Source: a bacterium (GTDB lineage Bacteria; Patescibacteriota; Minisyncoccia; UBA6257; UBA9933). Taken from it: a DNA stretch of 64,000 nucleotides. The stretch lies in assembly GCA_021786355.1 (NCBI GenBank), contig JAJYNK010000009.1, positions 517 through 64,516 on the forward strand, in the 5' to 3' direction. Below the pieces are notes generated by a model. That model was given only the letters and a program-made list of their open reading frames with translations. It was not told where the DNA came from and did no database searches. Made by a program: the position numbers and the translations under genes. Shown in pieces: positions 1-64,000 of the stretch (position 1 is its first letter; each line of letters starts with the position of its first letter).

Positions 1-84
1 TTCAGACATTCGGATAAACCGGGCGGGAAAAATCCGGAATCAGAGCAATACCCCGGGCTTAGCGAAAAAGGAGCTGAAAAAGCT

Positions 85-837
85 ATGGAGCAAAAATCCA
101 GGGAAATAAAAGAAAATGTTGAAAACGCCCCTGACCGGGCTCTAATTTATATTGGAGGAGCCACGGAGCTCGCAAGAACCAAATCAACAGCCGTTGCCGT
201 GGGCGAAGGATTAAAAGCGTTGTACAAAGACGATGAAAACGTGCTGGTCTTAACCAAAGAGGAAATTTTAAGCCGAGCAGGAAAAACCGAATCACTTTCG
301 TCCACGATTAAAAAAATCGTTGAAATAATCGAAAGCGACGAAAATAAAAACAAAAAAATAGTGGTTGATTTTCCTCTGTTCGTTAAAGAACTTTCATTTG
401 GCCGCCGTTGGGACGCTAAAAAAGATAATTTTGAATATTTCGATTATCTGGATAAAAAATACGGCGATGACGAGGAAGGAGCTTTTGAAGAATGGTCTCT
501 TACCAAAGGAGAAAACATTGAAGGGGTAGAGGGTCCGAATCCGGAGACGGTAGCGGAGGAATATTTATTTGGTCTGGACAGAATTCATGAATTTGCAAAA
601 AAATATTTTCCTGACAGACCGGTGGTTATCGGCGCGGTTTCGCATCGCTGGGATTTGGACGCCGCCATTTTAAAATTGATAGCAGGCGAGGTTTCTCCTA
701 AAAGTTTTAAAGAAATTTCTAACGAAAAGCTTACAGACACCACGGAGGGCACGGCCATAACAATCGGCGAAGATCAGATGAAAATCGCGTGGAGGGGAAA
801 AGAATTTGAGATAAAAATAGAAGAACAAAATGAATAA
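85..837 (+). CDS. Histidine-phosphatase (phosphoglycerate-mutase-like) fold protein with a degenerate N-terminal catalytic motif; first gene of a 4-gene operon
   Basis: C-terminal motif VIGAVSHRWDLDAAILKL resembles the second His motif (VSHGG..) of histidine phosphatases. The N-terminal position LIYIGGATELARTKS aligns to LxxVRHGETxxN but has GGA in place of RHG. AAAGGAG RBS 8 nt before ATG 85. The stop overlaps the next ORF's start by 8 nt. Confidence 0.35.
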   Translation: MEQKSREIKENVENAPDRALIYIGGATELARTKSTAVAVGEGLKALYKDDENVLVLTKEEILSRAGKTESLSSTIKKIVEIIESDENKNKKIVVDFPLFVKELSFGRRWDAKKDNFEYFDYLDKKYGDDEEGAFEEWSLTKGENIEGVEGPNPETVAEEYLFGLDRIHEFAKKYFPDRPVVIGAVSHRWDLDAAILKLIAGEVSPKSFKEISNEKLTDTTEGTAITIGEDQMKIAWRGKEFEIKIEEQNE

Positions 838-1228
838 TTTAAACCCAAATAAATGGATACGGGATTATTCTGATGCCGTAAGTGATTTTACTTTCGGCGA
901 CCACGATCCGGCATCTCATCTGCCGTTCAATGCCTTTAAATTTTATCCTTTATATTTTAATCTTTGGATGGATAAAATTTATTCCGCTATCAAAATAATT
1001 GAAAGCGAAAAAATCTCCAAAAATAAAATCTTAACAATTCTCCCCAATTATGGCTCTATAAAATATATATTTTATACGCTTGTAAATATGGGCGCTTATT
1101 TTAATTATGACAAGGAAAAAGCAAAAACTATTTTTGACTTTTTTATAAAGTATATGTCTTGGTTAAGCAAAGACAAAAATTTATTTAATGAAAAAAGCTG
1201 TGTTTTAAGAACAAAAAAAAGAAATTAG
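830..1228 (+). CDS. Hypothetical protein, probable N-terminal part of a gene interrupted by a frameshift in an A8 tract
   Basis: The start overlaps the stop of the upstream ORF. The ORF ends at TAG 1226-1228, just after an A8 run at 1212-1220. Another frame is open from 1209 into the next ORF. Confidence 0.4.
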   Translation: MNNLNPNKWIRDYSDAVSDFTFGDHDPASHLPFNAFKFYPLYFNLWMDKIYSAIKIIESEKISKNKILTILPNYGSIKYIFYTLVNMGAYFNYDKEKAKTIFDFFIKYMSWLSKDKNLFNEKSCVLRTKKRN

Positions 1229-1427
1229 CAGGATTCTTCCAAAATTAAAGGTTGCCGACGAAAAGGAAAAGGCAAATATATCCAAATTAAGCGGTATTTT
1301 AGCGCTGTATAACCACGCGCTTTACAACGATTATTCAACCGAATACGGATATTCCAACGATGGCCCTTACAAATACAAAAATTTCTCTCTACTTGTAAAG
1401 AATTATCCCGATTTATCTCCTAAAGAA

Positions 1428-1895
1428 TTGTGGCCTCAATTAAAAAATTTTAAATTCAAAAAAATAATTATTTTTGTTTTGTATAAAAACACAAGGATCA
1501 AAATGCGTTTTGTAACTACCCATATTTTAGCGGATAGAAACTATGCCAAAAAATTGTTTAAATACCTGGTTTTTTTGGACGGAAAACCAGCGACTAGCTT
1601 TAAAATTGAAAAATTAATCCGGCAAATAGCTGATAAAATCGGCGAAATTTATCTTGAGGCAAAAAGGTATAATTTTGAAAAAACAAAATTAAAATTTTTG
1701 GAGCAACAATCTTATGAATTAAAAGGGTTATTTGCCTTGGCCGGTTTAAATTGGCGGCCGGAGAAAGCAATGATTAAAAAAGTAAAAAATAAGCGGTTAA
1801 AAACAGATTTTATAAAAATGTCCTACCCGAAAAATAAAAAGGAATACGAAAAATATATAGGAGTGGCATACTTGAAAAAGATTTACAATTTATGA
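1428..1895 (+). CDS. Hypothetical protein, probable C-terminal part of the same frameshifted gene (frame open from 1209; 1428 is a TTG codon)
   Basis: Hand translation of frame 0 from 1209 runs without a stop through 1428 into this ORF. No in-frame ATG lies upstream of the TTG at 1428. Its stop overlaps the ATG of the next gene (ATGA). Confidence 0.4.
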   Translation: MWPQLKNFKFKKIIIFVLYKNTRIKMRFVTTHILADRNYAKKLFKYLVFLDGKPATSFKIEKLIRQIADKIGEIYLEAKRYNFEKTKLKFLEQQSYELKGLFALAGLNWRPEKAMIKKVKNKRLKTDFIKMSYPKNKKEYEKYIGVAYLKKIYNL

Positions 1896-2215
1896 AAGAA
1901 ATAAAAGGGATCGTGGCAAACAAAGGAAAAGCCAGGGGTAGAGTAAAAATCATTAAAAACTCCGCGGACTTTAAAAATTTTAAAGAAGGAGAAATTTTAG
2001 TTGCGGAATTAACCAATCCCTCTTTCGCGGCAATTATTATAAAAGCAGCGGCTATAATTACGGATAAAGGAGGAATAACTTCTCATCCTGCTATCATAGC
2101 CAGAGAATTCGGCATACCTTGCCTTGTCGGCGCGAAAAACGCCACTAAAATTTTAAAAGATGGCGACAGGATTGAAATGGATTTAAACAAAGGAACTGTA
2201 AAAATTTTGAAATAA
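1892..2215 (+). CDS. Stand-alone PEP-utilising enzyme mobile (phosphohistidine swivel) domain protein
   Basis: Contains GGITSHPAIIAREFGIPCLVG, the classic phospho-His motif of PEP synthase/PPDK/enzyme I. Only 107 aa long, with no ATP-grasp or TIM-barrel domain. Confidence 0.8.
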   Translation: MKEIKGIVANKGKARGRVKIIKNSADFKNFKEGEILVAELTNPSFAAIIIKAAAIITDKGGITSHPAIIAREFGIPCLVGAKNATKILKDGDRIEMDLNKGTVKILK

Positions 2216-3154
2216 ATGTACACAAAGAATTTTAAGAAATTATCTAAAGAAAACACTGGCACTGCAGGAGGCAAGGGAGCGTCACTGGGAGAAATGACTC
2301 GAGCCGGTATTCCAGTGCCGCCCGGATTCGTAGTTTTAGCGCAAGCTTTTGACAATTTTTTAGAAGAAACCGATTTGGGCGTTGAAATTGAGGCGCTGCT
2401 TCATAAAGTAAAGGTTAAGGACATAAACCCCATTGAAAAAGTTTCCGAAGAAATCAGGAATTTAATTTTAAGCGCCAAATTTCCCAAAGATATCGCCAAA
2501 GAGATTTTGATTGAATTTTCCAAGCTAAAAGCAAAATACGTAGCGGTAAGAAGTTCAGCCACTGCCGAGGATTCCTTTACCGCTTCCTGGGCCGGAGAGC
2601 TGGAAACCTATTTAAATACCTCAAAGGAAAATCTTTTGGAAAATGTTAAAAAGTGCTGGGCATCGCTTTTCACTCCCCGAGCTATTTTTTACCGCTTTGA
2701 AAAAAAATTGAACAGGCAAAAGGTTTCCGTGGCGGTTGTTGTGCAGAAAATGGTCCAGTCGGAAATTTCGGGCATTACTTTCACGGTTCATCCGGTAACA
2801 AAAGATTATAACCAAATGGTGATTGAAGCCGGATATGGCCTTGGCGAAGCGATTGTTGGGGGCAAAATCACTCCGGATACCTATATAGTGCATAAAATTA
2901 AAAATACTATTTTAGACGCGAATATCTCCGAACAAAAAATGATGGTTGTCCGCCACGGAAACGGCACAAAAGAAGACGTCGTCCCTAAAGCCAAGCAGAA
3001 AAAGCAGAAGTTGTCTGATAAGTATATTTTAGAACTGGTAAAAATATGCCAGAATATAGAAAATTATTATAAAAAACCACAGGATATTGAATGGGCTTTG
3101 GAGAAAAATAAATTTTATATTGTTCAAAGCAGGCCGATTACAACATTAAAATAA
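2216..3154 (+). CDS. Stand-alone PEP synthase / pyruvate phosphate dikinase N-terminal ATP-grasp (PPDK_N) domain protein
   Basis: GTAGGKGASLGEMTRAGIPVPPGFVV matches the N-terminus of PpsA (GGKNASLGEM). At 312 aa it ends before any His domain. Its start codon directly follows the stop of the His-domain gene. Confidence 0.8.
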   Translation: MYTKNFKKLSKENTGTAGGKGASLGEMTRAGIPVPPGFVVLAQAFDNFLEETDLGVEIEALLHKVKVKDINPIEKVSEEIRNLILSAKFPKDIAKEILIEFSKLKAKYVAVRSSATAEDSFTASWAGELETYLNTSKENLLENVKKCWASLFTPRAIFYRFEKKLNRQKVSVAVVVQKMVQSEISGITFTVHPVTKDYNQMVIEAGYGLGEAIVGGKITPDTYIVHKIKNTILDANISEQKMMVVRHGNGTKEDVVPKAKQKKQKLSDKYILELVKICQNIENYYKKPQDIEWALEKNKFYIVQSRPITTLK

Positions 3155-3192
3155 CTTTGACTATATAAAAGTTTTTGCTATATTTACCGGAT

Positions 3193-3264
3193 GCGAGTGT
3201 AGCTCAGTGGTAGAGCACCGCCCTTATAAGACGGCCGTCGCAGGTTCGATCCCTGCCACTCGCA
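3193..3264 (+). tRNA. tRNA with anticodon UAU (Ile-AUA decoder)
   Basis: Hand-folded cloverleaf: acceptor GCGAGTG/CACTCGC, D arm GCTC-AGTGGTA-GAGC, anticodon loop CTTATAA, T arm GCAGG-TTCGATC-CCTGC. There is one C-A mismatch in the anticodon stem. No encoded CCA. Confidence 0.55.
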
Positions 3265-3288
3265 CTTTTTTTGTTATAATAAATACAT

Positions 3289-3897
3289 ATGGAATCTTTG
3301 TTTTTAAACCTCTCCGAAGTTCACCGAATACTCGCGTATCTGGCTATATTTATAGGAATGTTCATAGAAGGAGAAATTATTTTGGTGCTCACCGGGGTGT
3401 TAGTAAGAAGCGGGGCTATTAGTTTTTTCCCTTCGCTGTTAACGGCTTTTGTTGGAGTTATTTTGTGTGATCTTTTTTATTGGAGCCTGGGGAAAAGATT
3501 GGTTGAAAGCGGAAGAAAAAAATTTTTATTTTTCACAACCGAGAATACCGCGCCAATTTTGCGGAAGCTGGAAAAAAGAAGCGGTTTTTGGATTTTTATT
3601 TCTAAATTCGCTTGGAATTTAAACAGAGTGGTTTTGGTCTGCGCCGGTTATTCAAAAATTTCTCTTAAAAAACTTCTAAAATACAGCGCCACCGCCGCGG
3701 CCGTCTGGACAGCCTTATTAATTTCTCTCGGATACATTTTCGCCCACCAAACCGATATTCTTAAACACGACTTAAAACGCGCTGCTCTATTTTTGACGCT
3801 TTTAATAATAGGCGTTATATTCTTTGAGTACGCTCTTAAAAAAGTTTTTAATGCGTTAAGCAACGGCGGTAACGGAAATACGACTGAAACGCATTAA
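3289..3897 (+). CDS. DedA/SNARE-associated (VTT domain) membrane protein
   Basis: About 200 aa and multi-TM. Carries an IFIGMFIEGEIILVLTGVL..FFPSLLTAFVGVILCDLFYWSLGKR pattern typical of the DedA family. Confidence 0.7.
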   Translation: MESLFLNLSEVHRILAYLAIFIGMFIEGEIILVLTGVLVRSGAISFFPSLLTAFVGVILCDLFYWSLGKRLVESGRKKFLFFTTENTAPILRKLEKRSGFWIFISKFAWNLNRVVLVCAGYSKISLKKLLKYSATAAAVWTALLISLGYIFAHQTDILKHDLKRAALFLTLLIIGVIFFEYALKKVFNALSNGGNGNTTETH

Positions 3898-3926
3898 AAG
3901 CTCGTGGAAATAAAATTATAATTATC

Positions 3927-4000
3927 GGGCGATTAGCTCAGTTGGTTAGAGCGTCTCGTTTACACCGAGAAGGCCGGGGGTTCGAATCCCTCATCGCCCA
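3927..4000 (+). tRNA. tRNA-Val (anticodon UAC)
   Basis: Acceptor GGGCGAT/ATCGCCC, D arm GCTC-AGTTGGTTA-GAGC, anticodon stem TCTCG/CGAGA with loop TTTACAC, T arm GGGGG-TTCGAAT-CCCTC, discriminator A. Confidence 0.8.
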
Positions 4001-4024
4001 CAAATATTTAAACTCCTTAATTTA

Positions 4025-4053
4025 TTGTAATAATCGAACCCGTATGCTATATT
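4025..4053 (+). promoter_or_regulatory. Putative sigma70 promoter TTGTAA-N17-TATATT upstream of the 4085 gene
   Basis: Hexamers at 4025-4030 and 4048-4053 with 17-nt spacing, about 30 nt upstream of the ATG at 4085. Confidence 0.35.
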
Positions 4054-4084
4054 CAATATAGCAATTATCTTCACCAGTTCGATT

Positions 4085-4738
4085 ATGAAGCAAGATAAAA
4101 AACAAAAAGCGCGGGAACTCCGAGCTTATGGTTACTCTCTGAACGAGATTGCGAAAAACTTAAACGTTTCAAAAAGCAGCGCGAGTATCTGGGTCCGCAA
4201 CGTCGCCCTAACCAAAGACCAGGAGAAAACGTTATCAAGGCGTACCGCGAAACTCTCTGTTGTGGAAAAAAGACGCGCAACTCGACTAGCTCGGAAAATC
4301 GCCTCACAAGAAAACCTCTTAAACCAATCGCAAAAGCAAATAAAGAAAGTGACCCAAAATGAGCTCCGGCTAATTGGCTCGGTATTGTATTGGACAGGGG
4401 GAGGAAAAACCCAAAAAGGCCTTGTCCGGTTCTCAAACAGCGATCCAGAGACGGTTAAGCTAATGATGGCTTTTTTTAGGAGCGTTTGCGAGGTTCCGGA
4501 ATACAAATTTCGGGGCCATATTTATACCCAACCCCACATAAACCCGCGAAACGCAGAAAAATACTGGTCGGAAATTTCCGGCATCCCCTTAAAGCAATTT
4601 TTCAAACCCTCGGTAAAAAAAGCTACTAAATCCAAAAAAGGGTGGCTTTCTTATGGATCTTTTGAAATCTATATCTGTAATGTTGAGCTATTCTTAAAAA
4701 TCCAGGGGTGGGTTAAGGGCATTTTTGCCTTTTTTTAG
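4085..4738 (+). CDS. HTH-domain protein. The N-terminal helix-turn-helix is LNEIAKNLNVSKSSASIW. The C-terminal half is loosely reminiscent of a degenerate LAGLIDADG-type nuclease fold.
   Basis: RAYGYSLNEIAKNLNVSKSSASIWVRN is an HTH-like segment. The C-terminal part (LIGSVLYWTGGGK..) has no confident family match. Confidence 0.35.
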   Translation: MKQDKKQKARELRAYGYSLNEIAKNLNVSKSSASIWVRNVALTKDQEKTLSRRTAKLSVVEKRRATRLARKIASQENLLNQSQKQIKKVTQNELRLIGSVLYWTGGGKTQKGLVRFSNSDPETVKLMMAFFRSVCEVPEYKFRGHIYTQPHINPRNAEKYWSEISGIPLKQFFKPSVKKATKSKKGWLSYGSFEIYICNVELFLKIQGWVKGIFAFF

Positions 4739-5004
4739 TTCGGCAATTGCCGAACTAACCAATTGGCAAGTTGCCGAACTTTTTTATTAAAACACTAGAA
4801 AATGTTTATCAAGTTTTGATAAACATTTTCTAGCCTAATTTTAGACTAATCTGTCGTAAAAGATTGTTTATCAAAACTTGATAAACATTTTTTATACTTT
4901 AGACCCCTGAAATTTGTTTTAAAGTGTTTGTTGTCTACACAAGCCAGACATTTTAATTCGGCAAAGCCACTGTTTTAATTCGGCAATGGTCATTGCCGAA
5001 TTAA
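4737..5004. repeat. Palindrome-dense convergent intergenic region
   Basis: P1 at 4737-4756 is a 20-bp perfect palindrome (AGTTCGGCAATTGCCGAACT) followed by a GGCAA-GT-TTGCC hairpin and a T-run that acts as a terminator. P2 at 4795-4833 is a 39-bp palindrome around TGTTTATCAA-GTT-TTGATAAACA. P3 at 4865-4887 is the inverted copy TGTTTATCAA-AAC-TTGATAAACA. P4 at 4975-5004 is TTAATTCGGCAATG-GT-CATTGCCGAATTAA. The four are arranged with overall dyad symmetry. Confidence 0.7.
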
Positions 5005-5030
5005 AAAACCTATAAATAACGGTGGTAGAA

Positions 5031-5534
5031 TTAATCCTTAAACTTGTTTAAAAACCGTTCCTCGTCATAAATTCCCCATTTATAAAGCCGGTACAACGAT
5101 TTGTGCCTATCGGAAACATCCGGATCGCTACCGATTTTTTCAAGCCAATTAACGAATTGAGTCCCTTTATATCCATGTAATTTCTTATAAAATAGAGGAA
5201 TTATTATGTCTTTTAATTGATCAAATTCTCGCACTATTAAAGTAGCCCTTCTTCCGCGTTTTACTCCATCTCCTTGCCATGATTTATGATTATAAATTTT
5301 ATTTCTCAGACCTAACTTTTCCTTAACTAATCTAATAAGTTTCTCGTCTCTTTCGTGCATTGCCAGCACAAATGCCGGTTGTTTTTGCTTTCTCCCATCA
5401 CTTTTTTTATATCCTGGAGTAAATGAGAAACATCCCTCTCCATCAATAAGCCCTCTTATATAATCAAAGGTTAATGGATTTGTTTCAAATTGTTTCGCGG
5501 CCAACATTGGCACCATATTTTTATATTGTATCAC
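5031..5534 (-). CDS. LAGLIDADG homing endonuclease (single-motif, homodimer type)
   Basis: YIRGLIDGEGCFSF is a canonical LAGLIDADG motif. At 167 aa it is free-standing. Confidence 0.8.
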   Translation of the reverse strand: MIQYKNMVPMLAAKQFETNPLTFDYIRGLIDGEGCFSFTPGYKKSDGRKQKQPAFVLAMHERDEKLIRLVKEKLGLRNKIYNHKSWQGDGVKRGRRATLIVREFDQLKDIIIPLFYKKLHGYKGTQFVNWLEKIGSDPDVSDRHKSLYRLYKWGIYDEERFLNKFKD

Positions 5535-5566
5535 CGATTAACATTTAGTATAATTATATCATAATA

Positions 5567-5944
5567 ATGACTCTAAAATCTGAATTGGGTAATTATGGCG
5601 AAGATTTGGCTTGCGAGTACTTGGTTAACAACAAATACCGGATTATCGAGCGGAATTATAAAAAGCCGTGGGGAGAAATCGATATTGTAGCAATAGACCC
5701 TGACAAAACCCTTGTTTTTATAGAAGTCAAAACTCTCCGGCAATCTACTAATTTTGGCCTAAAACCTGAGGATCAATTAACCTCTTCTAAACTTAAAAAA
5801 GTGGCCAGGACCGCCTCTTTATATTCAAACGCTAACCAAGGCTTAATAAATAAGACGAGGGGATGGCGAATTGATTTGATCGCTATAACCCTGAATAACG
5901 CTGACAGCCCAACTATTTCTCATTATAAAAATATTTCTATTTGA
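5567..5944 (+). CDS. yraN: YraN family (UPF0102) endonuclease-like protein
   Basis: GEDLACEYLVNNKYRIIERNYKKPWGEIDIVA...LVFIEVKT fits the UPF0102 pattern. About 120 aa. Confidence 0.75.
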   Translation: MTLKSELGNYGEDLACEYLVNNKYRIIERNYKKPWGEIDIVAIDPDKTLVFIEVKTLRQSTNFGLKPEDQLTSSKLKKVARTASLYSNANQGLINKTRGWRIDLIAITLNNADSPTISHYKNISI

Positions 5945-5965
5945 CTGTATTTATAGGGTATTTAC

Positions 5966-6068
5966 CCCCACACCAAACGAGGATTAAATCAAATCCACAG
6001 CTTTGATAAAGCGAATTTATTCCGTCAACTGACGGAATAAATTAAAATATCCTCGTTTGGTGTGGGGG
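5966..6068. repeat. Hairpin repeat, family C copy 1. A 20-bp perfect inverted repeat (CCCCCACACCAAACGAGGAT / ATCCTCGTTTGGTGTGGGGG) encloses a nested 11-bp hairpin TTATTCCGTCA-AC-TGACGGAATAA.
   Basis: Read directly from the sequence. A second copy with a different but complementary inner stem lies at 39529-39666. Confidence 0.8.
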
Positions 6069-6134
6069 TTTACAAGATTTAAAAAATATGCTATTATTTA
6101 GTTAGATCGTAAAAAAATCTTTGAGGGGGTAAAA

Positions 6135-6317
6135 ATGTTCAACTACACGAACCAGAAGCACAACAGCAAAAGGAAGCGGAGTGACCGCTTCACTCGCAAG
6201 TTTTTCCAGCCGATATTCAGCGGAATGCTGGCCATGACCGTGTTCGCCTTCATGATGGTGATCCTGACCTCTCGCTATCCCGCTTTCATGAAGTCGATCC
6301 TAACATTCCATTACTAG
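6135..6317 (+). CDS. Small hydrophobic protein (60 aa) in a higher-GC cassette
   Basis: G-rich RBS GAGGGGGTAAAA before the ATG. One predicted TM segment (MLAMTVFAFMMVILT). Local GC is clearly above the surroundings. Confidence 0.3.
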   Translation: MFNYTNQKHNSKRKRSDRFTRKFFQPIFSGMLAMTVFAFMMVILTSRYPAFMKSILTFHY

Positions 6318-6336
6318 GAAAGGAAGGAGGTGCGCC

Positions 6337-6621
6337 GTGCTGGATGTCTGGGTTTTTGAAACAGGTAGGAAACTCGGCAACCCGAACATGGTTCAGATAT
6401 GGACAGAAGGTGTTATTATACCCTTCCGTCACAAGAAACACTTCGGCCGTCGCATAATAACGGCCGGCGGCGTAAACGAAAGGTTCAAGCCGGGCGCACA
6501 TACCCGCGACACTCACAACTACTTTGTCGCGCCGGCTGCTTTTGCCTTGGCCTGCGACAAAGCTAAAGAGTATTTCCGAAGAAACCCCCCAGAAAAGAAA
6601 GGAGATTGGGTCCCCGCATAG
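6337..6621 (+). CDS. Hypothetical 94-aa protein in a higher-GC cassette
   Basis: AGGAGG RBS directly upstream (GTG at 6331 or ATG at 6337). Followed by a rho-independent terminator. Confidence 0.35.
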   Translation: MLDVWVFETGRKLGNPNMVQIWTEGVIIPFRHKKHFGRRIITAGGVNERFKPGAHTRDTHNYFVAPAAFALACDKAKEYFRRNPPEKKGDWVPA

Positions 6622-6640
6622 GGACCCTTTTTTTTACGCA
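6608..6640 (+). terminator. Rho-independent terminator GGGTCCC-CGCATA-GGGACCC followed by T8
   Basis: A perfect 7-bp GC stem plus a T-run directly after the 6337 ORF. Confidence 0.75.
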
Positions 6641-6661
6641 AAAAGCGGGGTAAGCAAAATT

Positions 6662-8008
6662 TTATTTTAAAGCTTCTAATACTGTTTCTTTTTCATCCCA
6701 GTAGATTTTCTTACCATTTTTGATGCACATTGATACTTCTCCTCCTTTGCCGGTTAAAACCACGACATCGCCTTTTTTCGCAAAAGAAAAAACTTTTTGG
6801 ATCGCTTCTTTTCTGTCTATAATTTTATTTACGGTTGCGAATTTTTTCGGATTATTGCGAAGTCCGGCTCGAACGCCTTCTTCAATATCGTCTAGAATTT
6901 GATTTGGATTTTCGTCGTAAGGATCTTCATTCGTTAAAATTATCTTGTCACAATATTGAGCGGCAATATTTCCCATTTTCGGCCTCTTCCATCTGTCGCG
7001 TCCGCCGCCTTGAGCCCCTAATAAACAAATCAATGAGTTTTTAGCTGATAGCTTATAGCTTATAGCAGCTTTATAAACCGATTCCAAGCTAAACGGTTCG
7101 TGCGCGTAATCAATAATAACCGTAAATCCTTTTTTATTTTCCACTTTTTCCAATCTGCCGGGGGTTTGTTTTGCCTTGCCGATAATAGGCTTTATTTTAT
7201 CAAGCGGAACGCCCTGCGACATCGCAACGGCAATAGCGGCTACCGCATTGTAAACATTAAATTCTCCTATCAGGGGGGTTTTAAATCTCTCGCTTTTGAT
7301 TGAAAATTTCGATCCCTCCGGCCCCAGTTCAACTTTCTTAATTTCAATTATTTTATCAAGGTTTAATTTTAAATTTTTATTTTTAAATTTTAAATTTTCT
7401 ATTGTGTACCCTATTTTTGTTTTTATTCCAGGCTCCAAAAAATATTTAACATCCGAATCATCCAAATTATAAATTCCTATGCTATTTTCTTTTTTGGCCA
7501 GTTTTTCAAATAGTTTTACTTTAGCGCTTCTATAATTTTCAAAACCGCCATGGCGTTCAATATGTTCGGGGGATAAATTGGTAAAAACCGCCACATCGTA
7601 ATCTATAAACCGGTGCCTATATTGCAAAATACCCTCTGAGGACGTTTCCACAACAGCATACCGGCATTTTAACTCGTCGGCTTGGCTTAAAAATTTCTGG
7701 AGCTTAAACCGGCCAAGCATAGTTTGCTTATGCTCATTTTTCCATTCTTCATCTCCTATGCGCACTAGAGCGGTTGTAACGAGCGCGGTTTTATAACCGA
7801 ATGAATTTAAGATTTGAGCAATAAGGTCACAAGTGGTGGTTTTGCCTTTTGTCCCTGTAACTCCGATAATTATCATATTCTTTGACGGAGAACCATAAAG
7901 AAACGCGCCTAAAAAAGCCAGCATCCAATGGTAAGCTGGCTGAAAAAATTCAAAAACCGGTTTTGGAATAGCTTTTCTTCCTAAATTTAAAATTTTTTCT
8001 AAATTCAT
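6662..8008 (-). CDS. Mur ligase family protein, MurE-like
   Basis: GVTGTKGKTTT P-loop, Mur ligase middle-domain pattern, GGGRDRWKRPKMG and a TNEDPYDENP (DNPR-like) C-terminal motif. Assignment among MurE/MurF paralogs is uncertain. Confidence 0.65.
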   Translation of the reverse strand: MNLEKILNLGRKAIPKPVFEFFQPAYHWMLAFLGAFLYGSPSKNMIIIGVTGTKGKTTTCDLIAQILNSFGYKTALVTTALVRIGDEEWKNEHKQTMLGRFKLQKFLSQADELKCRYAVVETSSEGILQYRHRFIDYDVAVFTNLSPEHIERHGGFENYRSAKVKLFEKLAKKENSIGIYNLDDSDVKYFLEPGIKTKIGYTIENLKFKNKNLKLNLDKIIEIKKVELGPEGSKFSIKSERFKTPLIGEFNVYNAVAAIAVAMSQGVPLDKIKPIIGKAKQTPGRLEKVENKKGFTVIIDYAHEPFSLESVYKAAISYKLSAKNSLICLLGAQGGGRDRWKRPKMGNIAAQYCDKIILTNEDPYDENPNQILDDIEEGVRAGLRNNPKKFATVNKIIDRKEAIQKVFSFAKKGDVVVLTGKGGEVSMCIKNGKKIYWDEKETVLEALK

Positions 8009-8009
8009 T

Positions 8010-8290
8010 TTTTTAATACGCGATCAAGTATATTCTCGCTACCGTTCAGCCGCCCGGCGAGCGGCTTCACTGGCGCCACTCCTTCGCTCGTCCAGCCGCA
8101 AGTTCCGTAGAGCAGCTCTCGGAGGTATCGCAAGCTTGGTGTCGCCTTAGGCGACTTGCGATGCCGAGAGCGCAGGCGGGATTTGGCCGCTGGAGCCAAA
8201 GAACCGCCGGTGCTCATAGGAATTTGCGGCTGGACACCTTGCCCGCTCAGTCGCGGAGCCGCGCTACGAATATATTTGCTCGCGAATACA
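8010..8290. other. GC-rich, ORF-poor intergenic block of about 280 bp, flanked by imperfect inverted ends (AAGTATATTCTCGC ... GCGAGCAAATATATTCG)
   Basis: Conspicuous GC and nested hairpins (for example GTCGCCTTAGGCGAC) between the Mur ligase gene and ruvA. Only a 70-aa ORF overlaps it, judged spurious. Confidence 0.5.
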
Positions 8291-8294
8291 CTCC

Positions 8295-8873
8295 CTATCT
8301 TTTACTTAAAAATTTTAATGCCGTTCTTATTCTTTCTTCCGGTTTTTCAATTTTTGAAGAAATGGATTTTACGGCTTCTTTTACTTCGTTTTGCCTATAA
8401 CCCATTCTTTTGAGCGCTTCGGAAATATCAACGTCGATTTCCAGCATAGAAATAATTTCTTCGCTTTCTTTAACCGCTATTTTGTCTTTTAATTCCAAAA
8501 TTATGCGCTCGGCGGTTTTTTTGCCGACTCCGGAAATTTTTGTAAGAAGGTCGGAGCGTTTTTTGTTTACGGCGGACATTAATTCTTCCGGTTTTATGAC
8601 TGATAAAATTTTCAAAGCCATTTTCGGACCGACGCCGGAAATCGAGGTCAGCATTTCAAAAACATCCATTTCGGTTTTATCGTAAAATCCGTAAAGCTCG
8701 ATTCCGTTTTGATTGACGTGAGTATGGCAAAAAATTTTCGCTTTGGAATTTATTTTCGGAAGTTTATTAATCGTCCGCTTCGAAACAAAAACCTTAAAGC
8801 CTATTCCGCTTGTTTCAATAATAATAAAAAGTTTGGTTTTGACGGTGAGCGTGCCTGAGAGGGAATAAATCAT
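8295..8873 (-). CDS. ruvA: Holliday junction branch-migration protein RuvA (start taken at MIYSLSG; the ORF track extends to 8930)
   Basis: Contains the SISGVGPKMALKIL and ISGVGKKTAERIILELKDK helix-hairpin-helix pairs and the N-terminal OB pattern LFIIIETSGIGFKVFVS. Confidence 0.8.
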   Translation of the reverse strand: MIYSLSGTLTVKTKLFIIIETSGIGFKVFVSKRTINKLPKINSKAKIFCHTHVNQNGIELYGFYDKTEMDVFEMLTSISGVGPKMALKILSVIKPEELMSAVNKKRSDLLTKISGVGKKTAERIILELKDKIAVKESEEIISMLEIDVDISEALKRMGYRQNEVKEAVKSISSKIEKPEERIRTALKFLSKR

Positions 8874-8995
8874 TATGGATAGTATAAAATACAAAGCAAA
8901 AATTATAAAGGGAGGAAAATTGACAAACAAATTGGTTTTCTTTAGTCTATAGAAAGATATTAGAAAATAAATTAGGAATCAGGGGGGGGTGGACT

Positions 8996-9571
8996 ATGAA
9001 ACAGAGTCAGAAGAACCAAGAACTGAAAGACACGATTGAAATATTAGCGTTTAAAGGACTCGACTTCGGACTGGCGGTTTCGCTGCTTTACAACGCAAAA
9101 ATTATCTCCCAAGATTTTATTGATAGGCTTGAATTCGATCAATTAGTCAAAATTTACCGAGCAAATATTTATTCAGGTCACAAAATATTTATTTTGGACT
9201 TAATGGAAAAACGCGCTTCTGATTTTTGGCACTGGAAAACGATTTTTGACCTTACTCCGCGAGACGAATCAACCATTTCCACCTGCAAAAACCGTGATGA
9301 AATAATTTCCAAAATGAAAAAGGCGGCGATGGATGACTTTGATAAATTATACACGCTGTTTAAATTACTGGATGTATGTTATTATGAACTCCGTGACAAT
9401 ATCAGACGAGTCAAAAAAGAAGTGGAGGATAAAATTTGTCGCGATATTCAACTGACATTTAGTCAGTGCGTACAAATTCTAAACTCCGCCGACCCGAATA
9501 GTAATTTATATACTAAAGCATTTCAAGAAATCTCGGTTTATATATTGGATGAATTCAGACAAAAAACCTGA
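8996..9571 (+). CDS. Hypothetical protein (191 aa)
   Basis: ORF preceded by a G8 tract (AGGGGGGGGTGGACT ATG). A rho-independent terminator lies downstream. Confidence 0.45.
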   Translation: MKQSQKNQELKDTIEILAFKGLDFGLAVSLLYNAKIISQDFIDRLEFDQLVKIYRANIYSGHKIFILDLMEKRASDFWHWKTIFDLTPRDESTISTCKNRDEIISKMKKAAMDDFDKLYTLFKLLDVCYYELRDNIRRVKKEVEDKICRDIQLTFSQCVQILNSADPNSNLYTKAFQEISVYILDEFRQKT

Positions 9572-9584
9572 TTTTCTAAGACGA

Positions 9585-9616
9585 AATGCTATTGGTTGGC
9601 CGGAGCCTTGCTCCGG
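9585..9616 (+). terminator. Rho-independent terminator GGCCGGAGC-CTTG-CTCCGGCC followed by T6
   Basis: Seen directly, downstream of the 8996 ORF. Confidence 0.7.
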
Positions 9617-9654
9617 CCATTTTTTATTATTCATAAGTTTTTATAAATAAATCG

Positions 9655-9690
9655 TTGACAATTAATCTCTTATATAATAAGATGACGAAC
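9655..9690 (+). promoter_or_regulatory. Putative promoter for rpsT (TTGACA -35 with an AT-rich TATATAATAAG -10 region)
   Basis: TTGACA at 9655-9660. Several -10 candidates follow at 12-17 nt. Start codon at 9711. Confidence 0.35.
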
Positions 9691-9710
9691 ATAAACAAAT
9701 TTTAATTTAC

Positions 9711-9965
9711 ATGCCAAGAACAAAATCAGCAAAAAAAGCTTTAAGACAAAGCGAGCGGAAAAGAAAAATAAACGCGAAAAGAAAACTTGATTTGAGAAAA
9801 GTTCTCAAGGAATATAAAAATCTCCTTGAAACCAAGGACAAAGAAAAAGCGAAGGAACAGTTGAAAACCGTTTATAAAAAATTGGACAAGGCCGCGAAAG
9901 TTAAAATAATAGCAAAAAACAGAGCGGCCCGGCTCAAATCCCGCTTAACTAAAAAACTCGCCTAA
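9711..9965 (+). CDS. rpsT: 30S ribosomal protein S20
   Basis: MPRTKSAKKALRQSERKR...AARLKSRL is a typical S20 sequence. Confidence 0.9.
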   Translation: MPRTKSAKKALRQSERKRKINAKRKLDLRKVLKEYKNLLETKDKEKAKEQLKTVYKKLDKAAKVKIIAKNRAARLKSRLTKKLA

Positions 9966-9979
9966 AGGCGAGTTTTTTA
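9957..9979 (+). terminator. Terminator CTCGCCT-AA-AGGCGAG followed by T6
   Basis: Overlaps the last rpsT codons. Confidence 0.65.
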
Positions 9980-10029
9980 GTTATTCAACCGAATTAGTTT
10001 TCTATTTTTATTCTGACTTTTTTTGGTTT

Positions 10030-12180
10030 TTATTGCATTAGGGCTTTTATCGAAAGTCCGATTTTTCCGTTTTCAACTTTTATAATTTTTGCTTTTACAA
10101 TATCGCCTAATTTAAGGACTTCGTTAATATCTTTTACGAATCCGCTTTTTACTTCTGAAATGTGGATCATTCCGTCGTTACCGCCGCCCAAATCGACAAT
10201 GGCGCCGAATTCCAAAAGCTTGATAATTTTACCCTCAATAATTTCTCCGACTTCAAATTCTTTTGTTAAGGACTGGATGTACTGAATCGCCGCTTGAGCT
10301 TGTTCTGGGGTAGTTGCGGAAACAAATACTTTTCCGGTTTGTTCGATGTCTATTGTCGTAACGCCGGTGTCTTTAATTATCATATTAATAATTTTGCCGC
10401 CCGGACCGATAACCTCGCCGATTCTTTCGGGATTTATATCAAGGGTTAAAATAATCGGCGCAAATTCGGATAATTTCTCGCGCGGTTTATCGATAACTTT
10501 TTTCATAACTTCCAGAATTTCCAGCCGGGCTTTTTTAGCTTGAGCCAGCACGTCTTTTAAAATATCCGCCGTAACTCCTTCAATTTTCACGTCCATTTGC
10601 ATGGCGGTAATTCCGTCTGTCGTACCCGCAACCTTACAATCCATATCTCCGTAGTGATCTTCCGGCCCTTGAATGTCGGTTAAAACCTTGTATTTCTGTT
10701 TGTCGTTTGTAGTTTGTGGTTTCTCTGTGATTATACCCATTGCAATGCCTGCCACCGGCTTTTTAATAGGAACGCCCGCGTCCATCAAAGACAATATCGA
10801 AGCGCAGACAGTTGCCATAGAAGACGACCCGTTCGAAGACAAAATTTCTGAAACAACGCGGATAGTATAAGGAAATTCCTCTTTTGAAGGGATTATTGAC
10901 CTTATGGCTTTTTCCGCCAAAGCGCCGTGGCCGATTTCTCTGCGGCCGGGAGCGCCCATTCTGCCTATTTCGCCGACCGAATAGGGGGGGAAATTGTAAT
11001 GGAGCATAAATCTGCGTTTCCCTGAAACCTCCATTGTTTCTATCATTTGTTCCTGTCCTGGAGCGGCTAAAGTTGTAACTGCCAACGATTGAGTACTGCC
11101 CCTAAAAAATAACGCTGAACCGTGAAGCCGCTTGAACAAACCGACTTGGCCAAAAAGCGTCCTGACTTCGTCGAGTTTTCGAGAGTCGGGCCTCAAATCT
11201 TTTTCCAAAACATTTTTATGGATAAGCGCGTCGATTTCTTCTTCAATAATAGAGTCTATTCCGTCAGGAATCAGCCCCTCGGAAACCAAATATTCTTTCA
11301 AATCTTCTTTTAGTTTTCGTAAATTGTCGTTCTGCTCGGCTTTGTCGGAAACATAAACCGCGGCTTCCAATTTGGTTTTTCCCGACGCTTCGGTCGGGAC
11401 TCCGACTGTTTCACGTCGGAGCAAAAATTCCTGAACTTTATGCTTCAGATTCGGGTCCGGCTCCGTCAAAAGCACCTCGGATTTTGGTTTGCCGATTTTG
11501 GAAATTATTTCTTTTTGGAATTTAATAAGTTTTTTTATTTCTTCCTGGGCTGTTTCAAACGAGCCGATGGCTTCTTTTTCGGAAACTTCGTTTGCCGCCA
11601 GCTCTATCATATTTATTTTACTTTCATTTCCGGCGACAAAGGATTCGAATAAAAATTCCCCGCCGTTAATTTCCGTCTTGGTCGGGTTAATCATTAAATT
11701 TCCGTCTTTCATTTTTGCCAACCTAACGCCCGCGACCGGCCCGTTCCACGGAATATCGGAAATTGCCAAAGCAACAGAAGCGGAAAGAAGGGAAATAAAA
11801 TCCGGATCGTTTTCTTCGTCGTAAGAAAGAATGGTGATAACAATTTGAACATCGCGCCTCATTCGCGAATTAAAAAAAGGCCTTAGCACTCTATCTATCA
11901 TCCGGCCGGAAAGAATGGCTTCTTCTGAAGGCCGGCCTTCGCGCCGGATAAAACGGCTGCCGATAATTTTACCGGCGGCGTAAAATTTTTCTTCGTAATC
12001 AACTACTAATGGAAAATAATCCGTGGCGCGGTCATTTTTCCCCATCGTGGCGGTTACCAAAACCACAGTGTCGCCATACTGGCCTAAAACAGCCGAGTTG
12101 GCTTGCTCGGCTATTTTTGAAACTTTTAGACTAAGGGGCTTACCCTGAAAATCAATTGAAAATTCTTTGAATTCAAGCAT
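10030..12180 (-). CDS. pnp: Polyribonucleotide nucleotidyltransferase (PNPase)
   Basis: 716 aa with two RNase PH domains, KH and a C-terminal S1 domain (GKIIKLLEFGAIVDLGGG). Confidence 0.95.
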   Translation of the reverse strand: MLEFKEFSIDFQGKPLSLKVSKIAEQANSAVLGQYGDTVVLVTATMGKNDRATDYFPLVVDYEEKFYAAGKIIGSRFIRREGRPSEEAILSGRMIDRVLRPFFNSRMRRDVQIVITILSYDEENDPDFISLLSASVALAISDIPWNGPVAGVRLAKMKDGNLMINPTKTEINGGEFLFESFVAGNESKINMIELAANEVSEKEAIGSFETAQEEIKKLIKFQKEIISKIGKPKSEVLLTEPDPNLKHKVQEFLLRRETVGVPTEASGKTKLEAAVYVSDKAEQNDNLRKLKEDLKEYLVSEGLIPDGIDSIIEEEIDALIHKNVLEKDLRPDSRKLDEVRTLFGQVGLFKRLHGSALFFRGSTQSLAVTTLAAPGQEQMIETMEVSGKRRFMLHYNFPPYSVGEIGRMGAPGRREIGHGALAEKAIRSIIPSKEEFPYTIRVVSEILSSNGSSSMATVCASILSLMDAGVPIKKPVAGIAMGIITEKPQTTNDKQKYKVLTDIQGPEDHYGDMDCKVAGTTDGITAMQMDVKIEGVTADILKDVLAQAKKARLEILEVMKKVIDKPREKLSEFAPIILTLDINPERIGEVIGPGGKIINMIIKDTGVTTIDIEQTGKVFVSATTPEQAQAAIQYIQSLTKEFEVGEIIEGKIIKLLEFGAIVDLGGGNDGMIHISEVKSGFVKDINEVLKLGDIVKAKIIKVENGKIGLSIKALMQ

Positions 12181-12181
12181 T

Positions 12182-12697
12182 TTATTTTTTTATCATTATT
12201 CTGGGATTTTTTTCTAAATTAATAAAAAGATCGGCCGCTTCTTTTAATTTCGATGAAGTATTATAACTGAAAGCGGCAACTTCAACAATCCTGCCCATAC
12301 CCCATTGGATATATTCAACAAGCGGTTCGAAATCGCCGTCGCCGGTAACTAAAATTATGACATCCAAAAATCCCGACATTCTTAAAGCGTCAACGGCCAT
12401 TCCAACGTCCCAATTGGCTTTTTTAACGCCGCCCGGAAAAACTTGGATATCCTTCATCCTTAATTCAACGCCGGCTTTCTCTAGGGCCTCAAAAAAGGAC
12501 GCCTCGCCCGTAGGCGCGGACTTATCGGACGTTTCGCTTTTAACGACATAGCCCAAAGCTCTGATAAGCTGGCGACCGTCAACGAGCGTTTTAATAAGCT
12601 CCCGATAATTTACCTTGCCGCCGTAAAGATGCTTGGCTGAATGATAAAGATTTTGGACATCTATAAAAATGCCCACTCTTTGATTTTTATTTCTCAT
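12182..12697 (-). CDS. NYN/LabA-like (PIN-like) domain protein inserted between rpsO and pnp
   Basis: Contains VGIFIDVQNL and ILVTGDGDFEPLV, hallmarks of NYN/LabA. Confidence 0.75.
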   Translation of the reverse strand: MRNKNQRVGIFIDVQNLYHSAKHLYGGKVNYRELIKTLVDGRQLIRALGYVVKSETSDKSAPTGEASFFEALEKAGVELRMKDIQVFPGGVKKANWDVGMAVDALRMSGFLDVIILVTGDGDFEPLVEYIQWGMGRIVEVAAFSYNTSSKLKEAADLFINLEKNPRIMIKK

Positions 12698-12832
12698 GTG
12701 CCGGTTTTATTTAAATTTTACAAGTGGAGCGAAGTTAAATTTAACTTTAAAACCGAACACCCCGCCGCGGCGGGGCAAGGGTTTTGTGTCTGAATTTTGT
12801 TCGCTCGCTCTCCAAAATTCAGACAAAGCCCT

Positions 12833-13099
12833 TTATTTTTTAAGTCCGAGTTTTTTAACAATCTTGTCGTAAGAAGATTTCCTTTTGGTTAAAAGATAGT
12901 CAAGAAATCTTTTTCTCTTGCCAACCATTTGAAGCAATCCCCTTCTGGAAGAATGATCTTTTGGATTTTTTTTAAGATGGCCGGAGAGCTCGTTAATTTG
13001 CTTGGTTAAAAAAGCAACCTGGACCTCCACGGACCCGCTGTCTTTTTCGTGAATAGCGTGATCTTTGATCAAACTTTTCTTTTGAGTTTTAGTTAACAT
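12833..13099 (-). CDS. rpsO: 30S ribosomal protein S15
   Basis: [48 protein letters not shown]. Confidence 0.9.
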
Positions 13100-13223
13100 G
13101 ATTTTTAAAGGGTATCATTTAAAGCCTTGATTGTCAATTCTTAAATTTATTTTACGACAAATTAATGATATAATCAGTTAATTGGCTAAATAGAAAATTT
13201 GTTAATTATTAAGAACTATTTAT

Positions 13224-14186
13224 TTGTTCAGCAAATTAACTAATCAACTAATTAACCAGACTGCAACACGCATGGCTGATATAAATAAACTACTTAAAAA
13301 CTATCTCGACTATCTTGAGATAGAGAAAGGCAGAACCAAAGAAACGCGGGAGAATTACGAACATTACTTAAAAACGTTTTTTGAATTTGCCAGAATAAAA
13401 TCCGAAAGCGATATCAACGCTGACAACGTAAGAGATTTTAGAATCTATCTGGCGCGGCTCCATAATCTTCGAGATGGTGAAAATTTTAAGCGCACAACTC
13501 AAAGCTATTATATAATAGCGCTTAGAAACTTTTTGAAATTTTTGGCGAAAAACGACTATAAAGTTTTGGCTTCGGAAAAAATCGAGCTTCCCAGGATCCC
13601 AAAACAACAAATAGACATAATGGAATACTCGGATTTGGAGCGGCTTATGGCGGCGCCCAAAACAACCGATTTAAAAGGGCTGCGCGACAAGGCGATTTTG
13701 GAAGTTTTGTTTTCAACCGGACTTCGAGTGTCGGAATTGTGCGCTTTAAACCGATATTTTGACTTGAATAGGGGAGAAATTTCCGTACGCGGTAAAGGCG
13801 GGAAAATACGAGTGGTATTTTTAGCCGACTCCGCTAAAAAAGCCATTAAAAATTATCTGGATAAACGAACCGACGCCGAAGAAGCTTTATTTGTGAGCTT
13901 AACCAAAGCAAAAAATCCAAAAGTGCTTGGAAGAATTATTCCTCGCACAGTCCAACGCTTGATAGATTTTTATGGAAGAAAGGCAGGCATCTCACAAAAA
14001 ATCCATCCGCATTTAATCCGACACAGCTTTGCCACTGATTTATTAATAGGCGGAGCGGATTTAAGGTCAGTACAGGAACTTTTAGGCCACAGCAATATCT
14101 CCACAACCCAGATTTATACGCACTTGACCAATAAAGAGCTTAAAGAAATACATAAAACTTTTCACGGGAGACGCAGGAGCGAGTAG
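13224..14186 (+). CDS. Tyrosine site-specific recombinase, XerC/XerD-like (true start possibly MADINK at 13272)
   Basis: Catalytic signatures LIRHSFATDLL (HxxR) and LGHSNISTTQIYTHL (Tyr) plus an N-terminal SAM-like core-binding domain. Confidence 0.85.
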   Translation: MFSKLTNQLINQTATRMADINKLLKNYLDYLEIEKGRTKETRENYEHYLKTFFEFARIKSESDINADNVRDFRIYLARLHNLRDGENFKRTTQSYYIIALRNFLKFLAKNDYKVLASEKIELPRIPKQQIDIMEYSDLERLMAAPKTTDLKGLRDKAILEVLFSTGLRVSELCALNRYFDLNRGEISVRGKGGKIRVVFLADSAKKAIKNYLDKRTDAEEALFVSLTKAKNPKVLGRIIPRTVQRLIDFYGRKAGISQKIHPHLIRHSFATDLLIGGADLRSVQELLGHSNISTTQIYTHLTNKELKEIHKTFHGRRRSE

Positions 14187-14239
14187 AAGCAACCACCAAC
14201 TAATAAGATTTAGGACATAAATAAAAAACGTAGAAGTGT

Positions 14240-14263
14240 CGTTGTATAGTATACTATACAACG
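14240..14263. repeat. Palindrome CGTTGTATAGTATACTATACAACG, one of five copies of the TATAGTATACTATA-core palindrome
   Basis: Other copies at 16889-16912, 32445-32466, 43175-43200 (inside a CDS) and 54896-54923. Confidence 0.85.
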
Positions 14264-14303
14264 CAAGAGGAAACGTACTTTAGTGATTAAATAAGTTTTT
14301 TGT

Positions 14304-14324
14304 TTTGTGTCCTCGGTGGGAGTC
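14304..14324. repeat. 21-bp direct repeat TTTGTGTCCTCGGTGGGAGTC duplicating the tRNA-Leu 3' end (att-like). Second copy at 14483-14503.
   Basis: Identical 21-mer at both positions. The second copy includes the last 17 nt of the tRNA. Confidence 0.8.
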
Positions 14325-14486
14325 CTCTTCCCCCGTAATTTTTCGTTCATAAATAAACATGAAAAATTACTCCTCCAGAGCCGGGGTTTTAAAAAAGCAA
14401 AGCAGTTTGCTTTTTTAAATACCCTTCTCCTCCCTTGTGATGTAAAAACTATAAATCCCTTTGAAATCAAAGGGATTTATAGTTTG

Positions 14487-14568
14487 TGTCCTCGGTGGGA
14501 GTCGAACCCACAACCCTTACGGGATAGCGTCCTAAGCGCTACGCGTATTCCATTTCCGCCACGAGGAC
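14487..14568 (-). tRNA. tRNA-Leu (anticodon UAG), long variable arm
   Basis: Reverse complement folds as acceptor GTCCTCG/CGAGGAC, anticodon stem TAGCG/CGCTA with loop CTTAGGA, variable arm TCCCGTAAGGGTT, T arm GTGGG-TTCGACT-CCCAC. Confidence 0.8.
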
Positions 14569-14629
14569 ATATTAAACAAATAAATTATACATTATTAAAG
14601 TGTGCTTTTTAATAAACCCCCTTATTTTA

Positions 14630-14708
14630 CCCCGTAGTGAATTTTGACTTTATTAATTTTATAAATTAATGTCGCCTTTGGCGACTACAGTCAAAATCTA
14701 CTATAGTG
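14630..14708. repeat. Hairpin repeat, family H copy 1 (CCCCGTAGTGAATTTTGACT ... AGTCAAAATCTACTATAGTG) with inner hairpin GTCGCC-TTT-GGCGAC
   Basis: Seen in the sequence. Belongs with copies at 14831, 40933, 43802 and 56613. Confidence 0.8.
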
Positions 14709-14830
14709 TTGACTTTTAAATAATTTTATTGTATTATATCTCAATATTTTGGATTAGACAATCCCACACATAAATACTGTGTATGGGACAAACTATCCCA
14801 AAATTTGCTCTTATAAATAGTTTACGTCAA

Positions 14831-14909
14831 CCCGGTAGTGAAGCTTCGGCCGAAATAAATTTTATCCTCCGACGTAACGTCGGAGGAAAGCCGAAGTTCT
14901 ACTACGGGG
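14831..14909. repeat. Hairpin repeat, family H copy 2 (CCCGGTAGTGAAGCTTCGGCC ... GCCGAAGTTCTACTACGGGG) with inner hairpin CCTCCGACG-TAA-CGTCGGAGG
   Basis: Seen in the sequence, immediately upstream of the higher-GC operon starting at 14953. Confidence 0.8.
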
Positions 14910-14952
14910 TCAATAATTCTGATATCTTAATCCTGAAAGGGGGACGACAACC

Positions 14953-15669
14953 ATGGCAGAAGAAAAGAAAGCTGATTTCAGCGCCGGAGAAGTTGGAAAA
15001 GAGCTCGGGATAACGGCAGGAGGTATTGCTGTTTTTGAACTCCTCAGAAAAGCCTGGGGGCTTATGAAGGTGGGGTCAAGAACCGCTGCCGCTGAAGTCA
15101 TTCGCGAAGTCGGGAGCAAGGCGGCCGCGGAAACGGCCAAAAAAGTGCAGGCGAAGATGAGCGATCATTACCGCGCCAAACTTCTTGTTTTTCTACAGAA
15201 GATGGAGTCTTCAACGGAACCGAGGCAGCAGAGCGCGGCAAAAACCATCAGAAAGAGGCAAGAGGACCGACAGTTTTGCCGGCCCCGGTCTTATTCTGAC
15301 GGCGGAAATTATCGACCCGGCGAAGAAAACCTTCTCGTGAATTGCCTCGGAAAAGTTCTAATACTCAAAGAACCTGAGAAAGAAGTAGCGGCAGAGGCGG
15401 CGGCGACAGAAAAAGAAACCATCAATTTCTTCGTCTGGCTCGGCGAACTCCCGCCTCAAGAATTCGACAGCGCGATTGAGTTTCTCAACCATGACATAGT
15501 TATGCAGTGGTTAAGAATGCTCGGCATTCGTTTCAACGAAATATTCGGTATCGTCGGTTCAGAACTACGTCCTTTCAACGATAAATGGGTTAAGTGGCTC
15601 AACAATCGCCGCACAGCACGCGGTCGGAGGACTGTAGAATATCAAAAGGAGGGCCCTCCTCATGCGTGA
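14953..15669 (+). CDS. Hypothetical protein (238 aa) in a higher-GC island
   Basis: GC visibly higher than the backbone. The stop overlaps the next start (ATGCGTGA), which suggests translational coupling. Confidence 0.5.
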   Translation: MAEEKKADFSAGEVGKELGITAGGIAVFELLRKAWGLMKVGSRTAAAEVIREVGSKAAAETAKKVQAKMSDHYRAKLLVFLQKMESSTEPRQQSAAKTIRKRQEDRQFCRPRSYSDGGNYRPGEENLLVNCLGKVLILKEPEKEVAAEAAATEKETINFFVWLGELPPQEFDSAIEFLNHDIVMQWLRMLGIRFNEIFGIVGSELRPFNDKWVKWLNNRRTARGRRTVEYQKEGPPHA

Positions 15670-16612
15670 AACTCTTAGTGAAATACTCCTAACGCTGCGG
15701 CTCATTCTCGACACAGTCATCACCGGCGCCGCGGACGCCGCCGAGGTCCTTGCCTTTGTCAGGGGCGAAAACAGAACCGATCTTGAAATATATCGGATCG
15801 GACTTTCACGGCTCGCGATTGCAGCGGCGCTTCTGCCTATACCAATCCTGCTTCTGGGAATTTTCGGATTCTCGATGTGGATTTCAATTGCGGGACTTAT
15901 TTGGGCGTTCTTCACGATCTTACTCTCTTTGCTGGCCGCGCCGATTGCGTTGATAATCGACGCGGTCTGGCACAGAACAACAGTAGGACTTGGAGAACGT
16001 TATGTTCGATTAACGCTACATGTTATTTTCGCCGAGTTATCGTTCGCAATAATGCTTATAGTCATTCCTATCGAGAAAAGACCTGAGTTGATCCCGTTGC
16101 TACTGCTCTTGGCCCTTATCATTTTTATTGGGACTCGTCTTTTTGGGGGCGCTTTCATCTTTAACGGAAGGGCAATAACGGTTGTTGCATCAATGATTTT
16201 CATCGCAATCGTCATTTCGTTGTTTCTCCCCCGCACAACGGCTCTCGCGAGAACCGCGGCGAGAGGAATCGATAATAATGTCGTTGCAGTATTTTCCTTA
16301 AATTCTCCTACGAAACCAACGGAAATAGGAACCAACCAGAAAATCCTCGTTGGGATGGAATTCCCGATCAAGCCAGGGGAGGATAATTATCTCTTCGCAA
16401 CTTCGGTCAAGGGAAAACGAACCGAGTACAAGTTGGAGGCCAACCAGCCCATCATCATTCGCTCAGCCCAACCCGACGGTTCTTTAAGGGATTTTCGACT
16501 GGGACCCGGAAGGTTTGGCTGGGAGGTTTTAAGAGATCAACAGGCTGGGCAGCTTCGGGTGCGAAGCGAACAGCCTGCGGTTCTCCGAATTATTGACGTG
16601 AACGAAAGTTGA
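15662..16612 (+). CDS. Polytopic membrane protein (about 6 TM helices) with a C-terminal soluble domain, in a higher-GC island
   Basis: Long hydrophobic stretches (LLLGIFGFSMWISIAGLIWAFFTILLSLLAAPIALII, LLLLLALIIFIGTRLFGGAFIF, VVASMIFIAIVISLF) followed by a 110-aa hydrophilic tail. Confidence 0.5.
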   Translation: MRETLSEILLTLRLILDTVITGAADAAEVLAFVRGENRTDLEIYRIGLSRLAIAAALLPIPILLLGIFGFSMWISIAGLIWAFFTILLSLLAAPIALIIDAVWHRTTVGLGERYVRLTLHVIFAELSFAIMLIVIPIEKRPELIPLLLLLALIIFIGTRLFGGAFIFNGRAITVVASMIFIAIVISLFLPRTTALARTAARGIDNNVVAVFSLNSPTKPTEIGTNQKILVGMEFPIKPGEDNYLFATSVKGKRTEYKLEANQPIIIRSAQPDGSLRDFRLGPGRFGWEVLRDQQAGQLRVRSEQPAVLRIIDVNES

Positions 16613-16618
16613 TCTTTG

Positions 16619-16738
16619 CCCCGTTAGAGAAAAGTCGCCGCGAGCGACTGAAGTCGTGCTCTTAGCACGGCGTTCTCTAATGGGGTTTGCCCCGTTAGAA
16701 GTAGGACGCGTACGATGCGTCCGCGACTTCTAACGGTG
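16619..16738. repeat. Two tandem hairpin repeats of family B: CCCCGTTAGAGA...TCTCTAATGGGG (16619-16685) and CCCCGTTAGAAGT...ACTTCTAACGGTG (16690-16738)
   Basis: Each arm pair is complementary apart from single G-T and C-T mismatches. The inner parts hold small hairpins. Confidence 0.75.
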
Positions 16739-16742
16739 TTTG

Positions 16743-16793
16743 CCCCACTTGTACTTCAGCGCAAGAGCGCTGAAGTACAAGTGGGATTTTTTT
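16743..16793 (+). terminator. Terminator in the same hairpin style: CCCCACTTGTACTTCAGCGC-AAGA-GCGCTGAAGTACAAGTGGG followed by T7
   Basis: A 19-20-bp perfect stem plus a T-run ending the island. Confidence 0.8.
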
Positions 16794-17029
16794 ATTTATT
16801 ACAGTTTCATACGAATTATAAATACACACGGATTGGTGCGTATAAAAAAATAAAATAGTTTGCAAAATTAATTCGGAAATAAATTTTTAGTGGTATAGTA
16901 TACTATACCACTTAACCGTTTTATATCGCATATAAAAATTATTTATTGTAAGAATATTGATTATAGGAAAAATAATAAAAAACACCCCAGTAAATCGGAG
17001 TGTTTTTTTAAATCACTAAATAAATAAAT

Positions 17030-17413
17030 TTATAAGTTTCCGGCAATTCCTCTTATTGCTGCGACTAGCCCTTTAGCAAGCAAGCCAACCGCGACAGATA
17101 CAAGAGCCCAGAGTATATGATTTCTTGCCGCTTTGGTTTTTGCTTCATCTCCGCCGGAAGTTAAAAACTGAAACGCTCCCCAAACAATAAAAACAACCGC
17201 CAAGGCAATTAATAATCCCAATAAATAATTAGCCACTGTATCTAGCGTATCGTACACATTAGAAAGGCCGGTTATGGGGATATTTCCGGGTTGTCCTTGG
17301 CCTGGCGGAGTAAATATCGCGGCAAACGAAAATACCGGCAACGCGAGCGATAAAATCGCTCCTGAATAAATAATACTTTGTAAAACTTTTTTCATTTTTT
17401 TGTATCGTATCAA
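17030..17413 (-). CDS. VirB2/TrbC-like pilin-family protein A (signal peptide, then two hydrophobic helices joined by TSGGD)
   Basis: YLLGLLIALAVVFIVWGAFQFLTSGGDEAKTKAARNHILWALVSVAVGLLAKGLV is the characteristic two-helix hairpin. Confidence 0.5.
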   Translation of the reverse strand: MIRYKKMKKVLQSIIYSGAILSLALPVFSFAAIFTPPGQGQPGNIPITGLSNVYDTLDTVANYLLGLLIALAVVFIVWGAFQFLTSGGDEAKTKAARNHILWALVSVAVGLLAKGLVAAIRGIAGNL

Positions 17414-17442
17414 TTCGACCTCGACCTTTTTCTTTATATTTA

Positions 17443-17853
17443 TTATAACGTTTGTATTATTCCGTACAACGCGCCGATGATTCCTCGCGCGAGTAAAATT
17501 ACTAATAATCCGATTGCGGCGTATAAAACTGTTTTTTGGCCTTCCTGGAATTTTTTAGGGTCGCCTGACGCGGTCATCATTTTCCAAGCGCCGTAGATAA
17601 CTATTATCACAGCCACAGAAACCGAAACGCCGATAAAATAATCGATTATTTTGGAAAGGACGCTATCAAGAGTCGAGCCGGATCCAAAATAATTAAAAAG
17701 CTGGCCGCTCCCGCCGCTAGCAGAAGGACTTGCTCCAGTTGGCTGACCGCCGCTTGTTGTCGGCTGACCTCCGCTTGTTTCGGCTAATTGATAAAAAGCA
17801 AACAAAGGCGCGACTTTAAGCCAATTCAAAATTTTTTTAATGTTTTTTCTCAT
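17443..17853 (-). CDS. VirB2/TrbC-like pilin-family protein B, with a low-complexity TSGGQPTTSGGQPT repeat
   Basis: DYFIGVSVSVAVIIVIYGAWKMMTASGDPKKFQEGQKTVLYAAIGLLVILLARGII has the same architecture as A and C. An imperfect 21-bp tandem repeat in the DNA encodes SGGQPT twice. Confidence 0.5.
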   Translation of the reverse strand: MRKNIKKILNWLKVAPLFAFYQLAETSGGQPTTSGGQPTGASPSASGGSGQLFNYFGSGSTLDSVLSKIIDYFIGVSVSVAVIIVIYGAWKMMTASGDPKKFQEGQKTVLYAAIGLLVILLARGIIGALYGIIQTL

Positions 17854-17994
17854 CCCAGTACTACAACTTCGATTATTTTTGTGTTAATTCTCGAGGTTGT
17901 GATTTATTGATTATTCTTATTTTTATTACCCAATATCAACTTAATTCAGGTTCTCAAAAATTTATAGAGAATGTATCGAAGTTGTAGTACTGGG
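17854..17994. repeat. 20-bp perfect inverted repeat CCCAGTACTACAACTTCGAT (17854-17873) / ATCGAAGTTGTAGTACTGGG (17975-17994) flanking a 101-bp AT-rich segment. The left arm abuts the ATG of pilin gene B.
   Basis: Arms verified base by base. The start codon of B (reverse complement of CAT 17851-17853) is immediately adjacent. Confidence 0.85.
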
Positions 17995-18026
17995 CATTTT
18001 TAAAATTATAAAAAATTTTTAACTGC

Positions 18027-18377
18027 TTAGCAAGGAAATTTATTCCATGGACCTAAACTGCCGCCGACAAGAACTTTCAAAACCAAATCAACTATGAACC
18101 CGGCTAAAAGAAGAATGGCTATGCCGATTAAGATAGTTCTTATTTTTCCAACCGCTTCTTTGTACTTTCCGGGATCTCCGGCAGAAGTCATTATTTTAAA
18201 CCCCGCCCAAACCAAAGCGCCGAGCGCCAAAACAAACGCGAAAACAATGACAAAATTATAAATATTTTGAGCTAACTGGAATAAATCGCAAATAGTACAT
18301 TCGAGCTTAGCCGTTCCCGGACCGCACTGAACTAAAGGGGTCAAAGCCGCATTGGCAATATTAACTAAATTAATCAT
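18027..18377 (-). CDS. VirB2/TrbC-like pilin-family protein C
   Basis: FVIVFAFVLALGALVWAGFKIMTSAGDPGKYKEAVGKIRTILIGIAILLLAGFIV. Confidence 0.5.
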   Translation of the reverse strand: MINLVNIANAALTPLVQCGPGTAKLECTICDLFQLAQNIYNFVIVFAFVLALGALVWAGFKIMTSAGDPGKYKEAVGKIRTILIGIAILLLAGFIVDLVLKVLVGGSLGPWNKFPC

Positions 18378-18388
18378 GGTTTTTCGTT

Positions 18389-18442
18389 GTCATCCCGAGC
18401 GTGGCGAGGGATCTCGAGATTCTTCGCTTCGCTCTGAATGAC
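18389..18442. repeat. Repeated 5'-UTR element D copy 1 (GTCATCCCGAG...AGGGATCTCGAGATTCTTCGCTTCGCTCTGAATGAC)
   Basis: A near-identical copy at 33201-33262 overlaps the holB start codon. Short terminal inverted ends GTCAT/ATGAC. Confidence 0.75.
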
Positions 18443-18476
18443 TCTTTGTTGTTGGTTGTAGGTTGTTAGTTATTGG

Positions 18477-19760
18477 TTATTTAAATAAATTATTTATCTG
18501 CGCGCCGGCTTGGTCAAGCGCTTGCTGGGAATTTGTTTTTCCGTTCAATACTGATTCGACCGCGTTTGAAAAAATCTGACTGGTTTGGTCGGGGTCCGGC
18601 TGATACCAGGAATCAGCAGAAAGTGCTTGGTTTGCGAAAACATTCAAATCCGGATCATTTTGATATTGCTTGATTAAAATTTTTAAAGCCGGCGGGCGTT
18701 TTGTCGCCTGAAGATATGTAAGAGAATTTTGCGGGTCGGTTGTCAGATATTTTATAAAATCCCAGGCAAGATCGGAGTTTAAACTTTTAGAAGAAACCGC
18801 CAGACCCCAATAAGCGGCGTAATTTTTAGGATTCGAAGAATCGACTTGCGGCATAGAAGCAACCGTAAAATTCAAAAGCGGATTTTTTTGTTTGAGATAC
18901 GAAATCTGATTAGCATAACCGAAAATCATCGCGGCCTGCCCCTGACTAAATAAATCAAATGAATTGCCCAGATTCTGATTCCAAACATAGTTACTGCTGG
19001 CTGGCTTGGCAAAACCTGTATAAAAATCAAATGCGTTAGTTGCTTTGCCACTAAAATCGGCTCGCATAAAGGATGGGTCGACCATCAAAGAACCGTATTG
19101 AATCATTAGCGTATTTAAAATATCGGTTCCGTTTACAATATTTTTATCAGAGCTGCCGATAGCGGCGCCTGCTTGAAAAATCTGGCCGTTGGCTTGTTTT
19201 TTTGTAAGCCGTGTCGCCAAATTCGTAAAATCACTCCAATTATCGGGCGGAAAAACAACGGCATTGGCATTAAAAATATCTTTGTTGTAAAAAAGAGCGA
19301 GCGAGTCGAGGTAAAGCGGCGAACCATAAACTCTGCCCTGATAAGTAAAATCTTTTTCAACAACCTGCGGAAAAAGTTGGCGAATATTTGCCAAAGAAAT
19401 TTGAGCGTCAGCGGCTGGCATTAGAAGATCGCCTTGCTTTAAAAGCCAGGAGTTATGGAACATCAAAATATCCGGACCCTGATTTTTCGCCATCGCTCGA
19501 ACAAATTCATTTTCAAAATCCGCTTCGGGAATTTGTTGGTATTGAATTTGAACTTTGCGGTCGTAAAGCTTGCTATAGTTGTCTATAGTGGCCTGAAAAG
19601 CGGAAACATTATCAACTCCCCAGAAAACCAGTTTTCCCGACACGGAAGTTTTGGAGCAATTTTTGGTTATAGGGATAACGCAAAAAATACTTAAGACAAC
19701 TAAAATAAGAACAATTATTCCGACCCCGAATAAAACTATTTTTGAGCGATTATTATACAC
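18477..19760 (-). CDS. Extracellular solute-binding protein (ABC-type family 1, sugar-binding-like) with an N-terminal membrane anchor; no adjacent permease or ATPase
   Basis: About 427 aa with an N-terminal TM segment and typical SBP length and composition (..WGVDNVSAFQATIDNYSKLY..). Confidence 0.65.
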   Translation of the reverse strand: MYNNRSKIVLFGVGIIVLILVVLSIFCVIPITKNCSKTSVSGKLVFWGVDNVSAFQATIDNYSKLYDRKVQIQYQQIPEADFENEFVRAMAKNQGPDILMFHNSWLLKQGDLLMPAADAQISLANIRQLFPQVVEKDFTYQGRVYGSPLYLDSLALFYNKDIFNANAVVFPPDNWSDFTNLATRLTKKQANGQIFQAGAAIGSSDKNIVNGTDILNTLMIQYGSLMVDPSFMRADFSGKATNAFDFYTGFAKPASSNYVWNQNLGNSFDLFSQGQAAMIFGYANQISYLKQKNPLLNFTVASMPQVDSSNPKNYAAYWGLAVSSKSLNSDLAWDFIKYLTTDPQNSLTYLQATKRPPALKILIKQYQNDPDLNVFANQALSADSWYQPDPDQTSQIFSNAVESVLNGKTNSQQALDQAGAQINNLFK

Positions 19761-19770
19761 GAGTTAATTT

Positions 19771-22257
19771 TTATAGCGTAACCGCGCCAGCCAATTTGTC
19801 TCCTCCTTTTAACGTCATTATTTTTACTCCGGAGGTGGCGCGTCCCGCAGTCCGCACGCTTTTCAAGGTCGTTTTAATAATTTGTCCTTTTGTCGAAAGC
19901 GCCAAAAGCTCGGCTTCTTCAAAAATCACTTGCGCGCTGACTATTCTCCCAGTCTTGGAATTAATCTTAGCGGTTTTTATCCCTTGGCCGCTTCGCTTTT
20001 GAACTTTGTATTGCCCAAGTGAAGTTTGTTTGGCAAAACCATTTTCCGTAACAACCAAAACTTTCAGCTTGGAAAGTTTTTCCTTCGACTCTGTATTTAT
20101 TATATCAAGTCCAACGACAAAATCATCCTTTCTTAATTTTATCGCTTTAACGCCGGTGGCAATTCTCGACATCGCCCGAAGCTGGCTTTCTTTGAATCTT
20201 ATCGATTGTCCCAGAGCGGTTACGATTAAAACTTCGTCTTTGCCCGAAGACGATTTAACCCAATGAAGCACGTCGCCTTTCTGCAAATTAATACCGATGA
20301 TTCCGGTGCGTCTGATATTGGTAAAATCCTCAAGCGGAGTTTTTTTAATGACTCCATATTTAGTAGCCATTACCAAAAATTGTCCTTCCTGGCCTTTGCT
20401 TTTAGCGGGATAACTGACTATGGCGCTGACTTTTTCTTCGGGCGGAATTTCCAAAAAGTTTTGGATGACTTTGCCTTTGGCTTGCCGCGACGCCGCTGGG
20501 ATTTCATAAACCTTCGTTTGAAACACTCTTCCTTTTTCCGTAAAAAACAAAATATTGTCGTGGCTATTGGCCGCGATAAAATGCGAAATTAAATCCTCTT
20601 CTCCGACTTCAGAACCAATCAGACCTTTGCCGCCTCTTTGCTGGCTTCTAAAAACATCGGGATTTCCTCTTTTTATGTAGCCGTTTTGGGAAAGAGTGAT
20701 AACAACTTCTTCTTCGGTGATCAAATCTTCTTCTTTAAATTCCGTGAGGCCGCCTGCGACAATTTTAGTGCGCCTTTCGTCGCCGTAATTTTTTTTGATT
20801 TCCGAAAGTTCGTCTTTTATGACTTTTAAAATTTTCTGCGGACTATGTAAAAGAGCTTCCAATTCGCTTATTAACTTTTTCTTTTCTTTAAGCTCATCTT
20901 CTATTTTCTGCCTTTCCAGCGCCGCCAAAGTCGAAAGTTTCATTTCTAAAATCGCTTCGGCTTGAATTTCGGTAAGCTTGAAACGGGAAACCAAATTTTT
21001 GCGCGCTTCTTCTTTATCCTTTGATTTCTTAATCGTCTCGATGACTTTATCTATAACCGAAAGCGCTTTCGCAAGACCCTCTAAAATATGCGCCCGCTCT
21101 TTGGCTTTGCGAAGTTCAAACTCGGCTCTTCGGCGAACAACTTCTTTTCTGTGTTCGATATACTGGGCTAAAAATTCTTTCAGCGAAAGAAGCTGGGGCT
21201 GAAGTCCGCCAACCAAAGCGATTGTGTTCAAATTAAAATTCTTTTGAAGGTCCGTGTGCTTATAAAGCTGGTTTAATATTTTTTGCGCGGGCACATCGTT
21301 TTTAAGCTCAACGACAATTCTTAGTCCGTCGCGATCGCTTTCGTCGCGCAAATCTTTTATGCCTTGAATTTTTTTGTCGGTAACAAGGCCGGCCATTTTT
21401 ATCAGAAGCTCGGACTTGTTAACTTGATAGGGGATTTCGGTGATTATTATATTGAAATTATCCTTTTTTCTTTCTTCAATTTCCGCCACCGCCCTAACTG
21501 GTATGGAACCGCGGCCGGTAGAATACGCCTCGGCTATGGATTTTTTATCGTAAATAATGCCGCCGGTCGGAAAATCAGGACCTTGAACAAACTTCAGCAA
21601 GTCCTCGGTTGTGGCTTTGGGCGAATCAATCAAATGAAGAGTAGCGTCAATAACTTCGGAAAGATTGTGCGGGGGAATGCTGGTCGCCATACCTACCGCG
21701 ATACCCGAAGAACCGTTTAAAAGAAGGTGGGGGAGCTTAGAGGGAAGCACCGACGGTTCTTTTGTGGTGCCGTCATAATTGTCCAGCCAATTAACCGTAT
21801 CCTTTTCTATATCAATAAGAAGCTCTTCGGCTATTTTTGATAAACGGCACTCAGTGTATCTGTAAGCAGCCGCTGAATCTCCGTCCTGGCTGCCGAAATT
21901 GCCTTGGCCGTCAATTAAAGGATAACGAAGAGAAAAGTCCTGGGCCATTCTAACCAACGCGTCGTACACGGAAATATCGCCGTGCGGGTGATAGCTTTTT
22001 AACGTATCTCCGATAACCGAGGCGGATTTCCTATATTTGGCGCTCGCTCTTAGTCCGCTTTCCCACATTGCCCAAAGAATTCTTCGCTGAACCGGCTTTA
22101 AGCCGTCTCTGACATCCGGCAAAGCTCGCGAAACAATAACCGACATCGCGTAATCAAGATATGACTCTTGAAGCTCGTCGGATATTTCTCGCTTTTCAAT
22201 TCCTGAGCCGACGCGAGAACTGCTTTGATTATTTTCCGGTAATTTATCTTTTTTCAT
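19771..22257 (-). CDS. gyrA: DNA gyrase subunit A
   Basis: Contains [14 protein letters not shown] and the active-site region [11 protein letters not shown]. The C-terminal GyrA box QRGGKG is present. Confidence 0.9.
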
Positions 22258-22267
22258 ACGCTTTGCT

Positions 22268-22576
22268 TTACTGATTTTGTATATTTATAATTCTTTCGCC
22301 GCCGATTTTTGGTATTTTTGAATATAAATCGGAAGTTAATTCGCTAAATTTATATTTAATTGATTGGCCGATAACTGCCGCGCCGTTTTTAAAAACCGGC
22401 CAAAACGAAGTTTCGCGAGTTTCGTCCGCTTTGGAAGTCCCCACTTCTTTAATATAGGAACTCATATACCAAATCCAAAAAAAAATAACAATAATCATTG
22501 AAACCGCGCTTAAAAAAATAATCGCTTTTTTCTTTTTTTCTTCATTGGAATGCCTTATTTTACTTAACCAACTCAT
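22268..22576 (-). CDS. Small membrane protein (hypothetical)
   Basis: One TM segment ([21 protein letters not shown]). No recognisable family. Confidence 0.35.
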
Positions 22577-22585
22577 AAATCATTG

Positions 22586-23212
22586 CTAAATCGTCAATAC
22601 TACGACTTTTGTAGGCTTAATTTCCTCGATGTCTTTTTTCTTTATAACCAGCTTGTCCGTTTTTTCAACTTTCGCGGTATCTATTTCTTCCAAAAACTTT
22701 TTAATGTCGTCCGCCTTCCTTTTTAATCCGGGAACCTTATAAAAGGCGGGGATAACTATTTTCGGCTGAATCTGCTTTATCAATTTAACTGCGGTTTTTT
22801 GATCCAAAAACGGCTCGCCTCCCGCAGGCACAACCAAAATATCGATTCCGTTTAACCCTTCCATTATTTCCGGGGAAAGCGCTTGGGAAATATGCCCCAA
22901 AAAACAAAAATTTATCCCTTCCATTTCTGCCCAATAAATGGTTTTTAAAAATTTTTCAGATGATTCTTCCGCGACAAAAAAACCCTTAACGTTTACGCCG
23001 TTAAAATCATATTCTCCGGCTCCTAAAACTTCCGCGGCAGCTTCCTTGTCGGAATTATAAGACAAAGGAAAGGCGGTTAAAGTTTTTAAAACCGCGTCGT
23101 ATTTAAAACGCGGAGCTGTCAAACCGCTAGAGGACTCAATCGGATCTATTAAAATAACTTGGTCGCCGGATTGCAATTTTAAGCATCCTTCGCCGTAATA
23201 AGAAATAACCAT
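22586..23212 (-). CDS. MBL-fold (Lactamase_B_3-like) metal-dependent hydrolase family protein
   Basis: About 200 aa. The N-terminal pattern MVISYYGEGCLKLQSGDQVILIDP is typical of this family. Confidence 0.5.
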   Translation of the reverse strand: MVISYYGEGCLKLQSGDQVILIDPIESSSGLTAPRFKYDAVLKTLTAFPLSYNSDKEAAAEVLGAGEYDFNGVNVKGFFVAEESSEKFLKTIYWAEMEGINFCFLGHISQALSPEIMEGLNGIDILVVPAGGEPFLDQKTAVKLIKQIQPKIVIPAFYKVPGLKRKADDIKKFLEEIDTAKVEKTDKLVIKKKDIEEIKPTKVVVLTI

Positions 23213-23361
23213 AACAAAAGAATATCGCGTAGCCTTTAGGCGAAGCCTATATCGCGCCGAAGGCGCATTTATCCATAAATATCAGGAGGATACTTATAGA
23301 TATAGTTGATATTTGCTCGCTGACGCTCGCGATACTATAATTCACTATACCAGAGAAGCCC

Positions 23362-24519
23362 TTGCTTTTCAATTCCTTTTTGATTACAATTTTTCTCTAT
23401 ACTATATATATGACCGAAACTACAACGTTGCAAAACGATAAACAACTATCGGCAATGAACCAGCTTGCCAAAGCAGCCCCTAACATACTGAGCTTTTTAA
23501 AGCAGGGCGACCTGATAGAAGCCAAACTTTTGGCCCGGACACCGAAAGCGGTTCATTTTGATTTAGGCAAATACGGAACCGGCATCGTATACGGAATCGA
23601 ACTTTTAAACGCCAAAACCATAATTAAAAATCTTAAAGTTGGCGATCCGGTTAACGCCAAAATATCCGAAATAGAAAACAGCGATGGCTTTGTGGAACTG
23701 TCTTTGGCAAACGCCCATCATCAAAAAAATTGGCAGGAACTGGAGGATTTAAAGGAAAAAAACGAGCCCATCGCAATAAAAATAACCGGCGCCAACAGCG
23801 GCGGACTGGTGGCGGAACTTTTGGGAATCAAAGCGTTTTTGCCGGTTTCCCATCTTTCGTCCGAACATTACCCGCGGGTGGAAAAAGCGGACAAAGGCAA
23901 AATTTTGTCTGAATTAAAAAAATTATTGGGCCAGGAATTAAACGTTAAAATAATCGACCTGAACCATCGAACCAATAAATTAATAATATCCGAGAGGGAG
24001 GCGGTTGAAGGAAGCGCCAAAGACTTAATAGCTAAATATAAGGTGGGCGACGTTATTAACGGAATAATTACCGGCATCGCCGATTTCGGAGCTTTTGTCC
24101 GGTTCGCCGACAACCCGGCTATTGAAGGGTTGATACACGTTAGCGAACTTGACTGGCGACTAATAGACAATCCCAAAGAAATAGTCCAAATAAATGAAGC
24201 TGTTGCCGCGAAAATAATAGAAATAAAAGAAGACCGGGTTTTCCTTTCTTTGAAAGCGCTAAAAACCAATCCATGGGAAGAAGCCGCCGGCAAACTTAAA
24301 GAAGGTCAGGAGATTACGGGCGCTGTCCATAAATTCAATCCGTTCGGCGCTTATGTGGATTTAGAAGACGGCTTATGGGGACTGATACACGTTTCGGAAT
24401 TCGAATCGCTCGAAAAAATGAGAGACGAACTTGAAATCGGAAAAAAATACAACTTTATAATCGAATCCATAAAATCGGACGAAAAAAGAATCGTTCTGAA
24501 ACTAAAAAAAGAAGAGTAA
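23362..24519 (+). CDS. rpsA: 30S ribosomal protein S1-like (multiple S1 domains)
   Basis: Four S1-like repeats (GDLIEAKLL.., GDPVNAKISEI.., GDVINGIITGIADFGAFV.., EITGAVHKFNPFGAYV). Confidence 0.75.
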   Translation: MLFNSFLITIFLYTIYMTETTTLQNDKQLSAMNQLAKAAPNILSFLKQGDLIEAKLLARTPKAVHFDLGKYGTGIVYGIELLNAKTIIKNLKVGDPVNAKISEIENSDGFVELSLANAHHQKNWQELEDLKEKNEPIAIKITGANSGGLVAELLGIKAFLPVSHLSSEHYPRVEKADKGKILSELKKLLGQELNVKIIDLNHRTNKLIISEREAVEGSAKDLIAKYKVGDVINGIITGIADFGAFVRFADNPAIEGLIHVSELDWRLIDNPKEIVQINEAVAAKIIEIKEDRVFLSLKALKTNPWEEAAGKLKEGQEITGAVHKFNPFGAYVDLEDGLWGLIHVSEFESLEKMRDELEIGKKYNFIIESIKSDEKRIVLKLKKEE

Positions 24520-24525
24520 ATAAAA

Positions 24526-24552
24526 ACGGTCGCCTAAGGCGACCGTTTTTGT
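24526..24552 (+). terminator. Rho-independent terminator ACGGTCGCC-TAA-GGCGACCGT followed by T5
   Basis: Directly downstream of the S1 gene. Confidence 0.8.
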
Positions 24553-24587
24553 GTTGGAATTATAAATATAAAGTTGTAAAATAGTTA

Positions 24588-25949
24588 TTGATGAAATTAA
24601 CTTTTTGCGGCGGGGCCGGTGAAGTAACTGGCGCCAATTATTTATTGGAAAGCGAAGGCGCGAAAGTTTTGATTGACTGCGGGCTTATTCAAGGCGGAAC
24701 TTTTTGCGATCCAAAAAATTTCGAGGACTTTCCTTACGACCCGAAAACCATCGACGCGGTTTTTGTTACGCACGCGCATATCGACCACACCGGCCGGTTG
24801 CCGCTTTTGTATAAAAGAAATTTTAAAGGAACTATTTATTCTACGCCGCCGACAAAAGATTTTGCCGAACATCTCCTGATAGACTCGGAGGGTATTTTAA
24901 GAAAAGAATTTTTGAGAGAGAAAAAACCTCCGCTTTATTCCCTTTCCGATATAAACGAAACATTGAAGCTTTGGAAAAAAATCAGTTATCACGAAACTCT
25001 TCGCGTCAAAAATTTGATAATCGAATTTTTCGACGCCGGCCATATTTTGGGCTCTTCTTTTATTTCCATAACTTCCGACAGCGGAAAAAAAATCGTTTTT
25101 TCCGGAGATCTGGGAAACTACTCGGCGCCGATGATTAAGGACACGGAGCCAATACCGGCCGCCGATTACGTATTGATTGAATCCACTTACGGCAACCGCT
25201 TGCACGGAGATTTTTCAAAAAGAAAAGATGAACTGGAAGACGCCATTGAAGAAACGGTAAAAAATAACGGCGTGCTGTTAATTCCGGCTTTTGCGATGGA
25301 AAGAACGCAAGAACTTTTATATGAATTGAACGATCTGGTCGAAAAAGGGAAAATTCCGAGAGTGCCGATTTTTATAGACAGCCCGCTGGCCATAAGACTG
25401 ACTGATGTTTATAAAAAATTCTCCCAAAATCCCCTTTATTTCGATACCGAAGCCATTAGCCGGCTTCAAGGGGGCGACGCTATTTTCGATTTTCCGGGGC
25501 TAAGAACATCGCTAACCGTCGAACAATCCAAAGAAATCAATTTCATAAAACCGCCGAAAATAATAATTGCCGGCTCGGGAATGAGTAACGGCGGAAGAAT
25601 AATTTTTCACGAACAGCTTTATTTGTCAGATCCCAGAAACGCGATTTTGTTTATCGGCTACCAAGGCAAAGGAACTTTGGGAAGAAGCATCCAAGACGGC
25701 GCCAAGAAAGCAAAAATTTTCGGACAAAGCGTGGATGTAAATTGCAAAATAAAAGAAATAAGCGCTTACTCGGCGCACGCCGACCAGGCAAAACTTTTGG
25801 GGTGGATAAAACCGATCCGCGAATCTATACAAAAAGTTTTCATCGTACAGGGCGAAGAAGAAGAAATGATTCCTCTTGCCAATAAAATAAAAAACGAGAT
25901 GACGATCGACACATTAATCCCCAAAGAAGGAGAGTCTGTTGTGTTATAA
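24588..25949 (+). CDS. MBL-fold beta-CASP family RNA-metabolising hydrolase (RNase J/CPSF-like)
   Basis: VTHAHIDHTGRLPLL motif 2 plus a downstream beta-CASP-like region. 453 aa. Confidence 0.7.
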   Translation: MMKLTFCGGAGEVTGANYLLESEGAKVLIDCGLIQGGTFCDPKNFEDFPYDPKTIDAVFVTHAHIDHTGRLPLLYKRNFKGTIYSTPPTKDFAEHLLIDSEGILRKEFLREKKPPLYSLSDINETLKLWKKISYHETLRVKNLIIEFFDAGHILGSSFISITSDSGKKIVFSGDLGNYSAPMIKDTEPIPAADYVLIESTYGNRLHGDFSKRKDELEDAIEETVKNNGVLLIPAFAMERTQELLYELNDLVEKGKIPRVPIFIDSPLAIRLTDVYKKFSQNPLYFDTEAISRLQGGDAIFDFPGLRTSLTVEQSKEINFIKPPKIIIAGSGMSNGGRIIFHEQLYLSDPRNAILFIGYQGKGTLGRSIQDGAKKAKIFGQSVDVNCKIKEISAYSAHADQAKLLGWIKPIRESIQKVFIVQGEEEEMIPLANKIKNEMTIDTLIPKEGESVVL

Positions 25950-25956
25950 TTAAATA

Positions 25957-26970
25957 ATGCTTAATAAAGAAATACATCTCTCTTCTAAAATTTTTGAAAA
26001 TCATAACGAAAAGGCGCTTCGAGACGGATTCGGCGAAGGCTTAATGGAGCTCGGGGAAGAAAATAAAGACGTGGTTGTCTTGTGCGCGGATTTAAAAGAA
26101 TCAACACGTTGCCACTGGTTTGCCGATAAATTTCCCGAAAGATTTTTCGAAATCGGCGTCGCGGAACAAAACATGGCGACAATCGCCGCCGGACTGGGAG
26201 TAGCCGGAAAAATTCCTTTTATTTCTTCTTATGCGGTTTTTTCTCCTGGCAGAAATTGGGAGCAAATAAGAACTACAATCGCTTACAACGATTCGAACGT
26301 AAAAATTGCGGGACATCACGCCGGAATTTCAACCGGAGCTGACGGCGCAACCCACCAGGCAACCGAAGACATCGCCACAATGCGGGCGATGGCAAATATG
26401 AAAGTAATCGTTCCGTTTGACTATGAAGAGGCAAAAAAAGCGACTATAGCGGCTGCCAAAATCTGGGGCCCGGTTTATATAAGATTGGCGCGAGAGAAAA
26501 CTCCGGAAATAACAACAAGCAAAACCCGTTTTGTTCCGGGAAAATCCTATATCTTATGGGAATCAAACCCTTCGACGAGCTCAGGACGGAGAAAACCGCA
26601 GGCGGTAATTATCGGCGCCGGACCGTTGCTCTATAACGCGCTTTTGGCGGCAAAAGAACTGGAAAAAGAAAAAATCGGGGTGGTAGTTTTAAATTCTCAC
26701 ACCATAAAACCTCTTGATGAAAATAAAATCGTTGAATTGGCAAAAAAATATCGGGCAATCGTAACAGTTGAAGAACATACTATAATAGGAGGGCTGGGAT
26801 CGGCCGTAGCCGAAGTTTTGGCAAAACACGCGCCAACGGCAATGGAGTTTGTGGGCATACAAGATGTTTTTGGCCAAAGCGGAGAGCCAAAAGAATTGAT
26901 TAGCAAATATGGCATGGGAACAAAAGACATAGAAAATGCCGTTAAAAAGGTTTTAAAAAGAAAAAGATAA
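25957..26970 (+). CDS. Transketolase C-terminal subunit (pyrimidine-binding plus C-terminal domains); no N-terminal subunit gene adjacent
   Basis: FFEIGVAEQNMATIAAGL, GISTGADGATHQATEDIATMRAM and HTIKPLD motifs of transketolase C-terminal sections. Confidence 0.85.
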   Translation: MLNKEIHLSSKIFENHNEKALRDGFGEGLMELGEENKDVVVLCADLKESTRCHWFADKFPERFFEIGVAEQNMATIAAGLGVAGKIPFISSYAVFSPGRNWEQIRTTIAYNDSNVKIAGHHAGISTGADGATHQATEDIATMRAMANMKVIVPFDYEEAKKATIAAAKIWGPVYIRLAREKTPEITTSKTRFVPGKSYILWESNPSTSSGRRKPQAVIIGAGPLLYNALLAAKELEKEKIGVVVLNSHTIKPLDENKIVELAKKYRAIVTVEEHTIIGGLGSAVAEVLAKHAPTAMEFVGIQDVFGQSGEPKELISKYGMGTKDIENAVKKVLKRKR

Positions 26971-26990
26971 TCAAAACACTGGGGAGTTGA

Positions 26991-27298
26991 CCCCGCACCT
27001 TTTAAGCTCACAATCGTTTTTTGAAAATGTATTACATGTATATACTAAAAAGCAAGGTTAATGGTGAATTGTATATAGGAAGCACCGGTAACATCAAAAA
27101 ACGATTAGAAGAGCATAATTTGGGAAAGGAAAAAGCTACCAAAAGTTATAAACCTTGGAAAATCGTTTATCTAGAAGGCTATTTTTCTGAAAATGACGCC
27201 AGAACCAGAGAACACAATCTTAAACACTTCGGCAAGGTTTATTCCCAGCTGAAACGAAGAATTAAAAATAGCCTTCAAGAGTCTTAAAAGGTGCGGGG
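26991..27298. repeat. 16-bp perfect inverted repeat CCCCGCACCTTTTAAG (26991-27006) / CTTAAAAGGTGCGGGG (27283-27298) bracketing the GIY-YIG ORF
   Basis: Verified base by base. The right arm begins at the ORF's stop codon. Confidence 0.85.
27021..27287 (+). CDS. GIY-YIG nuclease domain protein (88 aa, homing-endonuclease-like)
   Basis: YMYILKSKVNGELYIGSTGNIKKRLEEHN matches GIY-YIG. Confidence 0.8.
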   Translation: MKMYYMYILKSKVNGELYIGSTGNIKKRLEEHNLGKEKATKSYKPWKIVYLEGYFSENDARTREHNLKHFGKVYSQLKRRIKNSLQES

Positions 27299-27346
27299 TT
27301 GATGATATAATAAAAGCGACAAAACGGGCGATCAGGAGAAAATAAT

Positions 27347-28387
27347 ATGTTCGACATAATCACCATAGGAACCGCGACTCAAGACGTTTTTTTGACCGGC
27401 AAACTTTTTAAAGTCATAAAAGATCCAAAACACTTGGAAAAAATCGGAATCTTAACCGGAGAAGCCGAGTGTTTTGCTTTGGGCTCGAAAATAGAAATAG
27501 AAAAACCGGTTTTTTCCATCGGCGGAGGAGCGGCAAACGCGGCCGTAACCTTTAGCCGACAAGGATTAAAAACAGCTTCTTTGATAAAGCTGGGGAAAGA
27601 CCCGGAAGCCGAATCTATTTTGAAAGAATTGAAAAGGGAAAAAGTTTTCCCGCTTCCTATTTATGACAAAAAGTTGAGCACTGCTTATTCAGTCGTGCTT
27701 CTTGCGCCGTCAGGAGAAAGAACCATTTTGGTTTACAGAGGCGCCTCAAAATATTTAAAAATAAGCGAAATTCCTTTTAATAAAATAAGATCCCGCTGGG
27801 CTTACATTTCTCCGGGAAACATTCCGTTTCCAACACTTCTAAAAATTTATTCACACCTGAAAAAACAAAATACGCTTATCGCCATAAATCCATCAAAACA
27901 TCTTATGGAAATGGGCATTAAAAAACTTGAGCCGATCTTATCGAAAAGCAAAGTTGTGATTTTAAACCGCGAAGAAGCGTCTTGTCTTACGAAAACTAAA
28001 TACCAGAACGAAAAAGAAATTTTCCGGCGACTGGACAAAGCCGTTTTAGGAATAGCGGTGATGACCGACGGACCAAAAGGAGTTATCGTTTCGGACGGAA
28101 GAAAAATATATCAAGCCGGAACTTTTAAAAACAAAAAAGTTGTCGACGAGACAGGAGCGGGCGATTCTTTCGGAAGCGGATTTGTTTGCGGGCTAATTCG
28201 CAAAAAAGAAAGATGCGATAAAAATAAATGCGTACCCGCCAACATCACTTACGCGATACGGCTCGCTACGGCAAACGCAATTTCAAATCTTGAAAAAATC
28301 GGGGCCACGGAAGGGCTGCTGACAAAAAACGACTTTGAAAAAAATCCAAGGTGGAAAACCTTAAAAATAAAGATTAATGATATTTGA
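27347..28387 (+). CDS. PfkB-family carbohydrate kinase (ribokinase-like)
   Basis: GGGAANAAVTF near the N-terminus and the DETGAGDSFGSGF anion-hole motif. Confidence 0.8.
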   Translation: MFDIITIGTATQDVFLTGKLFKVIKDPKHLEKIGILTGEAECFALGSKIEIEKPVFSIGGGAANAAVTFSRQGLKTASLIKLGKDPEAESILKELKREKVFPLPIYDKKLSTAYSVVLLAPSGERTILVYRGASKYLKISEIPFNKIRSRWAYISPGNIPFPTLLKIYSHLKKQNTLIAINPSKHLMEMGIKKLEPILSKSKVVILNREEASCLTKTKYQNEKEIFRRLDKAVLGIAVMTDGPKGVIVSDGRKIYQAGTFKNKKVVDETGAGDSFGSGFVCGLIRKKERCDKNKCVPANITYAIRLATANAISNLEKIGATEGLLTKNDFEKNPRWKTLKIKINDI

Positions 28388-28460
28388 ACTTCGCGCCTAA
28401 TTATTTTTCTTTTGCAATTTGGAATTTAACTTTTTTTAGTGTTAAATAGATAAACAATGA

Positions 28461-28580
28461 ATCCCGTTAGAAATAATGAACAATATGACTTTATGTTATC
28501 AAATACTTTAATTTATAAAAACGTCGATTATTTAGCATTATTTAACTTTGGCACATTTTTTGTGCAATTTCTAACGGGAT
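28461..28580. repeat. Hairpin repeat, family B copy (ATCCCGTTAGAAAT ... ATTTCTAACGGGAT). The right arm overlaps the ATG of the next gene. Inner hairpin GCACA-TTTTT-TGTGC.
   Basis: 14-bp perfect arms about 92 nt apart. A motif ATGAACAA(T/C)AT occurs after both arms. Confidence 0.8.
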
Positions 28581-29163
28581 GAACAACATAGAAAATTATC
28601 GAAAACCTAAAATCTGCGTTTCCGGAACCGCAGAATTAAGCGATTTCAGCGAAAATACTAATTTAATCGCCGAAAAATTAGGCGAGGAAATAGCCAAACA
28701 AGGCGCGATTTTGGTTGATGGAGCAACAACCGGTTTTCCGCAATGGGCGGCAAAAGGCGCAAAAAATGTCGGGGGCTTTGTAATCGGATTTTCGCCGGCG
28801 GACACGGAAAAAAACCACGTTGAATTATTCGGACTGCCGACCGATTACCACGATATGATAGTTTATACCGGCTTCCATTATTCAGGGCGGAATTTAATTC
28901 TTACTCGATCTTCCGATGCGGTTATTGTCGGTCCGGGAAGAATCGGCACAATCAACGAATTCACCATAGCTTTTGAAGACAACAAGCCTTTGGGAATTTT
29001 ACAAGGCGATTGGGACACGGACGAAACTTTTAAAATGCTTATTGAAAAATCTCACCGCGCCCAGGAAAGGAAAGGAAAAATATTTTTTGATTCTAATCCT
29101 AAATCGTTGGTTGAAAAAATAATCGAAGCTATCAATAAAGAGACTTTAAAATACGAAAAATGA
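28579..29163 (+). CDS. LOG/TIGR00725-like Rossmann-fold protein
   Basis: VDGATTGFPQWAAKGA and VGPGRIGTINEF resemble the GGGxGxMG and PGGxGTxxE motifs of the LOG family. Confidence 0.6.
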   Translation: MNNIENYRKPKICVSGTAELSDFSENTNLIAEKLGEEIAKQGAILVDGATTGFPQWAAKGAKNVGGFVIGFSPADTEKNHVELFGLPTDYHDMIVYTGFHYSGRNLILTRSSDAVIVGPGRIGTINEFTIAFEDNKPLGILQGDWDTDETFKMLIEKSHRAQERKGKIFFDSNPKSLVEKIIEAINKETLKYEK

Positions 29164-29220
29164 CCCCAATTATTCGATGATCTTAAAAGGTCGAGAATAA
29201 ATTCATCGGGACAAATAAAA

Positions 29221-29481
29221 ATGGCCAATTCAAAAAAAGAAAAACCGATCGGCAAAGTAACCCACTATTACGGCAATATCAACGTGGCAATAGTTAAATT
29301 CAACAAAAACGTAGACGTCGGCGCAAAAGTCCATTTTAAGGGCGCCCACACCGATTTTGAACAAGAAATCGGCTCTATGCAGTTTGACCACAAAGATATT
29401 TCTTCCGCTAAAAAAGGCCAAGACGTGGGCATAAAAGTGAACGAAAAAGTTCACGAAAACGACGAAGTTTTTGAAGCTTAG
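29221..29481 (+). CDS. Hypothetical small protein (86 aa)
   Basis: ORF with a plausible RBS. No confident family. Confidence 0.35.
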   Translation: MANSKKEKPIGKVTHYYGNINVAIVKFNKNVDVGAKVHFKGAHTDFEQEIGSMQFDHKDISSAKKGQDVGIKVNEKVHENDEVFEA

Positions 29482-29506
29482 CCTTTAAATTTCTTAATAT
29501 CAAAGC

Positions 29507-30640
29507 ATGATGTTCTTTTTGTTGTCCACCGGACTCCTGGTCGGGTCAATTATCGGGGCGGGAATATTTTCTCTGCCGTATGTTTTTTCAAAATCCGGAT
29601 TTCTCGCCGGAATTATTTATCTTTTAGTTTTAGGTATTTGTACTTTTTTAGTTCATCTAATGTACGCGGACATTATCGCGAGAACCAACGAAACACACCA
29701 TCGTTTTCCGGGATACGCCAAAATTTATCTGGGAGAAAAATCCGGACAACTGGCCGGAATCATAGTGTTTCTGGCAAACTTTTTAACACTGACGGTTTAT
29801 TTAATCCTTTCAATAAGTTTTTTTAATTTAATCAGCCCGCAGTTTCCGCTTTATTATAAATTTTTAATATTTTGGATTCTCGGCTCACTGACTATTTTTT
29901 TGAAAATAGAAAAGGCGGCGTTTTTTGAAATACTGACAACCTCGCTGACAATCGCGGTCATTGTCGCGGTTTTTTTGGCCGGGTACTTTTACGGATTGCC
30001 GGCGGTAAATTCGCCGTCCACGACTTTAAATAATTTAACCCTGCCTTTCAGTCCGACTTTATTTTCTTTATTGGGGCTTGGAGCAATTCCCGCGCTTCTG
30101 GTTTATTTTCGGGAAAAAAAATTGCCTTTTAATAAAATCAAGCGGGTTCTTTTGTGGTCAACGCTAATTGTCGTTATCGCCTATATTTTATTTGTTTTAG
30201 GAATAAGTCGACTTTCGGGAACGGTTTCCGAAGACGCGGTCTCGGGACTGATAGGAAATATCTCTCCGACGATTTTATTTTTCCTGGGAATTTTCGGAAT
30301 TGTTTCGCTTTTAGATTCCTATATGTCGGTGGCTTTTGACGTGGAAAAAACAATGCACTACGAATGGAAGCTGCCGAAGTGGCTTTCTAAAAGTTTCGTG
30401 GTTTTTCTTCCGCCATCCCTTTATTTTTTGGGATTTCAAAATTTTCTTTCTTCAATCGGCGTTGTCGGCGGAATCTTATTTGGCTTGTGGGGGATAATGA
30501 TAATTCTTGTCTGGCGGAAAACCTCGGCTTCATCCTGCCCCACGCAGATTGTCGAAAAAATCCCCAACTGGCTTATTTATTTTCTTTTTGCCGTCTTTAC
30601 CGCAGGAATCGTTTATGAGATTATTTACGCGTTAGCGTAA
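29507..30640 (+). CDS. Amino acid transporter-like polytopic membrane protein
   Basis: About 11 TM segments. The N-terminal GAGIFSLPYVFSKSG resembles Aa_trans/tyrosine-tryptophan permease families. Confidence 0.55.
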   Translation: MMFFLLSTGLLVGSIIGAGIFSLPYVFSKSGFLAGIIYLLVLGICTFLVHLMYADIIARTNETHHRFPGYAKIYLGEKSGQLAGIIVFLANFLTLTVYLILSISFFNLISPQFPLYYKFLIFWILGSLTIFLKIEKAAFFEILTTSLTIAVIVAVFLAGYFYGLPAVNSPSTTLNNLTLPFSPTLFSLLGLGAIPALLVYFREKKLPFNKIKRVLLWSTLIVVIAYILFVLGISRLSGTVSEDAVSGLIGNISPTILFFLGIFGIVSLLDSYMSVAFDVEKTMHYEWKLPKWLSKSFVVFLPPSLYFLGFQNFLSSIGVVGGILFGLWGIMIILVWRKTSASSCPTQIVEKIPNWLIYFLFAVFTAGIVYEIIYALA

Positions 30641-30665
30641 ATTAGCCACTAGAAAAAGAAAAATT

Positions 30666-30737
30666 GCGCCCGTAGTTCAACGGATAGAATACATCCCTCC
30701 GAAGGATGAGATCGAGGTTCAATTCCCCGCAGGCGCA
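30666..30737 (+). tRNA. tRNA-Arg (anticodon CCG) with two C-A mismatches (acceptor 6-67, T stem 51-63)
   Basis: Acceptor GCGCCCG/CAGGCGC, D arm GTTC-AACGGATA-GAAT, anticodon stem CATCC/GGATG with loop CTCCGAA, T loop TTCAATT. Confidence 0.55.
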
Positions 30738-30782
30738 CAAAGGGAAGATTTTACCTAGCACCACCGCTGCCCATTACGAGGG

Positions 30783-31817
30783 TCAAAACCTCGCAATGTC
30801 CTTGATGGTTATCAGTAGCATCAAAGCAAGAAGCAATGCCAAACCAACAGCGTTGGCGTAACGTTCAAACTTAACAGGCAATGGAGAGCCTTTTATTTTT
30901 TCAATTAACAAAAACAAAATTCTTCCGCCGTCCAAAGCCGGAAACGGAAATATGTTTATCGCCGCCAAGTTCAAAGAAATCAGGGCTAGAAGCTGAAATA
31001 AATAAACTATACCTAATTTACTGACCTCGCCGGTGATTTTTACGATCCCGACCGGCCCGGTTAGTCCTGCTAAACTGCCCTCGCCCAAAATCGCGGTTTT
31101 AATAAGATTAAATATCGCCACATAAATCATTGAAAAAATTTCAAACGCGCTTTTTAAACCCTCCCAAACAGCTTTGAACACGTTCATTTTAGGCTGGCCC
31201 GCGTCTATCAAAGCCACTCCCAAAGCGCCTTCGCCAACAGGCGGATTTTTTCTAGGCGTTGATTTTATTTCAATTTCTTTTCCGGCGCGCTCTATTTTTA
31301 AATTAACTTTTTGCCCGCGATGCTGGTCTATAAAACTTATAAAATCTTTAGTTGTTTTAAAATCAACCAGCTTGTCATTAGATAAAATACCGCTTTCAGC
31401 GGCCGGGCTGCCCGCCTTAACATCGGTAATAAAAACCGCCTGCGGCACGCCAATCGAAAAAACAATCGCGATAAGTATCCAGCCGAGGATAAAATTCATC
31501 ACCACTCCGGCGGCGATAATAATAATTCTTTTCCAAACCGGCAAAAATGAAAAATTCCTCGATTTATTCTCTTTTGAAAGAATTTCGTCTTTATCTTCCT
31601 GGTCTTCTCCGTAAATTTTCACGAACCCGCCAAAGGGAAGCGCGTTGATACTATAAACAGTTTCTCCTTTTTTCTTTCCCCAGATTTTGGGGGGTAAGCC
31701 GAATCCGAATTCCTGAATCCAAAGCCCGAATTTTTTGGCAGTCAAAAAATGCCCTAATTCGTGGACTATAATAAAAACGGAAATAAAAATTACAACCACT
31801 ATAATTCCTAGCAACAT
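30783..31817 (-). CDS. rseP: RIP metalloprotease RseP (site-2 protease) with a PDZ domain
   Basis: HELGHFLTAKKFG zinc motif, PDZ region and C-terminal LDGG. Confidence 0.85.
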   Translation of the reverse strand: MLLGIIVVVIFISVFIIVHELGHFLTAKKFGLWIQEFGFGLPPKIWGKKKGETVYSINALPFGGFVKIYGEDQEDKDEILSKENKSRNFSFLPVWKRIIIIAAGVVMNFILGWILIAIVFSIGVPQAVFITDVKAGSPAAESGILSNDKLVDFKTTKDFISFIDQHRGQKVNLKIERAGKEIEIKSTPRKNPPVGEGALGVALIDAGQPKMNVFKAVWEGLKSAFEIFSMIYVAIFNLIKTAILGEGSLAGLTGPVGIVKITGEVSKLGIVYLFQLLALISLNLAAINIFPFPALDGGRILFLLIEKIKGSPLPVKFERYANAVGLALLLALMLLITIKDIARF

Positions 31818-31822
31818 AAATG

Positions 31823-32374
31823 TTATTCTTCTATTTCTTTAATTTTCTGTTCCAATATTTTTTCGATTTCTTCATTGGCTTTGTCGGTTGCTTCCTGAAT
31901 TTTGTCTTTTGCTTTGAATTTACCGTCTTCGGTGATTTTGCCGGCCTCGAATTCATTTTTGCTTTCTTTTATGGCTTCGTCTCTGTGGCTTCTTATTCCG
32001 ATGCGCGCTGATTCGCCTTCTTTTTTAACAATTTTAATAAGCTCTTCGCGGCGCTCTTGCGACAAAGGAGGCAGATTTATATGAATCACATTTCCGTCAA
32101 CCGAGCTGGAAACGTTTAAATTGGAAGATTCAATGGCTTTAGCGACAATATTAACCGCGTTTTTATCCCAAATTGATATTTGAATTTCTCGAGGCGGGAC
32201 AACGCTAATAGCGCCAACTTGCTTGACAGTTAATTTCTGGCCGTAATACTCCACTGAGATGTCTTCCACGAGCTTAGGAGAAGGCCGGTTGCCGCGAACC
32301 GTGCCAAGTTCCGATTTCAAATGTTCCATATTTTGTTTTAACCCAAGCTCGAGGTTTTTTAAGATAATATCCAT
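31823..32374 (-). CDS. frr: Ribosome recycling factor
   Basis: LKSELGTVRGNRPSPKLVEDI..., 183 aa, typical Frr. Confidence 0.9.
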   Translation of the reverse strand: MDIILKNLELGLKQNMEHLKSELGTVRGNRPSPKLVEDISVEYYGQKLTVKQVGAISVVPPREIQISIWDKNAVNIVAKAIESSNLNVSSSVDGNVIHINLPPLSQERREELIKIVKKEGESARIGIRSHRDEAIKESKNEFEAGKITEDGKFKAKDKIQEATDKANEEIEKILEQKIKEIEE

Positions 32375-32497
32375 TGGGTTATTTTAGCATTTAAGATCGG
32401 CGCGCGAAAGCACTATTTTATAATTAATCAAAATTCTGCGCCGCGCACTATAGTATACTATAGTGCCATCAGCTAATCCAGGGTTGTCTTCGCTTAA

Positions 32498-33205
32498 TTA
32501 TTTTTTAGCGTTTTTTAAAAGACTTTCAACCAGTCGAACTTGGAGTTTTTTGTTTAAATTAAAACGCTTCATTAAAGAAAGACGGTTAAGAGCCTCTTTT
32601 AACACGAGGTGATTTTTTTTAACGTCCTTTGCCAGTTTGGCGATTATTTCGTTAAGTTTTTCTGTTTGGTCATCGCCATTTGATTCTTTTTTTTCTTTTT
32701 CTGATTTTTCAGGATGGGGACTCGCCCTCCGAAGCCTTGGCGAAGGAGGGAAATAAATTTTCTGGAAACGCGAAGAAACGGTTGGTAAAAGATTTTCCGG
32801 ATTTTGCCCTATTAAAATTATCAAGGACTGCTTGGGCGGTTCTTCAACTATTTTTAATATCGCGCTTTGAGCTTCAGAAGTTAATTTTTCGGCTCCGGTG
32901 ATTATAACTGTTTTTCTTTTAGCCACAGCCGGCCGATAATAAAGAAATTTTTGCAGATTGCGAATTTCATCTATGCCGATACTACCCTTTTCATTGGGGC
33001 CGATAACGGACAAATCCTGCAGCAGCTTGCTTGAATCGCCAAACTTTCCGATTTCCAAAAAATTCGCCAGCTTTTTGGCAAAATTAAAAATTTCTTTTTG
33101 GCTTTCTCCGAAAAAAAAATAAGAATGGGAGAGATGGCTGTTTTCGGCAAGCGATTTAAAATTTTGTTCGGCTTCTTTGAAAAAATCCATTGGTTTATTT
33201 GTCAT
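32498..33205 (-). CDS. holB: DNA polymerase III delta-prime subunit-like (AAA+ clamp-loader lid)
   Basis: SHSYFFFGESQ (Walker A-degenerate, delta-prime-like) and the TVSSRFQKIYFPP sensor region. Confidence 0.65.
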   Translation of the reverse strand: MTNKPMDFFKEAEQNFKSLAENSHLSHSYFFFGESQKEIFNFAKKLANFLEIGKFGDSSKLLQDLSVIGPNEKGSIGIDEIRNLQKFLYYRPAVAKRKTVIITGAEKLTSEAQSAILKIVEEPPKQSLIILIGQNPENLLPTVSSRFQKIYFPPSPRLRRASPHPEKSEKEKKESNGDDQTEKLNEIIAKLAKDVKKNHLVLKEALNRLSLMKRFNLNKKLQVRLVESLLKNAKK

Positions 33206-33262
33206 CCCGAGTCGCCTTAGGCAACGAGGGATCTCTCGATTCTTCGCTACGCTCAGAATGAC
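33201..33262. repeat. Repeated 5'-UTR element D copy 2. Its end (GGGATGAC) supplies the holB ATG.
   Basis: Shares GTCATCCCGAG and AGGGATCTC..GATTCTTCGCT.CGCTC.GAATGAC with copy 1 at 18389. Confidence 0.75.
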
Positions 33263-33281
33263 AGACGCAGCCTAAATACGA

Positions 33282-33689
33282 TTATCTCTTTTTCATTTTA
33301 ATTATTTTCAAAACGTCTTTACCGCTTAAAATTTCCGCGTTAGACCCGATAACTTTGAGTCCGTTATATTCCTTAGGGTCGTGGGAAGCGGTAATTATCG
33401 CGCCCGGAGCTTTGAATTTATTAGCACAAAAGTTGAGCATAGGCGTTGTAGAAAGACCGATATCGATTATATCCAATTCACCTTTACTTCCTTCAATAAG
33501 GCCTTTCACGAAAGATTTTTTAAGTTGCGGGGAGCTCAAGCGGACATCCTGGCCGATAAAAAATTTTTTATTTTTATTTTTGGTAAAATATTTTCCGAGA
33601 GCAGAGCCAATTTCAAAAAAAGTTTTTGAATTAACATCGGAAGGATATTTTCCTCTGATATCGTAAGCTCGAAAGATACCTTGGTTCAT
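33282..33689 (-). pseudogene. Phosphohexomutase (PGM/PMM/GlmM family) fragment: domain I only, 135 aa
   Basis: Contains the catalytic-Ser loop ITASHDPKEYNG (compare TASHNP) but ends after domain I. Full enzymes are about 450 aa. Confidence 0.6.
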
Positions 33690-33690
33690 T

Positions 33691-33718
33691 GGTTAATTAG
33701 TTAATTGGTTGATTAGTT
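33691..33718. repeat. Octamer-repeat motif M (GGTTAATTAGTTAATTGGTTGATTAGTT) immediately upstream of the start codon of the 33689 gene
   Basis: Related copies at 13234-13257, 54811-54840 and 62110-62146. Confidence 0.75.
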
Positions 33719-33815
33719 CAATAATACAGAAGTAGGTCACGGATGGCAATTTTACTTTACAAAAAAACTATATCTGCTACTTTTAAGACAGCACAAATCC
33801 AGCGAGGAGGCGATT

Positions 33816-34028
33816 ATGAGACTTTCAGTCGAATGCCTAGAGGCGGCCATCACAAGATTACACAACCTTCGGGCTGCTCAGATCATCGCAGAAAACCCAG
33901 CCGTTGCCAGTCTCGTAGCGGAAGAAACCCGGGATGCTGATTACTTATTAAAAAATATCAATGGGCTCCTGCGGGAAAGAATCACCCTCGATCTGATCTT
34001 TGACAAGATAGTCAACCCCGGTAACTGA
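33816..34028 (+). CDS. Hypothetical 70-aa protein in a higher-GC insert (33740-34260)
   Basis: GGAGG RBS 7 nt before the ATG. GC clearly above the backbone. Confidence 0.35.
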   Translation: MRLSVECLEAAITRLHNLRAAQIIAENPAVASLVAEETRDADYLLKNINGLLRERITLDLIFDKIVNPGN

Positions 34029-34257
34029 ACGCCGAGATATAGTCACAGAGAAAGAGAGGCGAAAATGTGTTGGCGAGATGATGTTCACACGAACAGAGTT
34101 TGTTCTTTTTGCCACCAACCCTATTACGGAGATCTTGGCCACAGAAACTGTCCAGCGCTTCGCAAGGAAAAGTCACCGGACAAGCTGAAGAAAATTTCCG
34201 CCGCCTCCAAACATCAAAAGAAGAGTTGTTAAAAATCGATTTCGATTGGACGAAAAA

Positions 34258-34285
34258 GCAGGCCCGGCGCCTGCTTTCTTTTTTA
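34258..34285. terminator. Bidirectional terminator hairpin GCAGGCCCGGCGCCTGC with T-runs on both strands
   Basis: TTTCTTTTTT follows on the plus strand and TTTTTCG follows on the minus strand (glyQS 3' end). Confidence 0.7.
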
Positions 34286-35692
34286 CCCTATTTTTGCTTT
34301 TATATATTCCGCAAGCTCTTCTATTTTTACTCTTTCCTGTTTCATCGTGTCGCGGTCGCGCACGGTAACATCTCCTTTTTCTAGAGTGTCGTAATCAACG
34401 GTTATGCAAAACGGAGTGCCGATTTCGTCCTGCCTTCTGTAGCGCTTGCCGATATTTCCATTGTCGTCAAACTCGCACATAAAATTTTGTTTTAAATTAT
34501 CAAAAATTTCTTTTGCTTTGCCAACCAACTCCGGTTTATTTTTCACCAAGGGGAAAACCGCAACTTTAACCGGCGCTAATTCGGGCTTGAATTTCATCAC
34601 GATTCTAGTTTCTTCCTTGCCGTCTTCGCCCTTGATGGTTTCTTCGGTATAAGCCTCCGCAAGCACCGCTAAAAGAGTGCGAGTTAATCCGAAAGACGGC
34701 TCGATGCAGTGCGGAACAAACTTACTGCCGTCCTCGTCGGCATAACTTAAATCCACTCCGGAAAATTTAATATGCTGGCTCAAATCGTAATCGGTCCGGT
34801 ACGCAAACCCATGAAGCTCTCCCCAGCCCAAAGAAGGGAATTTATACTCCACATCATAAGTGTCTTTTGAATAAAACGAGCGTTCATTGTCGTCGTGGCG
34901 GCGCCATCTCATATTTTCATCGGATAATCCCAAATTTTCTTTGAAAAAACTTTTTATGTCTTCCATCCATTTTTCAAACGGAGCCCGCCAATCTTTTTCG
35001 GTTTGAGGGGGTTTAATAAAATATTCGATTTCCATCTGCTCGAATTCCCGGGTCCGAAAAATAAAATTACCCGGCGTGATTTCATTTCTAAACGCCTTGC
35101 CGATTTGAGCGATGCCAAACGGAAGCTTGGGACGCATGGTGTTTAAAATATTTTTGAAGTTGATAAAAATCCCTTGCGCTGTTTCGCCTCTTAAATAGGC
35201 AATGCTTTTTGAATCCGCCACCACGCCAATGTGGGTTTCGAAAAGAAGGTTGAACTTGCGCGCGTCGGTCCAGTCAGACCCGCCGCAATCAGGACAAACG
35301 ATTTTTAATTCGTTCATTTTTTGCCCGATTTCTTCAAACTTAAGCTTGGCGGTTTCGTCCACGCCGATTTTTTCTTCGAGCAGTTTGTCGCCACGATGCC
35401 TTGTTTTGCATTTTTTGCAATCAACCAAAGGATCGTTGAAATTGCTGACATGACCGGACGCTTCCCAAACTTTCGGGTTGGTGATAATAGCCGAATCGAG
35501 ACCAACAACGTCGTCCCGTTTTTGCACGAAAGTTTTCCACCAGGAAGAGGCGATGTTATTTTTTAATTCCGTTCCGTAAGGTCCGTAATCCCAGGCATTG
35601 GCCATTCCGCCGTAAATTTCCGAGTCAGGAAAAACAAAGCCTCGCCTTTTGCAAAGCGAGACGATTTTCTCCATTGTGAGTTCTTCTTTCAT
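34283..35692 (-). CDS. glyQS: Glycine--tRNA ligase (dimeric class II type)
   Basis: N-terminal FVFPDSEIYGGMANAWDYGPYG and class II motifs. 469 aa. Confidence 0.9.
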   Translation of the reverse strand: MKEELTMEKIVSLCKRRGFVFPDSEIYGGMANAWDYGPYGTELKNNIASSWWKTFVQKRDDVVGLDSAIITNPKVWEASGHVSNFNDPLVDCKKCKTRHRGDKLLEEKIGVDETAKLKFEEIGQKMNELKIVCPDCGGSDWTDARKFNLLFETHIGVVADSKSIAYLRGETAQGIFINFKNILNTMRPKLPFGIAQIGKAFRNEITPGNFIFRTREFEQMEIEYFIKPPQTEKDWRAPFEKWMEDIKSFFKENLGLSDENMRWRRHDDNERSFYSKDTYDVEYKFPSLGWGELHGFAYRTDYDLSQHIKFSGVDLSYADEDGSKFVPHCIEPSFGLTRTLLAVLAEAYTEETIKGEDGKEETRIVMKFKPELAPVKVAVFPLVKNKPELVGKAKEIFDNLKQNFMCEFDDNGNIGKRYRRQDEIGTPFCITVDYDTLEKGDVTVRDRDTMKQERVKIEELAEYIKAKIG

Positions 35693-35694
35693 TA

Positions 35695-37557
35695 TTATCT
35701 TACGATATCAACGGTTTGAAGAGAATCCGTTCCTGAGTTCACCGGAAGACCGGTAAATTCATCGGTCGCCGTAAGCTGAACAGCTGACAAAATCGGAAGT
35801 AGCGCGTTAGCCTGCGAAATACTGGGCGCTATTTCAACTTCAAACGTTGTTTCTATCGGTTTTCCTGTTACGCCTTTATTGGCTATTATCCGTCCGATAT
35901 TCCAAGAAACTTCTTGAGTTCGTTCATTATAGGTAGGCAGGCCGTCAGTGTCAATATTAGCGGCGACGGTCCCGGTCCACGAAGCGCCGGATTGCAAAAC
36001 CGCTTTGATTTTCGCGTCTTTTTTGTCGGTTGCGTAGTTTTTGATAATCCAATGGACAAGATACCGAGTGGGCTTATTAACTTGGGGCGGATAGGGCCCC
36101 TTTTTATTGTATTCGGCATAAGCGCTTATTTCGGTTCTTCCTCCGATTTTTGTTTCGGAACTGTTAACGCCTACTGTTTTGTCGCTGGAAATATAATAAG
36201 GAACGGTGGGCGAGGAAATTTCTCCTTCGGCTTTTAAAGAAAAATTTTTGTCGGATAATTTTTTTATCGGATAAATCGTTTTTGTTTTAAAAGAAAATGA
36301 AACCGTTCCTTTAGCGCCTTGGGAAAGATTTTTTAGCCCCGGTTCCTGCGAAGCATTCCAGATAACAGTATTGCTGTTCGAATCGAAAAACCCGTTACCC
36401 CGATAACTCGCAAAATCAAACATCGCGCCGGAAACTTTTACCTTTATAACCGCGTCCGCTAAACTATCTTCGGTGTTATTGCCATAGATGACGCTATAAT
36501 TTATCGTGTCTCCCGGAAAAGCCACGAAATTAGGATCGTTATTGGGGATGATGCTTAGAGAAAGAGGCGAGGAAGCAATGCCGAGATTGGCGGTTTTTTC
36601 ACCAAGAGGATATTCTTTGCCGTCTAATTCGATAAAAATTTTAGCCCTCACATCAAAAAACATACTATCCGGCCCAACAATGCTTCCTTTTATGGAAACG
36701 TTGTTTTCCATTCCGCCGGGCATTAAAGTTGTCCATATATTATTGCCGCTTGCGGGAGCCGGAGACGCTTCTTTGAATTTAAATGCAGCCGGATAAGCCA
36801 TTTCTAAACGGACTTTTGAAAAATTATAGTCGGAAAAATTTTTGTAGCTTGCGGTTATTTCAAATTGTTCGCCGGAAAAAACTTTTTGCGGAGCGCTCAA
36901 ATTAATGCCAACCGCCGGCTGGTCGGCAAAAATTTCAATGGTTTGTTTTTTTTCAAATTTAGTATTTAAATTCGGAGGTAAATACGAAAAGTAAACATCT
37001 ATTTTTTTTGCCGGATCGTTTGTGTCTAAAATCGCCAGCGAAAAAGATTTTTGATAAGAGTCGCCGCTTTCCAAAATTCCTATATTTTCTTCGATAACCT
37101 GCCTATCGCTATATTTGCCTAATCCGGCAACTCCTTCAGGAATCTGAATATCGATAAGCGAATCCCGCATTGCGCTTTTCGATTTGTTTTCTATGTTTAT
37201 TTTTACTTCAAACGGCTGGCCGGCTAAAACTTTACTTGGCGCTTTGGCTTCGAAAATAAAATCCTTGGTTTTTAAATATTGCGATAAATAATAACCGGCA
37301 AATGATCCGGCAATTATAAGCGTGGCAACAATCAGCCAAAAAATAACTTTTGAAAACTGGCTGACTTTTAAAAAAATCGATGAACTTGTCATTTGGCTTA
37401 TTTTATCGGAAACTCCGCTCCATTTCGGAATTGTTTGTTTTTCTTCCGGCGCTGAAATTTTTTTCTCTTCTTGCTTGGAAATTTTTGGAGTTTCTTTTTC
37501 CGATTCTTTTTTACTTCCCAAGCCGTATAAATTTTTTTCGAGATCTTCTAGACTCAT
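35695..37557 (-). CDS. Large N-terminally membrane-anchored hypothetical protein (620 aa), beta-rich repeat-like ectodomain
   Basis: A TM segment (VIFWLIVATLIIAGSFAGYYL) follows a Lys/Glu-rich N-terminus. No confident domain match. Overlaps recO and glyQS by 4 nt each, which suggests an operon. Confidence 0.45.
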   Translation of the reverse strand: MSLEDLEKNLYGLGSKKESEKETPKISKQEEKKISAPEEKQTIPKWSGVSDKISQMTSSSIFLKVSQFSKVIFWLIVATLIIAGSFAGYYLSQYLKTKDFIFEAKAPSKVLAGQPFEVKINIENKSKSAMRDSLIDIQIPEGVAGLGKYSDRQVIEENIGILESGDSYQKSFSLAILDTNDPAKKIDVYFSYLPPNLNTKFEKKQTIEIFADQPAVGINLSAPQKVFSGEQFEITASYKNFSDYNFSKVRLEMAYPAAFKFKEASPAPASGNNIWTTLMPGGMENNVSIKGSIVGPDSMFFDVRAKIFIELDGKEYPLGEKTANLGIASSPLSLSIIPNNDPNFVAFPGDTINYSVIYGNNTEDSLADAVIKVKVSGAMFDFASYRGNGFFDSNSNTVIWNASQEPGLKNLSQGAKGTVSFSFKTKTIYPIKKLSDKNFSLKAEGEISSPTVPYYISSDKTVGVNSSETKIGGRTEISAYAEYNKKGPYPPQVNKPTRYLVHWIIKNYATDKKDAKIKAVLQSGASWTGTVAANIDTDGLPTYNERTQEVSWNIGRIIANKGVTGKPIETTFEVEIAPSISQANALLPILSAVQLTATDEFTGLPVNSGTDSLQTVDIVR

Positions 37558-38132
37558 ACTTTTATCAATATTAACTCTTTTTTACTTTCTTTTGAAGAAT
37601 GCTCTCTGCACAAAAAATTTTGGTTTTCTTTATTAAAAAATTCCGGATTTTCTTTCTGGCAAATTTCACAGACCGCGAACCGCGGATCAAATCCCAGATC
37701 GCGTAAAATTATTTTATAAGCATCTTCCAGTTTCGGGTTTGTTTTAAAAATATCCACAATCGAATGCCAAAGTTGCTGATCCGGCTGAAATTCAAAAGCT
37801 GTTTCATTGATAAAATTCGCGATTGTTAAAAACTTCGCCAGTTTTTCGGCTGAAGTTTTAATTCCTTGAAAATTATTCCTTTGAGAAGGCAGAGCGTCCA
37901 CCACTTGCATGCGCCCGTTTCCAACAAGGCGGATGTTTATAAAATTAAGCGGCTCCAAGTACGCGCTTAATTTTGATTTTATTCTTTTTAATCCTTTGGC
38001 CTTGGCAACGACTCTGCCCAGTTTTTCGGAATAAATATGGACTGTTGCGTCAGCTTCTCCGTTTTCTTTTTTCGCCAGCACCAAAGCTTCGGTAAAATAT
38101 TCAGTCATTTTATAATCCATAAATCTTAACAA
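37554..38132 (-). CDS. recO: DNA repair protein RecO
   Basis: N-terminal OB region (ALVLAKKENGEADATVHIYSEKLGRVVAKAKG) and a C-terminal Cys cluster CEICQKEN...CREH. Confidence 0.75.
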   Translation of the reverse strand: MLRFMDYKMTEYFTEALVLAKKENGEADATVHIYSEKLGRVVAKAKGLKRIKSKLSAYLEPLNFINIRLVGNGRMQVVDALPSQRNNFQGIKTSAEKLAKFLTIANFINETAFEFQPDQQLWHSIVDIFKTNPKLEDAYKIILRDLGFDPRFAVCEICQKENPEFFNKENQNFLCREHSSKESKKELILIKV

Positions 38133-38160
38133 AAATATTCTTATAGCTAAAGACGTTTGA

Positions 38161-38208
38161 CCCCGTTAGAAGTCGCGAACGCATCACGCGCGTCCTATTT
38201 CTAACAGG
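38161..38208. repeat. Hairpin repeat, family B copy (CCCCGTTAGAAG ... TTTCTAACAGGG), flanked by GTTTGAC on both sides
   Basis: Shares CCCCGTTAGAAGT with the 16690 copy. Confidence 0.75.
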
Positions 38209-38283
38209 GTTTGACTTGGGTTTATTTTTTGTGGTAAAGATTTATTAGTAAATACAAAAAATCAAACGAAGGAGGGCGCCGCG

Positions 38284-39495
38284 ATGAAGCTCAAGTTTGA
38301 CGAAGAGCGAGCGCTCGCGGTATTCCAAGCGCTCGAAAAACCGTACGTCGACGAAAGCGGAATTTACAAAACAGCTACTTTACCCCAAAACCGTTTCCAA
38401 CCAGAGGTGGGAGCACGCGAATACGCAAATTGGCTCTTCTTCCTGTCTCTGTTCGAAAGAGGCGGAATAGTAAGCGGCGACACTATGAAGTTCTTGTGGC
38501 AACTTCACCAGGATCTGCCTGAACTCTACGAGCCCCAAATTGTATCCACCAGCTGGACCCCGCAAAAGATTGAGGATGCATTTAAGACGGTCGCACCCAA
38601 AATCCTCAATGGCAACGGTACCGGTGAAGTCGGCGCAGGTTCCTTAAGCTACAAGCTCAGCGAACACACCGCCGCCTGGTACCGCAACGCGGTCACGCTC
38701 CACAAACACTGGGGTGGCGACATCCGCAATGTTTTCTGGGGCGTCACAGAATTCGAAGAGTCTTTCCGTAGGGTGGATTATCATAACAACCCGGCTGGCT
38801 TCAATGGCATGAGGCGTAAGATTTTTTCCCTATTGGTTATCTGGCTACAGGAAAAAAACTTCATCCCTCTTTTCCCTGGACCTATTCCGGTGGACTTCCA
38901 TGCTATGCGGGTCCTCTGGGAAACAGACATTCTTCGGCTTAACGGTTTCGCCAAACCATTCGAACCCAAGGAAGGAAAACACAGCCCGGCTCTCGCAGGC
39001 AAAATCTCAATGCGCGTCAGCGAGAAATTTATGGATACTATTGCAAAATGGTCCCAAAAATTTCTCCTGAAACACAAAATGAGTCATATGGTTATCAACC
39101 CGGCCCTGTGGCTGCTCTCTCGCGATCTTTGCGCGGAGCAGTTTCAAAACATCACCTTTGCCCAGAAAGCTGAAAATTCAATGGCGCCCGGCAATGAAAG
39201 CGCAGTGCCAAAAACCGGTTCTCGCATGCGTCATTTCCGCAAAGCAAAAGAGGCTATGCGCTTCACCGAGGCGGAAGATCTGCGCCAGAACCACGCTTTA
39301 TGGTCCGCCGGCTACAAGGATCCCTGCGGCCACTGTCCTATTGAAAAGTGGTGTTCGTGGTCCATACCGGCTGCCCCTTATTACACTTGGGGCATCATGG
39401 TTCGTTCCGGTCCCCGCGTTCCCTACCATTCTCCGCTGATTCCTGGAATGTTATGCCCTTCCAGCTATCAATCCCGTAAACGTTCACGCAAGTAG
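38284..39495 (+). CDS. Hypothetical 403-aa protein, clearly higher GC than the backbone
   Basis: GGAGGG RBS. No family recognised. Has a C-terminal Cys cluster (CGHCPIEKWC). Confidence 0.5.
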   Translation: MKLKFDEERALAVFQALEKPYVDESGIYKTATLPQNRFQPEVGAREYANWLFFLSLFERGGIVSGDTMKFLWQLHQDLPELYEPQIVSTSWTPQKIEDAFKTVAPKILNGNGTGEVGAGSLSYKLSEHTAAWYRNAVTLHKHWGGDIRNVFWGVTEFEESFRRVDYHNNPAGFNGMRRKIFSLLVIWLQEKNFIPLFPGPIPVDFHAMRVLWETDILRLNGFAKPFEPKEGKHSPALAGKISMRVSEKFMDTIAKWSQKFLLKHKMSHMVINPALWLLSRDLCAEQFQNITFAQKAENSMAPGNESAVPKTGSRMRHFRKAKEAMRFTEAEDLRQNHALWSAGYKDPCGHCPIEKWCSWSIPAAPYYTWGIMVRSGPRVPYHSPLIPGMLCPSSYQSRKRSRK

Positions 39496-39528
39496 CCCCG
39501 CTGTTTTTCCAGGCGGGGCGTTTTTTTA
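39496..39528 (+). terminator. Rho-independent terminator CCCCGC-(11-nt loop)-GCGGGG followed by CG and T7
   Basis: Directly after the stop at 39493-39495. Confidence 0.7.
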
Positions 39529-39666
39529 CCCCCACACCAAAGAAAGATCTAAATTTTTTCGAAGTCAAAAATATTTAAGAAATAACAGTAATTATTTAAC
39601 AAAACAATATAAAAAACCACTAACAAAGAAATTTAATCGCTTCGCAATCTTTCTTTGGTGAGGGGG
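39529..39666. repeat. Hairpin repeat, family C copy 2 (CCCCCACACCAAAGAAAGAT ... ATCTTTCTTTGGTGAGGGGG, one A-A mismatch) enclosing about 98 nt of AT-rich DNA
   Basis: Same CCCCCACACCAAA terminus as the copy at 5966. The inner stem differs but stays complementary. Confidence 0.8.
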
Positions 39667-39786
39667 TTTATTAACACCTTACGAACAAAATCTCTTGCTT
39701 TAAAACGCCGATTACTGATAATATGCCTTTAGAACACTGCTAATTTAAAATTCTGAGCTTATATAAAATTTGAGGAGGTGTTTGGG

Positions 39787-40803
39787 ATGAAGAAAATCGG
39801 TCCGATTCCATTAGAACAACTTGTCAAAGACGATGTTAACCGAGTAATCCAACATGCTTCAATAATTATTTCGCTCACGCCCGAAGGACCTATGATTTTC
39901 GCCAACCCGAAGCCGACGTTAAATGTACTGGCGGTTATTGGACCCGGAATAGGAACTCCTTTTAAACGCTTTTTTGAACGAGCCCTGCTTTTGGAAGTGG
40001 GCATTGGAGTTGGACGGCCTTACCACGAAGCAAAAAGTTCGATTGAAAAAACATCCAGCGGCAAGCCAAAAAGCATCCCAAAACGCCGTAAATGGTTTCG
40101 TCTTACCGAACAGCAATATATCCAGGTGGCTTCGTGGATTTTCCCCTGTTTGCAAGAAATCACCAACCAGAAAGTAGCGAATTGGAAATGCAATCATGAA
40201 AGTCCGTTTTTTATTCCGACTTCCCGCCACTACTTTTCTCGCCATCAAAAAACCCTTTTCATCGAAGAGGGGTACAAATCGTGGCCGCGGGGGACGCGCT
40301 TTGCCGTATCGCTTGAAGACCGCTTCTTGCTCTCCGATATTTACTGGGCGGAAAAACACAACCCCGACTTGCGCCGGCGCCTGAAAGGTCTCGCTAAATT
40401 TATAGATCTGCGGCTTAATTTCTCCGGCGCCAAAAAAACAAAAAGTCGTCCTCGCAAAGAATTCCGGGAGCTAAAACGTTTTGTACAAGTTGCCGGAATA
40501 CTTGAGAAACGCAACTTGCCGGTCCGGCACATTGTTGACCTCCTTGATTTTCTGCCGCTGAAAAATGGTCGCAGCCGCAGCCTGTATTACTACGAGATTT
40601 CTCACTTACTCGGCTATACCGGCGAAGAATTTAGGGAGGAAAAATTCGTCCATCAGGCATTGGCCAACCCGAGCCAACGACTCAACGGCATTAAGCTCCG
40701 AATCACTACTGGCCTCTCATGCCGGGACCATATTGTTTTTGAAATATCCACCAATCTCCCCGTGGGAGAAGAGATGCCTCTTCCCGCGCCTGTCCCCAAA
40801 TAG
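39787..40803 (+). CDS. Hypothetical protein (about 339 aa from ATG 39787; the ORF track starts at GTG 39778)
   Basis: GAGGAGG RBS 8 nt upstream of ATG 39787. Basic, moderately GC-rich. No family recognised. Confidence 0.5.
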   Translation: MKKIGPIPLEQLVKDDVNRVIQHASIIISLTPEGPMIFANPKPTLNVLAVIGPGIGTPFKRFFERALLLEVGIGVGRPYHEAKSSIEKTSSGKPKSIPKRRKWFRLTEQQYIQVASWIFPCLQEITNQKVANWKCNHESPFFIPTSRHYFSRHQKTLFIEEGYKSWPRGTRFAVSLEDRFLLSDIYWAEKHNPDLRRRLKGLAKFIDLRLNFSGAKKTKSRPRKEFRELKRFVQVAGILEKRNLPVRHIVDLLDFLPLKNGRSRSLYYYEISHLLGYTGEEFREEKFVHQALANPSQRLNGIKLRITTGLSCRDHIVFEISTNLPVGEEMPLPAPVPK

Positions 40804-40932
40804 CATAAATTGCCGGGGGTGGGCGCTTTTTTTGTGATTGCGGGTTTTTTGAGTAATATTTGCTAACCCCTTGACACCAACAACCGCCATGATAAAATGG
40901 ATTATTATCGCTTAACAGGCGATTTTTTGTTT

Positions 40933-41009
40933 GCCCTGTAGTGAATTTTGGCTTGATAAAATCTGATTTTATTCGCTTTTGGCGAAGACAGCCAAAATCT
41001 ACTACTGGG
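40933..41009. repeat. Hairpin repeat, family H copy 3 (CCCTGTAGTGAATTTTGGCT ... GCCAAAATCTACTACTGGG)
   Basis: Seen in the sequence. A half-copy (ATATGCCCGGTTAGTGAAAAAACGATTGATT) follows at 41024-41059. Confidence 0.8.
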
Positions 41010-41023
41010 TTGAAAAATCAAAA

Positions 41024-41059
41024 ATATGCCCGGTTAGTGAAAAAACGATTGATTTCTAC
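41024..41059. repeat. Left member of a 36-bp inverted-repeat pair (AAAATATGCCCGGTTAGTGAAA[A/C]AACGAT[T/C]GATT). The partner lies at 43690-43725 in reverse orientation.
   Basis: About 33 of 36 bases identical after reverse-complementing. The pair flanks a 2.7-kb segment. Confidence 0.7.
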
Positions 41060-41180
41060 AGCTTTTTTCCAACCAAACCGTCGCTGGGCATAAATTAACT
41101 AAAAACATAATTTTAGGTAAAACAGAGGCGAAACAAATTAAAATCTTATTTTAATTTAGATCGTTTTTCTACTACCGGGT

Positions 41181-41696
41181 ATGGGTAAACGTCTAGCTTT
41201 TTTACTTGCTTTAACCAGTATAAACCTGGTTTTTGCCGCAGAGGAGCTTACATTCGCAAACCCTAAAACTAACGGGTTTGACAGTAAAAAATTGGCTTCG
41301 AGTGAATCTACAGTGATGATTTTTGACGGCGCAGTGGCGTCAAAATCAGCTCTGGCAAACACAAAACAGCTGAAAACCGCGATTTCTTATGAAGTTGCGG
41401 ATGTGGATAGAGTAACCGTAACCGGTTATTCCAGCACCGAATCCGAAACCGACGAAACGCCGTTTATAACCGCTACCGGCAAATATGTTTTCCCGGGAGT
41501 GGCGGCCAGCAATGTCCTGCCTATCGGAACCAAATTCCGCTTGCCAAGTCTCTTTGGCGACAGAATTTTCGTTGTCGAAGACAGAATGCATTCAAGATAT
41601 AACGGCAAAAAATGGGTAGATGTCTGGTTTGACAGTCAGGACAAAGCTCTAAAATTTGGCAAGAGATTTTCATCGATTGAAATTTTAGAGGGCTAA
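41181..41696 (+). CDS. Secreted 3D-domain (MltA/RlpA-like double-psi barrel) protein
   Basis: Signal peptide MGKRLAFLLALTSINLVFA. C-terminal segment VTVTGYSS..DETPFITATGKYVFPGVAASNVLPIGTKFRLP..VVEDRMHSRY..VDVWFDS. Confidence 0.6.
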   Translation: MGKRLAFLLALTSINLVFAAEELTFANPKTNGFDSKKLASSESTVMIFDGAVASKSALANTKQLKTAISYEVADVDRVTVTGYSSTESETDETPFITATGKYVFPGVAASNVLPIGTKFRLPSLFGDRIFVVEDRMHSRYNGKKWVDVWFDSQDKALKFGKRFSSIEILEG

Positions 41697-41741
41697 TTCC
41701 TCAGAATATTCCTTCGGAACTAGTCGAATAGAATCGACCAA

Positions 41742-41773
41742 CCCCGCCAGTCTATGGACTGGCGGGGTTTTTT
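41742..41773 (+). terminator. Rho-independent terminator CCCCGCCAGTC-TATG-GACTGGCGGGG followed by T6
   Basis: Directly after the 3D-domain gene. Confidence 0.8.
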
Positions 41774-41967
41774 ACGCGGGCGACCATGATTTTCACTACT
41801 CGCGCGCGCCTCGCTAAGCTCGGCACGGCTGCGTTCTAAAACCCTGCGGTTTTAGTATTTCCGCAACGGGAAAACGAGTTTTCCCGACCCCTTTCTTGGC
41901 GGTTCAAATCCGCGATTCACATCAGAAAAATAAAACAACAGTTTCGACTGTTGTTTTATTTTTCTTG

Positions 41968-42041
41968 CGCGGGCGACCGGATTTGAACCGGCGACCTCTG
42001 CCGTGACAGGGCAGCGCTCTACCAGACTAAGCTACGCCCGC
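41968..42041 (-). tRNA. tRNA-Asp (anticodon GUC)
   Basis: Reverse complement folds as acceptor GCGGGCG/CGCCCGC, anticodon stem CTGCC/GGCAG with loop CTGTCAC, T arm GCCGG-TTCAAAT-CCGGT. The 5' end overlaps the last 15 nt of the LAGLIDADG ORF. Confidence 0.8.
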
Positions 42042-42695
42042 TTGCCGGTATATATTATATTTTCTCCTTAAATAAATCAACTTTTCTGGATTACGCTCGT
42101 ACATGAACATAAATAATTTTCCTGAGTCCCTAATAGAATAATTTAGATACCAAGAATTATCGCTTTTTTTAAAAAGTGATCCTGTAAGATTTATCGAATC
42201 CGATAAGGCCTTTTTTAACTCCTTGATAAAAACTTCGCTTCCTGAAGTAAACCGGCTAAGAAGTACTCGCGATTTGTTTTTTCGATCCGCTTTTTTAAAA
42301 AACCCGAATGAAACATTTCCGCCTCCATCAAAATAACCTCGCACAAAGTGGCAAAAATATTTACTTGGGACGCGTGGTAATTTTATTGTTTTGCTTTTTG
42401 CCGGAGTAAGACCTAATTTTATTAAGTCACAAAACATGGCCTTACTCCCTATTTGCAATCTATAAACGGTCTTGTGCTTTTTATCTCTTTGAATAATCGA
42501 AATTTTATGGTTTGATTCAAGAGTTTTTTGAATTTCTCTTAATAAATCCGCGTCTGTAATTTGAAACTCTATAAAATGCGCGCCTCTTTTGTTTTTAAGC
42601 ATATTCCCATCCGCCGTGAAAAACCCCAAAATATACGCCATTTCCGGAGTCCATTTTTTGAAAAAATTTTCGTTTTTTGTTTTATAAATCGGCAT
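42027..42695 (-). CDS. LAGLIDADG homing endonuclease (two-motif, monomeric type)
   Basis: Motifs AYILGFFTADGN and HFVRGYFDGGGNVSF. Confidence 0.8.
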   Translation of the reverse strand: MPIYKTKNENFFKKWTPEMAYILGFFTADGNMLKNKRGAHFIEFQITDADLLREIQKTLESNHKISIIQRDKKHKTVYRLQIGSKAMFCDLIKLGLTPAKSKTIKLPRVPSKYFCHFVRGYFDGGGNVSFGFFKKADRKNKSRVLLSRFTSGSEVFIKELKKALSDSINLTGSLFKKSDNSWYLNYSIRDSGKLFMFMYERNPEKLIYLRRKYNIYRQAGVA

Positions 42696-42729
42696 TTATA
42701 CCAATTTTACCACAAAAAACATGGATTTT

Positions 42730-43563
42730 TTACTTCGGTTTTATAACTATAAATCTTTTCTTCCACCCTTTTTTAAATTCCTCTGTTGTGGCTTTTCTCT
42801 CAATAAGATTTGGATTGTTTATGTCGGGATCGGCGAATAAAACAATGTCGCCGTCTATCCCAAAAATAACCACCAAATGTCCGCCGTTTTGCGGATTTAG
42901 ATTCTTATATATGGAAGCTATGACCGGCCCGTTTTTTAACTCTTCAATCATTCGTTCAAAAGCGGTTTCCGTTTCTTCTTTCGCGAAATCAAATCTATTG
43001 CCCCTTAAACCAAAGTGTTTTACTGCGGCGTCTATTAATCCTTGATGCAGCCACCCTATGTTTTCTACATAAGCTTTGTTTTTGACCCCGTCGGAAATTA
43101 TAAAGTCAACTAAAAATTCGGAAAGTTTTTTCATCTTATCTTCGTCTACGTTTTTTGTCGGCCAAGCTCTTTCCAAGTGGTATAGTATACTATACCACTT
43201 GACTGAGTCGTGTTCGTCTAATAATTCGTTGAGTTTGTTTGTTTCGTTGCTTATCCAGTTTGCGTCATTTACGCTAGAAATAATCTTTGAATCTTTTAAA
43301 AGTTTTTTAATCGCTTTAACTACGTTTGGATCTTTTTTTGAAACACAATAAATCACAATCATCGCCAAAGAAGCGGGACCGCAGACTCTTTTTGCCCAAA
43401 ATTCGTTGCAGCCGTCGCCTTCGCAAAGCCCCTGTCCGTCCGGCAGGCGGGCATACCCGCTTTTGCCGATATCCAAATGCTGAGAAATGTTAACCGGAAG
43501 ATGGTGGCGAATTAAGAATTTTTTTTCCCGTCTTTTGTCCTGTTTTTTATTTATCGTATTCAT
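42730..43563 (-). CDS. Papain-like cysteine peptidase, C39-like family (Peptidase_C39_2-like)
   Basis: Cys box RVCGPASLAMIVIY and a C-terminal GGHLVVIFGIDGDIVLFADPD His/Asp region. The CDS contains a 26-bp perfect palindrome encoding KWYSILYHL. Confidence 0.5.
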   Translation of the reverse strand: MNTINKKQDKRREKKFLIRHHLPVNISQHLDIGKSGYARLPDGQGLCEGDGCNEFWAKRVCGPASLAMIVIYCVSKKDPNVVKAIKKLLKDSKIISSVNDANWISNETNKLNELLDEHDSVKWYSILYHLERAWPTKNVDEDKMKKLSEFLVDFIISDGVKNKAYVENIGWLHQGLIDAAVKHFGLRGNRFDFAKEETETAFERMIEELKNGPVIASIYKNLNPQNGGHLVVIFGIDGDIVLFADPDINNPNLIERKATTEEFKKGWKKRFIVIKPK

Positions 43564-43771
43564 GCCCGGTAGTAGAACAACGATTTATAAATCAAATATT
43601 TCTAAATATTTGATTTATTCCGTTTATTTAAATTAGATTTGTTTATTTATAAATATCTTTATATTTTACCCTTCAATGATTTAATAACCAGAAAAGGAAT
43701 CGATCGTTGTTTCACTAACCGGGCATATTTTGTTAAATCTACTTGATATTGAAATTATTGCAATATTTTAC

Positions 43772-45971
<2,200 letters not shown>

Positions 45972-46102
45972 AAAAGAATGCCCCTGCCTGAGACCAGGCA
46001 GGGGCTTAAAAAAATGAAATATTGCCGTAAATACCTACCCTCCTTTCGGTGTGCTAATTAAAACTTAGCACAGTATACAAAATTTGTCAATACCCTTAAA
46101 AT

Positions 46103-47842
46103 GTGGTATTTTATAACCCTATTATGGCTTCCGCAACAGTAGAAAATTTAATAAAAATCTCCCGGGAAAAACGATTAACAAAATCAGTTGACGCGGCGCT
46201 TATTCAAAAAGCGTTTTCTTTTTCCAAGTCAGCGCACCAAGGACAAAAAAGAAAGTCCGGCGAGGAATATTTCAATCATTCGTACCAAACAGCCCTGCAA
46301 CTGGCCGAATGGGGACTAGACTCAAACACAATTTCAGCCGGCCTGCTTCATGATGTTGCCGAAGATACGCTTAAAACTCTTGATGATATAAAAAATACTT
46401 TCGGCGAAGAAATAGTTTTTTTGGTAAACGGCGTTACAAAGTTGGGTCGATTAAAATACCGAGGAACCCAAAGACAGGTGGAAAATTTAAGAAAAATGTT
46501 TCTGGCAATCAGCGAAGACCTTCGCGTGGTTTTAATAAAACTCGCGGACCGTCTTCATAATATGAAAACTCTCGGCGCGGTGCCTTTGCAAAAGCAAAAA
46601 AGAATAGCTCTCGAAACCGATGAAATTTACGCGCCTTTGGCATACCGGCTTGGAATGCAAAACCTGGCGGGCGAATTGGAAGATTTGTCCTTCCCATACC
46701 TTCATCCGCAGGAATACAAGTGGCTTAACGAAAACGTAAAAGAAAAATATGAAGAGCGGTTGAAGTATTTGGAAAAAGTAAAAATCGTTGTCAATGATTT
46801 ATTAAAAAAAATTGGTATTTCTCCGGCAGGAATAGATTTTCGCGCCAAACGCTACAGCAGTTTGTACAAAAAACTTATTCGCAACGAAATGAATTTGGAA
46901 CAGATTTACGACCTGGTCGCGTTCAGAATAATCGTTTCGTCCGTTGAAGAGTGTTACGCGACGCTGGGCGCTATCCACCAAATGTGGCCGCCGCTTCCGG
47001 GAAAAATAAAAGACTATATCGCTTTGCCAAAACCGAACGGCTACAGAAGCCTGCACACTACGGTTTTTTGCGTTGACAATAAAATTGTGGAATTTCAAAT
47101 CAGAACAAAAGAGATGCACGACGAAGCGGAAAACGGCATTGCCGCCCACTGGGCCTACCATGAAGCGAAAGAAAAAAACCTCGAAAATAAACCTGTTTTC
47201 ACCAGTAGAAAAGAACTGGAATGGGTTAATCAGCTAAAAAATTGGCAGGAAGAATTTTTAAATTCCGGAGAGTCTTTAGAGGCTCTTAAAATAGATTTTT
47301 TTAAAGACCGGATTTTTGCCATCACGCCGAAAGGGGAAGTGATCGACTTACCGGCCGGGTCCACGCCGGTTGATTTTGCCTATTCAATACACAGCAAAAT
47401 AGGGGACAATTGCGTCGGCGCGAAAATAAACAATAGAATTGTTCCGCTGGATTATCAAATTCAATCGGGCGATATGGTTGAAATACTTATTCAAAAAAAC
47501 AAAAAACCTTCCGAGTCGTGGGTGAGATTCGTGAAAACCGATATTGCCAAGAAAAGGATTCGTTCTTCTCTTAAAAAAGATCACTTGCCCGGAAGCCGAG
47601 AGCGTCTGCGCACGGAAATCAAAATCATCGCCGAAGACAGAATTGGCTTGTTAAAAGACATAACAAGCATTGTTTCTCGATCTCACATTAATATAAGTAA
47701 TGTTTTAACTGCCCCGACTTCGCCGATTTTAACGTCTATAAAATTTCTTTGCGACACAAACAACAAAGACAAAATCGAGAAAGTAATTTTGAAACTAAAA
47801 AAAATAAAAGAAATTAAGCAGATCGGCTCTAAACTTATTTAA
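46103..47842 (+). CDS. RelA/SpoT-homolog (p)ppGpp synthetase/hydrolase (start possibly MASATVEN at 46124)
   Basis: HD hydrolase motif LHDVAEDT, synthetase region (YKKLIRNE...DLVAFRIIV) and a C-terminal ACT-like tail. Confidence 0.8.
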   Translation: MVFYNPIMASATVENLIKISREKRLTKSVDAALIQKAFSFSKSAHQGQKRKSGEEYFNHSYQTALQLAEWGLDSNTISAGLLHDVAEDTLKTLDDIKNTFGEEIVFLVNGVTKLGRLKYRGTQRQVENLRKMFLAISEDLRVVLIKLADRLHNMKTLGAVPLQKQKRIALETDEIYAPLAYRLGMQNLAGELEDLSFPYLHPQEYKWLNENVKEKYEERLKYLEKVKIVVNDLLKKIGISPAGIDFRAKRYSSLYKKLIRNEMNLEQIYDLVAFRIIVSSVEECYATLGAIHQMWPPLPGKIKDYIALPKPNGYRSLHTTVFCVDNKIVEFQIRTKEMHDEAENGIAAHWAYHEAKEKNLENKPVFTSRKELEWVNQLKNWQEEFLNSGESLEALKIDFFKDRIFAITPKGEVIDLPAGSTPVDFAYSIHSKIGDNCVGAKINNRIVPLDYQIQSGDMVEILIQKNKKPSESWVRFVKTDIAKKRIRSSLKKDHLPGSRERLRTEIKIIAEDRIGLLKDITSIVSRSHINISNVLTAPTSPILTSIKFLCDTNNKDKIEKVILKLKKIKEIKQIGSKLI

Positions 47843-48170
47843 CTAAAAAAATTTCCTTTGAGATTATTTCAATTACTTCTTTTGCTTCGAGTTTAAAAAT
47901 TTTTGCCGCTGGAGAAATTAAAATATCAATTCCTTTTTTAGAGGTATTTTTTTCTTGATTTTTTCCTTGACGGAAATATTCAAAAATTATTCTTTTAACT
48001 CGGTTCCGCCGAACTGAACTTTTTTCTGTTTTTTTGCTTATGACTAAGCCGACGCGATCAAATGGAAGTTGATTGGCCAAATACCTGAAATAAAAATTGG
48101 AGGTTTTGATAATTTTCGGTTTTTTTGATAAAAATTCCTTAACCGGCAGACGAAATTTCTTTGCCAACAT
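47835..48170 (-). CDS. rnpA: Ribonuclease P protein component
   Basis: SKKTEKSSVRRNRVKRI matches the RnpA RNR motif region. 111 aa, immediately downstream of rpmH. Confidence 0.8.
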   Translation of the reverse strand: MLAKKFRLPVKEFLSKKPKIIKTSNFYFRYLANQLPFDRVGLVISKKTEKSSVRRNRVKRIIFEYFRQGKNQEKNTSKKGIDILISPAAKIFKLEAKEVIEIISKEIFLVK

Positions 48171-48185
48171 TGGTTTTTGAAAAAA

Positions 48186-48320
48186 TTAAGCCGAAATTCT
48201 TTTTCTTCCTTTTGCTCTTCTTCTAGAAAGCGTTCTTTTGCCGCCGGAGGTTTTTGATCTCTTTAAAAATCCGTGCGAGCGAGCCCTTTTTCTTTTTTTG
48301 GGTTTATAGGTTATAGACAT
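48186..48320 (-). CDS. rpmH: 50S ribosomal protein L34 (44 aa; not in the ORF track because it is under 60 aa)
   Basis: Hand translation of the minus strand gives [44 protein letters not shown], matching the L34 consensus (..KRTFQPS..RKR.HGFR.RM.T..GR.VL..RR.KGR..L). Confidence 0.85.
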
Positions 48321-48497
48321 TATTTATTATTGTAGTAAAATCTTTTTAAAAATACAAGGGGGGGGAGGATGGTTTTTCTTATGTTTTAAAAGCGTTTTAA
48401 AAGTTATCAACACTTAATTCACATTTCTATCTTTTGCCTGCATTTGACATCGCTTTTTTTACTTATAAACTTGAGTTATTAGTTTTACTTCTTTTTT
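48321..48497. other. Origin-proximal AT-rich region upstream of dnaA (candidate oriC part 1)
   Basis: Classic rpmH-rnpA / dnaA-dnaN arrangement. Contains TTATCAACA (one mismatch to the DnaA box) at 48394-48402, a duplicated GTTTTAAAAG, and a G8 tract followed by GGAGG ATG and a 6-codon mini-ORF. Confidence 0.55.
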
Positions 48498-49856
48498 ATG
48501 GATCACGAACAAGTTTGGAAACAGGTTTTAGCAGAGGTTGAAATTCAATTATCCAAGCCCAATTTTGTTACGTGGTTTAAAAACAGCCGCTTAATTGAAA
48601 AAAACGACGACGGTCGAGTCATTGTCGGGCTCGGAAATAATTTCGCCAAGGAATGGGTTGAGAATAAATACCATAAATTGCTTAGCGACATTTTTTATTC
48701 ACTTGATTCGTCGGTAAAAAAGGTGGAATACGCTGTTTTGACATTGCCTGCCGAACAAAGACCGCAACCTTATAGCCGAGCGCCCGCGGTTTCAAGCCAA
48801 CCGGCGCTTATAGAGGTAAGAATCGATCCGGAAACGAATCTTCATCCTCGTTATAATTTTAAATCTTTTATTGTTGGGTCTTCAAATGAACTTGCTTACG
48901 CCGCTGCGATGGGGGTTGTTAAAGAGGTTGGATCAAAATATAATCCTCTTTTTATTTACGGGGGCACGGGACTTGGTAAGACCCATCTTCTTCAAGCGAT
49001 CGGCAATGAAATTAAATTTAATTACAAAGAGCGGCTTAAAACAAAATATGTTCCTTCGGAAAAATTCGTAAACGATATTATTTCGGGAATTCGTAATAAA
49101 AGGATGGAGGATATAAAAGACAAATATCGAAGCGTCGACGTTTTAATTATTGACGACATCCAATTTATCGCCGGCAAAGAAAGAAGTGAGGAAGAATTTT
49201 TCCACACTTTTAATGTTTTATACGATAGCGGCAAACAAATAATAATCTCGTCAGATAGACCGCCAGCGGCAACACCAATTTTAGAAGAGCGCCTAAGATC
49301 TCGTTTTAGCGGGGGAATGATCGCGGATATTGGTTTTCCGGATTATGAAATGAGGGTGGCCATAATAAAATCCAAAATTCGAGAAAAAGGAATGGGCCTG
49401 GAAGATGCTTTATGCTCCTTAATAGCCTCTAAAATACAAAGAAATATAAGGGAATTGGAAGGGGTTTTGAATAAGATCGTTTTTTACCAAGAAGCTAAAA
49501 ATATAGAGCCGAGCCATGAATTAATTAATGAAATAATAGAAAAAAACATCAAACAAACATTTAAAAACGTTTCTCCGACTCAAATAATAAAAGCGGTTTC
49601 CGGTTTTTTTGAAATTACTGAAAAAGAAATTTCCGACCACTCGCGCCGAAAAGAATTAGTGGAGCCAAGACAGATTGCGATGTATTTATTGAAAGATATT
49701 TTGGGGATGTCCTATTCTGATATTGGGAATAAGTTGGGGAAAAGAGACCACTCAACGGTTATTCACGCGTGCGAAAAGGTCTCAAAAAAGATTAATAATG
49801 ACCAGAAATTAAACCAAAAAATTATTTTAGTTAGAGAAATCATCGAGAAGAATTAA
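48498..49856 (+). CDS. dnaA: Chromosomal replication initiator protein DnaA
   Basis: AAA+ Walker A GGTGLGKTHLLQAIGNE, DnaA signature and a C-terminal HTH (..IAMYLLKDILGMSYSDIGNKLGKRDHSTVIHA). Confidence 0.95.
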   Translation: MDHEQVWKQVLAEVEIQLSKPNFVTWFKNSRLIEKNDDGRVIVGLGNNFAKEWVENKYHKLLSDIFYSLDSSVKKVEYAVLTLPAEQRPQPYSRAPAVSSQPALIEVRIDPETNLHPRYNFKSFIVGSSNELAYAAAMGVVKEVGSKYNPLFIYGGTGLGKTHLLQAIGNEIKFNYKERLKTKYVPSEKFVNDIISGIRNKRMEDIKDKYRSVDVLIIDDIQFIAGKERSEEEFFHTFNVLYDSGKQIIISSDRPPAATPILEERLRSRFSGGMIADIGFPDYEMRVAIIKSKIREKGMGLEDALCSLIASKIQRNIRELEGVLNKIVFYQEAKNIEPSHELINEIIEKNIKQTFKNVSPTQIIKAVSGFFEITEKEISDHSRRKELVEPRQIAMYLLKDILGMSYSDIGNKLGKRDHSTVIHACEKVSKKINNDQKLNQKIILVREIIEKN

Positions 49857-49973
49857 TTTATCAACAGAATTTAAACATTATTTTTTTTGATTTTTTTATT
49901 TAATTAAATGAATTTTTGCGCTTATCCACAAAATTTCATTCCTCTACTATAACTACAATTTATATTTATTATT
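49857..49973. other. dnaA-dnaN intergenic region with a perfect DnaA box TTATCCACA (49922-49930); candidate oriC part 2
   Basis: Consensus 9-mer seen directly, embedded in very AT-rich DNA. Confidence 0.6.
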
Positions 49974-51089
49974 ATGAAATTAATAGTATTGAAAACTAAT
50001 TTAAGAGATGGGTTGGGTATTGTTGGAAAAATAAATTCAGAAACGCCATCACTCCCAATCTTAAAAAATTTTTTATTGGAAACAGTTGATAATCAAATTA
50101 AAATTTCCACAACTAATTTAGAACTGGCGATTACCGGGTATGTTTCCGGAAAAATAATTGAAAACGGAGGATTAACTATTCCGTTGAATATTTTTTCGGC
50201 TATTATTAACAATCTTCAAAGCGAAAGAATTGAGTTAGAAACCGAAAAAGATAATTTAATAATTAAAACGGAAAATTACGAAGCTAAACTTCAAGGAATA
50301 AAAAAAGAAGACTTTCCGCTTTTGCCAAAAGTGGAAAACAGTGAAAATTATATTGAGATTCAAAACTCTATTCTTAAAAAAACTCTAGCGTTGGTTATGA
50401 GCGCCGCCCAAGCTTCCAACGCGAGACCGGTTTTGAATAGTATTTTATTAGATTTCCAAACAAGTTTCATAAAGTTAGCCGCCACCGACGGTTTTAGATT
50501 GGCGGAGCAAACAATAAGCGAGAGTTATTATAAAACAAATCTTGAAAAAAACATAAAAATGGTTATCCCTCTAAAAACAATCCAAGAATTAATAAGAATT
50601 ATTCAAGACGAAGAAAACGGCAATATTAGGGTTTATTTCGATAATAATTTAATAATTTTTAAAAACAACAAATATGAGGTTATTTCAAGATTAATAAACG
50701 AAGAATTTCCAAATTACGACCCAATCATACCGAAGGTTATAAACACTGAAATAATAGTAAATAAAAACCAACTAATAAGCGCGCTGAAGTTAACTGGGGT
50801 TTTTAGCGACAGATTAAACGAAATAAAAATAAACATCCCAAAAGAGAGGAAGAATATCGAAATTTATTCATCCAACTCGTTTGTGGGAGAAAATAAATAT
50901 TTAATTCCGGCGAAAATAAAAGGAGAGCCGCTGGAAATAGTTTTTAATTGGCGGTTTATAACCGATGGAATAAAAAATTTAGAAACCGAAAATGTGTTTG
51001 TGGGGTTAACAAGCGATAAAAGCCCTGCGCTTGTAAAACCAGCAAGCGACTCCAATTATTTTTATATCGTTATGCCGATTAAGGCGTAA
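49974..51089 (+). CDS. dnaN: DNA polymerase III beta sliding clamp
   Basis: 371 aa. Position after dnaA plus a three-domain clamp-like pattern. Confidence 0.85.
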   Translation: MKLIVLKTNLRDGLGIVGKINSETPSLPILKNFLLETVDNQIKISTTNLELAITGYVSGKIIENGGLTIPLNIFSAIINNLQSERIELETEKDNLIIKTENYEAKLQGIKKEDFPLLPKVENSENYIEIQNSILKKTLALVMSAAQASNARPVLNSILLDFQTSFIKLAATDGFRLAEQTISESYYKTNLEKNIKMVIPLKTIQELIRIIQDEENGNIRVYFDNNLIIFKNNKYEVISRLINEEFPNYDPIIPKVINTEIIVNKNQLISALKLTGVFSDRLNEIKINIPKERKNIEIYSSNSFVGENKYLIPAKIKGEPLEIVFNWRFITDGIKNLETENVFVGLTSDKSPALVKPASDSNYFYIVMPIKA

Positions 51090-51095
51090 GAAAAT

Positions 51096-53198
51096 CTATT
51101 GTGTCCAAGAGCGAACTGGCGTTTCCCAATTTAGAAACTGAGGATCGTCATTTGGATTAGTGGGGGGTGGGCCAAGTGGGTCGTTTCTGTTTACGTAAAA
51201 AAGAATATTGTGGAATTGAGAATTGATATTGTACTGACCGTTCAGTATTGGTTTGGATTGGATTATAGGGTCGGGATTGTTAAATGGTTCATTAGGAAAT
51301 TTACTTATAACTTGTTTCATAAACGAACTCCAAATTGGGAGAGCCGCTAGTATGCTTCCAGCGCTTTTTTGCATTGGTTCTCTGTGGTTGTTTCCGGCCC
51401 AAACGCCAACAGCTAAAGAAGGCGTGTATCCAAAAGTCCAGGCGTCAACGTAGTCGTTGGTGGTTCCGGTTTTGAGCGCGACTTCTCTGTCGTCGAAAGT
51501 TGTCAGGTTGTAGCTGCTCTGATAAAGAGGTCGGCGGGCTTCGTTATCCGAAAGCACATCGTTTATAAGTCGAGCGTATTGAGAGTCTATGGCTTGGATT
51601 GGCTTATCAACAAAACTTTCCATGATCCTTCCTTTGGAATCTTTGATGTTTAAAATTATCGTTTGTTGATGTCGCGTTCCTTCTTGGGCAAAAACTGAAT
51701 AAGCGCCAACAAGTTCGGTAAGTTTTATTTCTCCGCCGCCGAGCACAAGCGAGAGTCCGATTCTATCGGCGTCGTTTAGAGTCGTGATGCCGAAATCTTC
51801 CGCTGTTTTTATGACATTGTTCAATCCGGCTAAGTATAAAACTTTTACCGCCGGCACGTTTATTGATTGGGCAAGGGCATTTCTTAAATTAACCGGCCCG
51901 CGGAAAATATGGTCGTAATTTTGGGGGTGATAACAAGGCGGGTTGCTTATTTGATAATTTATATTCGATAACGGGCACGACGGGTTGTTGGACGCGAATT
52001 CGGTTGGCAAATCAAAAACAACAGTGTCCGGAGAGTAACCTTCTTTAAATGCCGTTGCATAAACTAATGGTTTTATCGAAGAGCCTGGTTGGCGGACGCC
52101 TTGGCTTGCAACATTAAAATTGCCGTCTATAGATTTATCGAAATAATTTGCCGAGCCTACTAAGGCCAGAATTTGACCAGTTTTCGGGTCTTCGGCAACT
52201 AAAGCGGCATTTTTCCCTTTGTAGAGTTCAGCGTTTCGGCTGGCTCCTTCTCTTACGACCTTGTCTGCTGTCTGTTGTAGATCCCAATCAAGGGTTGTGA
52301 TAACTTCGAAACCGTTGGTATTTAAAGCTTCTTCCCCGTACTTATCTATTAAATAATCCCTAACCATCATTACGAAGTGGGGGGCTTTTATGCTGCCGAG
52401 GTTTTGTTGAGTAAATTTAGGCGTTGTTTTTTGAGCTAATTCTTTTTCTTTTTCGGAAATAAACCCCATTTTTTGCATTTGATCGAGAATATGATTTTTT
52501 CTCGCTAAAAGATCGTCACTGTGGTTGCCCCAAGGAGAATAATAAGGGGGTGATTTTGGCAGAACCGCCATTGTGGCGGCCTCGGCGAGAGTCAAATCTT
52601 TGGCTGATTTAGCCAAATAAAGCTGCGATGCGGATTCTATGCCGTAGGTATTCGATCCGTAGGAAATCTGGTTTAAATATAAATTCAAAATAGCATCTTT
52701 CGAATAATATTTTTCTATCCAGTAAGTTAAAATAAGCTCTTTGATTTTTCTCTGCAAAGTTTTTTCGTTTGTCAGAAAAGCATTTTTCGCCAATTGCTGG
52801 GTTATGGTCGAGCCTCCTTGGACAAATTTTCCGCTAAGGATATTTGCGAAAACCGCACGGGCGATTCCTTTCCAATCAAGGCCGGCGTGCTTGTAAAAAT
52901 TTTGATCCTCCGCGGCTATGGTCGCATTTCTCATGTTGTCGGGGATTTCGGTCGATGAAAGGATTGTGCGTCTGCCTTGGCCGCTTATTTCGTAAAGCAA
53001 AATTTTTCCGGTGCGGTCATAAATTTTTGTGGACTGGGCCACTTGCCACGCAACGGCTTTTTCGGGGTTGGGCAAGCTTTTGGCAATTTTTGCCGTTTCA
53101 AATAAGCCCCAAACCGCAATGGCCAAGAAAATAATAAAAAGAACTCCAGAAATTTTTAAAACTTGGTAAAGTTTTTTATTTTTTACCGGAAGAGACAT
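51096..53198 (-). CDS. Class A penicillin-binding protein (PBP1A-type transglycosylase/transpeptidase)
   Basis: N-terminal TM segment, glycosyltransferase motifs (EDQNFYKHAGLD, GGSTITQQLAKN) and a transpeptidase SxxK region. Confidence 0.85.
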   Translation of the reverse strand: MSLPVKNKKLYQVLKISGVLFIIFLAIAVWGLFETAKIAKSLPNPEKAVAWQVAQSTKIYDRTGKILLYEISGQGRRTILSSTEIPDNMRNATIAAEDQNFYKHAGLDWKGIARAVFANILSGKFVQGGSTITQQLAKNAFLTNEKTLQRKIKELILTYWIEKYYSKDAILNLYLNQISYGSNTYGIESASQLYLAKSAKDLTLAEAATMAVLPKSPPYYSPWGNHSDDLLARKNHILDQMQKMGFISEKEKELAQKTTPKFTQQNLGSIKAPHFVMMVRDYLIDKYGEEALNTNGFEVITTLDWDLQQTADKVVREGASRNAELYKGKNAALVAEDPKTGQILALVGSANYFDKSIDGNFNVASQGVRQPGSSIKPLVYATAFKEGYSPDTVVFDLPTEFASNNPSCPLSNINYQISNPPCYHPQNYDHIFRGPVNLRNALAQSINVPAVKVLYLAGLNNVIKTAEDFGITTLNDADRIGLSLVLGGGEIKLTELVGAYSVFAQEGTRHQQTIILNIKDSKGRIMESFVDKPIQAIDSQYARLINDVLSDNEARRPLYQSSYNLTTFDDREVALKTGTTNDYVDAWTFGYTPSLAVGVWAGNNHREPMQKSAGSILAALPIWSSFMKQVISKFPNEPFNNPDPIIQSKPILNGQYNINSQFHNILFYVNRNDPLGPPPTNPNDDPQFLNWETPVRSWTQ

Positions 53199-53231
53199 AA
53201 TTTTGTTAAATTATAACATTTTAAATAAATC

Positions 53232-53258
53232 CCGCCCCAACCTAAGTCGGGGCGGGTG
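53232..53258 (-). terminator. Terminator hairpin CCCGCCCCGACTTAGGTTGGGGCGGG followed by a T-rich run on the minus strand
   Basis: Downstream (minus sense) of the 53269 ORF. Confidence 0.6.
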
Positions 53259-53268
53259 ATTAAATTTA

Positions 53269-53538
53269 TTATTCTAAATTGCCGTCGCTGTATTCTTTTA
53301 AATAAGAATCGTCGACCGGAGGTTGGTAATTATCTTCAGAATCGCCTAAAAGATCATCATCGGTTTTCCGGGGCGACTTTTTAGCTTTTTCCGGGTCATG
53401 TTCTTCTTCTCCGGCGGAATCAAGAACGTCATCTTCTTTGCCTTGCGGTTCTATATCCGCTTCTAGTTCGTCGATTGAAAATGAAGACATTGTAAATTTT
53501 ACAAAAAACGACCTTTCTTTGCGCCGAATAAATATCAA
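53269..53538 (-). CDS. Small highly acidic hypothetical protein (possibly starting at MSSFSIDEL, 53490)
   Basis: ORF with a strongly Asp/Glu-rich composition. Confidence 0.35.
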   Translation of the reverse strand: MIFIRRKERSFFVKFTMSSFSIDELEADIEPQGKEDDVLDSAGEEEHDPEKAKKSPRKTDDDLLGDSEDNYQPPVDDSYLKEYSDGNLE

Positions 53539-53592
53539 ATTATGGCGCGGTTTGCTTAATTAGCAAAAGAATAAGTTATATATTTTTTTTGT

Positions 53593-53743
53593 CAATCCCG
53601 CACCTTTCGCGGATTGCGAAGCTATAAAATTCCAGAAACTAAAAAGATAAAAAGTCACCCACCTTTCTTAAAGAAAAACGGTTTGGATTTAGTTCGGCGG
53701 CTTCGAAAAGAATTTATATCCGCGAAAGGTGCGGGATCAATCG
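53593..53743. repeat. 19-bp perfect inverted repeat TCCCGCACCTTTCGCGGAT / ATCCGCGAAAGGTGCGGGA about 100 nt apart, spanning the ruvC 3' end
   Basis: The right arm encodes IDPAPFAD in the RuvC C-terminal tail. It shares the CCCGCACCTTT core with the GIY-YIG-flanking repeat. Confidence 0.75.
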
Positions 53744-54218
53744 TGGATAACCAACGTATTTGATTAGAGGCAACAATGGCAATCGCAATTGCATCCGAGA
53801 CATCGTCCAAAATATTTATTTTTTTTATTTTTAATATTTTAAAAATCATATCCGCCACCAATTTTTTATTGGCGTTGCCCAGGCCAGTAATATTTAATTT
53901 AACTTCCGACGGGGCCAGTTCGATAATCGGTATTTTTTGAGCCGTAGCCGTTAATATTAAAACTCCTCGCGATTGGGCGACCTCCAGGGCGGTTTTAAGA
54001 TTTTTCATAAAGAAAAGTTTTTCTATAGCAACAAAAGCAGGCCTCTGTTTTTTTAGAAGAGAGGCGAACGATTTTGAAAGTTCCAAGAGTCGAACATTTT
54101 TGTCTTGAGATGATATTTTTAACAAGCCGCTTTTTATAAGCTTTAAATCGCGGCCTTGTTTTTCTATTAATCCGTAACCGGCGCGAGTGCTGCCCGGATC
54201 GACACCTAAAATAAGCAT
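53655..54218 (-). CDS. ruvC: Crossover junction endodeoxyribonuclease RuvC
   Basis: MLILGVDPGSTRAGYGLIE catalytic N-terminus and the DAIAIAIVASN helix. The 30-aa basic C-terminal tail runs through the inverted repeat. Confidence 0.85.
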   Translation of the reverse strand: MLILGVDPGSTRAGYGLIEKQGRDLKLIKSGLLKISSQDKNVRLLELSKSFASLLKKQRPAFVAIEKLFFMKNLKTALEVAQSRGVLILTATAQKIPIIELAPSEVKLNITGLGNANKKLVADMIFKILKIKKINILDDVSDAIAIAIVASNQIRWLSTIDPAPFADINSFRSRRTKSKPFFFKKGG

Positions 54219-54276
54219 ATAATTTTCAATTTTTAATTTAAAATTTTCATTGAATTTTTAATGACTCAATTTAAAA

Positions 54277-54810
54277 TTATTTTAAGTCCGTGTTCGTTAC
54301 TATATTTTGTACATCATCGTGATTTTCTAGCGCTTCGATTAAAAAGTTTAATTTTTCTTTTCCGGCAGAAGTTGTTTCGTTTTTGAATTTCGCTGAATAG
54401 CCTTCGGCGGTTTTTTTAAAAGCCCATACAACGCTTCCCGGATCGGCCCACTTGGCTTCGTGGTCGGATAAAATTTTTTTAGTTTCCGCAACGGTCCGGT
54501 TTTTGCTGTCGGTGATGGCTTCTATTAAAATCGCGACGCCCTCCGGTCCGTAGGCCTCCATAATCAATTCTTCTAAATTGTCGGATTTTTCCGAAGCGCG
54601 TTTAATGGCTTTTTCAATATTGTCTTGCGGAACGTTGTTTTGTTTTGCTTTGTCGATCGCAGAACGAAGTGTCGGGTTGAATTGAGGATTGGGTTCTTTT
54701 TTGGCGGTAATAGTAACAACGTTTAAAAGTTTGGAAAACAAGGCGCCGCGTTTTTTATCGGTTGTTTCTTTTTTACGTTTTATTCCCGACCAGTGGGAGT
54801 GACCAGACAT
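54277..54810 (-). CDS. yebC: YebC/PmpR family transcriptional regulator (start at MSGHSHW; the ORF track extension to 54891 is rejected)
   Basis: MSGHSHWSGIKRKKETTDKKRGALFSKL matches the YebC N-terminus. Classic yebC-ruvC linkage. Confidence 0.8.
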   Translation of the reverse strand: MSGHSHWSGIKRKKETTDKKRGALFSKLLNVVTITAKKEPNPQFNPTLRSAIDKAKQNNVPQDNIEKAIKRASEKSDNLEELIMEAYGPEGVAILIEAITDSKNRTVAETKKILSDHEAKWADPGSVVWAFKKTAEGYSAKFKNETTSAGKEKLNFLIEALENHDDVQNIVTNTDLK

Positions 54811-55015
54811 GGTTGGTTGATTAGTTAATTGGTTAGCTGGCAAGAAGAGACAAGATAATAATAGAATAGAAACTAAGGAGATAAAAGTCAAAACCTAAGT
54901 TGTATAGTATACTATACAACTTAAACTTTCTTTTTTAGAGAATAATTTGTGTGTAAAAAACAGCCCGTTGGCGAAACGCCGCGGGGCTGGTGCAAAGAGC
55001 GAGAAAATCAGATGT

Positions 55016-55345
55016 TCAGGCGGTTTTGGAAAATTCCGAGGCGGGGTAGAAGGCGTAGAGTTGCATAATTTCGATGTCGATTTTGAGAGGCATCAATGCC
55101 TCTGCAATATCGTCCGCCCGACTGGTGTCTGTGTCGCAGATGCGGAGAAACGGCACGCGTTTCCCTTCAAGGTTGTGGCAATAACTGTCGTGAACTGTGA
55201 TAATCACATCCTTGGCAAAAGGGAAACGTTTCAGAATTTTTATGGCCGCGTTTTTAAGACGGGATTCTTCGATCAAGTTATGATGGGTGGTTTCACCGGC
55301 CATTCCGTATTTCCTACTCCAACCGTGAATCTCGATGTTCGGCAT
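55016..55345 (-). CDS. Hypothetical 109-aa protein beginning Met-Pro (possible tautomerase-superfamily-like), in a higher-GC block
   Basis: Starts MPNIEIHGW. Length and Pro1 are reminiscent of tautomerase/MIF folds. Weak call. Confidence 0.3.
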   Translation of the reverse strand: MPNIEIHGWSRKYGMAGETTHHNLIEESRLKNAAIKILKRFPFAKDVIITVHDSYCHNLEGKRVPFLRICDTDTSRADDIAEALMPLKIDIEIMQLYAFYPASEFSKTA

Positions 55346-55366
55346 AACGTCTCCTTTTAGTATGGG

Positions 55367-55816
55367 TTATCGATCGGATAGGTAAAATATTTGTGGTTGG
55401 CCGTCGAGGTGGATGTAAAAATTGAAAGTCCGTATCGTGTCCCAACTTCCGTAATATTGCGTCAAACGCTCAACACGCACTCGAACGGTGTGTTTCGCAA
55501 TGTCTTCGCGCCCTGAGTTTATGGGAAACGCAAAGCACTTCGATTTACCCGGAGGTAGATAAAATTTATATCGGTCATCAATCGTAATGTGAAGTTTGCG
55601 ATCTGTTGCGCTTGTAAAAGTTACAAGAGAAGGATCGCCGGCCACGGAATAGAAAGGATCGTCGGCTTTGATTGTCTGAAGAGGCGGATGAGTCGGTTCT
55701 ATTTGCGACGGATATTTTTTTATGACAAGCTGGGGGATTTCGGTTGCCGCGCATTCCGCGACTACTACGAGTAAAATGAAACAGAAAAACAGAGCGCAGG
55801 TTTTTGGAAGTTTCAT
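55367..55816 (-). CDS. Secreted hypothetical protein (signal peptide) in a higher-GC block
   Basis: MKLPKTCALFFCFILLVVVAECAA signal peptide. Confidence 0.45.
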   Translation of the reverse strand: MKLPKTCALFFCFILLVVVAECAATEIPQLVIKKYPSQIEPTHPPLQTIKADDPFYSVAGDPSLVTFTSATDRKLHITIDDRYKFYLPPGKSKCFAFPINSGREDIAKHTVRVRVERLTQYYGSWDTIRTFNFYIHLDGQPQIFYLSDR

Positions 55817-56376
55817 CGGAATAAGCTCCTTACGAAGTTCACGGCATCAGTTGCTATTCCGGTTGTTTGAATGTCTACAGTAGGCGATTGATAGTCGTAT
55901 TGCGGGATGTCGCCGGTGTAAATACTTACGCCCCAACCCCAATCTTTCCGCGTGTATTGGCGGTCGGAAAAGGCGCGCGGATCATTTCCAACCCAAACTC
56001 CGGCAGTGTATCGGTAAAGAGAAATGAGTTTGCGACTGGCCGGAAATATATAGTTCTGGTAGTAAAACGTTTCTATTTCCAATTTCCAACTGCCCTTGGG
56101 AAGAGCCGTAATATATACCCTTGTCGGAGCTCTGCCGTTGAAGGTGAGTGCCGGACTTTCGCCGCGGTCGCTCCATTCCATAAAGAGTTCGTTTGTGGTG
56201 GCGTTGATGAATTTGATTGTGCACGATGCCGCGCCTTCCAAAATCACCACGCCTTTTGCGGGGTCGGTGTTGAACTTGGGCCACATTTCGGCCTGGTTTA
56301 TCGGACGCGTGCCGGCGCACCCCAAAACAACTACCAGAAATCCTAAAATAAGCGCTTTTTTCGTCCTGGTTTTCAT
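55813..56376 (-). CDS. Putative lipoprotein (signal peptide with lipobox LGCAG) in a higher-GC block
   Basis: MKTRTKKALILGFLVVVLGCAGT. G-rich RBS AGAGGGGGGTG upstream. 4-nt overlap with the next gene. Confidence 0.45.
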   Translation of the reverse strand: MKTRTKKALILGFLVVVLGCAGTRPINQAEMWPKFNTDPAKGVVILEGAASCTIKFINATTNELFMEWSDRGESPALTFNGRAPTRVYITALPKGSWKLEIETFYYQNYIFPASRKLISLYRYTAGVWVGNDPRAFSDRQYTRKDWGWGVSIYTGDIPQYDYQSPTVDIQTTGIATDAVNFVRSLFR

Positions 56377-56572
56377 TTCGCACCCCCCTCTTTTGTCTTC
56401 TTTGTGATTTTCCAGCGTTTTTCAAATCATTTTCAGGCTATGTAAAGTTGGGAAAGACCAAAATTATTACCATACAATATCAAAAACACAATAATTTGTC
56501 AATTATAGGTGTTTTGATTTAAGAAAGAAAAGGAAAGGGAAAATTAAAAAATTTTTTGAGATTTAGTCAATT

Positions 56573-56601
56573 TTGATTTTAATTTTTTTAACACCTATAA
56601 T
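56573..56601 (+). promoter_or_regulatory. Sigma70-type promoter TTGATT-N17-TATAAT upstream of dnaE
   Basis: -35 at 56573-56578, -10 at 56596-56601, exact 17-nt spacer. Hairpin H5 starts about 12 nt downstream. Confidence 0.55.
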
Positions 56602-56612
56602 GAGAGCGATAT

Positions 56613-56756
56613 GCCCCGTTAGTGAAGCTTCGGCCGATTAAATTTTTATTGATAAATAGTTAACCAAAAATAACCAAACTTTAAAAAAATGAAAGAGTCG
56701 TTGATAATAAAATTTAATTTGCCTTCGGCAAAAAAGCCGAAGCTCTACTACGGGGT
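56613..56756. repeat. Hairpin repeat, family H copy 5 (GCCCCGTTAGTGAAGCTTCGGCC ... GGCCGAAGCTCTACTACGGGGT), forming the whole dnaE 5' leader. Its 3' end abuts the dnaE ATG.
   Basis: Seen in the sequence. Inner hairpin TGCC-TTCG-GCA. About 100 nt of AT-rich spacer. Confidence 0.8.
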
Positions 56757-59700
56757 ATGAAGTTTGTCCATCTACATACTCATTCTCATTTTTCTCTTCT
56801 TGATGGACTTATTAAAATAGATGAACTTGTTTCCCGCGCCAAAGAATTAGGCATGGAGGCCCTGGCTTTGACGGATCACGGCAATCTTTACGGAGCCGTT
56901 GAGTTTTATAAAAAAGCGACTAAGGCCGGGATCAAACCGATTTTAGGAATGGAGGCGTATGTCGCGCCGACAAGCCGCTTTGAAAAAAATGGAAAAGAAA
57001 ATAAATACCGCCACCTTACTTTATTGGCCGAAAATCAAACCGGATGGCAGAATTTAATAAAAATTTCCACCAAAGCGCATCTTGAAGGATTTTATTACAA
57101 ACCGCGCGCGGACAAAGAACTTTTAAAAGAGCACAGCGAAGGCCTTATCGCGATGTCGGGATGCTTGGGCGGAGAGATCCCCCAATTAATTTTGGAAAAT
57201 AAATTTATCGACGCGGAAAAAGTTGCGCGCGAATACCAAATTATTTTCGGAGAAAATAATTTTTTCCTGGAAGTTTGGCACCACCCGAATATCGAAGGAA
57301 TGGAAAAAGTTAAAAATGGAATAATCGAGCTGGGAAGAAAATTAAATATTCCTCTTGTCGCCACTCAAGACATTCATTACTTAAATCCCGACGACGGAAA
57401 ATATCACGATATTCTTTTGGCGGTGCAGACCGGAAACAAAGTCGAAGACGATGACCGCTTGAGTTTGCGAGCCGATGATTTTTCAATGCGGCCTCCGGAA
57501 ATTATGGCGGAACTTTTTAAAGATTTGCCGGAAGCGCTGGAAAACACGAATAAAATTTCCGATCGCTGCGACGTCAAATTAAGCATAGGAAAAATCCATC
57601 TTCCAAAATTTTCTTTGCCCGAAGGAGAAACTTGCAGCAATAAATTTTTAAGAAAATTAATCGGCGAACAGATTTCGCGAAGATTTCCGGAAATAAACGA
57701 AGAGATAAAAAACCGTTTCGAATATGAACTCGACGTTATTGAAAAAATGGGGTTTGCCGACTACTTTTTAATCGTTTCCGATTTTGTGAATTGGGCCAAA
57801 GCCCATGGGATTATGGTCGGGCCAGGAAGGGGTTCGGCTGCCGGAAGCATTATTTCTTATATTTTGGGAATTACGGATGTCGATCCTTTAAAATACGATT
57901 TACTTTTTGAAAGATTTTTAAATCCCGACCGCATACAGCTCCCGGATATCGATTTGGATTTTGCCGATACCCGCAGAGACGAAGTTCTGGATTATGTAAG
58001 AAATAAATACGGAGAAGACAGGGTTGCGCAAATAATCACTTTCGGGACAATGGCTGCCAGAGCCTCCATTCGCGACGCCGGAAGGGCTTTAGGCATGCCT
58101 TACAGCTTTTGCGACCAGATAGCCAAGCTGATTCCTTTCAATATGGATTTAACACAGTCTCTGGAGGCTGTTTCGGAGCTAAGACAATTATACGAAACCA
58201 GTCCGGACGCCAAAAACATAATAGACGCGGCAAAAAAATTGGAAGGAGTGGCTCGGCACGCTTCGGTCCACGCTTGCGGGGTGGTGATTTCAAATGAAGA
58301 ATTGACTTGCCATTTGCCGCTTCAGCGCTCTCCCCAGCAAGAGAATATAACTATCACACAATTTGAAATGCACAATGTCGAAGACCTCGGGCTTCTTAAA
58401 ATGGACTTCCTGGGCCTTAAAAACCTAACCATTATCGAAAACACAATGCGATTGGTTGCCGAAAGCGGAGGCGGTAAAATTAATTTGTCGGAGATTCCTT
58501 TTGACGACAAAGAAACTTTTTTGATTTTGCAAAAAGGAGATACGACCGGAGTTTTTCAATTGGAATCTTCCGGAATGAGAAGATATTTAAAAGAATTAAA
58601 GCCTACGGAATTTGAAGATATTGTCGTGATGGTCGCTCTTTACCGGCCGGGACCAATGGATCTTATTCCATCTTATATAGCCAGAAAATACGGCAAAGAA
58701 GAGGTTGTCTATTTGCATCCTCAACTCGAGCCGATTCTTAAAGGAACCCACGGAATAGGAATTTATCAAGAACAAATGATGAGAATCGCGCGCGACTTAG
58801 CCGGATTTACGCTTTCGGAAGCGGACACTTTAAGAAAAGCGATCGGGAAGAAAATCAAAGAGTTGCTAGATCAGCAGAGAGGAAAATTAATAGAGGGAAT
58901 GAAGGCTAGAGGGATTGAAGAAAAAACCGCGTTAAAAATTTGGGAATTATTCCCGCCTTTTGCCAGATACGGATTTAACAGAAGCCACGCGGTTTGTTAC
59001 GCGCTGATTGCGTATCAAACGGCTTATTTGAAAGCGCGATATCCTTTGGAATTTGCAACGGCGCTTTTCAACGCCGACAGCGGCGACGTGGAAAGGGCCG
59101 CCTTTCTAATAACCGAGGTGAAAAAAATGGGCATAGCGGTTTTACCGCCGGATATCAATTCTAGTTTTATGAATTTTACGCCCGAGGGAAAAAACATCCG
59201 TTTTGGATTATTGGCGATTAAAAATGTGGGATCAAACGTCGTTGAGGCGATTATCGAAGAAAGACAAAGAGGAGGGCCGTTTTTAGACCTAATCGATTTT
59301 TTAAAAAGAGTTACGCATAAAGATTTAAACCGAAAATCTTTGGAGAGTTCGATAAAAGCCGGAGTGTTCGATTCGTTTAAAATAAGCCGGGGAAAGCTTT
59401 TGGCCAACTTGGATGAAATTTTAAGATTCAGCCAGCAAAATAAAAAAAGCGCGGATACGACACAGAACAATCTTTTTGGCGACGCGTATTTCGGAGGAGG
59501 CTTGGACCTTAAAGCCGATATGCCGATTTCCAGCAAAGACAGATTGCTTTGGGAGAAAGAACTTTTAGGTTTATTTGTGTCAGGACATCCAATGAATGAA
59601 TACGCGGCGAAACTTGAAGAAAAAAACGTAAGATTTATAAGAGAACTTATTGCCAGTAGCCGAGGTAAAAATAATTTCCATAAAAGGCATAGAATCGCGG

Positions 59701-59927
59701 GGGTAATAACGAAAATACAAAAAATTTTAACAAAAGCCGGGCAACCTATGGTTTTTGCCAAAGTCGAGGATTTTGATTCGGAAATAGAAATTTTGGTTTT
59801 CAACAGCGCGCTTACAAAAACAACCGATATTTGGAAAGAAAACAATATTATAATCGGCGAGGGCCGGGTTTCCTGGAAAGACGACCAGCCGAAATTTATC
59901 TGCGAAGACGCGGCGATTCTCGCGTAA
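56757..59927 (+). CDS. dnaE: DNA polymerase III alpha subunit
   Basis: PHP domain HLHTHSHFSLLDG, polymerase core, HhH and OB. 1056 aa. Confidence 0.95.
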   Translation: MKFVHLHTHSHFSLLDGLIKIDELVSRAKELGMEALALTDHGNLYGAVEFYKKATKAGIKPILGMEAYVAPTSRFEKNGKENKYRHLTLLAENQTGWQNLIKISTKAHLEGFYYKPRADKELLKEHSEGLIAMSGCLGGEIPQLILENKFIDAEKVAREYQIIFGENNFFLEVWHHPNIEGMEKVKNGIIELGRKLNIPLVATQDIHYLNPDDGKYHDILLAVQTGNKVEDDDRLSLRADDFSMRPPEIMAELFKDLPEALENTNKISDRCDVKLSIGKIHLPKFSLPEGETCSNKFLRKLIGEQISRRFPEINEEIKNRFEYELDVIEKMGFADYFLIVSDFVNWAKAHGIMVGPGRGSAAGSIISYILGITDVDPLKYDLLFERFLNPDRIQLPDIDLDFADTRRDEVLDYVRNKYGEDRVAQIITFGTMAARASIRDAGRALGMPYSFCDQIAKLIPFNMDLTQSLEAVSELRQLYETSPDAKNIIDAAKKLEGVARHASVHACGVVISNEELTCHLPLQRSPQQENITITQFEMHNVEDLGLLKMDFLGLKNLTIIENTMRLVAESGGGKINLSEIPFDDKETFLILQKGDTTGVFQLESSGMRRYLKELKPTEFEDIVVMVALYRPGPMDLIPSYIARKYGKEEVVYLHPQLEPILKGTHGIGIYQEQMMRIARDLAGFTLSEADTLRKAIGKKIKELLDQQRGKLIEGMKARGIEEKTALKIWELFPPFARYGFNRSHAVCYALIAYQTAYLKARYPLEFATALFNADSGDVERAAFLITEVKKMGIAVLPPDINSSFMNFTPEGKNIRFGLLAIKNVGSNVVEAIIEERQRGGPFLDLIDFLKRVTHKDLNRKSLESSIKAGVFDSFKISRGKLLANLDEILRFSQQNKKSADTTQNNLFGDAYFGGGLDLKADMPISSKDRLLWEKELLGLFVSGHPMNEYAAKLEEKNVRFIRELIASSRGKNNFHKRHRIAGVITKIQKILTKAGQPMVFAKVEDFDSEIEILVFNSALTKTTDIWKENNIIIGEGRVSWKDDQPKFICEDAAILA

Positions 59928-60005
59928 CATTAATTAGTAATTTTAGCGGGGAATACAAAGCTAATTTATTGAAATTATCGCTTTTCTGGTATAAAGTGGT
60001 CTTTA

Positions 60006-61859
60006 ATGGCTCAAAATGAAGATAAAGATCTTGATAAAAAAAGGCACTCTTTGGCCCATATTTTAGCAATGGCGGTTTTGGACTTATGCGCGGATAAACG
60101 CGGACTAAACGCGGAACAACGCGGAAAAGGATCTGTTCAATTAGGAATCGGACCGACAATAGAAAACGGATTTTATTATGACTTTGACTTTTCGCAGACG
60201 AAAGCGGATCAACGCGGATCTAAACGCGGATTTACGCAGATAACAGCGGAGGATTTGCCGAAAATCGAAGAACGCATAAAAGAATTAGTCTCGCACGATT
60301 TGAAGTTTAAAAAAGAAGTTATAACATTTGAACAAGCGAAGAAACTTTTTAAAAACCAAAAATATAAACTTGAGCTTATCAAGGAGTTAAAAGATCAGAA
60401 AAAGGCGATTAATATTTACGGCACTTTCGGAAAAGACCCAAAAGAAACTTTTGTTGATTTATGCGCCGGGCCGCACGTCAAATCAACAAAGGAAATAAAC
60501 AAAGGCGCTTTTAGACTGACAAAGCTTGCGGGCGCGTATTGGCGGGGCAGCGAAAAAAATCCGATGTTAACCCGAGTTTACGGCGTGGCTTTTAACACTC
60601 CAGACGAACTTAAGGATTATTTAAAACTTTTAGAAGAAGCGGAAAAGCGCGATCACAGAGTTTTGGGCGAGAAAATGGATTTGTTTACGGTCGATGAGAA
60701 TATCGGAAAGGGTTTGCCGTTGTGGCTACCGAAAGGCTATCTAATACGCCGATTAATTGAAGATTATATTTATAAGGCGGAACAGGAAAACGGGTATCTC
60801 CATGTTTTAACTCCGGAATTAGCCAAAGAAGTTCTTTATAAAACTTCGGGACATTTGGCGCATTATAAAGAAGATATGTACTCGCCCATAGAGATTGAAA
60901 ACGAGAAATATTATTTAAGGCCGATGAATTGTCCGCATCACCACTCCATATATAAGCACAAATTAAGAAGCTATAAGGATTTGCCTTTAAGAATAGCGGA
61001 GTTCGGCACGGTTTACAGGCACGAAAGATCGGGGGTGTTAAGCGGACTTATAAGAGTGCGGGGATTTACGCAAAACGACGCGCATATTTACATAACTTCC
61101 GAAAAACTGGAAGCGGAGATTATAAAAATATTGGAAATCCACAAGAAAGTTTTTGATGATTTTAAAATCAGCGATTATTGGTTTAGATTATCGCTTCCGG
61201 ATTTCAAAAATAAAGAAAAATACGGCGACATAAAAAATCGGAAAATGTGGGAACAAGGAGCGGAGGTTTTAAAAAAAGTTTTGAACAAACAAAAAATAAA
61301 ATTTGTTGAGGGCGTCGGCGAAGCGACTTTTTACGGACCGAAAATCGACGTTCAAATAAAAAATATTTACGGCAAAGAAGACACAATTGCAACAATTCAG
61401 GTGGATTATTATTCCGCCGGAAGATTCAATTTAAACTATATAGATAAAGACGGCAAAGAAAAACCGGTTGTGATAATTCACCGGGCGATACTGGGATCTT
61501 TTGAAAGATTTTTCGCTTTCCTTTTGGAAAAAACCGGAGGAGATTTGCCTTTATGGCTGGCCCCGGCGCAGGTAAGGATTATAAATATCGGCGAGGGCCA
61601 CAGAAAATACGCCGAAGATATTTTAACCGAACTTATAAAAAATAAAATCAGGGCAGAGTTAAGCGATGAAGACTCGACGGTTTCAAAAAAAATTCGTGAA
61701 GCTGAACTTCAAAAAATACCTTATATATTGGTAGTCGGTGACAAGGAAATTCAAAATAAGACCGTTAACGTACGACACTATAAACGCGGCCAGGAAGGAG
61801 AAATGAGCTTAGACGCAGTTATTAAAAAAATCGAAAACGAAGTCGAAAGTAAAATATAA
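60006..61859 (+). CDS. thrS: Threonine--tRNA ligase (no N-terminal TGS domain)
   Basis: Second additional domain HSLAHIL..., class II catalytic motifs (RPMNCPHH, FRLSLPDF) and an anticodon-binding domain. Confidence 0.9.
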   Translation: MAQNEDKDLDKKRHSLAHILAMAVLDLCADKRGLNAEQRGKGSVQLGIGPTIENGFYYDFDFSQTKADQRGSKRGFTQITAEDLPKIEERIKELVSHDLKFKKEVITFEQAKKLFKNQKYKLELIKELKDQKKAINIYGTFGKDPKETFVDLCAGPHVKSTKEINKGAFRLTKLAGAYWRGSEKNPMLTRVYGVAFNTPDELKDYLKLLEEAEKRDHRVLGEKMDLFTVDENIGKGLPLWLPKGYLIRRLIEDYIYKAEQENGYLHVLTPELAKEVLYKTSGHLAHYKEDMYSPIEIENEKYYLRPMNCPHHHSIYKHKLRSYKDLPLRIAEFGTVYRHERSGVLSGLIRVRGFTQNDAHIYITSEKLEAEIIKILEIHKKVFDDFKISDYWFRLSLPDFKNKEKYGDIKNRKMWEQGAEVLKKVLNKQKIKFVEGVGEATFYGPKIDVQIKNIYGKEDTIATIQVDYYSAGRFNLNYIDKDGKEKPVVIIHRAILGSFERFFAFLLEKTGGDLPLWLAPAQVRIINIGEGHRKYAEDILTELIKNKIRAELSDEDSTVSKKIREAELQKIPYILVVGDKEIQNKTVNVRHYKRGQEGEMSLDAVIKKIENEVESKI

Positions 61860-61909
61860 AGCAGATTTTTGTTGACTTTTGAGGGCTATTTATATATTCT
61901 TTTAAAACT

Positions 61910-62107
61910 ATGGGTGGCGTGCCAATGAAGCATCATACAAAGTCAAAAGTAGGGAGACGGAGATCGCATCTCGCGTTAAAGCCCTCCTCTATTTTTGTTT
62001 GTTCAAATTGCAAACATCCGACGTTGCCCCATAGGATTTGTTCCAATTGCGGCTTTTACAAAGGGAAGCTTATGAAGGAGCAGAAAGTGAAGGTAAGAAA
62101 AAGCTAG
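61910..62107 (+). CDS. rpmF: 50S ribosomal protein L32
   Basis: HHTKSKVGRRRSHLALKP...CSNCKHPTLPHRICSNCGFYKGK is the L32 zinc-ribbon pattern. Confidence 0.75.
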   Translation: MGGVPMKHHTKSKVGRRRSHLALKPSSIFVCSNCKHPTLPHRICSNCGFYKGKLMKEQKVKVRKS

Positions 62108-62109
62108 CA

Positions 62110-62146
62110 GGTTAATTGGGGAACTGGTTGATTAGTTAATTGGTTT
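62110..62146. repeat. Octamer-repeat motif M copy (GGTTAATTGGGGAACTGGTTGATTAGTTAATTGGTTT) between rpmF and nusB
   Basis: Contains the shared core TTGATTAGTTAATTGGTT. Confidence 0.7.
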
Positions 62147-62175
62147 AAGAACATTTAAAAAAATATATTTGAAGC

Positions 62176-62628
62176 ATGGCTACTCGTCATTTGATACGCT
62201 CAATAGTTCTTCAATCGCTTTACGAATGGGACTTTTCCGGAAGAAAGGCCGATTTAATAAAGATCGTCGAGCATAATTTAAATGAGTTCGGATCCGGAGT
62301 GGATGAGCCGGAATTCGCCTGGCGGATAGTAAAGGGAGTAATTTCCAACATCGCTAAAATCGACGAGATAATCGGCAAGGTGGCGCCGCAATGGCCCATA
62401 AACCAGGTTTTTATAATCGATAGAAATATTTTAAGAATCGGCCTTTACGAACTTTTGTATGCAGATCACAGTGAAGTGCCGGAGAAGGTGGCGATAAACG
62501 AAGCGATCGAGCTGGCGAAAAATTTCGGCGGGCCGAATTCCGGAAAATTCGTTAACGGAGTTTTGGGAACAGTATACAGCCAAATGCAGGAATTAGGCGG
62601 CGACAAAGAAAAAAAAGAAAACAATTAG
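62176..62628 (+). CDS. nusB: Transcription antitermination factor NusB
   Basis: [14 protein letters not shown]...[14 protein letters not shown]. Confidence 0.85.
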
Positions 62629-62692
62629 GGTTTAGAATTTAGAGTTTATAAATAAAAATTTAAGCTTTGAATTCTAAGTCTTACAATTTAAC

Positions 62693-63379
62693 GTGGATCT
62701 TTCTTCGTTTGAAAAAAAAATAAATTATAACTTTAAAGATCAAAACCTTTTAAAAGAGGCTTTGACTCACCGTTCTTACATAAACGAAAATCCCGACTGG
62801 GGCGTTTCTCATAATGAGCGGTTGGAATTTTTAGGAGACGCGGTTTTGGAATTAACAGTGACCGAAATTTTATTTTTGAAATATCTCGAAATGCCCGAAG
62901 GAGAACTTACAAGTATTCGGGCGGCTTTGGTTAATTATCAAATGCTTGCCGAGATTGCTAAGATAATTGGTTTGGAGGAGGTTATTTTGCTTTCCAAAGG
63001 CGAAACCAAAGATACCGGACGAGCAAGGGAGGTTATTTTAGCGAATGCTTTAGAGGCGCTTTTAGGGGCTTTGTATTTGGATTCCGGATACGAAACGGCT
63101 AAAAAATTTGTCAGCGAAACTGTCTTGTCTCAGCTTTCCAAAGTGATGAAAGAAAAGCTTTATAAAGATCCAAAAAGTTATTTGCAGGAAATAACTCAGG
63201 AAAAAATGAAGCTTACCCCAACGTACGAGGTTTTATCCGAGGAAGGGCCTGACCACGCGAAAGTTTTTGAATCTGGAGTTTATTTCGGCAAGAAATTAAT
63301 CGCCGTAGGCAAAGGTTTTTCCAAGCAAGAAGCGGAGGTGGAAGCGGCCAAGAACGCGCTCGAAGAAATTAGCCACTAG
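62693..63379 (+). CDS. rnc: Ribonuclease III (GTG start)
   Basis: ERLEFLGDAVLELTVTEIL signature and a C-terminal dsRBD. Confidence 0.9.
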   Translation: MDLSSFEKKINYNFKDQNLLKEALTHRSYINENPDWGVSHNERLEFLGDAVLELTVTEILFLKYLEMPEGELTSIRAALVNYQMLAEIAKIIGLEEVILLSKGETKDTGRAREVILANALEALLGALYLDSGYETAKKFVSETVLSQLSKVMKEKLYKDPKSYLQEITQEKMKLTPTYEVLSEEGPDHAKVFESGVYFGKKLIAVGKGFSKQEAEVEAAKNALEEISH

Positions 63380-63399
63380 CCACTAATAATTATTTAGAT

Positions 63400-64000
63400 A
63401 TGCATTTAAAATCTTTAGAACTAAACGGATTCAAGTCTTTTGCCCAAAAAACAGTATTAGAATTTCCAAAAGGCATTACGGCTATTGTCGGGCCGAATGG
63501 TTCCGGCAAGTCAAATGTTATTGACGCTATACGATGGCTTTTGGGAGAAAGGGAAGCTAAAAATTTAAGAGGTGGCAAAACGGAAGATCTTATTTTCGCC
63601 GGCACTAATCAAAAACCGAGAATGGGGATGGCCAGCGTAGGCGTTTATTTTGACAATAATTCGGGTTTTTTTCCGGTAGAATTCGACGAAGTTGCAATAG
63701 TTCGCCAAATAGACCGAGACAGCAATTCTAAATACACGCTTAATAAATCGGAAGTTAGAGTAAAAGATATTATTGATTTTTTTGCGAGGGTTCGGTTAGG
63801 CACAAGAGGATTGACAATTATAAATCAGGGTTCGAGCGATCTGTTTGTGCGGGTTACGTCAGAAGAACGCCGAGCTATGATAGAAGAAATTTTAGGACTT
63901 AAAGAATACCAGCTTAAAAAATCAGAAGCTTCCAGAAAACTGAAAAATACCTCGCAGAATTTGGATAAAGTTAAAGCAATGGTTGACGAAGTTTTTCCGA
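63400..64000 (+). CDS. smc: Chromosome segregation protein SMC, N-terminal part (continues beyond the window)
   Basis: MHLKSLELNGFKSFAQKTVLEFPKGITAIVGPNGSGKSNVIDAIRWLLGE. Walker A plus a coiled-coil beginning. Confidence 0.8.
   Translation, partial: MHLKSLELNGFKSFAQKTVLEFPKGITAIVGPNGSGKSNVIDAIRWLLGEREAKNLRGGKTEDLIFAGTNQKPRMGMASVGVYFDNNSGFFPVEFDEVAIVRQIDRDSNSKYTLNKSEVRVKDIIDFFARVRLGTRGLTIINQGSSDLFVRVTSEERRAMIEEILGLKEYQLKKSEASRKLKNTSQNLDKVKAMVDEVFP

What the first reader, a model, noticed from the sequence alone, without database searches (positions are those of the whole stretch)
14240..14510. tRNA-Leu 3'-end direct repeat enclosing only 158 bp, with the recombinase outside: remnant or tandem att sites
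TTTGTGTCCTCGGTGGGAGTC occurs at 14304-14324 and 14483-14503. The second copy is the genuine 3' end of the minus-strand tRNA-Leu. Only about 158 bp lie between the copies, holding two hairpins, one of them the perfect ATAAATCCCTTT-GAAATC-AAAGGGATTTAT. The Xer-like recombinase gene lies just outside the repeats. The 24-bp palindrome CGTTGTATAGTATACTATACAACG lies between the recombinase and the first repeat. This looks like the scar of an excised or decayed integrative element, or tandem att junctions. The palindrome is a candidate recombinase binding site or dif-like site.
Basis: partly seen in the sequence, partly recalled or inferred. Interest (0 to 1): 0.55.

Follow-up and report, generated by a model that had tools for sequence, protein, structure and literature searches.

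The report
Miniature tRNA-targeting insertion cassette family
The repeated 21 bases mark the two ends of a gene-less cassette of about 180 bases that inserted into the T-loop of the tRNA-Leu gene and rebuilt the gene's end; similar cassettes sit in other tRNA genes of related ultra-small bacteria, which points to a family of tiny structured insertion elements that I could not find described.

Summary
The 21-mer occurs exactly twice, and one copy is the 3' end of tRNA-Leu(tag).

The repeats are insertion junctions, but the 158 bp between them is not a decayed scar.
- A sister species (L079) has the empty site: the xer stop codon lies 3 bp from the tRNA end.
- The window's species and L001 carry the same insert.
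- From the xer-side repeat to the arm remnant, the insert differs at 1 base in 137. Flanking genes are only 82-90% identical.

A metagenome scan found the same ~100-nt core just 3' of tRNA-Ser, -Trp, -Pro and -Asp, a truncated tRNA, and a nest that has lost its tRNA. Each copy has:
- a tRNA-specific direct repeat that ends in the T-loop at position 56|57;
- a three-way-junction core with 22 covarying pairs;
- "TTC" plus an inverted copy of the target, typically ~11 nt (degenerate in the window);
- a terminator hairpin.

The recombinase is a vertically inherited XerA-type gene whose position next to tRNA-Leu predates the insert. The 24-bp palindrome is one of four dispersed copies, so it is not a dif site.

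Best reading: a non-autonomous, site-specific mini-cassette, probably moved in trans through a folded hairpin. That mechanism is inferred, not shown.

The parts
14304..14324 (-). Distal direct repeat: the displaced original 3' end of tRNA-Leu (T-loop position 57 to position 74, plus 3 trailer bases).
   Evidence: Exact 21-mer repeat. In L001 this copy abuts the xer stop codon exactly as the intact tRNA end does in the empty-site relative L079.
14325..14335 (.). J1, the conserved C-rich junction strand CTCTTCCCCCG. Its first four bases (CTCT) pair with AGAG at 14377-14380 (helix P2).
   Evidence: 10 of 11 positions are invariant in all 10 aligned copies (C/T at the eighth); P2 is paired in 10 of 10.
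14335..14370 (.). H1, a hairpin that varies in sequence and length.
   Evidence: 7 of 9 pairs show changes on both sides across copies. It is deleted cleanly in one allele of the tRNA-Pro copy. The single window/L001 difference inside the core lies here.
14370..14382 (.). J2, the conserved strand CTCCTCCAGAGCC (includes the AGAG strand of P2).
   Evidence: Invariant in all copies. Part of the 21-mer used to find the family.
14383..14424 (.). H2, a long A/T-rich hairpin closed by GGG/CCC, with a conserved internal loop.
   Evidence: 94% of cells are paired and 6 pairs change on both sides. RNAalifold recovers it on both strands.
14425..14445 (.). TTC followed by a degenerate remnant of the inverted arm (arm2). 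In other family members this is an inverted copy of the target tRNA, typically ~11 nt, from position 57 onward.
   Evidence: Only 5 contiguous pairs with the repeat in the window, against runs of 6-16 in the other eight copies. Identical between the window and L001 up to 14440.
14446..14485 (.). H3, a perfect hairpin with 19-nt arms immediately 3' of tRNA-Leu. On the minus strand it is followed by TTTTT, so it reads as the terminator the cassette supplies to the tRNA; it is A/T-flanked on both sides.
   Evidence: (I8). Compensatory T-A to C-G change in L068 and L001.
14483..14503 (-). Proximal direct repeat: the cassette-borne copy that now completes the functional tRNA-Leu.
   Evidence: In L001, L068, L070 and L073 this copy encodes CCA (TTTGGTGTCC). 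The distal copy and the empty-site genes of L079, L076 and L078 do not.
14486..14568 (-). tRNA-Leu (anticodon tag), intact; the target gene.
   Evidence: ARAGORN; Rfam tRNA model, 53.2 bits.
14584..14612 (-). Promoter-like site upstream of tRNA-Leu (TTAAAA, 17 nt, TATAAT). Context only.
   Evidence: Consensus scan. Most of this stretch (through 14605) lies within a block identical to L001.
13272..14186 (+). XerA-type tyrosine recombinase gene: a neighbour, not part of the cassette.
   Evidence: Pfam Phage_integrase and SAM_1. NCBIfam NF040815 is the only model above its cut-off. Orthologues at 50-91% identity across Patescibacteria keep the rpsO-xer-tRNA-Leu order.
14187..14303 (.). 117-bp block between xer and the distal repeat that holds the palindrome at 14240-14263. 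Not part of the cassette.
   Evidence: Absent from L001, which has the cassette. Present downstream of xer in L080 and L082, which lack it. The palindrome has 4 copies in the window.

Best explanation
The two 21-mers are the left and right junctions of a gene-less cassette of about 179 bp (158 bp plus one repeat) inserted into the T-loop of tRNA-Leu(tag), between positions 56 and 57. The cassette carries its own copy of tRNA positions 57 to the 3' end, so the gene stays intact. The original 3' end is pushed 179 bp away, next to the xer stop codon. The cassette belongs to a family found next to several different tRNA genes in Patescibacteria (Paceibacteria-type genomes). Its order, read on the strand antisense to the tRNA, is: displaced tRNA end | CTCTTCCCCCG - hairpin H1 - CTCCTCCAGAGCC - hairpin H2 - TTC + inverted copy of the target (typically ~11 nt) - spacer - terminator hairpin H3 - regenerated tRNA end. 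Shown here: the insertion polymorphism, the constant junction position, the tRNA-specific direct and inverted repeats, strong conservation of the core, and covariation in its hairpins. Inferred: the cassette has no genes and is moved in trans by a recombinase, most plausibly a tyrosine recombinase. In single-stranded or extruded form, the inverted arm and the cassette-borne tRNA copy could fold into a hairpin that mimics the tRNA gene duplex. One strand exchange at ...GA(N)TC|GAA on the antisense strand, followed by replication, would produce exactly the observed order. This is how integron attC sites and the CTX phage attP work. The window's copy has lost most of its inverted arm and may no longer move. 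Its lasting local effect is to put three hairpins, including a terminator for the tRNA, between the convergent xer and tRNA-Leu genes.
For: - Repeat and tRNA.
- Empty versus filled site: in L079 the xer stop TAA is followed directly by TTTGTGTCCTCGGTGGGAGTC|GAACCC. L001 equals L079 plus about 180 bp with the 21-mer duplicated.
- L079 is the closest relative of L001 (90.7% over 3.4 kb). The window is further away (87.0% and 85.3%) yet is filled.
- Conservation: 1 difference in 137 nt between the window and L001 (14304-14440), against 82-89% identity in flanking genes and 71% or no alignment in other spacers.
- Family: 7 metagenome loci carry the same core 3' of tRNA-Ser, -Trp, -Pro, -Asp, a truncated tRNA and a tRNA-less nest. 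A diverged copy lies at tRNA-His. The same architecture with other cores occurs at tRNA-Gly and tRNA-Arg.
- Structure: 88.6% of cells paired, 22 pairs changed on both sides, 0 of 500 shuffles as good; slid controls 34-59%. RNAalifold finds the same three-way junction.
- Inverted arm: runs of 8-16 Watson-Crick pairs in 7 of 9 copies, at most 1 of 2000 shuffles as good.
- In L084 and L088 the inverted arm matches the tRNA-side copy better than the displaced copy. In L001 and L068 the tRNA-side copy has CCA, which the ancestral gene lacks. Both fit an arm and tRNA copy that arrive together.
- Nested and tandem copies in L085, and three occupied tRNAs on one contig in L089.
- No strand bias (8 G-U versus 11 A-C), which suits a DNA hairpin.
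- Neighbours are ordinary chromosomal genes with no integrase.
Against: - No free, circular or excised form was seen, and no trans-acting enzyme was identified.
- Only one empty/filled pair is available. L079 could be a precise secondary loss through the 21-bp repeats rather than a never-occupied site.
- The ten places examined for the tRNA-Pro copy (of at least 24 contigs carrying the flanking protein) are all filled. All assemblies of the window's species that reach the site are filled.
- It is unexplained how the direct repeat and the inverted arm come to match each new tRNA. Near-identical cores in L084 and L085 carry different arms.
- In the proposed strand swap, only one of the two ligations is helped by base pairing (TTC with GAA).
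- The window's copy lacks a good inverted arm (5 bp), yet that stretch is perfectly conserved with L001. This hints at some other constraint.
- Invariant single-stranded J1 and J2 would also fit a functional RNA.
- The family rests on about 9 independent copies.
Confidence: 0.6

Rival explanations
1. It is a small structured RNA gene that benefits the host. It would be transcribed antisense to the tRNA (the plus strand in the window) and end at H3. C-rich single-stranded motifs (CUCUUCCCCCG, CUCCUCC) would bind Shine-Dalgarno-like sequences, as RsaE/RoxS does. Alternatively it is a tRNA-end mimic or anti-tRNA RNA whose closing helix is built from the tRNA-derived arms. The repeats would then exist because the RNA must pair with or imitate its neighbouring tRNA.
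For: Invariant J1 and J2 with covarying hairpins. A terminator-like H3 follows the core in this orientation. Weak RsaE resemblance at 14381-14481 on the plus strand, E = 0.003. Fixed in every assembly of the species that reaches the site. Far better conserved than the flanks.
Against: The RsaE score is 35.7 bits against a gathering score of 79, and part of that match is the window-specific degenerate arm. There is no excess of G-U over A-C (8 versus 11) and both strands fold equally well. No conserved promoter comes with the core, because the upstream sequence is host flank, which differs at each site. An RNA function does not explain the clean empty site, the displaced tRNA end, the nests, or three differently built copies on one contig. 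This reading is compatible with the best explanation if the cassette carries an RNA.
Confidence: 0.2
2. It is the scar of a larger integrative element (a CIME-like remnant): an island or prophage integrated at tRNA-Leu and later lost everything except the DNA next to attL and attR.
For: A displaced tRNA 3' fragment plus a regenerated tRNA is the classic signature of tDNA islands (PMC4383910). Elements that keep attL and attR but have lost integration genes are known as CIMEs (PMC5704250). The sequence beside the distal repeat forms a pseudo-T-arm (GGGGG-AAGAG-GACTCCCAC on the tRNA strand), as an attP core would.
Against: Independent decay would not leave the same ~100-nt core, of similar size and with compensatory changes, at at least five different tRNAs. 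The core is under strong constraint (1 difference in 137 nt). No longer relative was found among metagenome hits, IMG/VR, phages or plasmids. No integrase lies near any copy other than the ancestral xer.
Confidence: 0.1
3. The adjacent Xer recombinase and the 24-bp palindrome form a Xer/dif-like pair, as with XerS/difSL, and the duplicated tRNA end is a by-product of Xer activity at this locus.
For: The palindrome can be read as 11 + 6 + 11 bp (GTCGTTGTATA GTATAC TATACAACGCA). The recombinase is a single XerA-type enzyme. In XerS systems the gene sits beside its site (own knowledge).
Against: The palindrome has 4 copies in 64 kb (14241, 16890, 43177, 54899), two of them with symmetric variants. 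It is absent downstream of xer in L001, L079, L076, L078 and L081. No GC-skew turning point lies at 14 kb; the cumulative minimum is at 42-45 kb. Copies of the cassette elsewhere have no xer nearby. That the host Xer acts in trans on the cassette is not excluded.
Confidence: 0.03
4. It is a simple local duplication or replication-slippage product with no element involved.
For: Short direct repeats can arise by slippage. The repeat includes 3 bases beyond the tRNA.
Against: The enclosed 158 bp is unrelated to local sequence and is homologous to inserts at other tRNAs in other genomes.
Confidence: 0.02

Closest known systems
tDNA-integrated genomic islands and prophages (tyrosine integrases with T-loop crossover, such as mycobacteriophage Ms6; Islander-type islands)
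   Same: Insertion into the 3' part of a tRNA gene. The element supplies a replacement 3' end. The displaced fragment forms an 18-21-bp direct repeat that marks the far end (PMC4383910; PMC1762012 for attB in the T-loop).
   Different: About 180 bp rather than kilobases. No integrase or any other gene. A conserved structured core. An inverted copy of the target inside the element.
CIMEs (cis-mobilizable elements), att-flanked remnants of ICEs and IMEs
   Same: Flanked by attL- and attR-like repeats. Lacks recombination and transfer genes. Tandem accretion at one tRNA, as in the L085 nest (PMC5704250).
   Different: CIMEs are defined as decay products of a larger parent and differ from one another. 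Here the same small core recurs at many tRNAs with purifying selection and covariation, and no parent is seen.
Integron cassettes (attC x attI) and CTX-type IMEX elements (folded single-stranded attP x dif)
   Same: Gene-poor units with no recombinase of their own. Inverted repeats that can fold into a hairpin imitating the duplex target. A crossover at the foot of that hairpin. Structure conserved more than sequence in the stems, with no strand bias. The layout of cargo, then inverse core, loop and core site parallels a cassette (own knowledge of Bouvier 2005 and Val 2005; not re-read here).
   Different: The target is a tRNA T-loop, not attI or dif. The arms are tRNA-specific and typically ~11 nt, rather than the 7-bp GTTRRRY consensus. 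The cargo is a non-coding three-way junction. No IntI gene or array platform is present. Enzyme dependence is untested.
MITEs and PATEs (non-autonomous miniature transposons)
   Same: 100-250 bp, non-coding, hairpin-rich, several copies per genome in some lineages, presumably mobilised in trans.
   Different: There are no element-borne terminal inverted repeats: one arm is the target itself. The 18-37-bp target-specific repeat regenerates a gene, unlike a 2-10-bp target-site duplication. One precise position in tRNA genes is targeted.
RsaE/RoxS sRNA (Rfam RF01820)
   Same: C-rich unpaired motifs between hairpins, followed by a terminator.
   Different: The score is far below the family threshold (35.7 versus 79 bits). 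The resemblance is in composition and layout only, and the other family members give no such hit.

Membership tests
tDNA genomic island / prophage (Islander definition) | The regenerated tRNA and a displaced 3' fragment, as a direct repeat, mark the ends | tested here: met
tDNA genomic island / prophage (Islander definition) | A tyrosine integrase gene inside the element | tested here: not met
   The 158 bp holds no gene. xer lies outside the repeats and is ancestral to the site.
tDNA genomic island / prophage (Islander definition) | Kilobase-scale cargo | tested here: not met
   158 bp in the window; spacings of about 100-250 bp between the repeat copies in other members.
CIME (att-flanked decayed ICE or IME) | attL and attR retained; integration and transfer genes lost | tested here: met
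   definition from PMC5704250.
CIME (att-flanked decayed ICE or IME) | Derives from a recognisable larger parent element | tested here: not met
   No longer relative in metagenome hits, IMG/VR, phages or plasmids. The collection scans were capped, so absence is not proven.
Integron cassette / attC | Imperfect inverted repeats that fold, with the crossover at the foot of the hairpin | tested here: inconclusive
   The geometry fits: arm2 - H3 - tRNA-end copy, with the junction at the stem foot. Folding of DNA in vivo is untested.
Integron cassette / attC | R'/R'' core consensus GTTRRRY / RYYYAAC | tested here: not met
   The arms are tRNA sequences (for example GACTCCCACTC) and the junction is TTC|GA.
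Integron cassette / attC | An IntI integrase with attI and a promoter platform nearby | tested here: not met
   The window's recombinase scores 111.8 bits against a cut-off of 265 for the integron-integrase model. None lies near the other copies.
IMEX (Xer-exploiting element) | Integrated at the chromosomal dif site | tested here: not met
   The target is a tRNA T-loop at several loci.
IMEX (Xer-exploiting element) | Integration catalysed by the host Xer | not testable with these tools
   Needs biochemistry or genetics.
MITE | Element-borne terminal inverted repeats and a short fixed-length target-site duplication | tested here: not met
   The repeat is 18-37 bp, specific to each tRNA, and one inverted arm is the target itself.
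RsaE/RoxS (RF01820) or any Rfam 15 family | Covariance-model score at or above the gathering threshold | tested here: not met
   Best score is 35.7 against 79 bits. Nothing consistent appears across the 7 related loci.
dif site (for the 24-bp palindrome) | A single copy per replicon in the terminus region | tested here: not met
   4 copies in 64 kb and no skew turning point at 14 kb.
XerA-type chromosomal recombinase (for the neighbouring gene) | NCBIfam NF040815 above its cut-off, with vertical conservation and synteny | tested here: met
   239.3 bits against a cut-off of 220. Orthologues at 50-91% identity with conserved rpsO-xer order.
Group I tRNA intron of Patescibacteria (PMC13011429) | Insertion that interrupts the tRNA (35/36) and is removed by self-splicing; Rfam RF00028 match | tested here: not met
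   The tRNA is intact without splicing, the insert lies after position 56 with a duplication, and there is no group I hit.

The most novel reading that the evidence does not exclude
These are autonomous-looking in behaviour but gene-less 'tRNA T-loop cassettes': a previously undescribed class of mobile DNA. Each unit carries a folded-hairpin copy of its own target (TTC plus typically ~11 nt) and a conserved three-way-junction core. A host or helper recombinase would read both, and the target-matching arms would be rewritten when the cassette moves to a new tRNA. That would make it an integron-cassette or CTX-like mechanism aimed at tRNA genes in genome-reduced Patescibacteria. Alternatively, the core is a new tRNA-linked regulatory RNA that hitch-hikes on this mechanism.
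Probability: 0.3. Interest if true: 0.85.

Novelty: new variant of a known kind. Interest (0 to 1): 0.65.

Why it matters
Patescibacteria have tiny genomes and few recognised mobile elements. A family of gene-less ~180-bp cassettes that enter tRNA genes at one exact nucleotide, rebuild the gene, bring a terminator and keep a conserved folded core would matter in three ways:
- It would be a new, minimal form of site-specific mobile DNA.
- It would give a handle on which recombinase (perhaps the single XerA-type enzyme) can act on folded substrates in these organisms.
- It has a practical side. tRNA fragments and 'att scars' next to tRNA genes in CPR genomes would need to be read as possible live cassettes rather than debris.

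If the core turns out to be an RNA, it would be among the few structured non-coding RNAs specific to this radiation.

Tried and rejected
- Third, degenerate copy of the 21-mer that would enclose the recombinase: none found with up to 5 mismatches in 24 nt.
- Small ORF on the minus strand (GGAGGAG, 9 nt, ATG, 25 codons): not conserved in L001 and absent in other copies (read).
- tmRNA, tRNA-like gene or known ribozyme: ARAGORN and Rfam found nothing.
- GC skew as a terminus marker for a dif reading: no turning point at 14 kb.
- Strand assignment from G-U versus A-C counts and from RNAalifold on both strands: no signal.
- Viral contigs: three pattern scans gave 0 hits or 4 chance hits with no model match and no tRNA.
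- Phage and plasmid collections by blastn: no match.
- Second empty/filled pair at the tRNA-Pro site through the flanking AAA_28 protein: all 10 places filled, and only an H1 indel was found.
- CM search of about 700 kb of held Patescibacteria loci: one extra diverged copy only.
- Reverse-transcription origin, suggested by the CCA in the tRNA-side copy of L001 and L068: other copies lack CCA, and the junction at 56|57 does not match an m1A58 stop. Dropped.
- Invertible-switch reading of the inverted arms: all 8 or more copies have the same orientation.
- Literature searches found no description of this element.
Full report
**Observation.** The 21-mer TTTGTGTCCTCGGTGGGAGTC occurs at 14304-14324 and 14483-14503 and nowhere else in the window, even with three mismatches allowed. 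Shuffled sequence gave no matches. ARAGORN and the Rfam tRNA model place tRNA-Leu(tag) at 14486-14568 on the minus strand. The second copy is therefore tRNA positions 57-74 plus three trailer bases. The 158 bp between the copies fold into three hairpins, not two: H1 at 14335-14370, H2 at 14383-14424 and H3 at 14446-14485. C-rich strands separate them on the plus strand. On the minus strand H3 follows the tRNA directly and is itself followed by TTTTT. The same arrangement appears in at least eight independent assemblies of the species.

**The neighbours.** The order is pnp, a NYN-domain gene and rpsO on the minus strand, then the recombinase (13272-14186, plus), then tRNA-Leu (minus).
- The recombinase passes only the XerA-type NCBIfam model, at 239 bits against a cut-off of 220.
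- It has orthologues at 50-91% identity across Patescibacteria.
- In about 21 of 49 relatives scanned, a tRNA-Leu(tag) lies convergently downstream, at a gap of 11 to 2644 bp.

This is a vertically inherited chromosomal gene. Its position next to tRNA-Leu is older than the repeat.

**Empty and filled sites.** I fetched eight species-level relatives through the Xer protein.
- In L079 the xer stop codon is followed at once by TTTGTGTCCTCGGTGGGAGTC|GAACCC, which is the intact tRNA end.
- L001 is identical in this respect, except that about 180 bp is inserted after ...GGGAGTC and the 21-mer is duplicated.
- The xer-side copy keeps the original left flank, so it is the displaced original end. The tRNA-side copy came with the insert.
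- In L001 and in several strains of the window's species, the tRNA-side copy encodes CCA. The ancestral gene does not.
- Over 3.4 kb upstream, L079 is the closest relative of L001 (90.7%). The window is further from both (87.0% and 85.3%) yet is filled.
- The site has therefore gained the insert twice or lost it precisely at least once.
- Other relatives hold different DNA at this spot: a ~130-aa Cys-rich ORF with its own promoter and terminator, or 139 unrelated bases.

**Conservation.** The window and L001 are 82-89% identical in the flanking genes, and 71% or unalignable in other spacers. From 14304 to 14440 they differ at one base in 137. H3 differs by a compensated T-A to C-G change. This is either constraint or recent transfer. 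It is not drift in a scar.

**A family.** One metagenome scan with an insert-internal 21-mer returned seven loci. In each, a homologous core of about 100 nt lies just 3' of a different tRNA gene: tRNA-Ser(gct), tRNA-Trp, tRNA-Pro (two alleles), tRNA-Asp, and a tRNA cut by the contig end. One further locus is a nest without a tRNA.

Read antisense to the tRNA, every copy has the same order:
1. A direct repeat of that tRNA's own 3' end, stopping in the T-loop between positions 56 and 57 (within one base in one copy).
2. CTCTTCCYCCG.
3. H1.
4. CTCCTCCAGAGCC.
5. H2, closed by GGG/CCC.
6. TTC plus an inverted copy of the tRNA from position 57.
7. A spacer.
8. H3, an A/T-flanked terminator-like hairpin.
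9. The intact tRNA.

Three further results bear on the family:
- The direct repeat is 18-21 bp, and 37 bp in the tRNA-Pro copy.
- The inverted arm pairs with the repeat over 8-16 contiguous Watson-Crick pairs in seven of nine copies. It is 11 for Ser, Pro and His, and for Trp when matched against the tRNA-side copy. At most 1 of 2000 shuffles does as well.
- The window's copy keeps only five of these pairs.

**Structure.** On an alignment of ten copies, the four helices (P1 from the arms, P2 from CUCU/AGAG, H1 and H2) are paired in 88.6% of cells.
- 22 pairs change on both sides. No shuffle in 500 does as well, and slid controls give 34-59%.
- RNAalifold finds the same three-way junction on either strand, at -32.0 and -36.8 kcal/mol.
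- G-U pairs (8) do not outnumber A-C (11), so there is no sign of which strand matters. That pattern suits DNA hairpins at least as well as RNA.
- No Rfam family matches. The only hint is RsaE at 35.7 bits against a threshold of 79, and it partly rests on the window's degenerate arm.

**Wider architecture.** A covariance model found a shortened, diverged copy beside tRNA-His on the same contig as the tRNA-Pro copy. A core-independent scan of 104 tRNAs found the same layout with other cores:
- A ~175-nt core at tRNA-Gly, with a perfect 21-nt inverted arm.
- A decayed copy at tRNA-Arg.
- The ~175-nt core shares the J1-like start, half of H1 and the ...GCCGG-TTC-arm end with the main type.
- L085 holds two tandem units of it plus a main-type copy, with the tRNA gone.

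Neighbouring genes are ordinary: PheRS, TsaD, PilM, ABC transporters, GDPD and an AAA ATPase named as Paceibacterota. No integrase is present. The core is absent from IMG/VR, INPHARED phages and PLSDB plasmids.

**Mechanism (inferred).** The layout is what a single-strand exchange between a folded hairpin and the tRNA gene would leave.
- In a free or extruded form, the inverted arm and the cassette-borne tRNA end pair into a duplex identical to the tRNA gene from position 57, with H3 in the loop.
- Suppose the antisense strands are cut at ...GA(N)TC|GAA in the gene and at ...GA(N)TC|CTCTTCC in the cassette, and then swapped.
- The result is: displaced end | core ... arm - H3 - new end | rest of the tRNA.
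- The TTC that precedes the arm can pair with the incoming GAA.
- In the two copies where the repeats differ, the arm matches the tRNA-side copy better.

This is the logic of integron attC sites and of the CTX phage attP, which I cite from my own knowledge. The enzyme, the free form and the way the arms are re-matched to a new tRNA are all unknown. Near-identical cores in L084 and L085 carry different arms.

**The palindrome.** GTTGTATAGTATACTATACAAC occurs four times in the window (14241, 16890, 43177, 54899). Two copies carry a symmetric GTGG...CCAC variant. It lies in a 117-bp block that L001 lacks, and that L080 and L082 have without the cassette. It is a dispersed palindromic repeat of unknown role. 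It is not a dif site and not part of this element.

**Comparison and novelty.** The event follows the rule for tDNA islands: a regenerated gene plus a displaced fragment (PMC4383910), with T-loop crossover as in Ms6 (PMC1762012). It has no integrase and no cargo genes. It meets the formal definition of a CIME (PMC5704250). However, it recurs as a conserved, covarying unit at many tRNAs with no parent in sight. It is not a MITE (no own terminal repeats, no short duplication), not a group I tRNA intron (PMC13011429), and not any Rfam family. I file it as a new variant of site-specific integrative DNA: a non-autonomous, structured mini-cassette. About 0.3 probability goes to the stronger reading that it is a new class of hairpin-guided tRNA-targeting cassette.

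**Limits.**
- The family rests on about nine independent copies.
- Only one empty/filled pair is known.
- No transcript or excision data are available.
- The collection scans were capped.

Noticed in passing
window 14241-14262, 16890-16911, 43177-43198, 54899-54920: A dispersed 22-26-bp perfect palindrome, GT(T/G)GTATAGTATACTATAC(A/C)AC, occurs four times in 64 kb. Two copies carry a symmetric (compensated) variant. At least three copies are intergenic. It contains TATAGT/TATACT on both strands, so it could be an operator, a bidirectional promoter element or a REP-like repeat. The same palindrome is 100% conserved downstream of xer in L080 and L082.
   Followed up: partly
window 12713-12831: A ~119-bp stretch between the NYN-domain gene and rpsO that L001 lacks. 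It holds a GC-rich hairpin (CCCCGCCGCGGCGGGG) and a long hairpin (GGGTTTTGTGTCTGAATTTTG...CAAAATTCAGACAAAGCCC). This is another small indel with strong secondary structure.
   Followed up: no
L076 3488-3880; L080 1528-1923; L081 1074-1451; L082 1369-1764: In several close relatives the xer-tRNA-Leu gap holds a 125-131-aa Cys-rich ORF (CxxC pairs; no Pfam family on record) with its own TTGACT promoter-like site and terminator. There is no tRNA-end duplication. This makes the spot a hot spot for different small inserts.
   Followed up: no
L080 1999-2045 and 2192-2276; L082 1840-1886 and 1899-1983: A ~45-nt 3' fragment of a different tRNA-Leu type (GGGCAGG acceptor) lies next to a full but divergent tRNA-Leu(tag), while the tRNA promoter region stays homologous to the genus. 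This suggests replacement of the tRNA gene. L080 also has an extra ~150 bp between the fragment and the gene.
   Followed up: no
L085 1750-2090 (minus strand): Two tandem ~170-nt units of a second core type, each ending in ...CTGCCGGTCCGATTCCCCTTGGCGCCA (a tRNA-like 3' end with CCA). A main-type cassette follows, and no tRNA remains. This is a nest of successive insertions whose target gene has been lost. The units match no Rfam family, including tmRNA.
   Followed up: partly
L087 2082-2201 compared with L089 8684-8831; L094-L103: Alleles of the tRNA-Pro cassette in one Paceibacterota species differ only by the presence or absence of the 28-nt H1 hairpin (334-bp against 362-bp gap), apparently through deletion between short AAATTT repeats.
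   Followed up: yes
window 42000-45000: Cumulative GC skew reaches its minimum around 42-45 kb and rises steadily afterwards. This could mark the replication origin. One palindrome copy (43177) lies there, apparently inside or at the edge of an ORF (42730-43563, minus).
   Followed up: no
window 17030-18377: Three tandem paralogues of a small T4SS-pilin/TrbC-like protein (PF18895) lie on the minus strand, which is typical of Patescibacteria. The two ORFs at 14953-16612 just past tRNA-Leu have no Pfam match but are conserved in the genus.
   Followed up: no
L078 3862-4443; L081 1751-2335: In two relatives a ~193-aa protein with PaaX_M and weak Cas2-like hits sits just beyond tRNA-Leu, where the window has an unrelated 238-aa ORF. 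This is further gene-content turnover around this tRNA.
   Followed up: no

Follow-up and report, generated by a model that had tools for sequence, protein, structure and literature searches.

Perfect Palindromes with an Invariant Core and Variable Paired Arms, Putative Operators of TrpR-Like Regulators, in an Uncultivated Patescibacteria Genome

Results

The window (the whole 64,000-nt stretch of DNA that was analysed) covers the oriC region of an uncultivated Patescibacteria (Wolfebacteria-like) genome, with dnaA, dnaN and the minimum of the cumulative GC skew inside it. A sequence-only reading had described the genome as AT-rich; at ~40% G+C in the window, it is moderately so and no more than that. 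Two regions of contig 1 of GCA_027423115.1 (L254 and L272) match the window at 99.4% and 99.3%; this assembly was taken as the window's own population genome, and the loci on other contigs (L274 and L278) were drawn from it.

A 14-bp core, TATAGTATACTATA, occurs exactly five times in the window (Table 1), against a mean of 0.00 and a maximum of 0 in 100 dinucleotide-preserving shuffles, so the earlier claim of a five-copy palindrome beyond chance held. Allowing ≤2 mismatches to the core added no copy in the window, and the family there is therefore all-or-none. Extended outward, each core becomes a perfect palindrome of 22 to 28 bp whose arms vary from copy to copy and, as had also been claimed, always pair (28 consecutive complementary flank pairs across the five copies). 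Among 122 chance TATAGTATACTATA matches in viral contigs, used as a control, 78 lacked any complementary flank base and only a handful had ≥4 arm pairs, with AT-rich arms save in two whole-contig palindromes. The 134-nt flanks of the five copies are no more similar to one another than random window pairs; the copies are therefore not duplicates or pieces of a longer repeat, and recent duplication of one longer unit, which had been raised as a refuting option, was not borne out.

Table 1. Palindrome copies, neighbouring features and TrpR-like genes
Feature	Location	Position (strand)	Core at	Description
Copy 1	Window	14240-14263	14245	24 bp, CGTTG-TATAGTATACTATA-CAACG, TG..CA subtype
Copy 2	Window	16889-16912	16894	24 bp, AGTGG-core-CCACT, GG..CC subtype
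Copy 3	Window	32445-32466	32449	22 bp, GCAC-core-GTGC
Copy 4	Window	43174-43201	43181	28 bp, CAAGTGG-core-CCACTTG, GG..CC subtype
Copy 5	Window	54896-54923	54903	28 bp, TAAGTTG-core-CAACTTA, TG..CA subtype
LAGLIDADG gene	Window	5031-5534		
LAGLIDADG gene	Window	42027-42695		
Tyrosine recombinase gene	Window	13224-14186		
tRNA-Leu	Window	14486-14568 (-)		
T-tract terminator	Window	16744-16785 (+)		
T-tract terminator	Window	17008-16977 (-)		
frr start codon (ATG)	Window	32374		
DNA_pol3_delta2 (holB-like) stop	Window	32498		
C39-like peptidase gene	Window	42730-43563 (-)		
TrpR-like gene P0141	Contig DAICAC010000004.1, GCA_027423115.1			Pfam PF01371 on record
TrpR-like gene P0138	Contig 5, GCA_027423115.1			Pfam PF01371 on record

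At least nine exact cores lie in about 112 kb of this population genome (five in the window and four on two other contigs, where copy density is similar). The one non-exact site recorded is a recurrent centre variant, TATAGTCAACTATA, of the TG-core-CA type. In metagenomes and one Wolfebacteria metagenome-assembled genome (MAG), the same core carries 41 different complementary arms, and across the family the perfect palindromes span 22 to 46 bp. Over the 41 distinct arms, base preferences are weak at most from -3 to -8, with -4 mostly G or T. Palindrome positions are not kept in relatives at 84 to 87% nucleotide identity, and three relatives lack the palindrome in the syntenic 20 kb next to the origin; one of the three, JANLIR01, has the family elsewhere.

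The gene contexts given in the sequence-only reading, four copies intergenic and one within a C39-like peptidase coding sequence (CDS), were confirmed. Copy 1 begins 53 nt after the stop codon of the tyrosine recombinase gene, with the 3' end of tRNA-Leu pointing towards it from the other side, and copy 2 occupies the gap between convergent transcription units, inside their two T-tract terminators. The 123-nt spacer that separates the holB-like gene from frr contains copy 3, ~55 nt upstream of a leaderless-type frr promoter (TGCTAAAAT-N6-ATG); the corresponding spacer in relatives is 34 to 45 nt long and lacks the palindrome. Copy 5, read in the minus-strand sense, follows an upstream 109-aa gene 85 nt before the actual yebC ATG (yebC-ruvC), and ends 4 nt ahead of a promoter-like pair with the -35-like hexamer first (TTGACT-N17-TATTCT). 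Copy 4 is a perfect palindrome, as had been stated, with limits one pair further out on each side than the 43175-43200 first given. It lies in frame, coding for KWYSILYHL, within 47 lineage-specific extra codons (a 141-nt insert, unique outside the 14 bp) at a hypervariable position of the protein, where homologs have unrelated insertions. Counted over this genome's sites, about 6 of 10 are close to a promoter; convergent or 3' gaps hold three, and a CDS holds one.

Two functions proposed earlier, Xer/dif-like sites and targets of homodimeric LAGLIDADG endonucleases, found no support and together now seem extremely improbable. A dif-like 11-6-11 parse is possible for the 28-bp copies, and the recombinase gene beside copy 1 fits such a reading; in that parse, however, the variable part is the outer 4 to 7 bp, that is, the recombinase-binding arms, which is the wrong way round, and the symmetric central GTATAC gives no directionality. 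The copies are also many, lie around oriC rather than the terminus and have a recombinase gene beside only 1 of 10 population sites; phage-integrase-family neighbours number two among 52 genes beside metagenome copies. One of the two LAGLIDADG genes in the window adjoins the host gene of copy 4, yet these genes do not stand beside copies as beside a homing site, and the number of exact copies is unlike such a site. To our knowledge, a homing site occurs once and is lost through the insertion. Copy loci on other contigs and in other organisms had no recombinase or LAGLIDADG gene among the called or examined genes.

A role as chromosome-organising sites near the origin, whether a non-canonical parS or a nucleoid-protein site, is very unlikely. 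It would suit the presence of dnaA, dnaN and the skew minimum, the spread of the five copies from -34 kb to +6.5 kb of dnaA and the lack of a canonical parS in the window within 3 mismatches; against it stand the similar density on two other contigs, the palindrome-free origin-proximal 20 kb of the three relatives and the linked protein described below, which is TrpR-like and not ParB. A parS centromere proper was rejected, the palindrome being unrelated in sequence to the TGTTNCACGTGNAACA consensus and present also on other contigs.

The linked gene (~130 aa, Trp_repressor family) lies outside the window: the population genome has two paralogs, both on other contigs, and there are orthologs in two other organisms. 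Palindromes bracket it in 4/4 cases, with two copies each (L133, L195, L274 and L278, the last two being the paralog loci of GCA_027423115.1). The upstream copy has the form core-N3-ATG at all four genes, a fixed spacing to the start codon, and the downstream copy sits at or just after the stop codon in 4/4. With 3 nt between the end of the upstream copy and the ATG, the TATACT half of that copy stands at -10 distance (TATACT-N6-ATG), as for a leaderless transcript, and this matches the geometry of TGnTAnAAT-N6/8-ATG, a leaderless-type arrangement found at six ATG gene starts in the window (a seventh has N11). We infer from these motifs that the upstream palindrome overlaps a leaderless-type promoter of the TrpR-like gene. 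The base pair beside the core tracks paralog type in the sequences compared: all four sites flanking P0138/P0137-type genes are GG-core-CC, and every site flanking P0141/L195-type genes, including the centre variant, is TG-core-CA. A 44%-identical homolog (L281) is without the core and has a different inverted repeat, CATCGGTATAC..GTATACCGATG, instead.

Family membership of the protein was supported by Pfam Trp_repressor (PF01371; 39.2 bits for the ortholog P0137, cut-off 27), by a PDB profile search that returned the TrpR-like structures 3g1c, 3frw and 3kor (E = 2e-6 to 1e-5) and by an AlphaFold2 model (pLDDT 64) whose top 26 Foldseek matches were all TrpR or TrpR-like (TM-scores, 0.45 to 0.68). 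The proteins fall short of both curated NCBIfam equivalog cut-offs, scoring 26 to 29 bits for TIGR02531 (cut-off 42.2) and 24 to 28 bits for TIGR01321 (cut-off 67.25), the TrpR and YerC/YecD models. They are small helix-turn-helix proteins without a recognisable catalytic domain, share a C-terminal tail that is basic, conserved and marked by an RKYRF motif and, judged by sequence, most likely form a separate, Patescibacteria-specific branch of the Trp-repressor family.

Discussion

Of the three roles proposed in the sequence-only reading, that of an operator for a dimeric regulator is the only one to have gained support, from the flanking of the TrpR-like gene in 4/4 cases at a fixed start-codon spacing. 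TrpR itself, an obligate dimer, has dyad operators as its targets. Since two copies bracket each TrpR-like gene, they are most likely the predicted binding sites of its protein, and we put the probability that the palindromes are operators of Patescibacteria-specific dimeric TrpR-like regulators at roughly 0.5. Bound at the upstream copy, a dimer would act as repressor of the gene that encodes it, and it would recognise the 14 invariant bp together with one or two adjoining pairs; the outer arms would probably not be read by the protein (one promoter site of a TrpR-like gene has just 2 arm pairs). The five window copies would be further sites of such proteins, with copies 5 (yebC-ruvC) and 3 (frr) promoter-proximal and copies 1, 2 and 4 not.

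The nearest model is Escherichia coli TrpR with its trpEDCBA, aroH and trpR operators, which has the same Pfam family and predicted fold, a dyad site and, by analogy, a site over the regulator's own promoter that would imply autoregulation. The E. coli trp operator, which we take to be ACTAGT-TA-ACTAGT, has TAG-N4-CTA at the same spacing, in common with the ATAG-TATA-CTAT of the core; written as CTAG-N4-CTAG, its spacing presumably equals that of the TAG-N4-CTA half-site element of the palindromes. Unlike the E. coli sites, those described here are exact rather than degenerate, far denser per kb, often away from promoters and equipped with variable, perfectly complementary outer arms, with a second site always at the 3' end of the gene; the proteins differ in their sub-cut-off NCBIfam scores and basic RKYRF tail. 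CIRCE, the HrcA operator, is likewise an inverted repeat nearly invariant across distant genomes. It has the opposite layout, a 9-nt non-conserved spacer between conserved arms, and genomes have few copies of it, all at heat-shock promoters. CIRCE can also work as an RNA hairpin.

Some features sit poorly with operators. Three of the five window copies lie where an operator would not act (two in convergent 3' gaps and one in a CDS). A graded set of strong to weak sites was not found, no degenerate copy lying within 2 mismatches of the core, and regulons do not usually form an all-or-none set such as this one (9 exact cores and one centre variant), which copied or homogenised elements more typically do. 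The second copy, 3' of every TrpR-like gene, resembles a cassette end as much as a second operator. Copy positions are not retained in the relatives at 84 to 87% identity, and the surroundings of the TrpR-like gene vary as well (comM..uvrD, dinB..nuclease or beside rplS).

The main rival, which we consider rather unlikely, is that the palindromes are REP-like selfish or domesticated elements, spread or maintained by a DNA-level process and landing wherever tolerated, including an in-frame variable protein loop, with the TrpR-like gene, by analogy, as their dedicated partner, as RAYT is to REPs. This would accommodate cores that are exact in every copy beside unrelated arms, positions that differ between relatives, the window copies in 3' or convergent gaps and in one CDS, and a partner bracketed by two copies in 4/4 cases in varied neighbourhoods. 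Diverse genes adjoin 35 metagenome copies. Crude gene calls around metagenome copies gave 7 convergent, 8 tandem and 2 divergent contexts. REPs, too, are short, dispersed, mostly extragenic, hairpin-capable palindromes (here 22 to 46 bp, with 4/5 window copies intergenic) enriched at 3' ends, with a dedicated gene flanked by two copies. The flanked gene here is of the Trp_repressor family, however, and not an HUH/Y1 transposase (PF01797), of which the gene calls for ~110 kb of this genome contain none; its small helix-turn-helix product is without a recognisable catalytic domain, and the dinB-trpR-like-nuclease order persists between genomes with 82% protein identity. Copies 3 and 4 show neither a target-site duplication nor a clean insertion boundary, and the 5'-GTAG (GT[AG]G) head is absent, with 0/41 arms ending in GTAG. 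REPs of one genome, moreover, have their whole sequence in common and are imperfect palindromes, whereas here the copies have only the centre in common, each with perfectly paired arms unrelated to those of the others. Copy 4, in frame in a CDS at a point where homologs have unrelated insertions, also recalls the Rickettsia palindromic elements; those are 100 to 150 bp long and conserved over their full length, in contrast to 14 bp in an otherwise unique 141-nt insert.

The palindromes might instead act as RNA-level hairpins, either bidirectional terminators or 3'-end stabilisers, with an apex that happens to be conserved, possibly as a handle for an RNA-binding protein; we regard this as distinctly improbable. 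Predicted free energies of -13 to -21 kcal/mol (z-scores, -2.8 to -6), A and T tracts beside the arms in several metagenome copies, a terminator-like call for copy 5 on both strands and the enrichment of 3'-end and convergent positions are consistent with it, and a hairpin that works on both strands would require such Watson-Crick-only pairing. Copy 5 and several metagenome copies have the form of an intrinsic terminator, a G+C-rich hairpin with a T tract behind it where a transcription unit ends. On the other side, a T tract is missing at most copies (copies 1 to 4), two canonical T-tract terminators already end the convergent units around copy 2, and terminator selection would favour the reverse of the weak AU-only 5-bp apex. 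A leaderless TrpR-like mRNA would not include the full hairpin of a promoter-overlapping copy, and the 14-nt invariance across organisms is left unexplained.

A plain operator model does not explain the pairing of the arms, which needs a separate explanation. The arms most likely arose by hairpin-templated (quasipalindrome, template-switch) copying, in which an existing palindrome would grow outwards; alternatively, the ability to form hairpins or cruciforms may be under selection, for instance for terminator function at 3' ends. Template-switch mutation that extends identity between inverted-repeat arms is an established mechanism (PMC7202029, PMC3820800) and would give contiguous, sharply ending, Watson-Crick-only arms of arbitrary sequence. 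It differs in being known as rare mutations in E. coli and yeast reporters (PMC7202029, PMC3820800) and not as a process that shapes a site family genome-wide, and we infer it here from the form of the arms. The arms stop abruptly, with no wobble pairs and no mismatch followed by renewed pairing, and their lengths at the four TrpR-like promoter sites are 2, 4, 4 and 8. At L195 and L133a, the protein sequence dictates the coding-side arm, and the non-coding arm is complementary to that. Among hairpins generally in this clade, loop-less perfect palindromes are far commoner than chance: central spacers of 0, 2 and 4 nt had 13, 14 and 14 occurrences, against expected shares of 6%, 19% and 75%.

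The window carries dnaA, dnaN, rnpA, ligA, recO, glyS, frr, ruvC, dnaE, and thrS, and its cumulative GC skew reaches a minimum near 44 kb; gene content including dnaA/dnaN, together with this minimum, identifies it as the oriC region. Parts of several assemblies from NCBI, ENA, and Logan matched it at 99.2 to 99.9%; two of these matching parts are on contig 1 of GCA_027423115.1 (the window's population genome). Roughly 20 near-identical assemblies represent this population, which is also contained in sequencing runs such as SRR13178629 and SRR13299515. The nearest named relatives of the window were Candidatus Wolfebacteria/Patescibacteria.

The 14-bp core TATAGTATACTATA was found by exact search five times in the 64-kb window and in none of 100 dinucleotide-preserving shuffles (0.00 copies expected), with no further window copies at up to 2 mismatches. 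Outward extension confirmed the five perfect palindromes with an invariant core and complementary arms described in the sequence-only reading, along with its judgment that chance does not account for them; copy 4 was indeed perfect, with its ends one pair further out on each side than had been given. Because 134-nt flanks aligned no better among the five copies than did random window pairs, the copies are not pieces of a longer repeat, and duplication of a longer unit, a possibility the same reading had raised, was rejected. As a control for arm pairing, 122 occurrences of the core in viral contigs were inspected: 78 had no complementary flank base at all, and the handful with ≥4 flank pairs had AT-rich arms, save two whole-contig palindromes. 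A chance or compositional origin was therefore rejected on both the shuffle expectation and these unpaired chance matches. An assembly artefact was likewise dismissed for the window, since copy 4 was present in all eight listed assemblies with the C39 gene and copies 3 and 5 were seen again in the independent assemblies examined. An Rfam scan of the window returned five tRNAs only. No canonical parS was found in the window, and a parS-like role is very unlikely; that the palindromes are targets of a Xer/dif system or of LAGLIDADG nucleases, as the sequence-only reading had proposed, is rated lower still.

Positions of the palindromes (copies 1 to 5 delimited by outward extension), TrpR-like genes, and neighboring features
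Feature	Locus	Position (strand)	Description
Copy 1	window	14240-14263	24-bp perfect palindrome, arm CGTTG
Copy 2	window	16889-16912	24-bp perfect palindrome, arm AGTGG
Copy 3	window	32445-32466	22-bp perfect palindrome, arm GCAC
Copy 4	window	43174-43201	28-bp perfect palindrome, arm CAAGTGG
Copy 5	window	54896-54923	28-bp perfect palindrome, arm TAAGTTG
P0141 (TrpR-like)	GCA_027423115.1, contig 4		between comM and uvrD; core-CAG-ATG; 46-bp perfect palindrome ~100 nt past stop
P0138 (TrpR-like)	GCA_027423115.1, contig 5		between dinB and PD-(D/E)XK/Cas4-like nuclease gene; core-CCA-ATG; second copy overlaps stop
TGACGATCGTCA-centered palindromes	L270 (relative)	18081-18118, 18345-18386	one inside holB-like gene, one in holB-frr spacer
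TGACGATCGTCA-centered palindrome	L278 (population genome)	13744-13779	after tgt
dnaA	window	48498-49856	
tRNA-Leu 3' end, two copies	window	14295-14318, 14484-14506	
TrbC/VirB2-like genes	window	17030-18377	
C39-like peptidase insertion hot spot	window	43134-43300	
C39-like peptidase, relative with 27-codon insert	L268 (relative)	6604-7338	
LAGLIDADG gene	window	42027-42695	
tRNA-Asp	window	41967-42041	
AACCAATTAACTAATCAACC stretches	window	13230-13258 (+), 33691-33726 (-), 54811-54842 (-), 62126-62145 (-)	
CCCGGTAGTGAAGCTTCGGCC ... AAAGCCGAAGTTCTACTACGGGGT repeats	window	14831-14910, 40973-41057, 43799-43872, 56615-56758	
50-nt inverted pair	window	16690-16739, 38160-38209	
tRNA-Ile	window	3193-3265	

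Copy 1 lies 53 nt past the tyrosine recombinase gene at 13224-14186, facing the 3' end of a tRNA-Leu gene. That tRNA end (TTTGTGTCCTCGGTGGGAGTC) is duplicated ~170 bp away in the recombinase-tRNA gap, an att-like direct repeat suggesting that an integration event left it behind. Copy 2 sits in a convergent gap where each of the two transcription units already ends in its own canonical T-tract terminator, one on either side of the copy; beside it are three tandem T4SS-pilin-like (TrbC/VirB2) genes. The hairpins predicted for the copies are stable, as terminators or stabilizers acting at the RNA level would be, but with copy 2 placed between genuine terminators such a role is improbable. Copy 3 occupies the spacer between a holB-like gene and frr, ~55 nt upstream of frr's own promoter (TGCTAAAAT-N6-ATG), and copy 5 is found 3' of the upstream gene, abutting a TTGACT-N17-TATTCT pair 85 nt ahead of the yebC ATG. 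A plain promoter role was rejected, as no gene is placed to be driven by copies 1, 2, and 4, and frr has its own promoter downstream of copy 3.

Copy 4 is in frame within a C39-like peptidase gene, inside 47 codons at a hypervariable spot that are extra relative to the nine homologs compared. At the same spot, one relative (L268) has an unrelated 27-codon (81-nt) insert, hairpin rich and Arg rich (PRRLRKSGL...), and other relatives have no insert. Directly downstream of the peptidase gene is a free-standing double-motif LAGLIDADG gene, its 3' end overlapped by a tRNA-Asp; relatives, unlike the window, lack this gene there. Another LAGLIDADG protein is encoded at 5031-5534 of the window.

Gene order was kept in relatives of 84 to 87% nucleotide identity. 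Copy positions were not conserved: three relatives, including a metagenome-assembled genome (MAG) with the palindrome family elsewhere, had no copy in the syntenic 20 kb and had holB-frr spacers of 34 to 45 nt, and a fourth had a different 42-bp perfect palindrome at the exact spot of copy 3. In the closest relative compared (87% identity), copies 3 and 4 were absent along with 85 to 141 nt of surrounding unique DNA, and against it no clean insertion boundary or target duplication was definable at either copy. The population loci examined held nine exact core copies and one variant in ~112 kb. A second family of perfect palindromes (36 to 42 bp; center TGACGATCGTCA, common outer ATCGTA..TACGAT) was also present in these genomes, with only two 1-mismatch versions of the center in the window.

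Among GTDB species representatives, scanned for the core with one arm specified, the only true member was a Wolfebacteria MAG (L133), whose two copies lie 405 bp from each other. Metagenomes were scanned with KG-core-CM. Among the matches listed, arms extended beyond the core by 4, 5, 6, 7, and 8 pairs in 14, 6, 4, 4, and 8 cases, by 9, 11, and 12 pairs in 3, 2, and 5 cases, and by 15 or more in 3, a long tail against a chance expectation of ~1/4 as many per further step. At least 41 distinct arms surrounded the core, and they stopped abruptly, without wobble pairs and without interrupted pairing past the end. These arm statistics make an invariant center with arbitrary, perfectly complementary arms a general property of the family.

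A linked enzyme was rejected, as 52 neighbor genes at 35 metagenome copies (Pfam) belonged to diverse families with no recurrent partner; by profile search across all the metagenome loci retrieved, a TrpR-like gene is present in L133, L235, and L195 only. Phage origin was also rejected: viral contigs had neither TrpR-like homologs nor the core-ATG junction, and PHROG matches were insignificant. Each of two IMG/VR contigs (3300037189_006406 and 3300032287_001987; 5.9 and 9.9 kb) forms one end-to-end perfect palindrome centered on ATTATAGTATACTATAAT; they are probably artefacts or foldbacks, the other option being that they represent the junction of a replicon with hairpin ends. Two Ga0123357 contigs (L161 and L162), from a different metagenome, contain a 76-bp tandem repeat (3.6 units, constant flanks) with a 16-bp palindrome, GTATAGTATACTATAC, in each unit; a CRISPR- or TIGR-like array was rejected because the units are 95% identical throughout and there are no variable spacers.

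The 130-amino-acid gene of L133 is bracketed by two copies, one ending 3 nt before its ATG and the other overlapping its stop codon. Its product belongs to the Pfam Trp_repressor family (39.2 bits; cut-off, 27), finds TrpR-like structures in a PDB profile search, and gave an AlphaFold2 model of moderate confidence whose top 26 Foldseek matches were TrpR or TrpR-like chains; its scores for TrpR and for YerC/YecD were under the respective NCBIfam cut-offs. L195, an unrelated metagenome contig, encodes a homolog 54% identical with the same junction, TATAGTATACTATA-CAG-ATG, and two center-variant copies (TATAGTCAACTATA) downstream. The population genome has two TrpR-like paralogs, P0141 and P0138. 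Linkage and spacing were thus constant, with all four TrpR-like genes bracketed by copies at identical distance to the start codon, and the pairs directly outside the core covaried with the type of gene: GG..CC at 4/4 sites flanking P0138 and its ortholog P0137, and TG..CA at every site flanking the P0141/L195 type. A 44%-identical TrpR-like homolog lacked the core and had a different inverted repeat. The spacing places TATACT at the −10 distance for a leaderless mRNA, and other window genes have like geometry (TGnTAnAAT-N6/8-ATG).

The most economical reading of these sequence patterns, to which we give roughly even odds, is that the palindromes are putative operators of dimeric TrpR-like proteins, which would autoregulate through the copies at their own genes; we infer that the proteins bind and repress at these sites and that the promoters are as assigned. 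In E. coli, the trp operator contains CTAG-N4-CTAG, and TAG-N4-CTA in the core has the same spacing, a likeness offered as a lead only. Four features speak against a plain regulon: three of the five copies in the window are away from promoters, the family is all or none with no gradation among its sites, a copy is also found at the 3' end of every TrpR-like gene, and the neighborhoods of these genes differ between loci. In all four respects the system resembles REP elements and their flanked RAYT genes, and a REP-like palindrome family with a TrpR-like partner is the main rival, though a doubtful one. A flanked partner gene is common to both, but here the partner has no catalytic domain, the GTAG head is absent, and the center alone is shared among copies.

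At presumed functional promoter sites the arms are 2, 4, 4, and 8 bp long, and on this evidence the outer arms appear not to be needed there. At L195 and at one of the two L133 copies (L133a), the coding sequence dictates one arm, and the noncoding arm has come to match it. Among perfect stems of ≥8 bp in the window and seven other loci of the clade (L262, L267, L268, L270, L271, L274, and L278), loop-less palindromes were far commoner than chance predicts, with central spacers of 0, 2, and 4 nt seen 13, 14, and 14 times (expected, 6%, 19%, and 75%), and the stem differences between orthologous terminators were fully compensated (L262:649 versus L267:629, for instance). Template switching at quasipalindromes is among the mutational mechanisms already known (PMC7202029, PMC3820800). 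Given arms that seem dispensable, arms matched to a coding-fixed partner, and the excess of loop-less palindromes, we favor such hairpin-templated extension as the probable source of the arms, the alternative being selection for hairpin or cruciform formation. The unusual frequency of perfect palindromes with fully compensated stems in this clade suggests strong selection on the DNA itself or else template switches that often "perfect" inverted repeats; were that so, it would amount to a genome-shaping mutational bias, one worth measuring.

A broader proposal, which we consider unlikely as a whole, makes the palindromes a new genome-wide CPR hairpin element, REP-like, with a TrpR-fold partner in place of an HUH transposase. 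Only the 14-bp apex would be specified, the stems being written from local sequence by hairpin-templated DNA synthesis as an "inverted target copy"; the TrpR-fold protein would recognize or nucleate cruciforms or hairpins instead of acting as a classical repressor, and these reduced genomes would in general tend to grow perfect palindromes by mutation.

An exact-sequence literature search for TATAGTATACTATA returned a single paper, on plants and irrelevant here, and searches on palindromic repeats and on LexA in Patescibacteria returned nothing applicable. To our knowledge, neither this TrpR-like clade nor its sites have been described, and we know of no family of dispersed palindromes partnered by something other than a transposase, which the REP-like reading, if true, would provide. 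Whether it is a regulator with its operator or a family of REP-like elements, the system has an unusual architecture: the center is invariant, the arms are free but complementary, and the partner gene is bracketed by copies. In Patescibacteria (CPR), which are uncultivated and have few recognizable regulators, gene regulation has for that reason hardly been explored. The finding offers a directly testable protein-site pair, an 18- to 22-bp duplex with two small TrpR-like paralogs that seem to differ in specificity at a single base pair; candidate targets include yebC-ruvC, frr, and a Cas4-like nuclease, and neighbor genes include dinB, uvrD, and comM.

Other repeats were observed in the window. 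The start codons of the recombinase, PGM_PMM, and yebC genes are immediately preceded by an A/C-rich stretch, AACCAATTAACTAATCAACC, with a period of 8 nt; no gene follows its fourth copy. The stretch resembles a common 5' leader or an element for translation initiation. A second family, CCCGGTAGTGAAGCTTCGGCC ... AAAGCCGAAGTTCTACTACGGGGT, forms hairpin-forming pairs just upstream of the open reading frames at 14953 and 41181, ligA, and dnaE. A 50-nt hairpin-forming sequence occurs twice, inverted, 21 kb apart, with 86% complementarity. The window also encodes a tRNA-Ile with anticodon UAU, which is unusual for bacteria.

Follow-up and report, generated by a model that had tools for sequence, protein, structure and literature searches.

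The window, which is the whole 64-kb stretch of DNA analysed here and belongs to a Candidatus Wolfebacteria-like (Patescibacteria/CPR) chromosome, carries several copies of a long hairpin repeat (hereafter family H). They raise the question of whether selection on their pairing reflects a structured RNA, a structured DNA element or a MITE-like mobile hairpin, all of which had been proposed from the sequence by a first-pass annotation. Covariation alone makes family H look like structured RNA, and the elements confuse the prediction of promoters, 5'-UTRs and small RNAs in genomes of the CPR bacteria, which are tiny and usually described as poor in mobile DNA. Our comparative analyses indicate that family H very probably consists of small non-autonomous mobile DNA elements of the MITE/palindromic-repeat type, native to Patescibacteria (CPR).

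Copies of family H in the window

Seven copies, c1 to c7, were found in the window and are given here with their covariance-model E values:

14630-14708, + strand: c1, 79 bp, 3' terminus degenerate, adjoining the -35 box TTGACT of a promoter TTGACT-17-TATTAT (E 1.2e-7)
14831-14909, + strand: c2, 79 bp, in the 5' leader of ORF 14953-15669; TCAA duplicated at 14827-14830 and 14910-14913 (E 1.6e-10)
40934-41009, + strand: c3, 76 bp; TTG duplicated at 40931-40933 and 41010-41012 (E 1.2e-11)
41029-41179, + strand: c4, 151 bp, GTTAGTGAA variant, at the start codon of ORF 41181-41696; TATG duplicated at 41025-41028 and 41180-41183 (E 4.6e-5)
43565-43723, - strand: c5, 159 bp, GTTAGTGAA variant, at the start codon of the C39-peptidase-like ORF 42730-43563 (- strand); flanked by TATG and CATG (E 0.033)
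43802-43871, + strand: c6, 70 bp, inside TATAATA, the -10 box of ligA; AATA duplicated at 43798-43801 and 43872-43875 (E 9e-13)
56614-56755, + strand: c7, 142 bp, GTTAGTGAA variant, at the dnaE start codon; TATG duplicated at 56610-56613 and 56756-59 (E 1e-7)

The five full copies described in the first-pass annotation were placed correctly to within 1 nt. Its two half-copies, at 41024-41059 and 43690-43725, are instead the 5' arms of the long copies c4 and c5, whose 3' arms directly abut the start codons of the two ORFs concerned. The outer arms that it considered common to all copies are degenerate at the 3' end of c1, where CTATAGTG stands in place of the CTACNGGG of the other copies. Three pairs of window copies have an inner stem in common (c2/c7, c1/c3 and c4/c5), and copies resembling c7 and c4/c5 occur at the ATGs of other genes in other metagenomes (L154, L159 and L177).

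The elements range from 70 to 160 bp and have no coding capacity. One end is CCCNGTAGTGAA and the other TCTACTACNGGG, both invariant in 85-120 copies, which is partly due to ascertainment, although the CCCN lay outside the search pattern. The interior usually makes a Y by folding into two small hairpins, or is a longer AT-rich insert, and the loops of the short copies are about 30 bp. The arm motifs are in excess: GTAGTGAA occurs five times against 0.73 expected and TCTACTAC six times against 0.37, and 0 of 100 shuffles reached either count. Every copy also folds more stably than shuffled sequence, with z-scores of -5.5 to -7.4 as RNA and -4.7 to -7.7 as DNA.

Stem pairing and the structured-RNA alternative

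The two arms form a stem of 21 bp, in which the outer 12 positions are fixed in sequence, while positions 13-21 differ between copies but remain complementary. Among 85 copies, 91.3% of stem cells are paired, compared with 74.7% in shuffles (0 of 500 match) and 35-48% in slid controls; double changes number 284 against 104 expected, with strong covariation at position 4 and positions 13-21. The compensatory variation noted in a handful of copies thus holds in the larger sample, and the claims that these are not random palindromes and that their pairing is under selection hold as well. A covariance model trained on the same 85 copies, three from the window (c2, c3 and c6) and 82 from other genomes, recovered all seven window copies, including the four on which it was not trained (c1, c4, c5 and c7).

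The bulge that had been predicted for every copy is replaced by a different feature. The arms are equal in length, and GTAGTGAA stands opposite GTAGTAGA with a GA/AG swap, which produces a fixed tandem mismatch, G.T and then A.C, at stem positions 10-11; the universality of this asymmetry is weakly tested by the GTDB and metagenome sample, which was picked by a pattern that fixes the arms. An extra bulging T is confined to the three long window copies (GTTAGTGAA).

Selection on pairing would also be expected if the copies were duplicates of a functional module that acts in cis as a structured RNA, for instance as a regulator in the 5'-UTR or as a signal for processing. The strong covariation is in line with this explanation, as are the occurrence of UUCG and GNRA types among the interior loops, the position of all seven window copies upstream of genes with the TCTACTAC arm on the gene side, and a bias in orientation of 16 to 4 among start-codon insertions. 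However, covariation alone cannot tell RNA from single-stranded or cruciform DNA, and orientation relative to genes across genomes is unbiased (31 to 33). In the variable part of the stem G.T and A.C mismatches are equally frequent, many copies precede the -35 box and so are not part of the downstream transcript, and the empty sites and target duplications described below are also contrary to an RNA module. At Rfam 15 gathering thresholds only tRNAs pass and no family matches the copies; sub-threshold matches over the copies were dismissed as chance similarity to microRNA hairpins. As there is no orientation bias, no excess of G.U over A.C and no Rfam match, family H is better regarded as MITE-like, which is the part of the earlier proposal that survives, and a dedicated structured RNA appears improbable. 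RNA effects of those copies that are transcribed may be a secondary property.

Empty sites and target duplications

Each of the seven window copies is missing at the orthologous site in one or more close relatives, whose DnaE is 88-90% identical. Where synteny is preserved, the empty site holds a single copy of the 3-4 bp that flanks the window element on both sides (e.g., TATG at dnaE). In L140 and L141 the TTGACT box is present without c1 upstream, and the c2 site also lacks the element, reading GTTAATAATT in L140, one base off the target sequence. The c3 site is empty in L137 and L138 (GTTGGAAAAA), as is that of c4, of which L139 retains a degenerate ortholog. Relatives have one CAT(A) within an 83-bp spacer at the c5 site and an uninterrupted TATAATAAAACAAAAATGGAC at the c6 site, and the dnaE locus reads ...TATAATGAAAGCGATATGAAGTTTG without c7 at six loci examined in four relative genomes. 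The reverse case was also observed, in which L140 has a copy with a TCAA duplication and the window has one TCAA. Among 137 elements, exact flanking repeats of 4 bp were found in 57, of 5 bp in 22 and of 3 bp in eight, compared with one in a shifted control; across genomes the duplications are mostly TNNA or TNNNA, 4-5 bp in length, with TATG also occurring. Thus, copies of family H have been gained at new sites, and their insertion duplicates 4-5 bp of the target.

These duplications also bear on the Xer-type tyrosine recombinase gene (13224-14186) that lies 450 bp from c1, as the copies might be its recombination sites, either bounding invertible promoter segments or resembling attC. The interior hairpins of c6 are in flipped order relative to c1-c3 with the arms unflipped, and some interiors contain promoter-like boxes, both of which would be in line with such sites. 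However, target duplications of varied sequence are not predicted by site-specific recombination, the loops of the short copies, at only about 30 bp, argue against an invertible segment, and there are no cassette arrays, in which attC sites form the 3' ends of cassettes beside intI. The recombinase itself scores as a generic XerC/D/A, far below integron-integrase cut-offs, and has also been conserved where c1 and c2 are missing from relatives; moreover, family H runs opposite to the attC core order RYYYAAC...GTTRRRY, with GT(T)AG at the 5' side and CTAC at the 3' side. We therefore consider recombination sites very improbable indeed.

The distribution of the elements is both wide and patchy. 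A pattern scan of GTDB yielded at least 118 loci with the same termini, almost all in lineages labelled Patescibacteria, and nearly all of the matches listed also have a complementary stem and the CCCN, which the pattern left unspecified. The same 12-bp termini are found from Saccharibacteria to Parcubacteria. Ten matches in viral contigs were rejected as chance occurrences inside coding sequence. Compared to the seven copies in the 64-kb window, about 180 kb of relatives searched with the covariance model contained one family H copy (in L140). Presence or absence of the elements separates strains and close species.

Gene starts, comparable systems and a candidate mechanism

Copies are placed exactly in register with a -35 box, a -10 box or the ATG of a leaderless gene (dnaE, rpsP, serS and others). 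A full sigma-70-type promoter was found beside 20 of 138 copies with the first base of its -35 box right at the edge of the element, against 0-3 at shifted offsets, and in TTGA-type duplications the next base is C in 18 of 21 cases, compared with a background of 15%. At start-codon insertions, the Pfam domains of the downstream proteins begin at residues 1-6, indicating that the adjacent ATG is the true start. Because the target is duplicated, a -35 box (TTGAC), -10 box or start codon that is hit survives intact on the gene side, so that even first-codon insertions persist in essential genes that are leaderless. Such genes tolerate a hairpin of 70-160 nt between promoter and ATG. The exact register with promoter boxes could represent insertions that survived in very short intergenic spacers rather than targeting. 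Such tolerated hairpins offer a concrete way to probe the start of transcription and translation in rarely cultivated organisms.

At c7 the native dnaE promoter, TTGATT-17-TATAAT (56573-56601), now precedes a mini-ORF, ATG CCC CGT TAG, and the upstream TATG copy at c4 likewise starts a mini-ORF, ATG CCC GGT TAG. Genes hit at the ATG might be expressed in three ways, judging from the sequence: from a -10-like box that faces outward in the AT-rich interior, through cleavage of the 21-bp RNA stem in the manner of RNase III to leave a short leader, or by re-initiation after the three-codon mini-ORF. A forward internal -10-like box is present in 9 of 11 start-codon copies compared with 23 of 126 other copies.

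Family H shows four of the features by which MITEs are recognised: small size (<~300 bp), terminal inverted repeats, a target duplication of characteristic length and insertion polymorphism. With MITEs derived from DDE insertion sequences (RUP and those of IS630, IS5 and IS1380 type), it further shares its non-coding nature, a copy number that varies patchily from one relative to another and the presence of several subfamilies in one genome; it differs in a complementarity that extends well beyond the terminal 12 bp and in a mismatch pair conserved within the repeat. The CC(C) ends and the AT-rich duplication of 4-5 bp are no more than a lead towards a possible IS1380/piggyBac-like origin. No transposase was found among the ORFs of the first 24.5 kb of the window, no parent insertion sequence with family H termini in those ORFs or in loci L003-L139, and no ORF enclosed by a pair of arms 0.4-4 kb apart in the same loci.

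Correia elements of Neisseria (CREE/NEMIS), for which we know of no cognate transposase, are also small (~100-150 bp), non-coding repeats with terminal inverted repeats and a target duplication, with many copies beside genes and possible promoter elements at their ends. If co-transcribed, both would give long RNA hairpins, which in the Correia case RNase III binds or cleaves, as outlined in PMC2649163. This resemblance is functional only, as sequences and termini are unrelated (Correia elements have a 26-bp inverted repeat), the duplication is TA rather than 4-5 bp, and Correia elements are found in one genus whereas family H is superphylum-wide. The covarying inner stem, the Y-shaped interior and the exact register with -35, -10 and ATG belong to family H alone. 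Rickettsia palindromic elements (RPEs) are likewise palindromic mobile repeats of a reduced genome that touch essential genes; however, they insert in frame inside coding sequence, whereas family H inserts at the first codon and duplicates the ATG, leaving the protein unchanged.

REPs, palindromes of 20-40 bp one end of which bears GTAG (or CGTC) as an unpaired tag (PMC3733652), suggest a further explanation, namely that each element is a REPIN-like doublet that a RAYT (HUH tyrosine transposase) encoded in single copy moves through single-stranded DNA. GTAG/CTAC lies near both ends and faces outward, as it does in REP dimers joined head to head, and the whole folds into a large hairpin whose spacer contains small stem-loops; pairing kept without strand bias, long persistence across a lineage and several families per genome also have parallels there (PMC3733652). 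In family H, however, GTAG is paired with CTAC inside CCCN/NGGG instead of forming an unpaired tag, the halves are not palindromes by themselves, and copy number differs sharply between close relatives. Most REPs lie downstream of genes, whereas family H lies at promoters and start codons. Family H also has a clear target duplication of 4-5 bp, whereas PMC3733652 makes no mention of one for REPs, and neither the ORFs in the first 24.5 kb of the window nor those beside tandem arrays include a RAYT/Y1 HUH gene. A REPIN origin is thus quite improbable.

Returning to a MITE-like family H, its elements would be moved by an enzyme supplied in trans, whose cut would be staggered by 4-5 bp and which would depend on the terminal 12 bp as well as on the stem folded as a cruciform or as single-stranded DNA. 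Dependence on the folded stem would account for the retention of pairing in the absence of any strand bias, and tandem arrays would arise from re-insertion into the regenerated target. To our knowledge, the hairpin-dependent mobile systems (IS200/IS605, REPs with RAYT and integron attC) produce no target duplication, nor do we know of one reported for REPs, and in classical MITEs of DDE transposases the interior does not have to pair. The mechanism proposed here would thus unite properties so far not observed in one system, and hairpin dependence with target duplication would point outside the textbook classes. A bolder reading, which we advance tentatively and think unlikely as a whole, is that family H and its sister families are CPR-wide, structure-dependent transposons that home to the -35 TTGAC, the -10 box and the +1/ATG of leaderless genes. 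The duplication would then regenerate the landmark, the stem with its G.U/A.C mismatch would be cut (RNase III-like) or bypassed in the transcript, and the enzyme would be of an undescribed kind, recognising a hairpin or cruciform yet cutting in a staggered manner. If so, first-codon insertion would be harmless in essential leaderless genes (dnaE, rpsP, serS, secE-like).

The sister families are represented in the window by the following elements:

16619-16685 and 16690-16738, + strand: two adjacent sister-family elements with termini CCCCGTTAG...
17854-17994, - strand: sister-family element with termini CCCAGTACTACAACTTCGA, at the ATG of the pilin-like ORF 17443-17853 (- strand)

The adjacent pair has TTTG between its members and on both flanks and lies upstream of a terminator (16743-16785), which stands alone at this site in L140 and L141. 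The element at 17854-17994 was recovered by the family H covariance model (E 3.8e-5) and is absent in L141. Its family also occurs at the rpsP ATG in L003 and L142, and in the ~180 kb of relatives the model gave one sister-family match, in L003. In total, the 64 kb of the window contain at least 12 hairpin insertions of several related families.

Family H copies in the window and the anatomy of their stem

The five full copies of the family H hairpin were all found where the first-pass annotation had placed them. Extra arm matches assigned its supposed half-copies to the 5' arms of two long copies, c4 and c5, and the window thus holds seven copies (c1 to c7, numbered by position).

Family H copies in the window
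c1, 14630-14708: imperfect duplication TTTA / TTGA, against the -35 box TTGACT
c2, 14831-14909: duplication TCAA, in the 5' leader of ORF 14953
c3, 40934-41009: duplication TTG, upstream of c4
c4, 41029-41179, + strand: duplication TATG, at the start codon of ORF 41181
c5, 43565-43723, - strand: flanks TATG / CATG, at the start codon of a C39-peptidase-like ORF
c6, 43802-43871: duplication AATA, inside the ligA -10 box TATAATA
c7, 56614-56755, 142 bp: duplication TATG, at the dnaE start codon

Both arm octamers are over-represented: GTAGTGAA occurs five times in the window (0.73 expected) and TCTACTAC six times (0.37 expected), and neither count was reached in 100 shuffles. Every copy folds far more stably than shuffled sequence, with z-scores of -5.5 to -7.4 as RNA and -4.7 to -7.7 as DNA, and is predicted to form a long stem that ends in one or two small hairpins. 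A covariance model built from 85 copies (c2, c3 and c6, with 82 from other genomes) recovered all seven window copies; in approximately 180 kb of relatives' sequence, it found one family H copy (locus L140) and one match to a sister family (locus L003).

The two arms are of equal length, the 5' arm CCCNGTAGTGAA standing opposite CCCNGTAGTAGA, the reverse complement of the 3' arm. The conserved bulge proposed earlier is in fact a GA/AG swap, which creates a G.T and an A.C opposition at stem positions 10-11; symmetric counterparts of these asymmetric arms would read GTAGTGAA...TTCACTAC or GTAGTAGA...TCTACTAC. The three long copies of the window carry an extra T in the arm (GTTAGTGAA). In the alignment of 85 copies from many genomes, the ungapped stem spans 21 positions, of which 1-3, 5-9 and 12 are invariant; changes at position 4 and at positions 13-21 are compensatory. 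This compensatory variation, already suspected from the window alone, was borne out statistically: 91.3% of cells were paired versus 74.7% in shuffles (none of 500 as high), double changes numbered 284 versus 104 expected, and slid controls gave 35-48% pairing.

Insertion at empty sites and distribution across genomes

DnaE homologues assign the window to Candidatus Wolfebacteria, within the Patescibacteria, and the window's sequence was found again in several metagenome assemblies. In four relatives with a DnaE 88-90% identical, the syntenic region upstream of dnaE reads ...CACCTATAATGAAAGCGATATGAAGTTTGTCC and carries no element, whereas the window reads ...TATAATGAGAGCGATATG, then the 142-bp element, then TATGAAGTTTGTCC. 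Copy c7 is a precise insertion at the dnaE start codon, with TATG duplicated. Comparison with the relatives' sites showed that c1 to c6 are likewise insertions; c4 also exists in a degenerate form at locus L139 and is absent from L137 and L138. The converse case was observed in L140: a long family H copy flanked by duplicated TCAA occupies a site at which TCAA occurs only once in the window. Among 137 elements, exact flanking direct repeats of 4 bp were found in 57, of 5 bp in 22 and of 3 bp in eight, compared with one in a shifted control. The duplicated target is mostly TNNA or TNNNA (TCAA, TTGA, TAGCA, TGATA, TAAA), and TATG and CAAG/CTTG were also seen. Family H is a hairpin element, mobile and non-coding, whose insertion duplicates 4-5 bp; of the alternatives first offered for it, the MITE-like one was correct, and a structured RNA as its primary identity was not supported. 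Tandem arrays, present at L165 (five copies), L107 and L089 and as the window pair 16619-16738, would fit repeated re-insertion into a regenerated target.

A scan of GTDB genomes with the pattern GTAGTGAA-N40-70-TCTACTACNGGG returned at least 118 loci. Among the matches listed, almost all have CCCN, which lies outside the pattern, and a complementary inner stem, and nearly all are from Patescibacteria (candidate phyla radiation, CPR), including Nomura-, Zambryski-, Nealson-, Wolfe-, Yonath-, Yanofsky-, Moran- and Uhrbacteria, Kazan, Saccharibacteria and others; the few without CCC or a hairpin are from unrelated taxa. All ten matches on viral contigs were rejected as coding-sequence coincidences lacking both CCC and a hairpin. 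A metagenome scan with the long T-variant added about two dozen true copies. In our literature search, no account of comparable elements from CPR bacteria came to light.

Register with promoters and start codons

The placement of copies within spacers is not random. In 20 of 138 copies, the element boundary coincides exactly with the start of the -35 hexamer of a complete sigma-70-type promoter (12 at the 5' arm, eight at the 3' arm), versus 0-3 at shifted offsets, and in another 26 copies a -10-like hexamer lies no more than 3 nt from the boundary. In TTGA-type duplications, the next base is C in 18 of 21 cases (background, 15%). The 3' arm was itself considered as a -10 box and rejected, since it matches TATAAT poorly and has no A at -11.

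At least 20 copies lie at the start codon of a gene with a -10 hexamer 6-9 nt upstream, a spacing that marks the gene as leaderless. The genes include dnaE, uvrB, seryl-tRNA synthetase, a class II Asp/Asn/Lys-type synthetase, cofactor-independent phosphoglycerate mutase and an S16 gene, and the Pfam domains of these targets begin at residues 1-6, indicating that the adjoining ATG is the real start. An upstream ATG providing an in-frame N-terminal extension was rejected because the frames are inconsistent. The TCTACTAC arm is nearest the ATG in 16 start-codon copies and the orientation is reversed in four, a bias found only among start-codon insertions. In 9 of 11 start-codon copies, versus 23 of 126 others, a forward -10-like hexamer precedes the ATG by 27-48 nt. 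The extra T of GTTAGTGAA was examined as a start-codon marker acting through an in-frame TAG; no general rule emerged, as metagenome T-variants also occur at TTGA, CTTG, CAAG and ATAA.

Within the window, dnaE, ligA and the C39-peptidase-like and pilin-like genes seem to have no leader or almost none: their -10 hexamer ends 6-9 nt short of the ATG, and they lack a Shine-Dalgarno sequence (regions 56573-56613, 43727-43801 and 17995-18020). A GGGGGA Shine-Dalgarno sequence does precede others, ORF 14953 among them.

Because the target is duplicated, a -35 box, -10 box or ATG struck by an insertion remains whole on the gene side. Tolerance at start codons may arise through one or more of three routes suggested by sequence features: an outward promoter inside the element (c7 contains a weak promoter-like site); cleavage of the 21-bp RNA stem near its central mismatch by RNase III, a gene for which lies at 62693-63379 according to precomputed Pfam matches; or re-initiation past the mini-ORF ATG CCC NGT TAG, which is present in c4, c5 and c7.

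Nature of the element, related families and neighbouring features

A strand-specific RNA as the selected entity is opposed by several observations: orientation relative to flanking genes in co-directional spacers is unbiased (31 co-oriented, 33 anti-oriented), G.T/T.G and A.C/C.A oppositions are equally frequent in the variable stem, and many copies lie upstream of the -35 box. We favour the view, from these sequence patterns, that pairing is needed in the DNA, as a cruciform or a single-stranded intermediate. Rfam contained no family matching family H; a gathering-threshold scan of the whole window and E-value scans of copy-rich regions returned only tRNAs and chance microRNA-like matches. 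No link between orientation and replication direction was seen, six + strand copies spanning both sides of the GC-skew minimum near dnaA.

The element would be mobilised in trans, by an enzyme that requires the folded stem as well as the fixed terminal 12 bp. Among loci L003-L139, arm pairs separated by 0.3-4 kb never framed an ORF with matching duplications, and no transposase or RAYT was found in 20 ORFs from the window's first 24.5 kb or beside the tandem arrays of L165 and L107. The facing pair c4/c5, 2.4 kb apart, was rejected as an autonomous element since relatives carry the same genes there without elements. A Xer-type recombinase next to c1/c2 was rejected as the mobiliser, being of a generic type and conserved in relatives lacking these copies.

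The nearest functional analogue is the Correia element of Neisseria, which has small inverted repeats, can give rise to promoters at its ends and forms an RNA hairpin that is bound or cleaved by RNase III (PMC2649163). Family H shares an outward GTAG, a doublet architecture and long persistence with GTAG-tagged REPs/REPINs (PMC3733652), but its tag is paired, neither half forms a palindrome, and it duplicates its target. The integron attC model fails, and the inverton model is disfavoured, on core-site order, context and duplications. Family H is notable for its conservation across the whole superphylum, for the exact register it keeps with promoter landmarks and with start codons of leaderless essential genes, and for combining an apparent hairpin dependence with target duplication.

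Sister hairpin families with different termini were also found.

Other hairpin families
Second family, CCCCGTTAG...CTAACGGGG: 16619-16685, 16690-16738 and 38161-38209
Third family, CCCAGTACTACAACTTCGA, symmetric arms: 17854-17994 (- strand), at the ATG of a pilin-like gene; at the rpsP ATG in L003 (19287-19425) and L142 (12973-13107)
Fourth family, CCCCCACACCAAA...TTTGGTGTGGGGG: 5965-6068 and 39529-39666, the latter with a TTTA/TTTA duplication

The second-family neighbours at 16619-16738 are both flanked by TTTG, and L140 and L141 lack them; in L008, another locus (22051) holds a near-identical element, and a further one lies at a TTGACA box in L137. The CCCAGTACTACAACTTCGA element at rpsP occurs in both the window's species and a relative of 90% identity, indicating long retention. 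A tandem array built from another hairpin unit (GGGAACTACGAGGCGAGACCTCGTAGGTG...) adjoins an array of minimal 34-nt family H hairpins in L107 (7211-7560); its spacers are identical, and it is therefore not a CRISPR array.

Several other features of the window were recorded. A strong promoter, TTGACA-16-TAAAAT preceded by a TG, and an intrinsic terminator no more than about 10 nt after it make up a unit at 40871-40930; this unit, which may be a very small transcript or attenuator, is conserved in L137-L139, and its -35 box is struck by other hairpin elements in L137 and L138. The non-coding leader of about 90-100 nt at 14738-14826, between the promoter TTGACT-17-TATTAT and ORF 14953, may be a cis-regulatory RNA: it contains self-complementary stretches (GGATTAGACAATCCC..., CACACATAAATACTGTGTATGGG) and is conserved in both L140 and L141, although it has no Rfam match. 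Cumulative GC skew reaches its minimum near 43-44 kb, ORFs 48498-49856 (452 aa) and 49974-51089 (371 aa) match the relatives' dnaA and dnaN in size and synteny, and the stretch from about 43000 to 51100 probably contains the replication origin. A tRNA-Ile with anticodon TAT, uncommon in bacteria, is encoded at 3193-3265. A free-standing LAGLIDADG homing-endonuclease ORF (5031-5534, - strand) adjoins a UPF0102/NERD-type nuclease ORF (5567-5944), and three small ORFs in tandem at 17030-18377 (- strand), encoding type IV secretion pilin (TrbC/VirB2-like) domains, are conserved in relatives.
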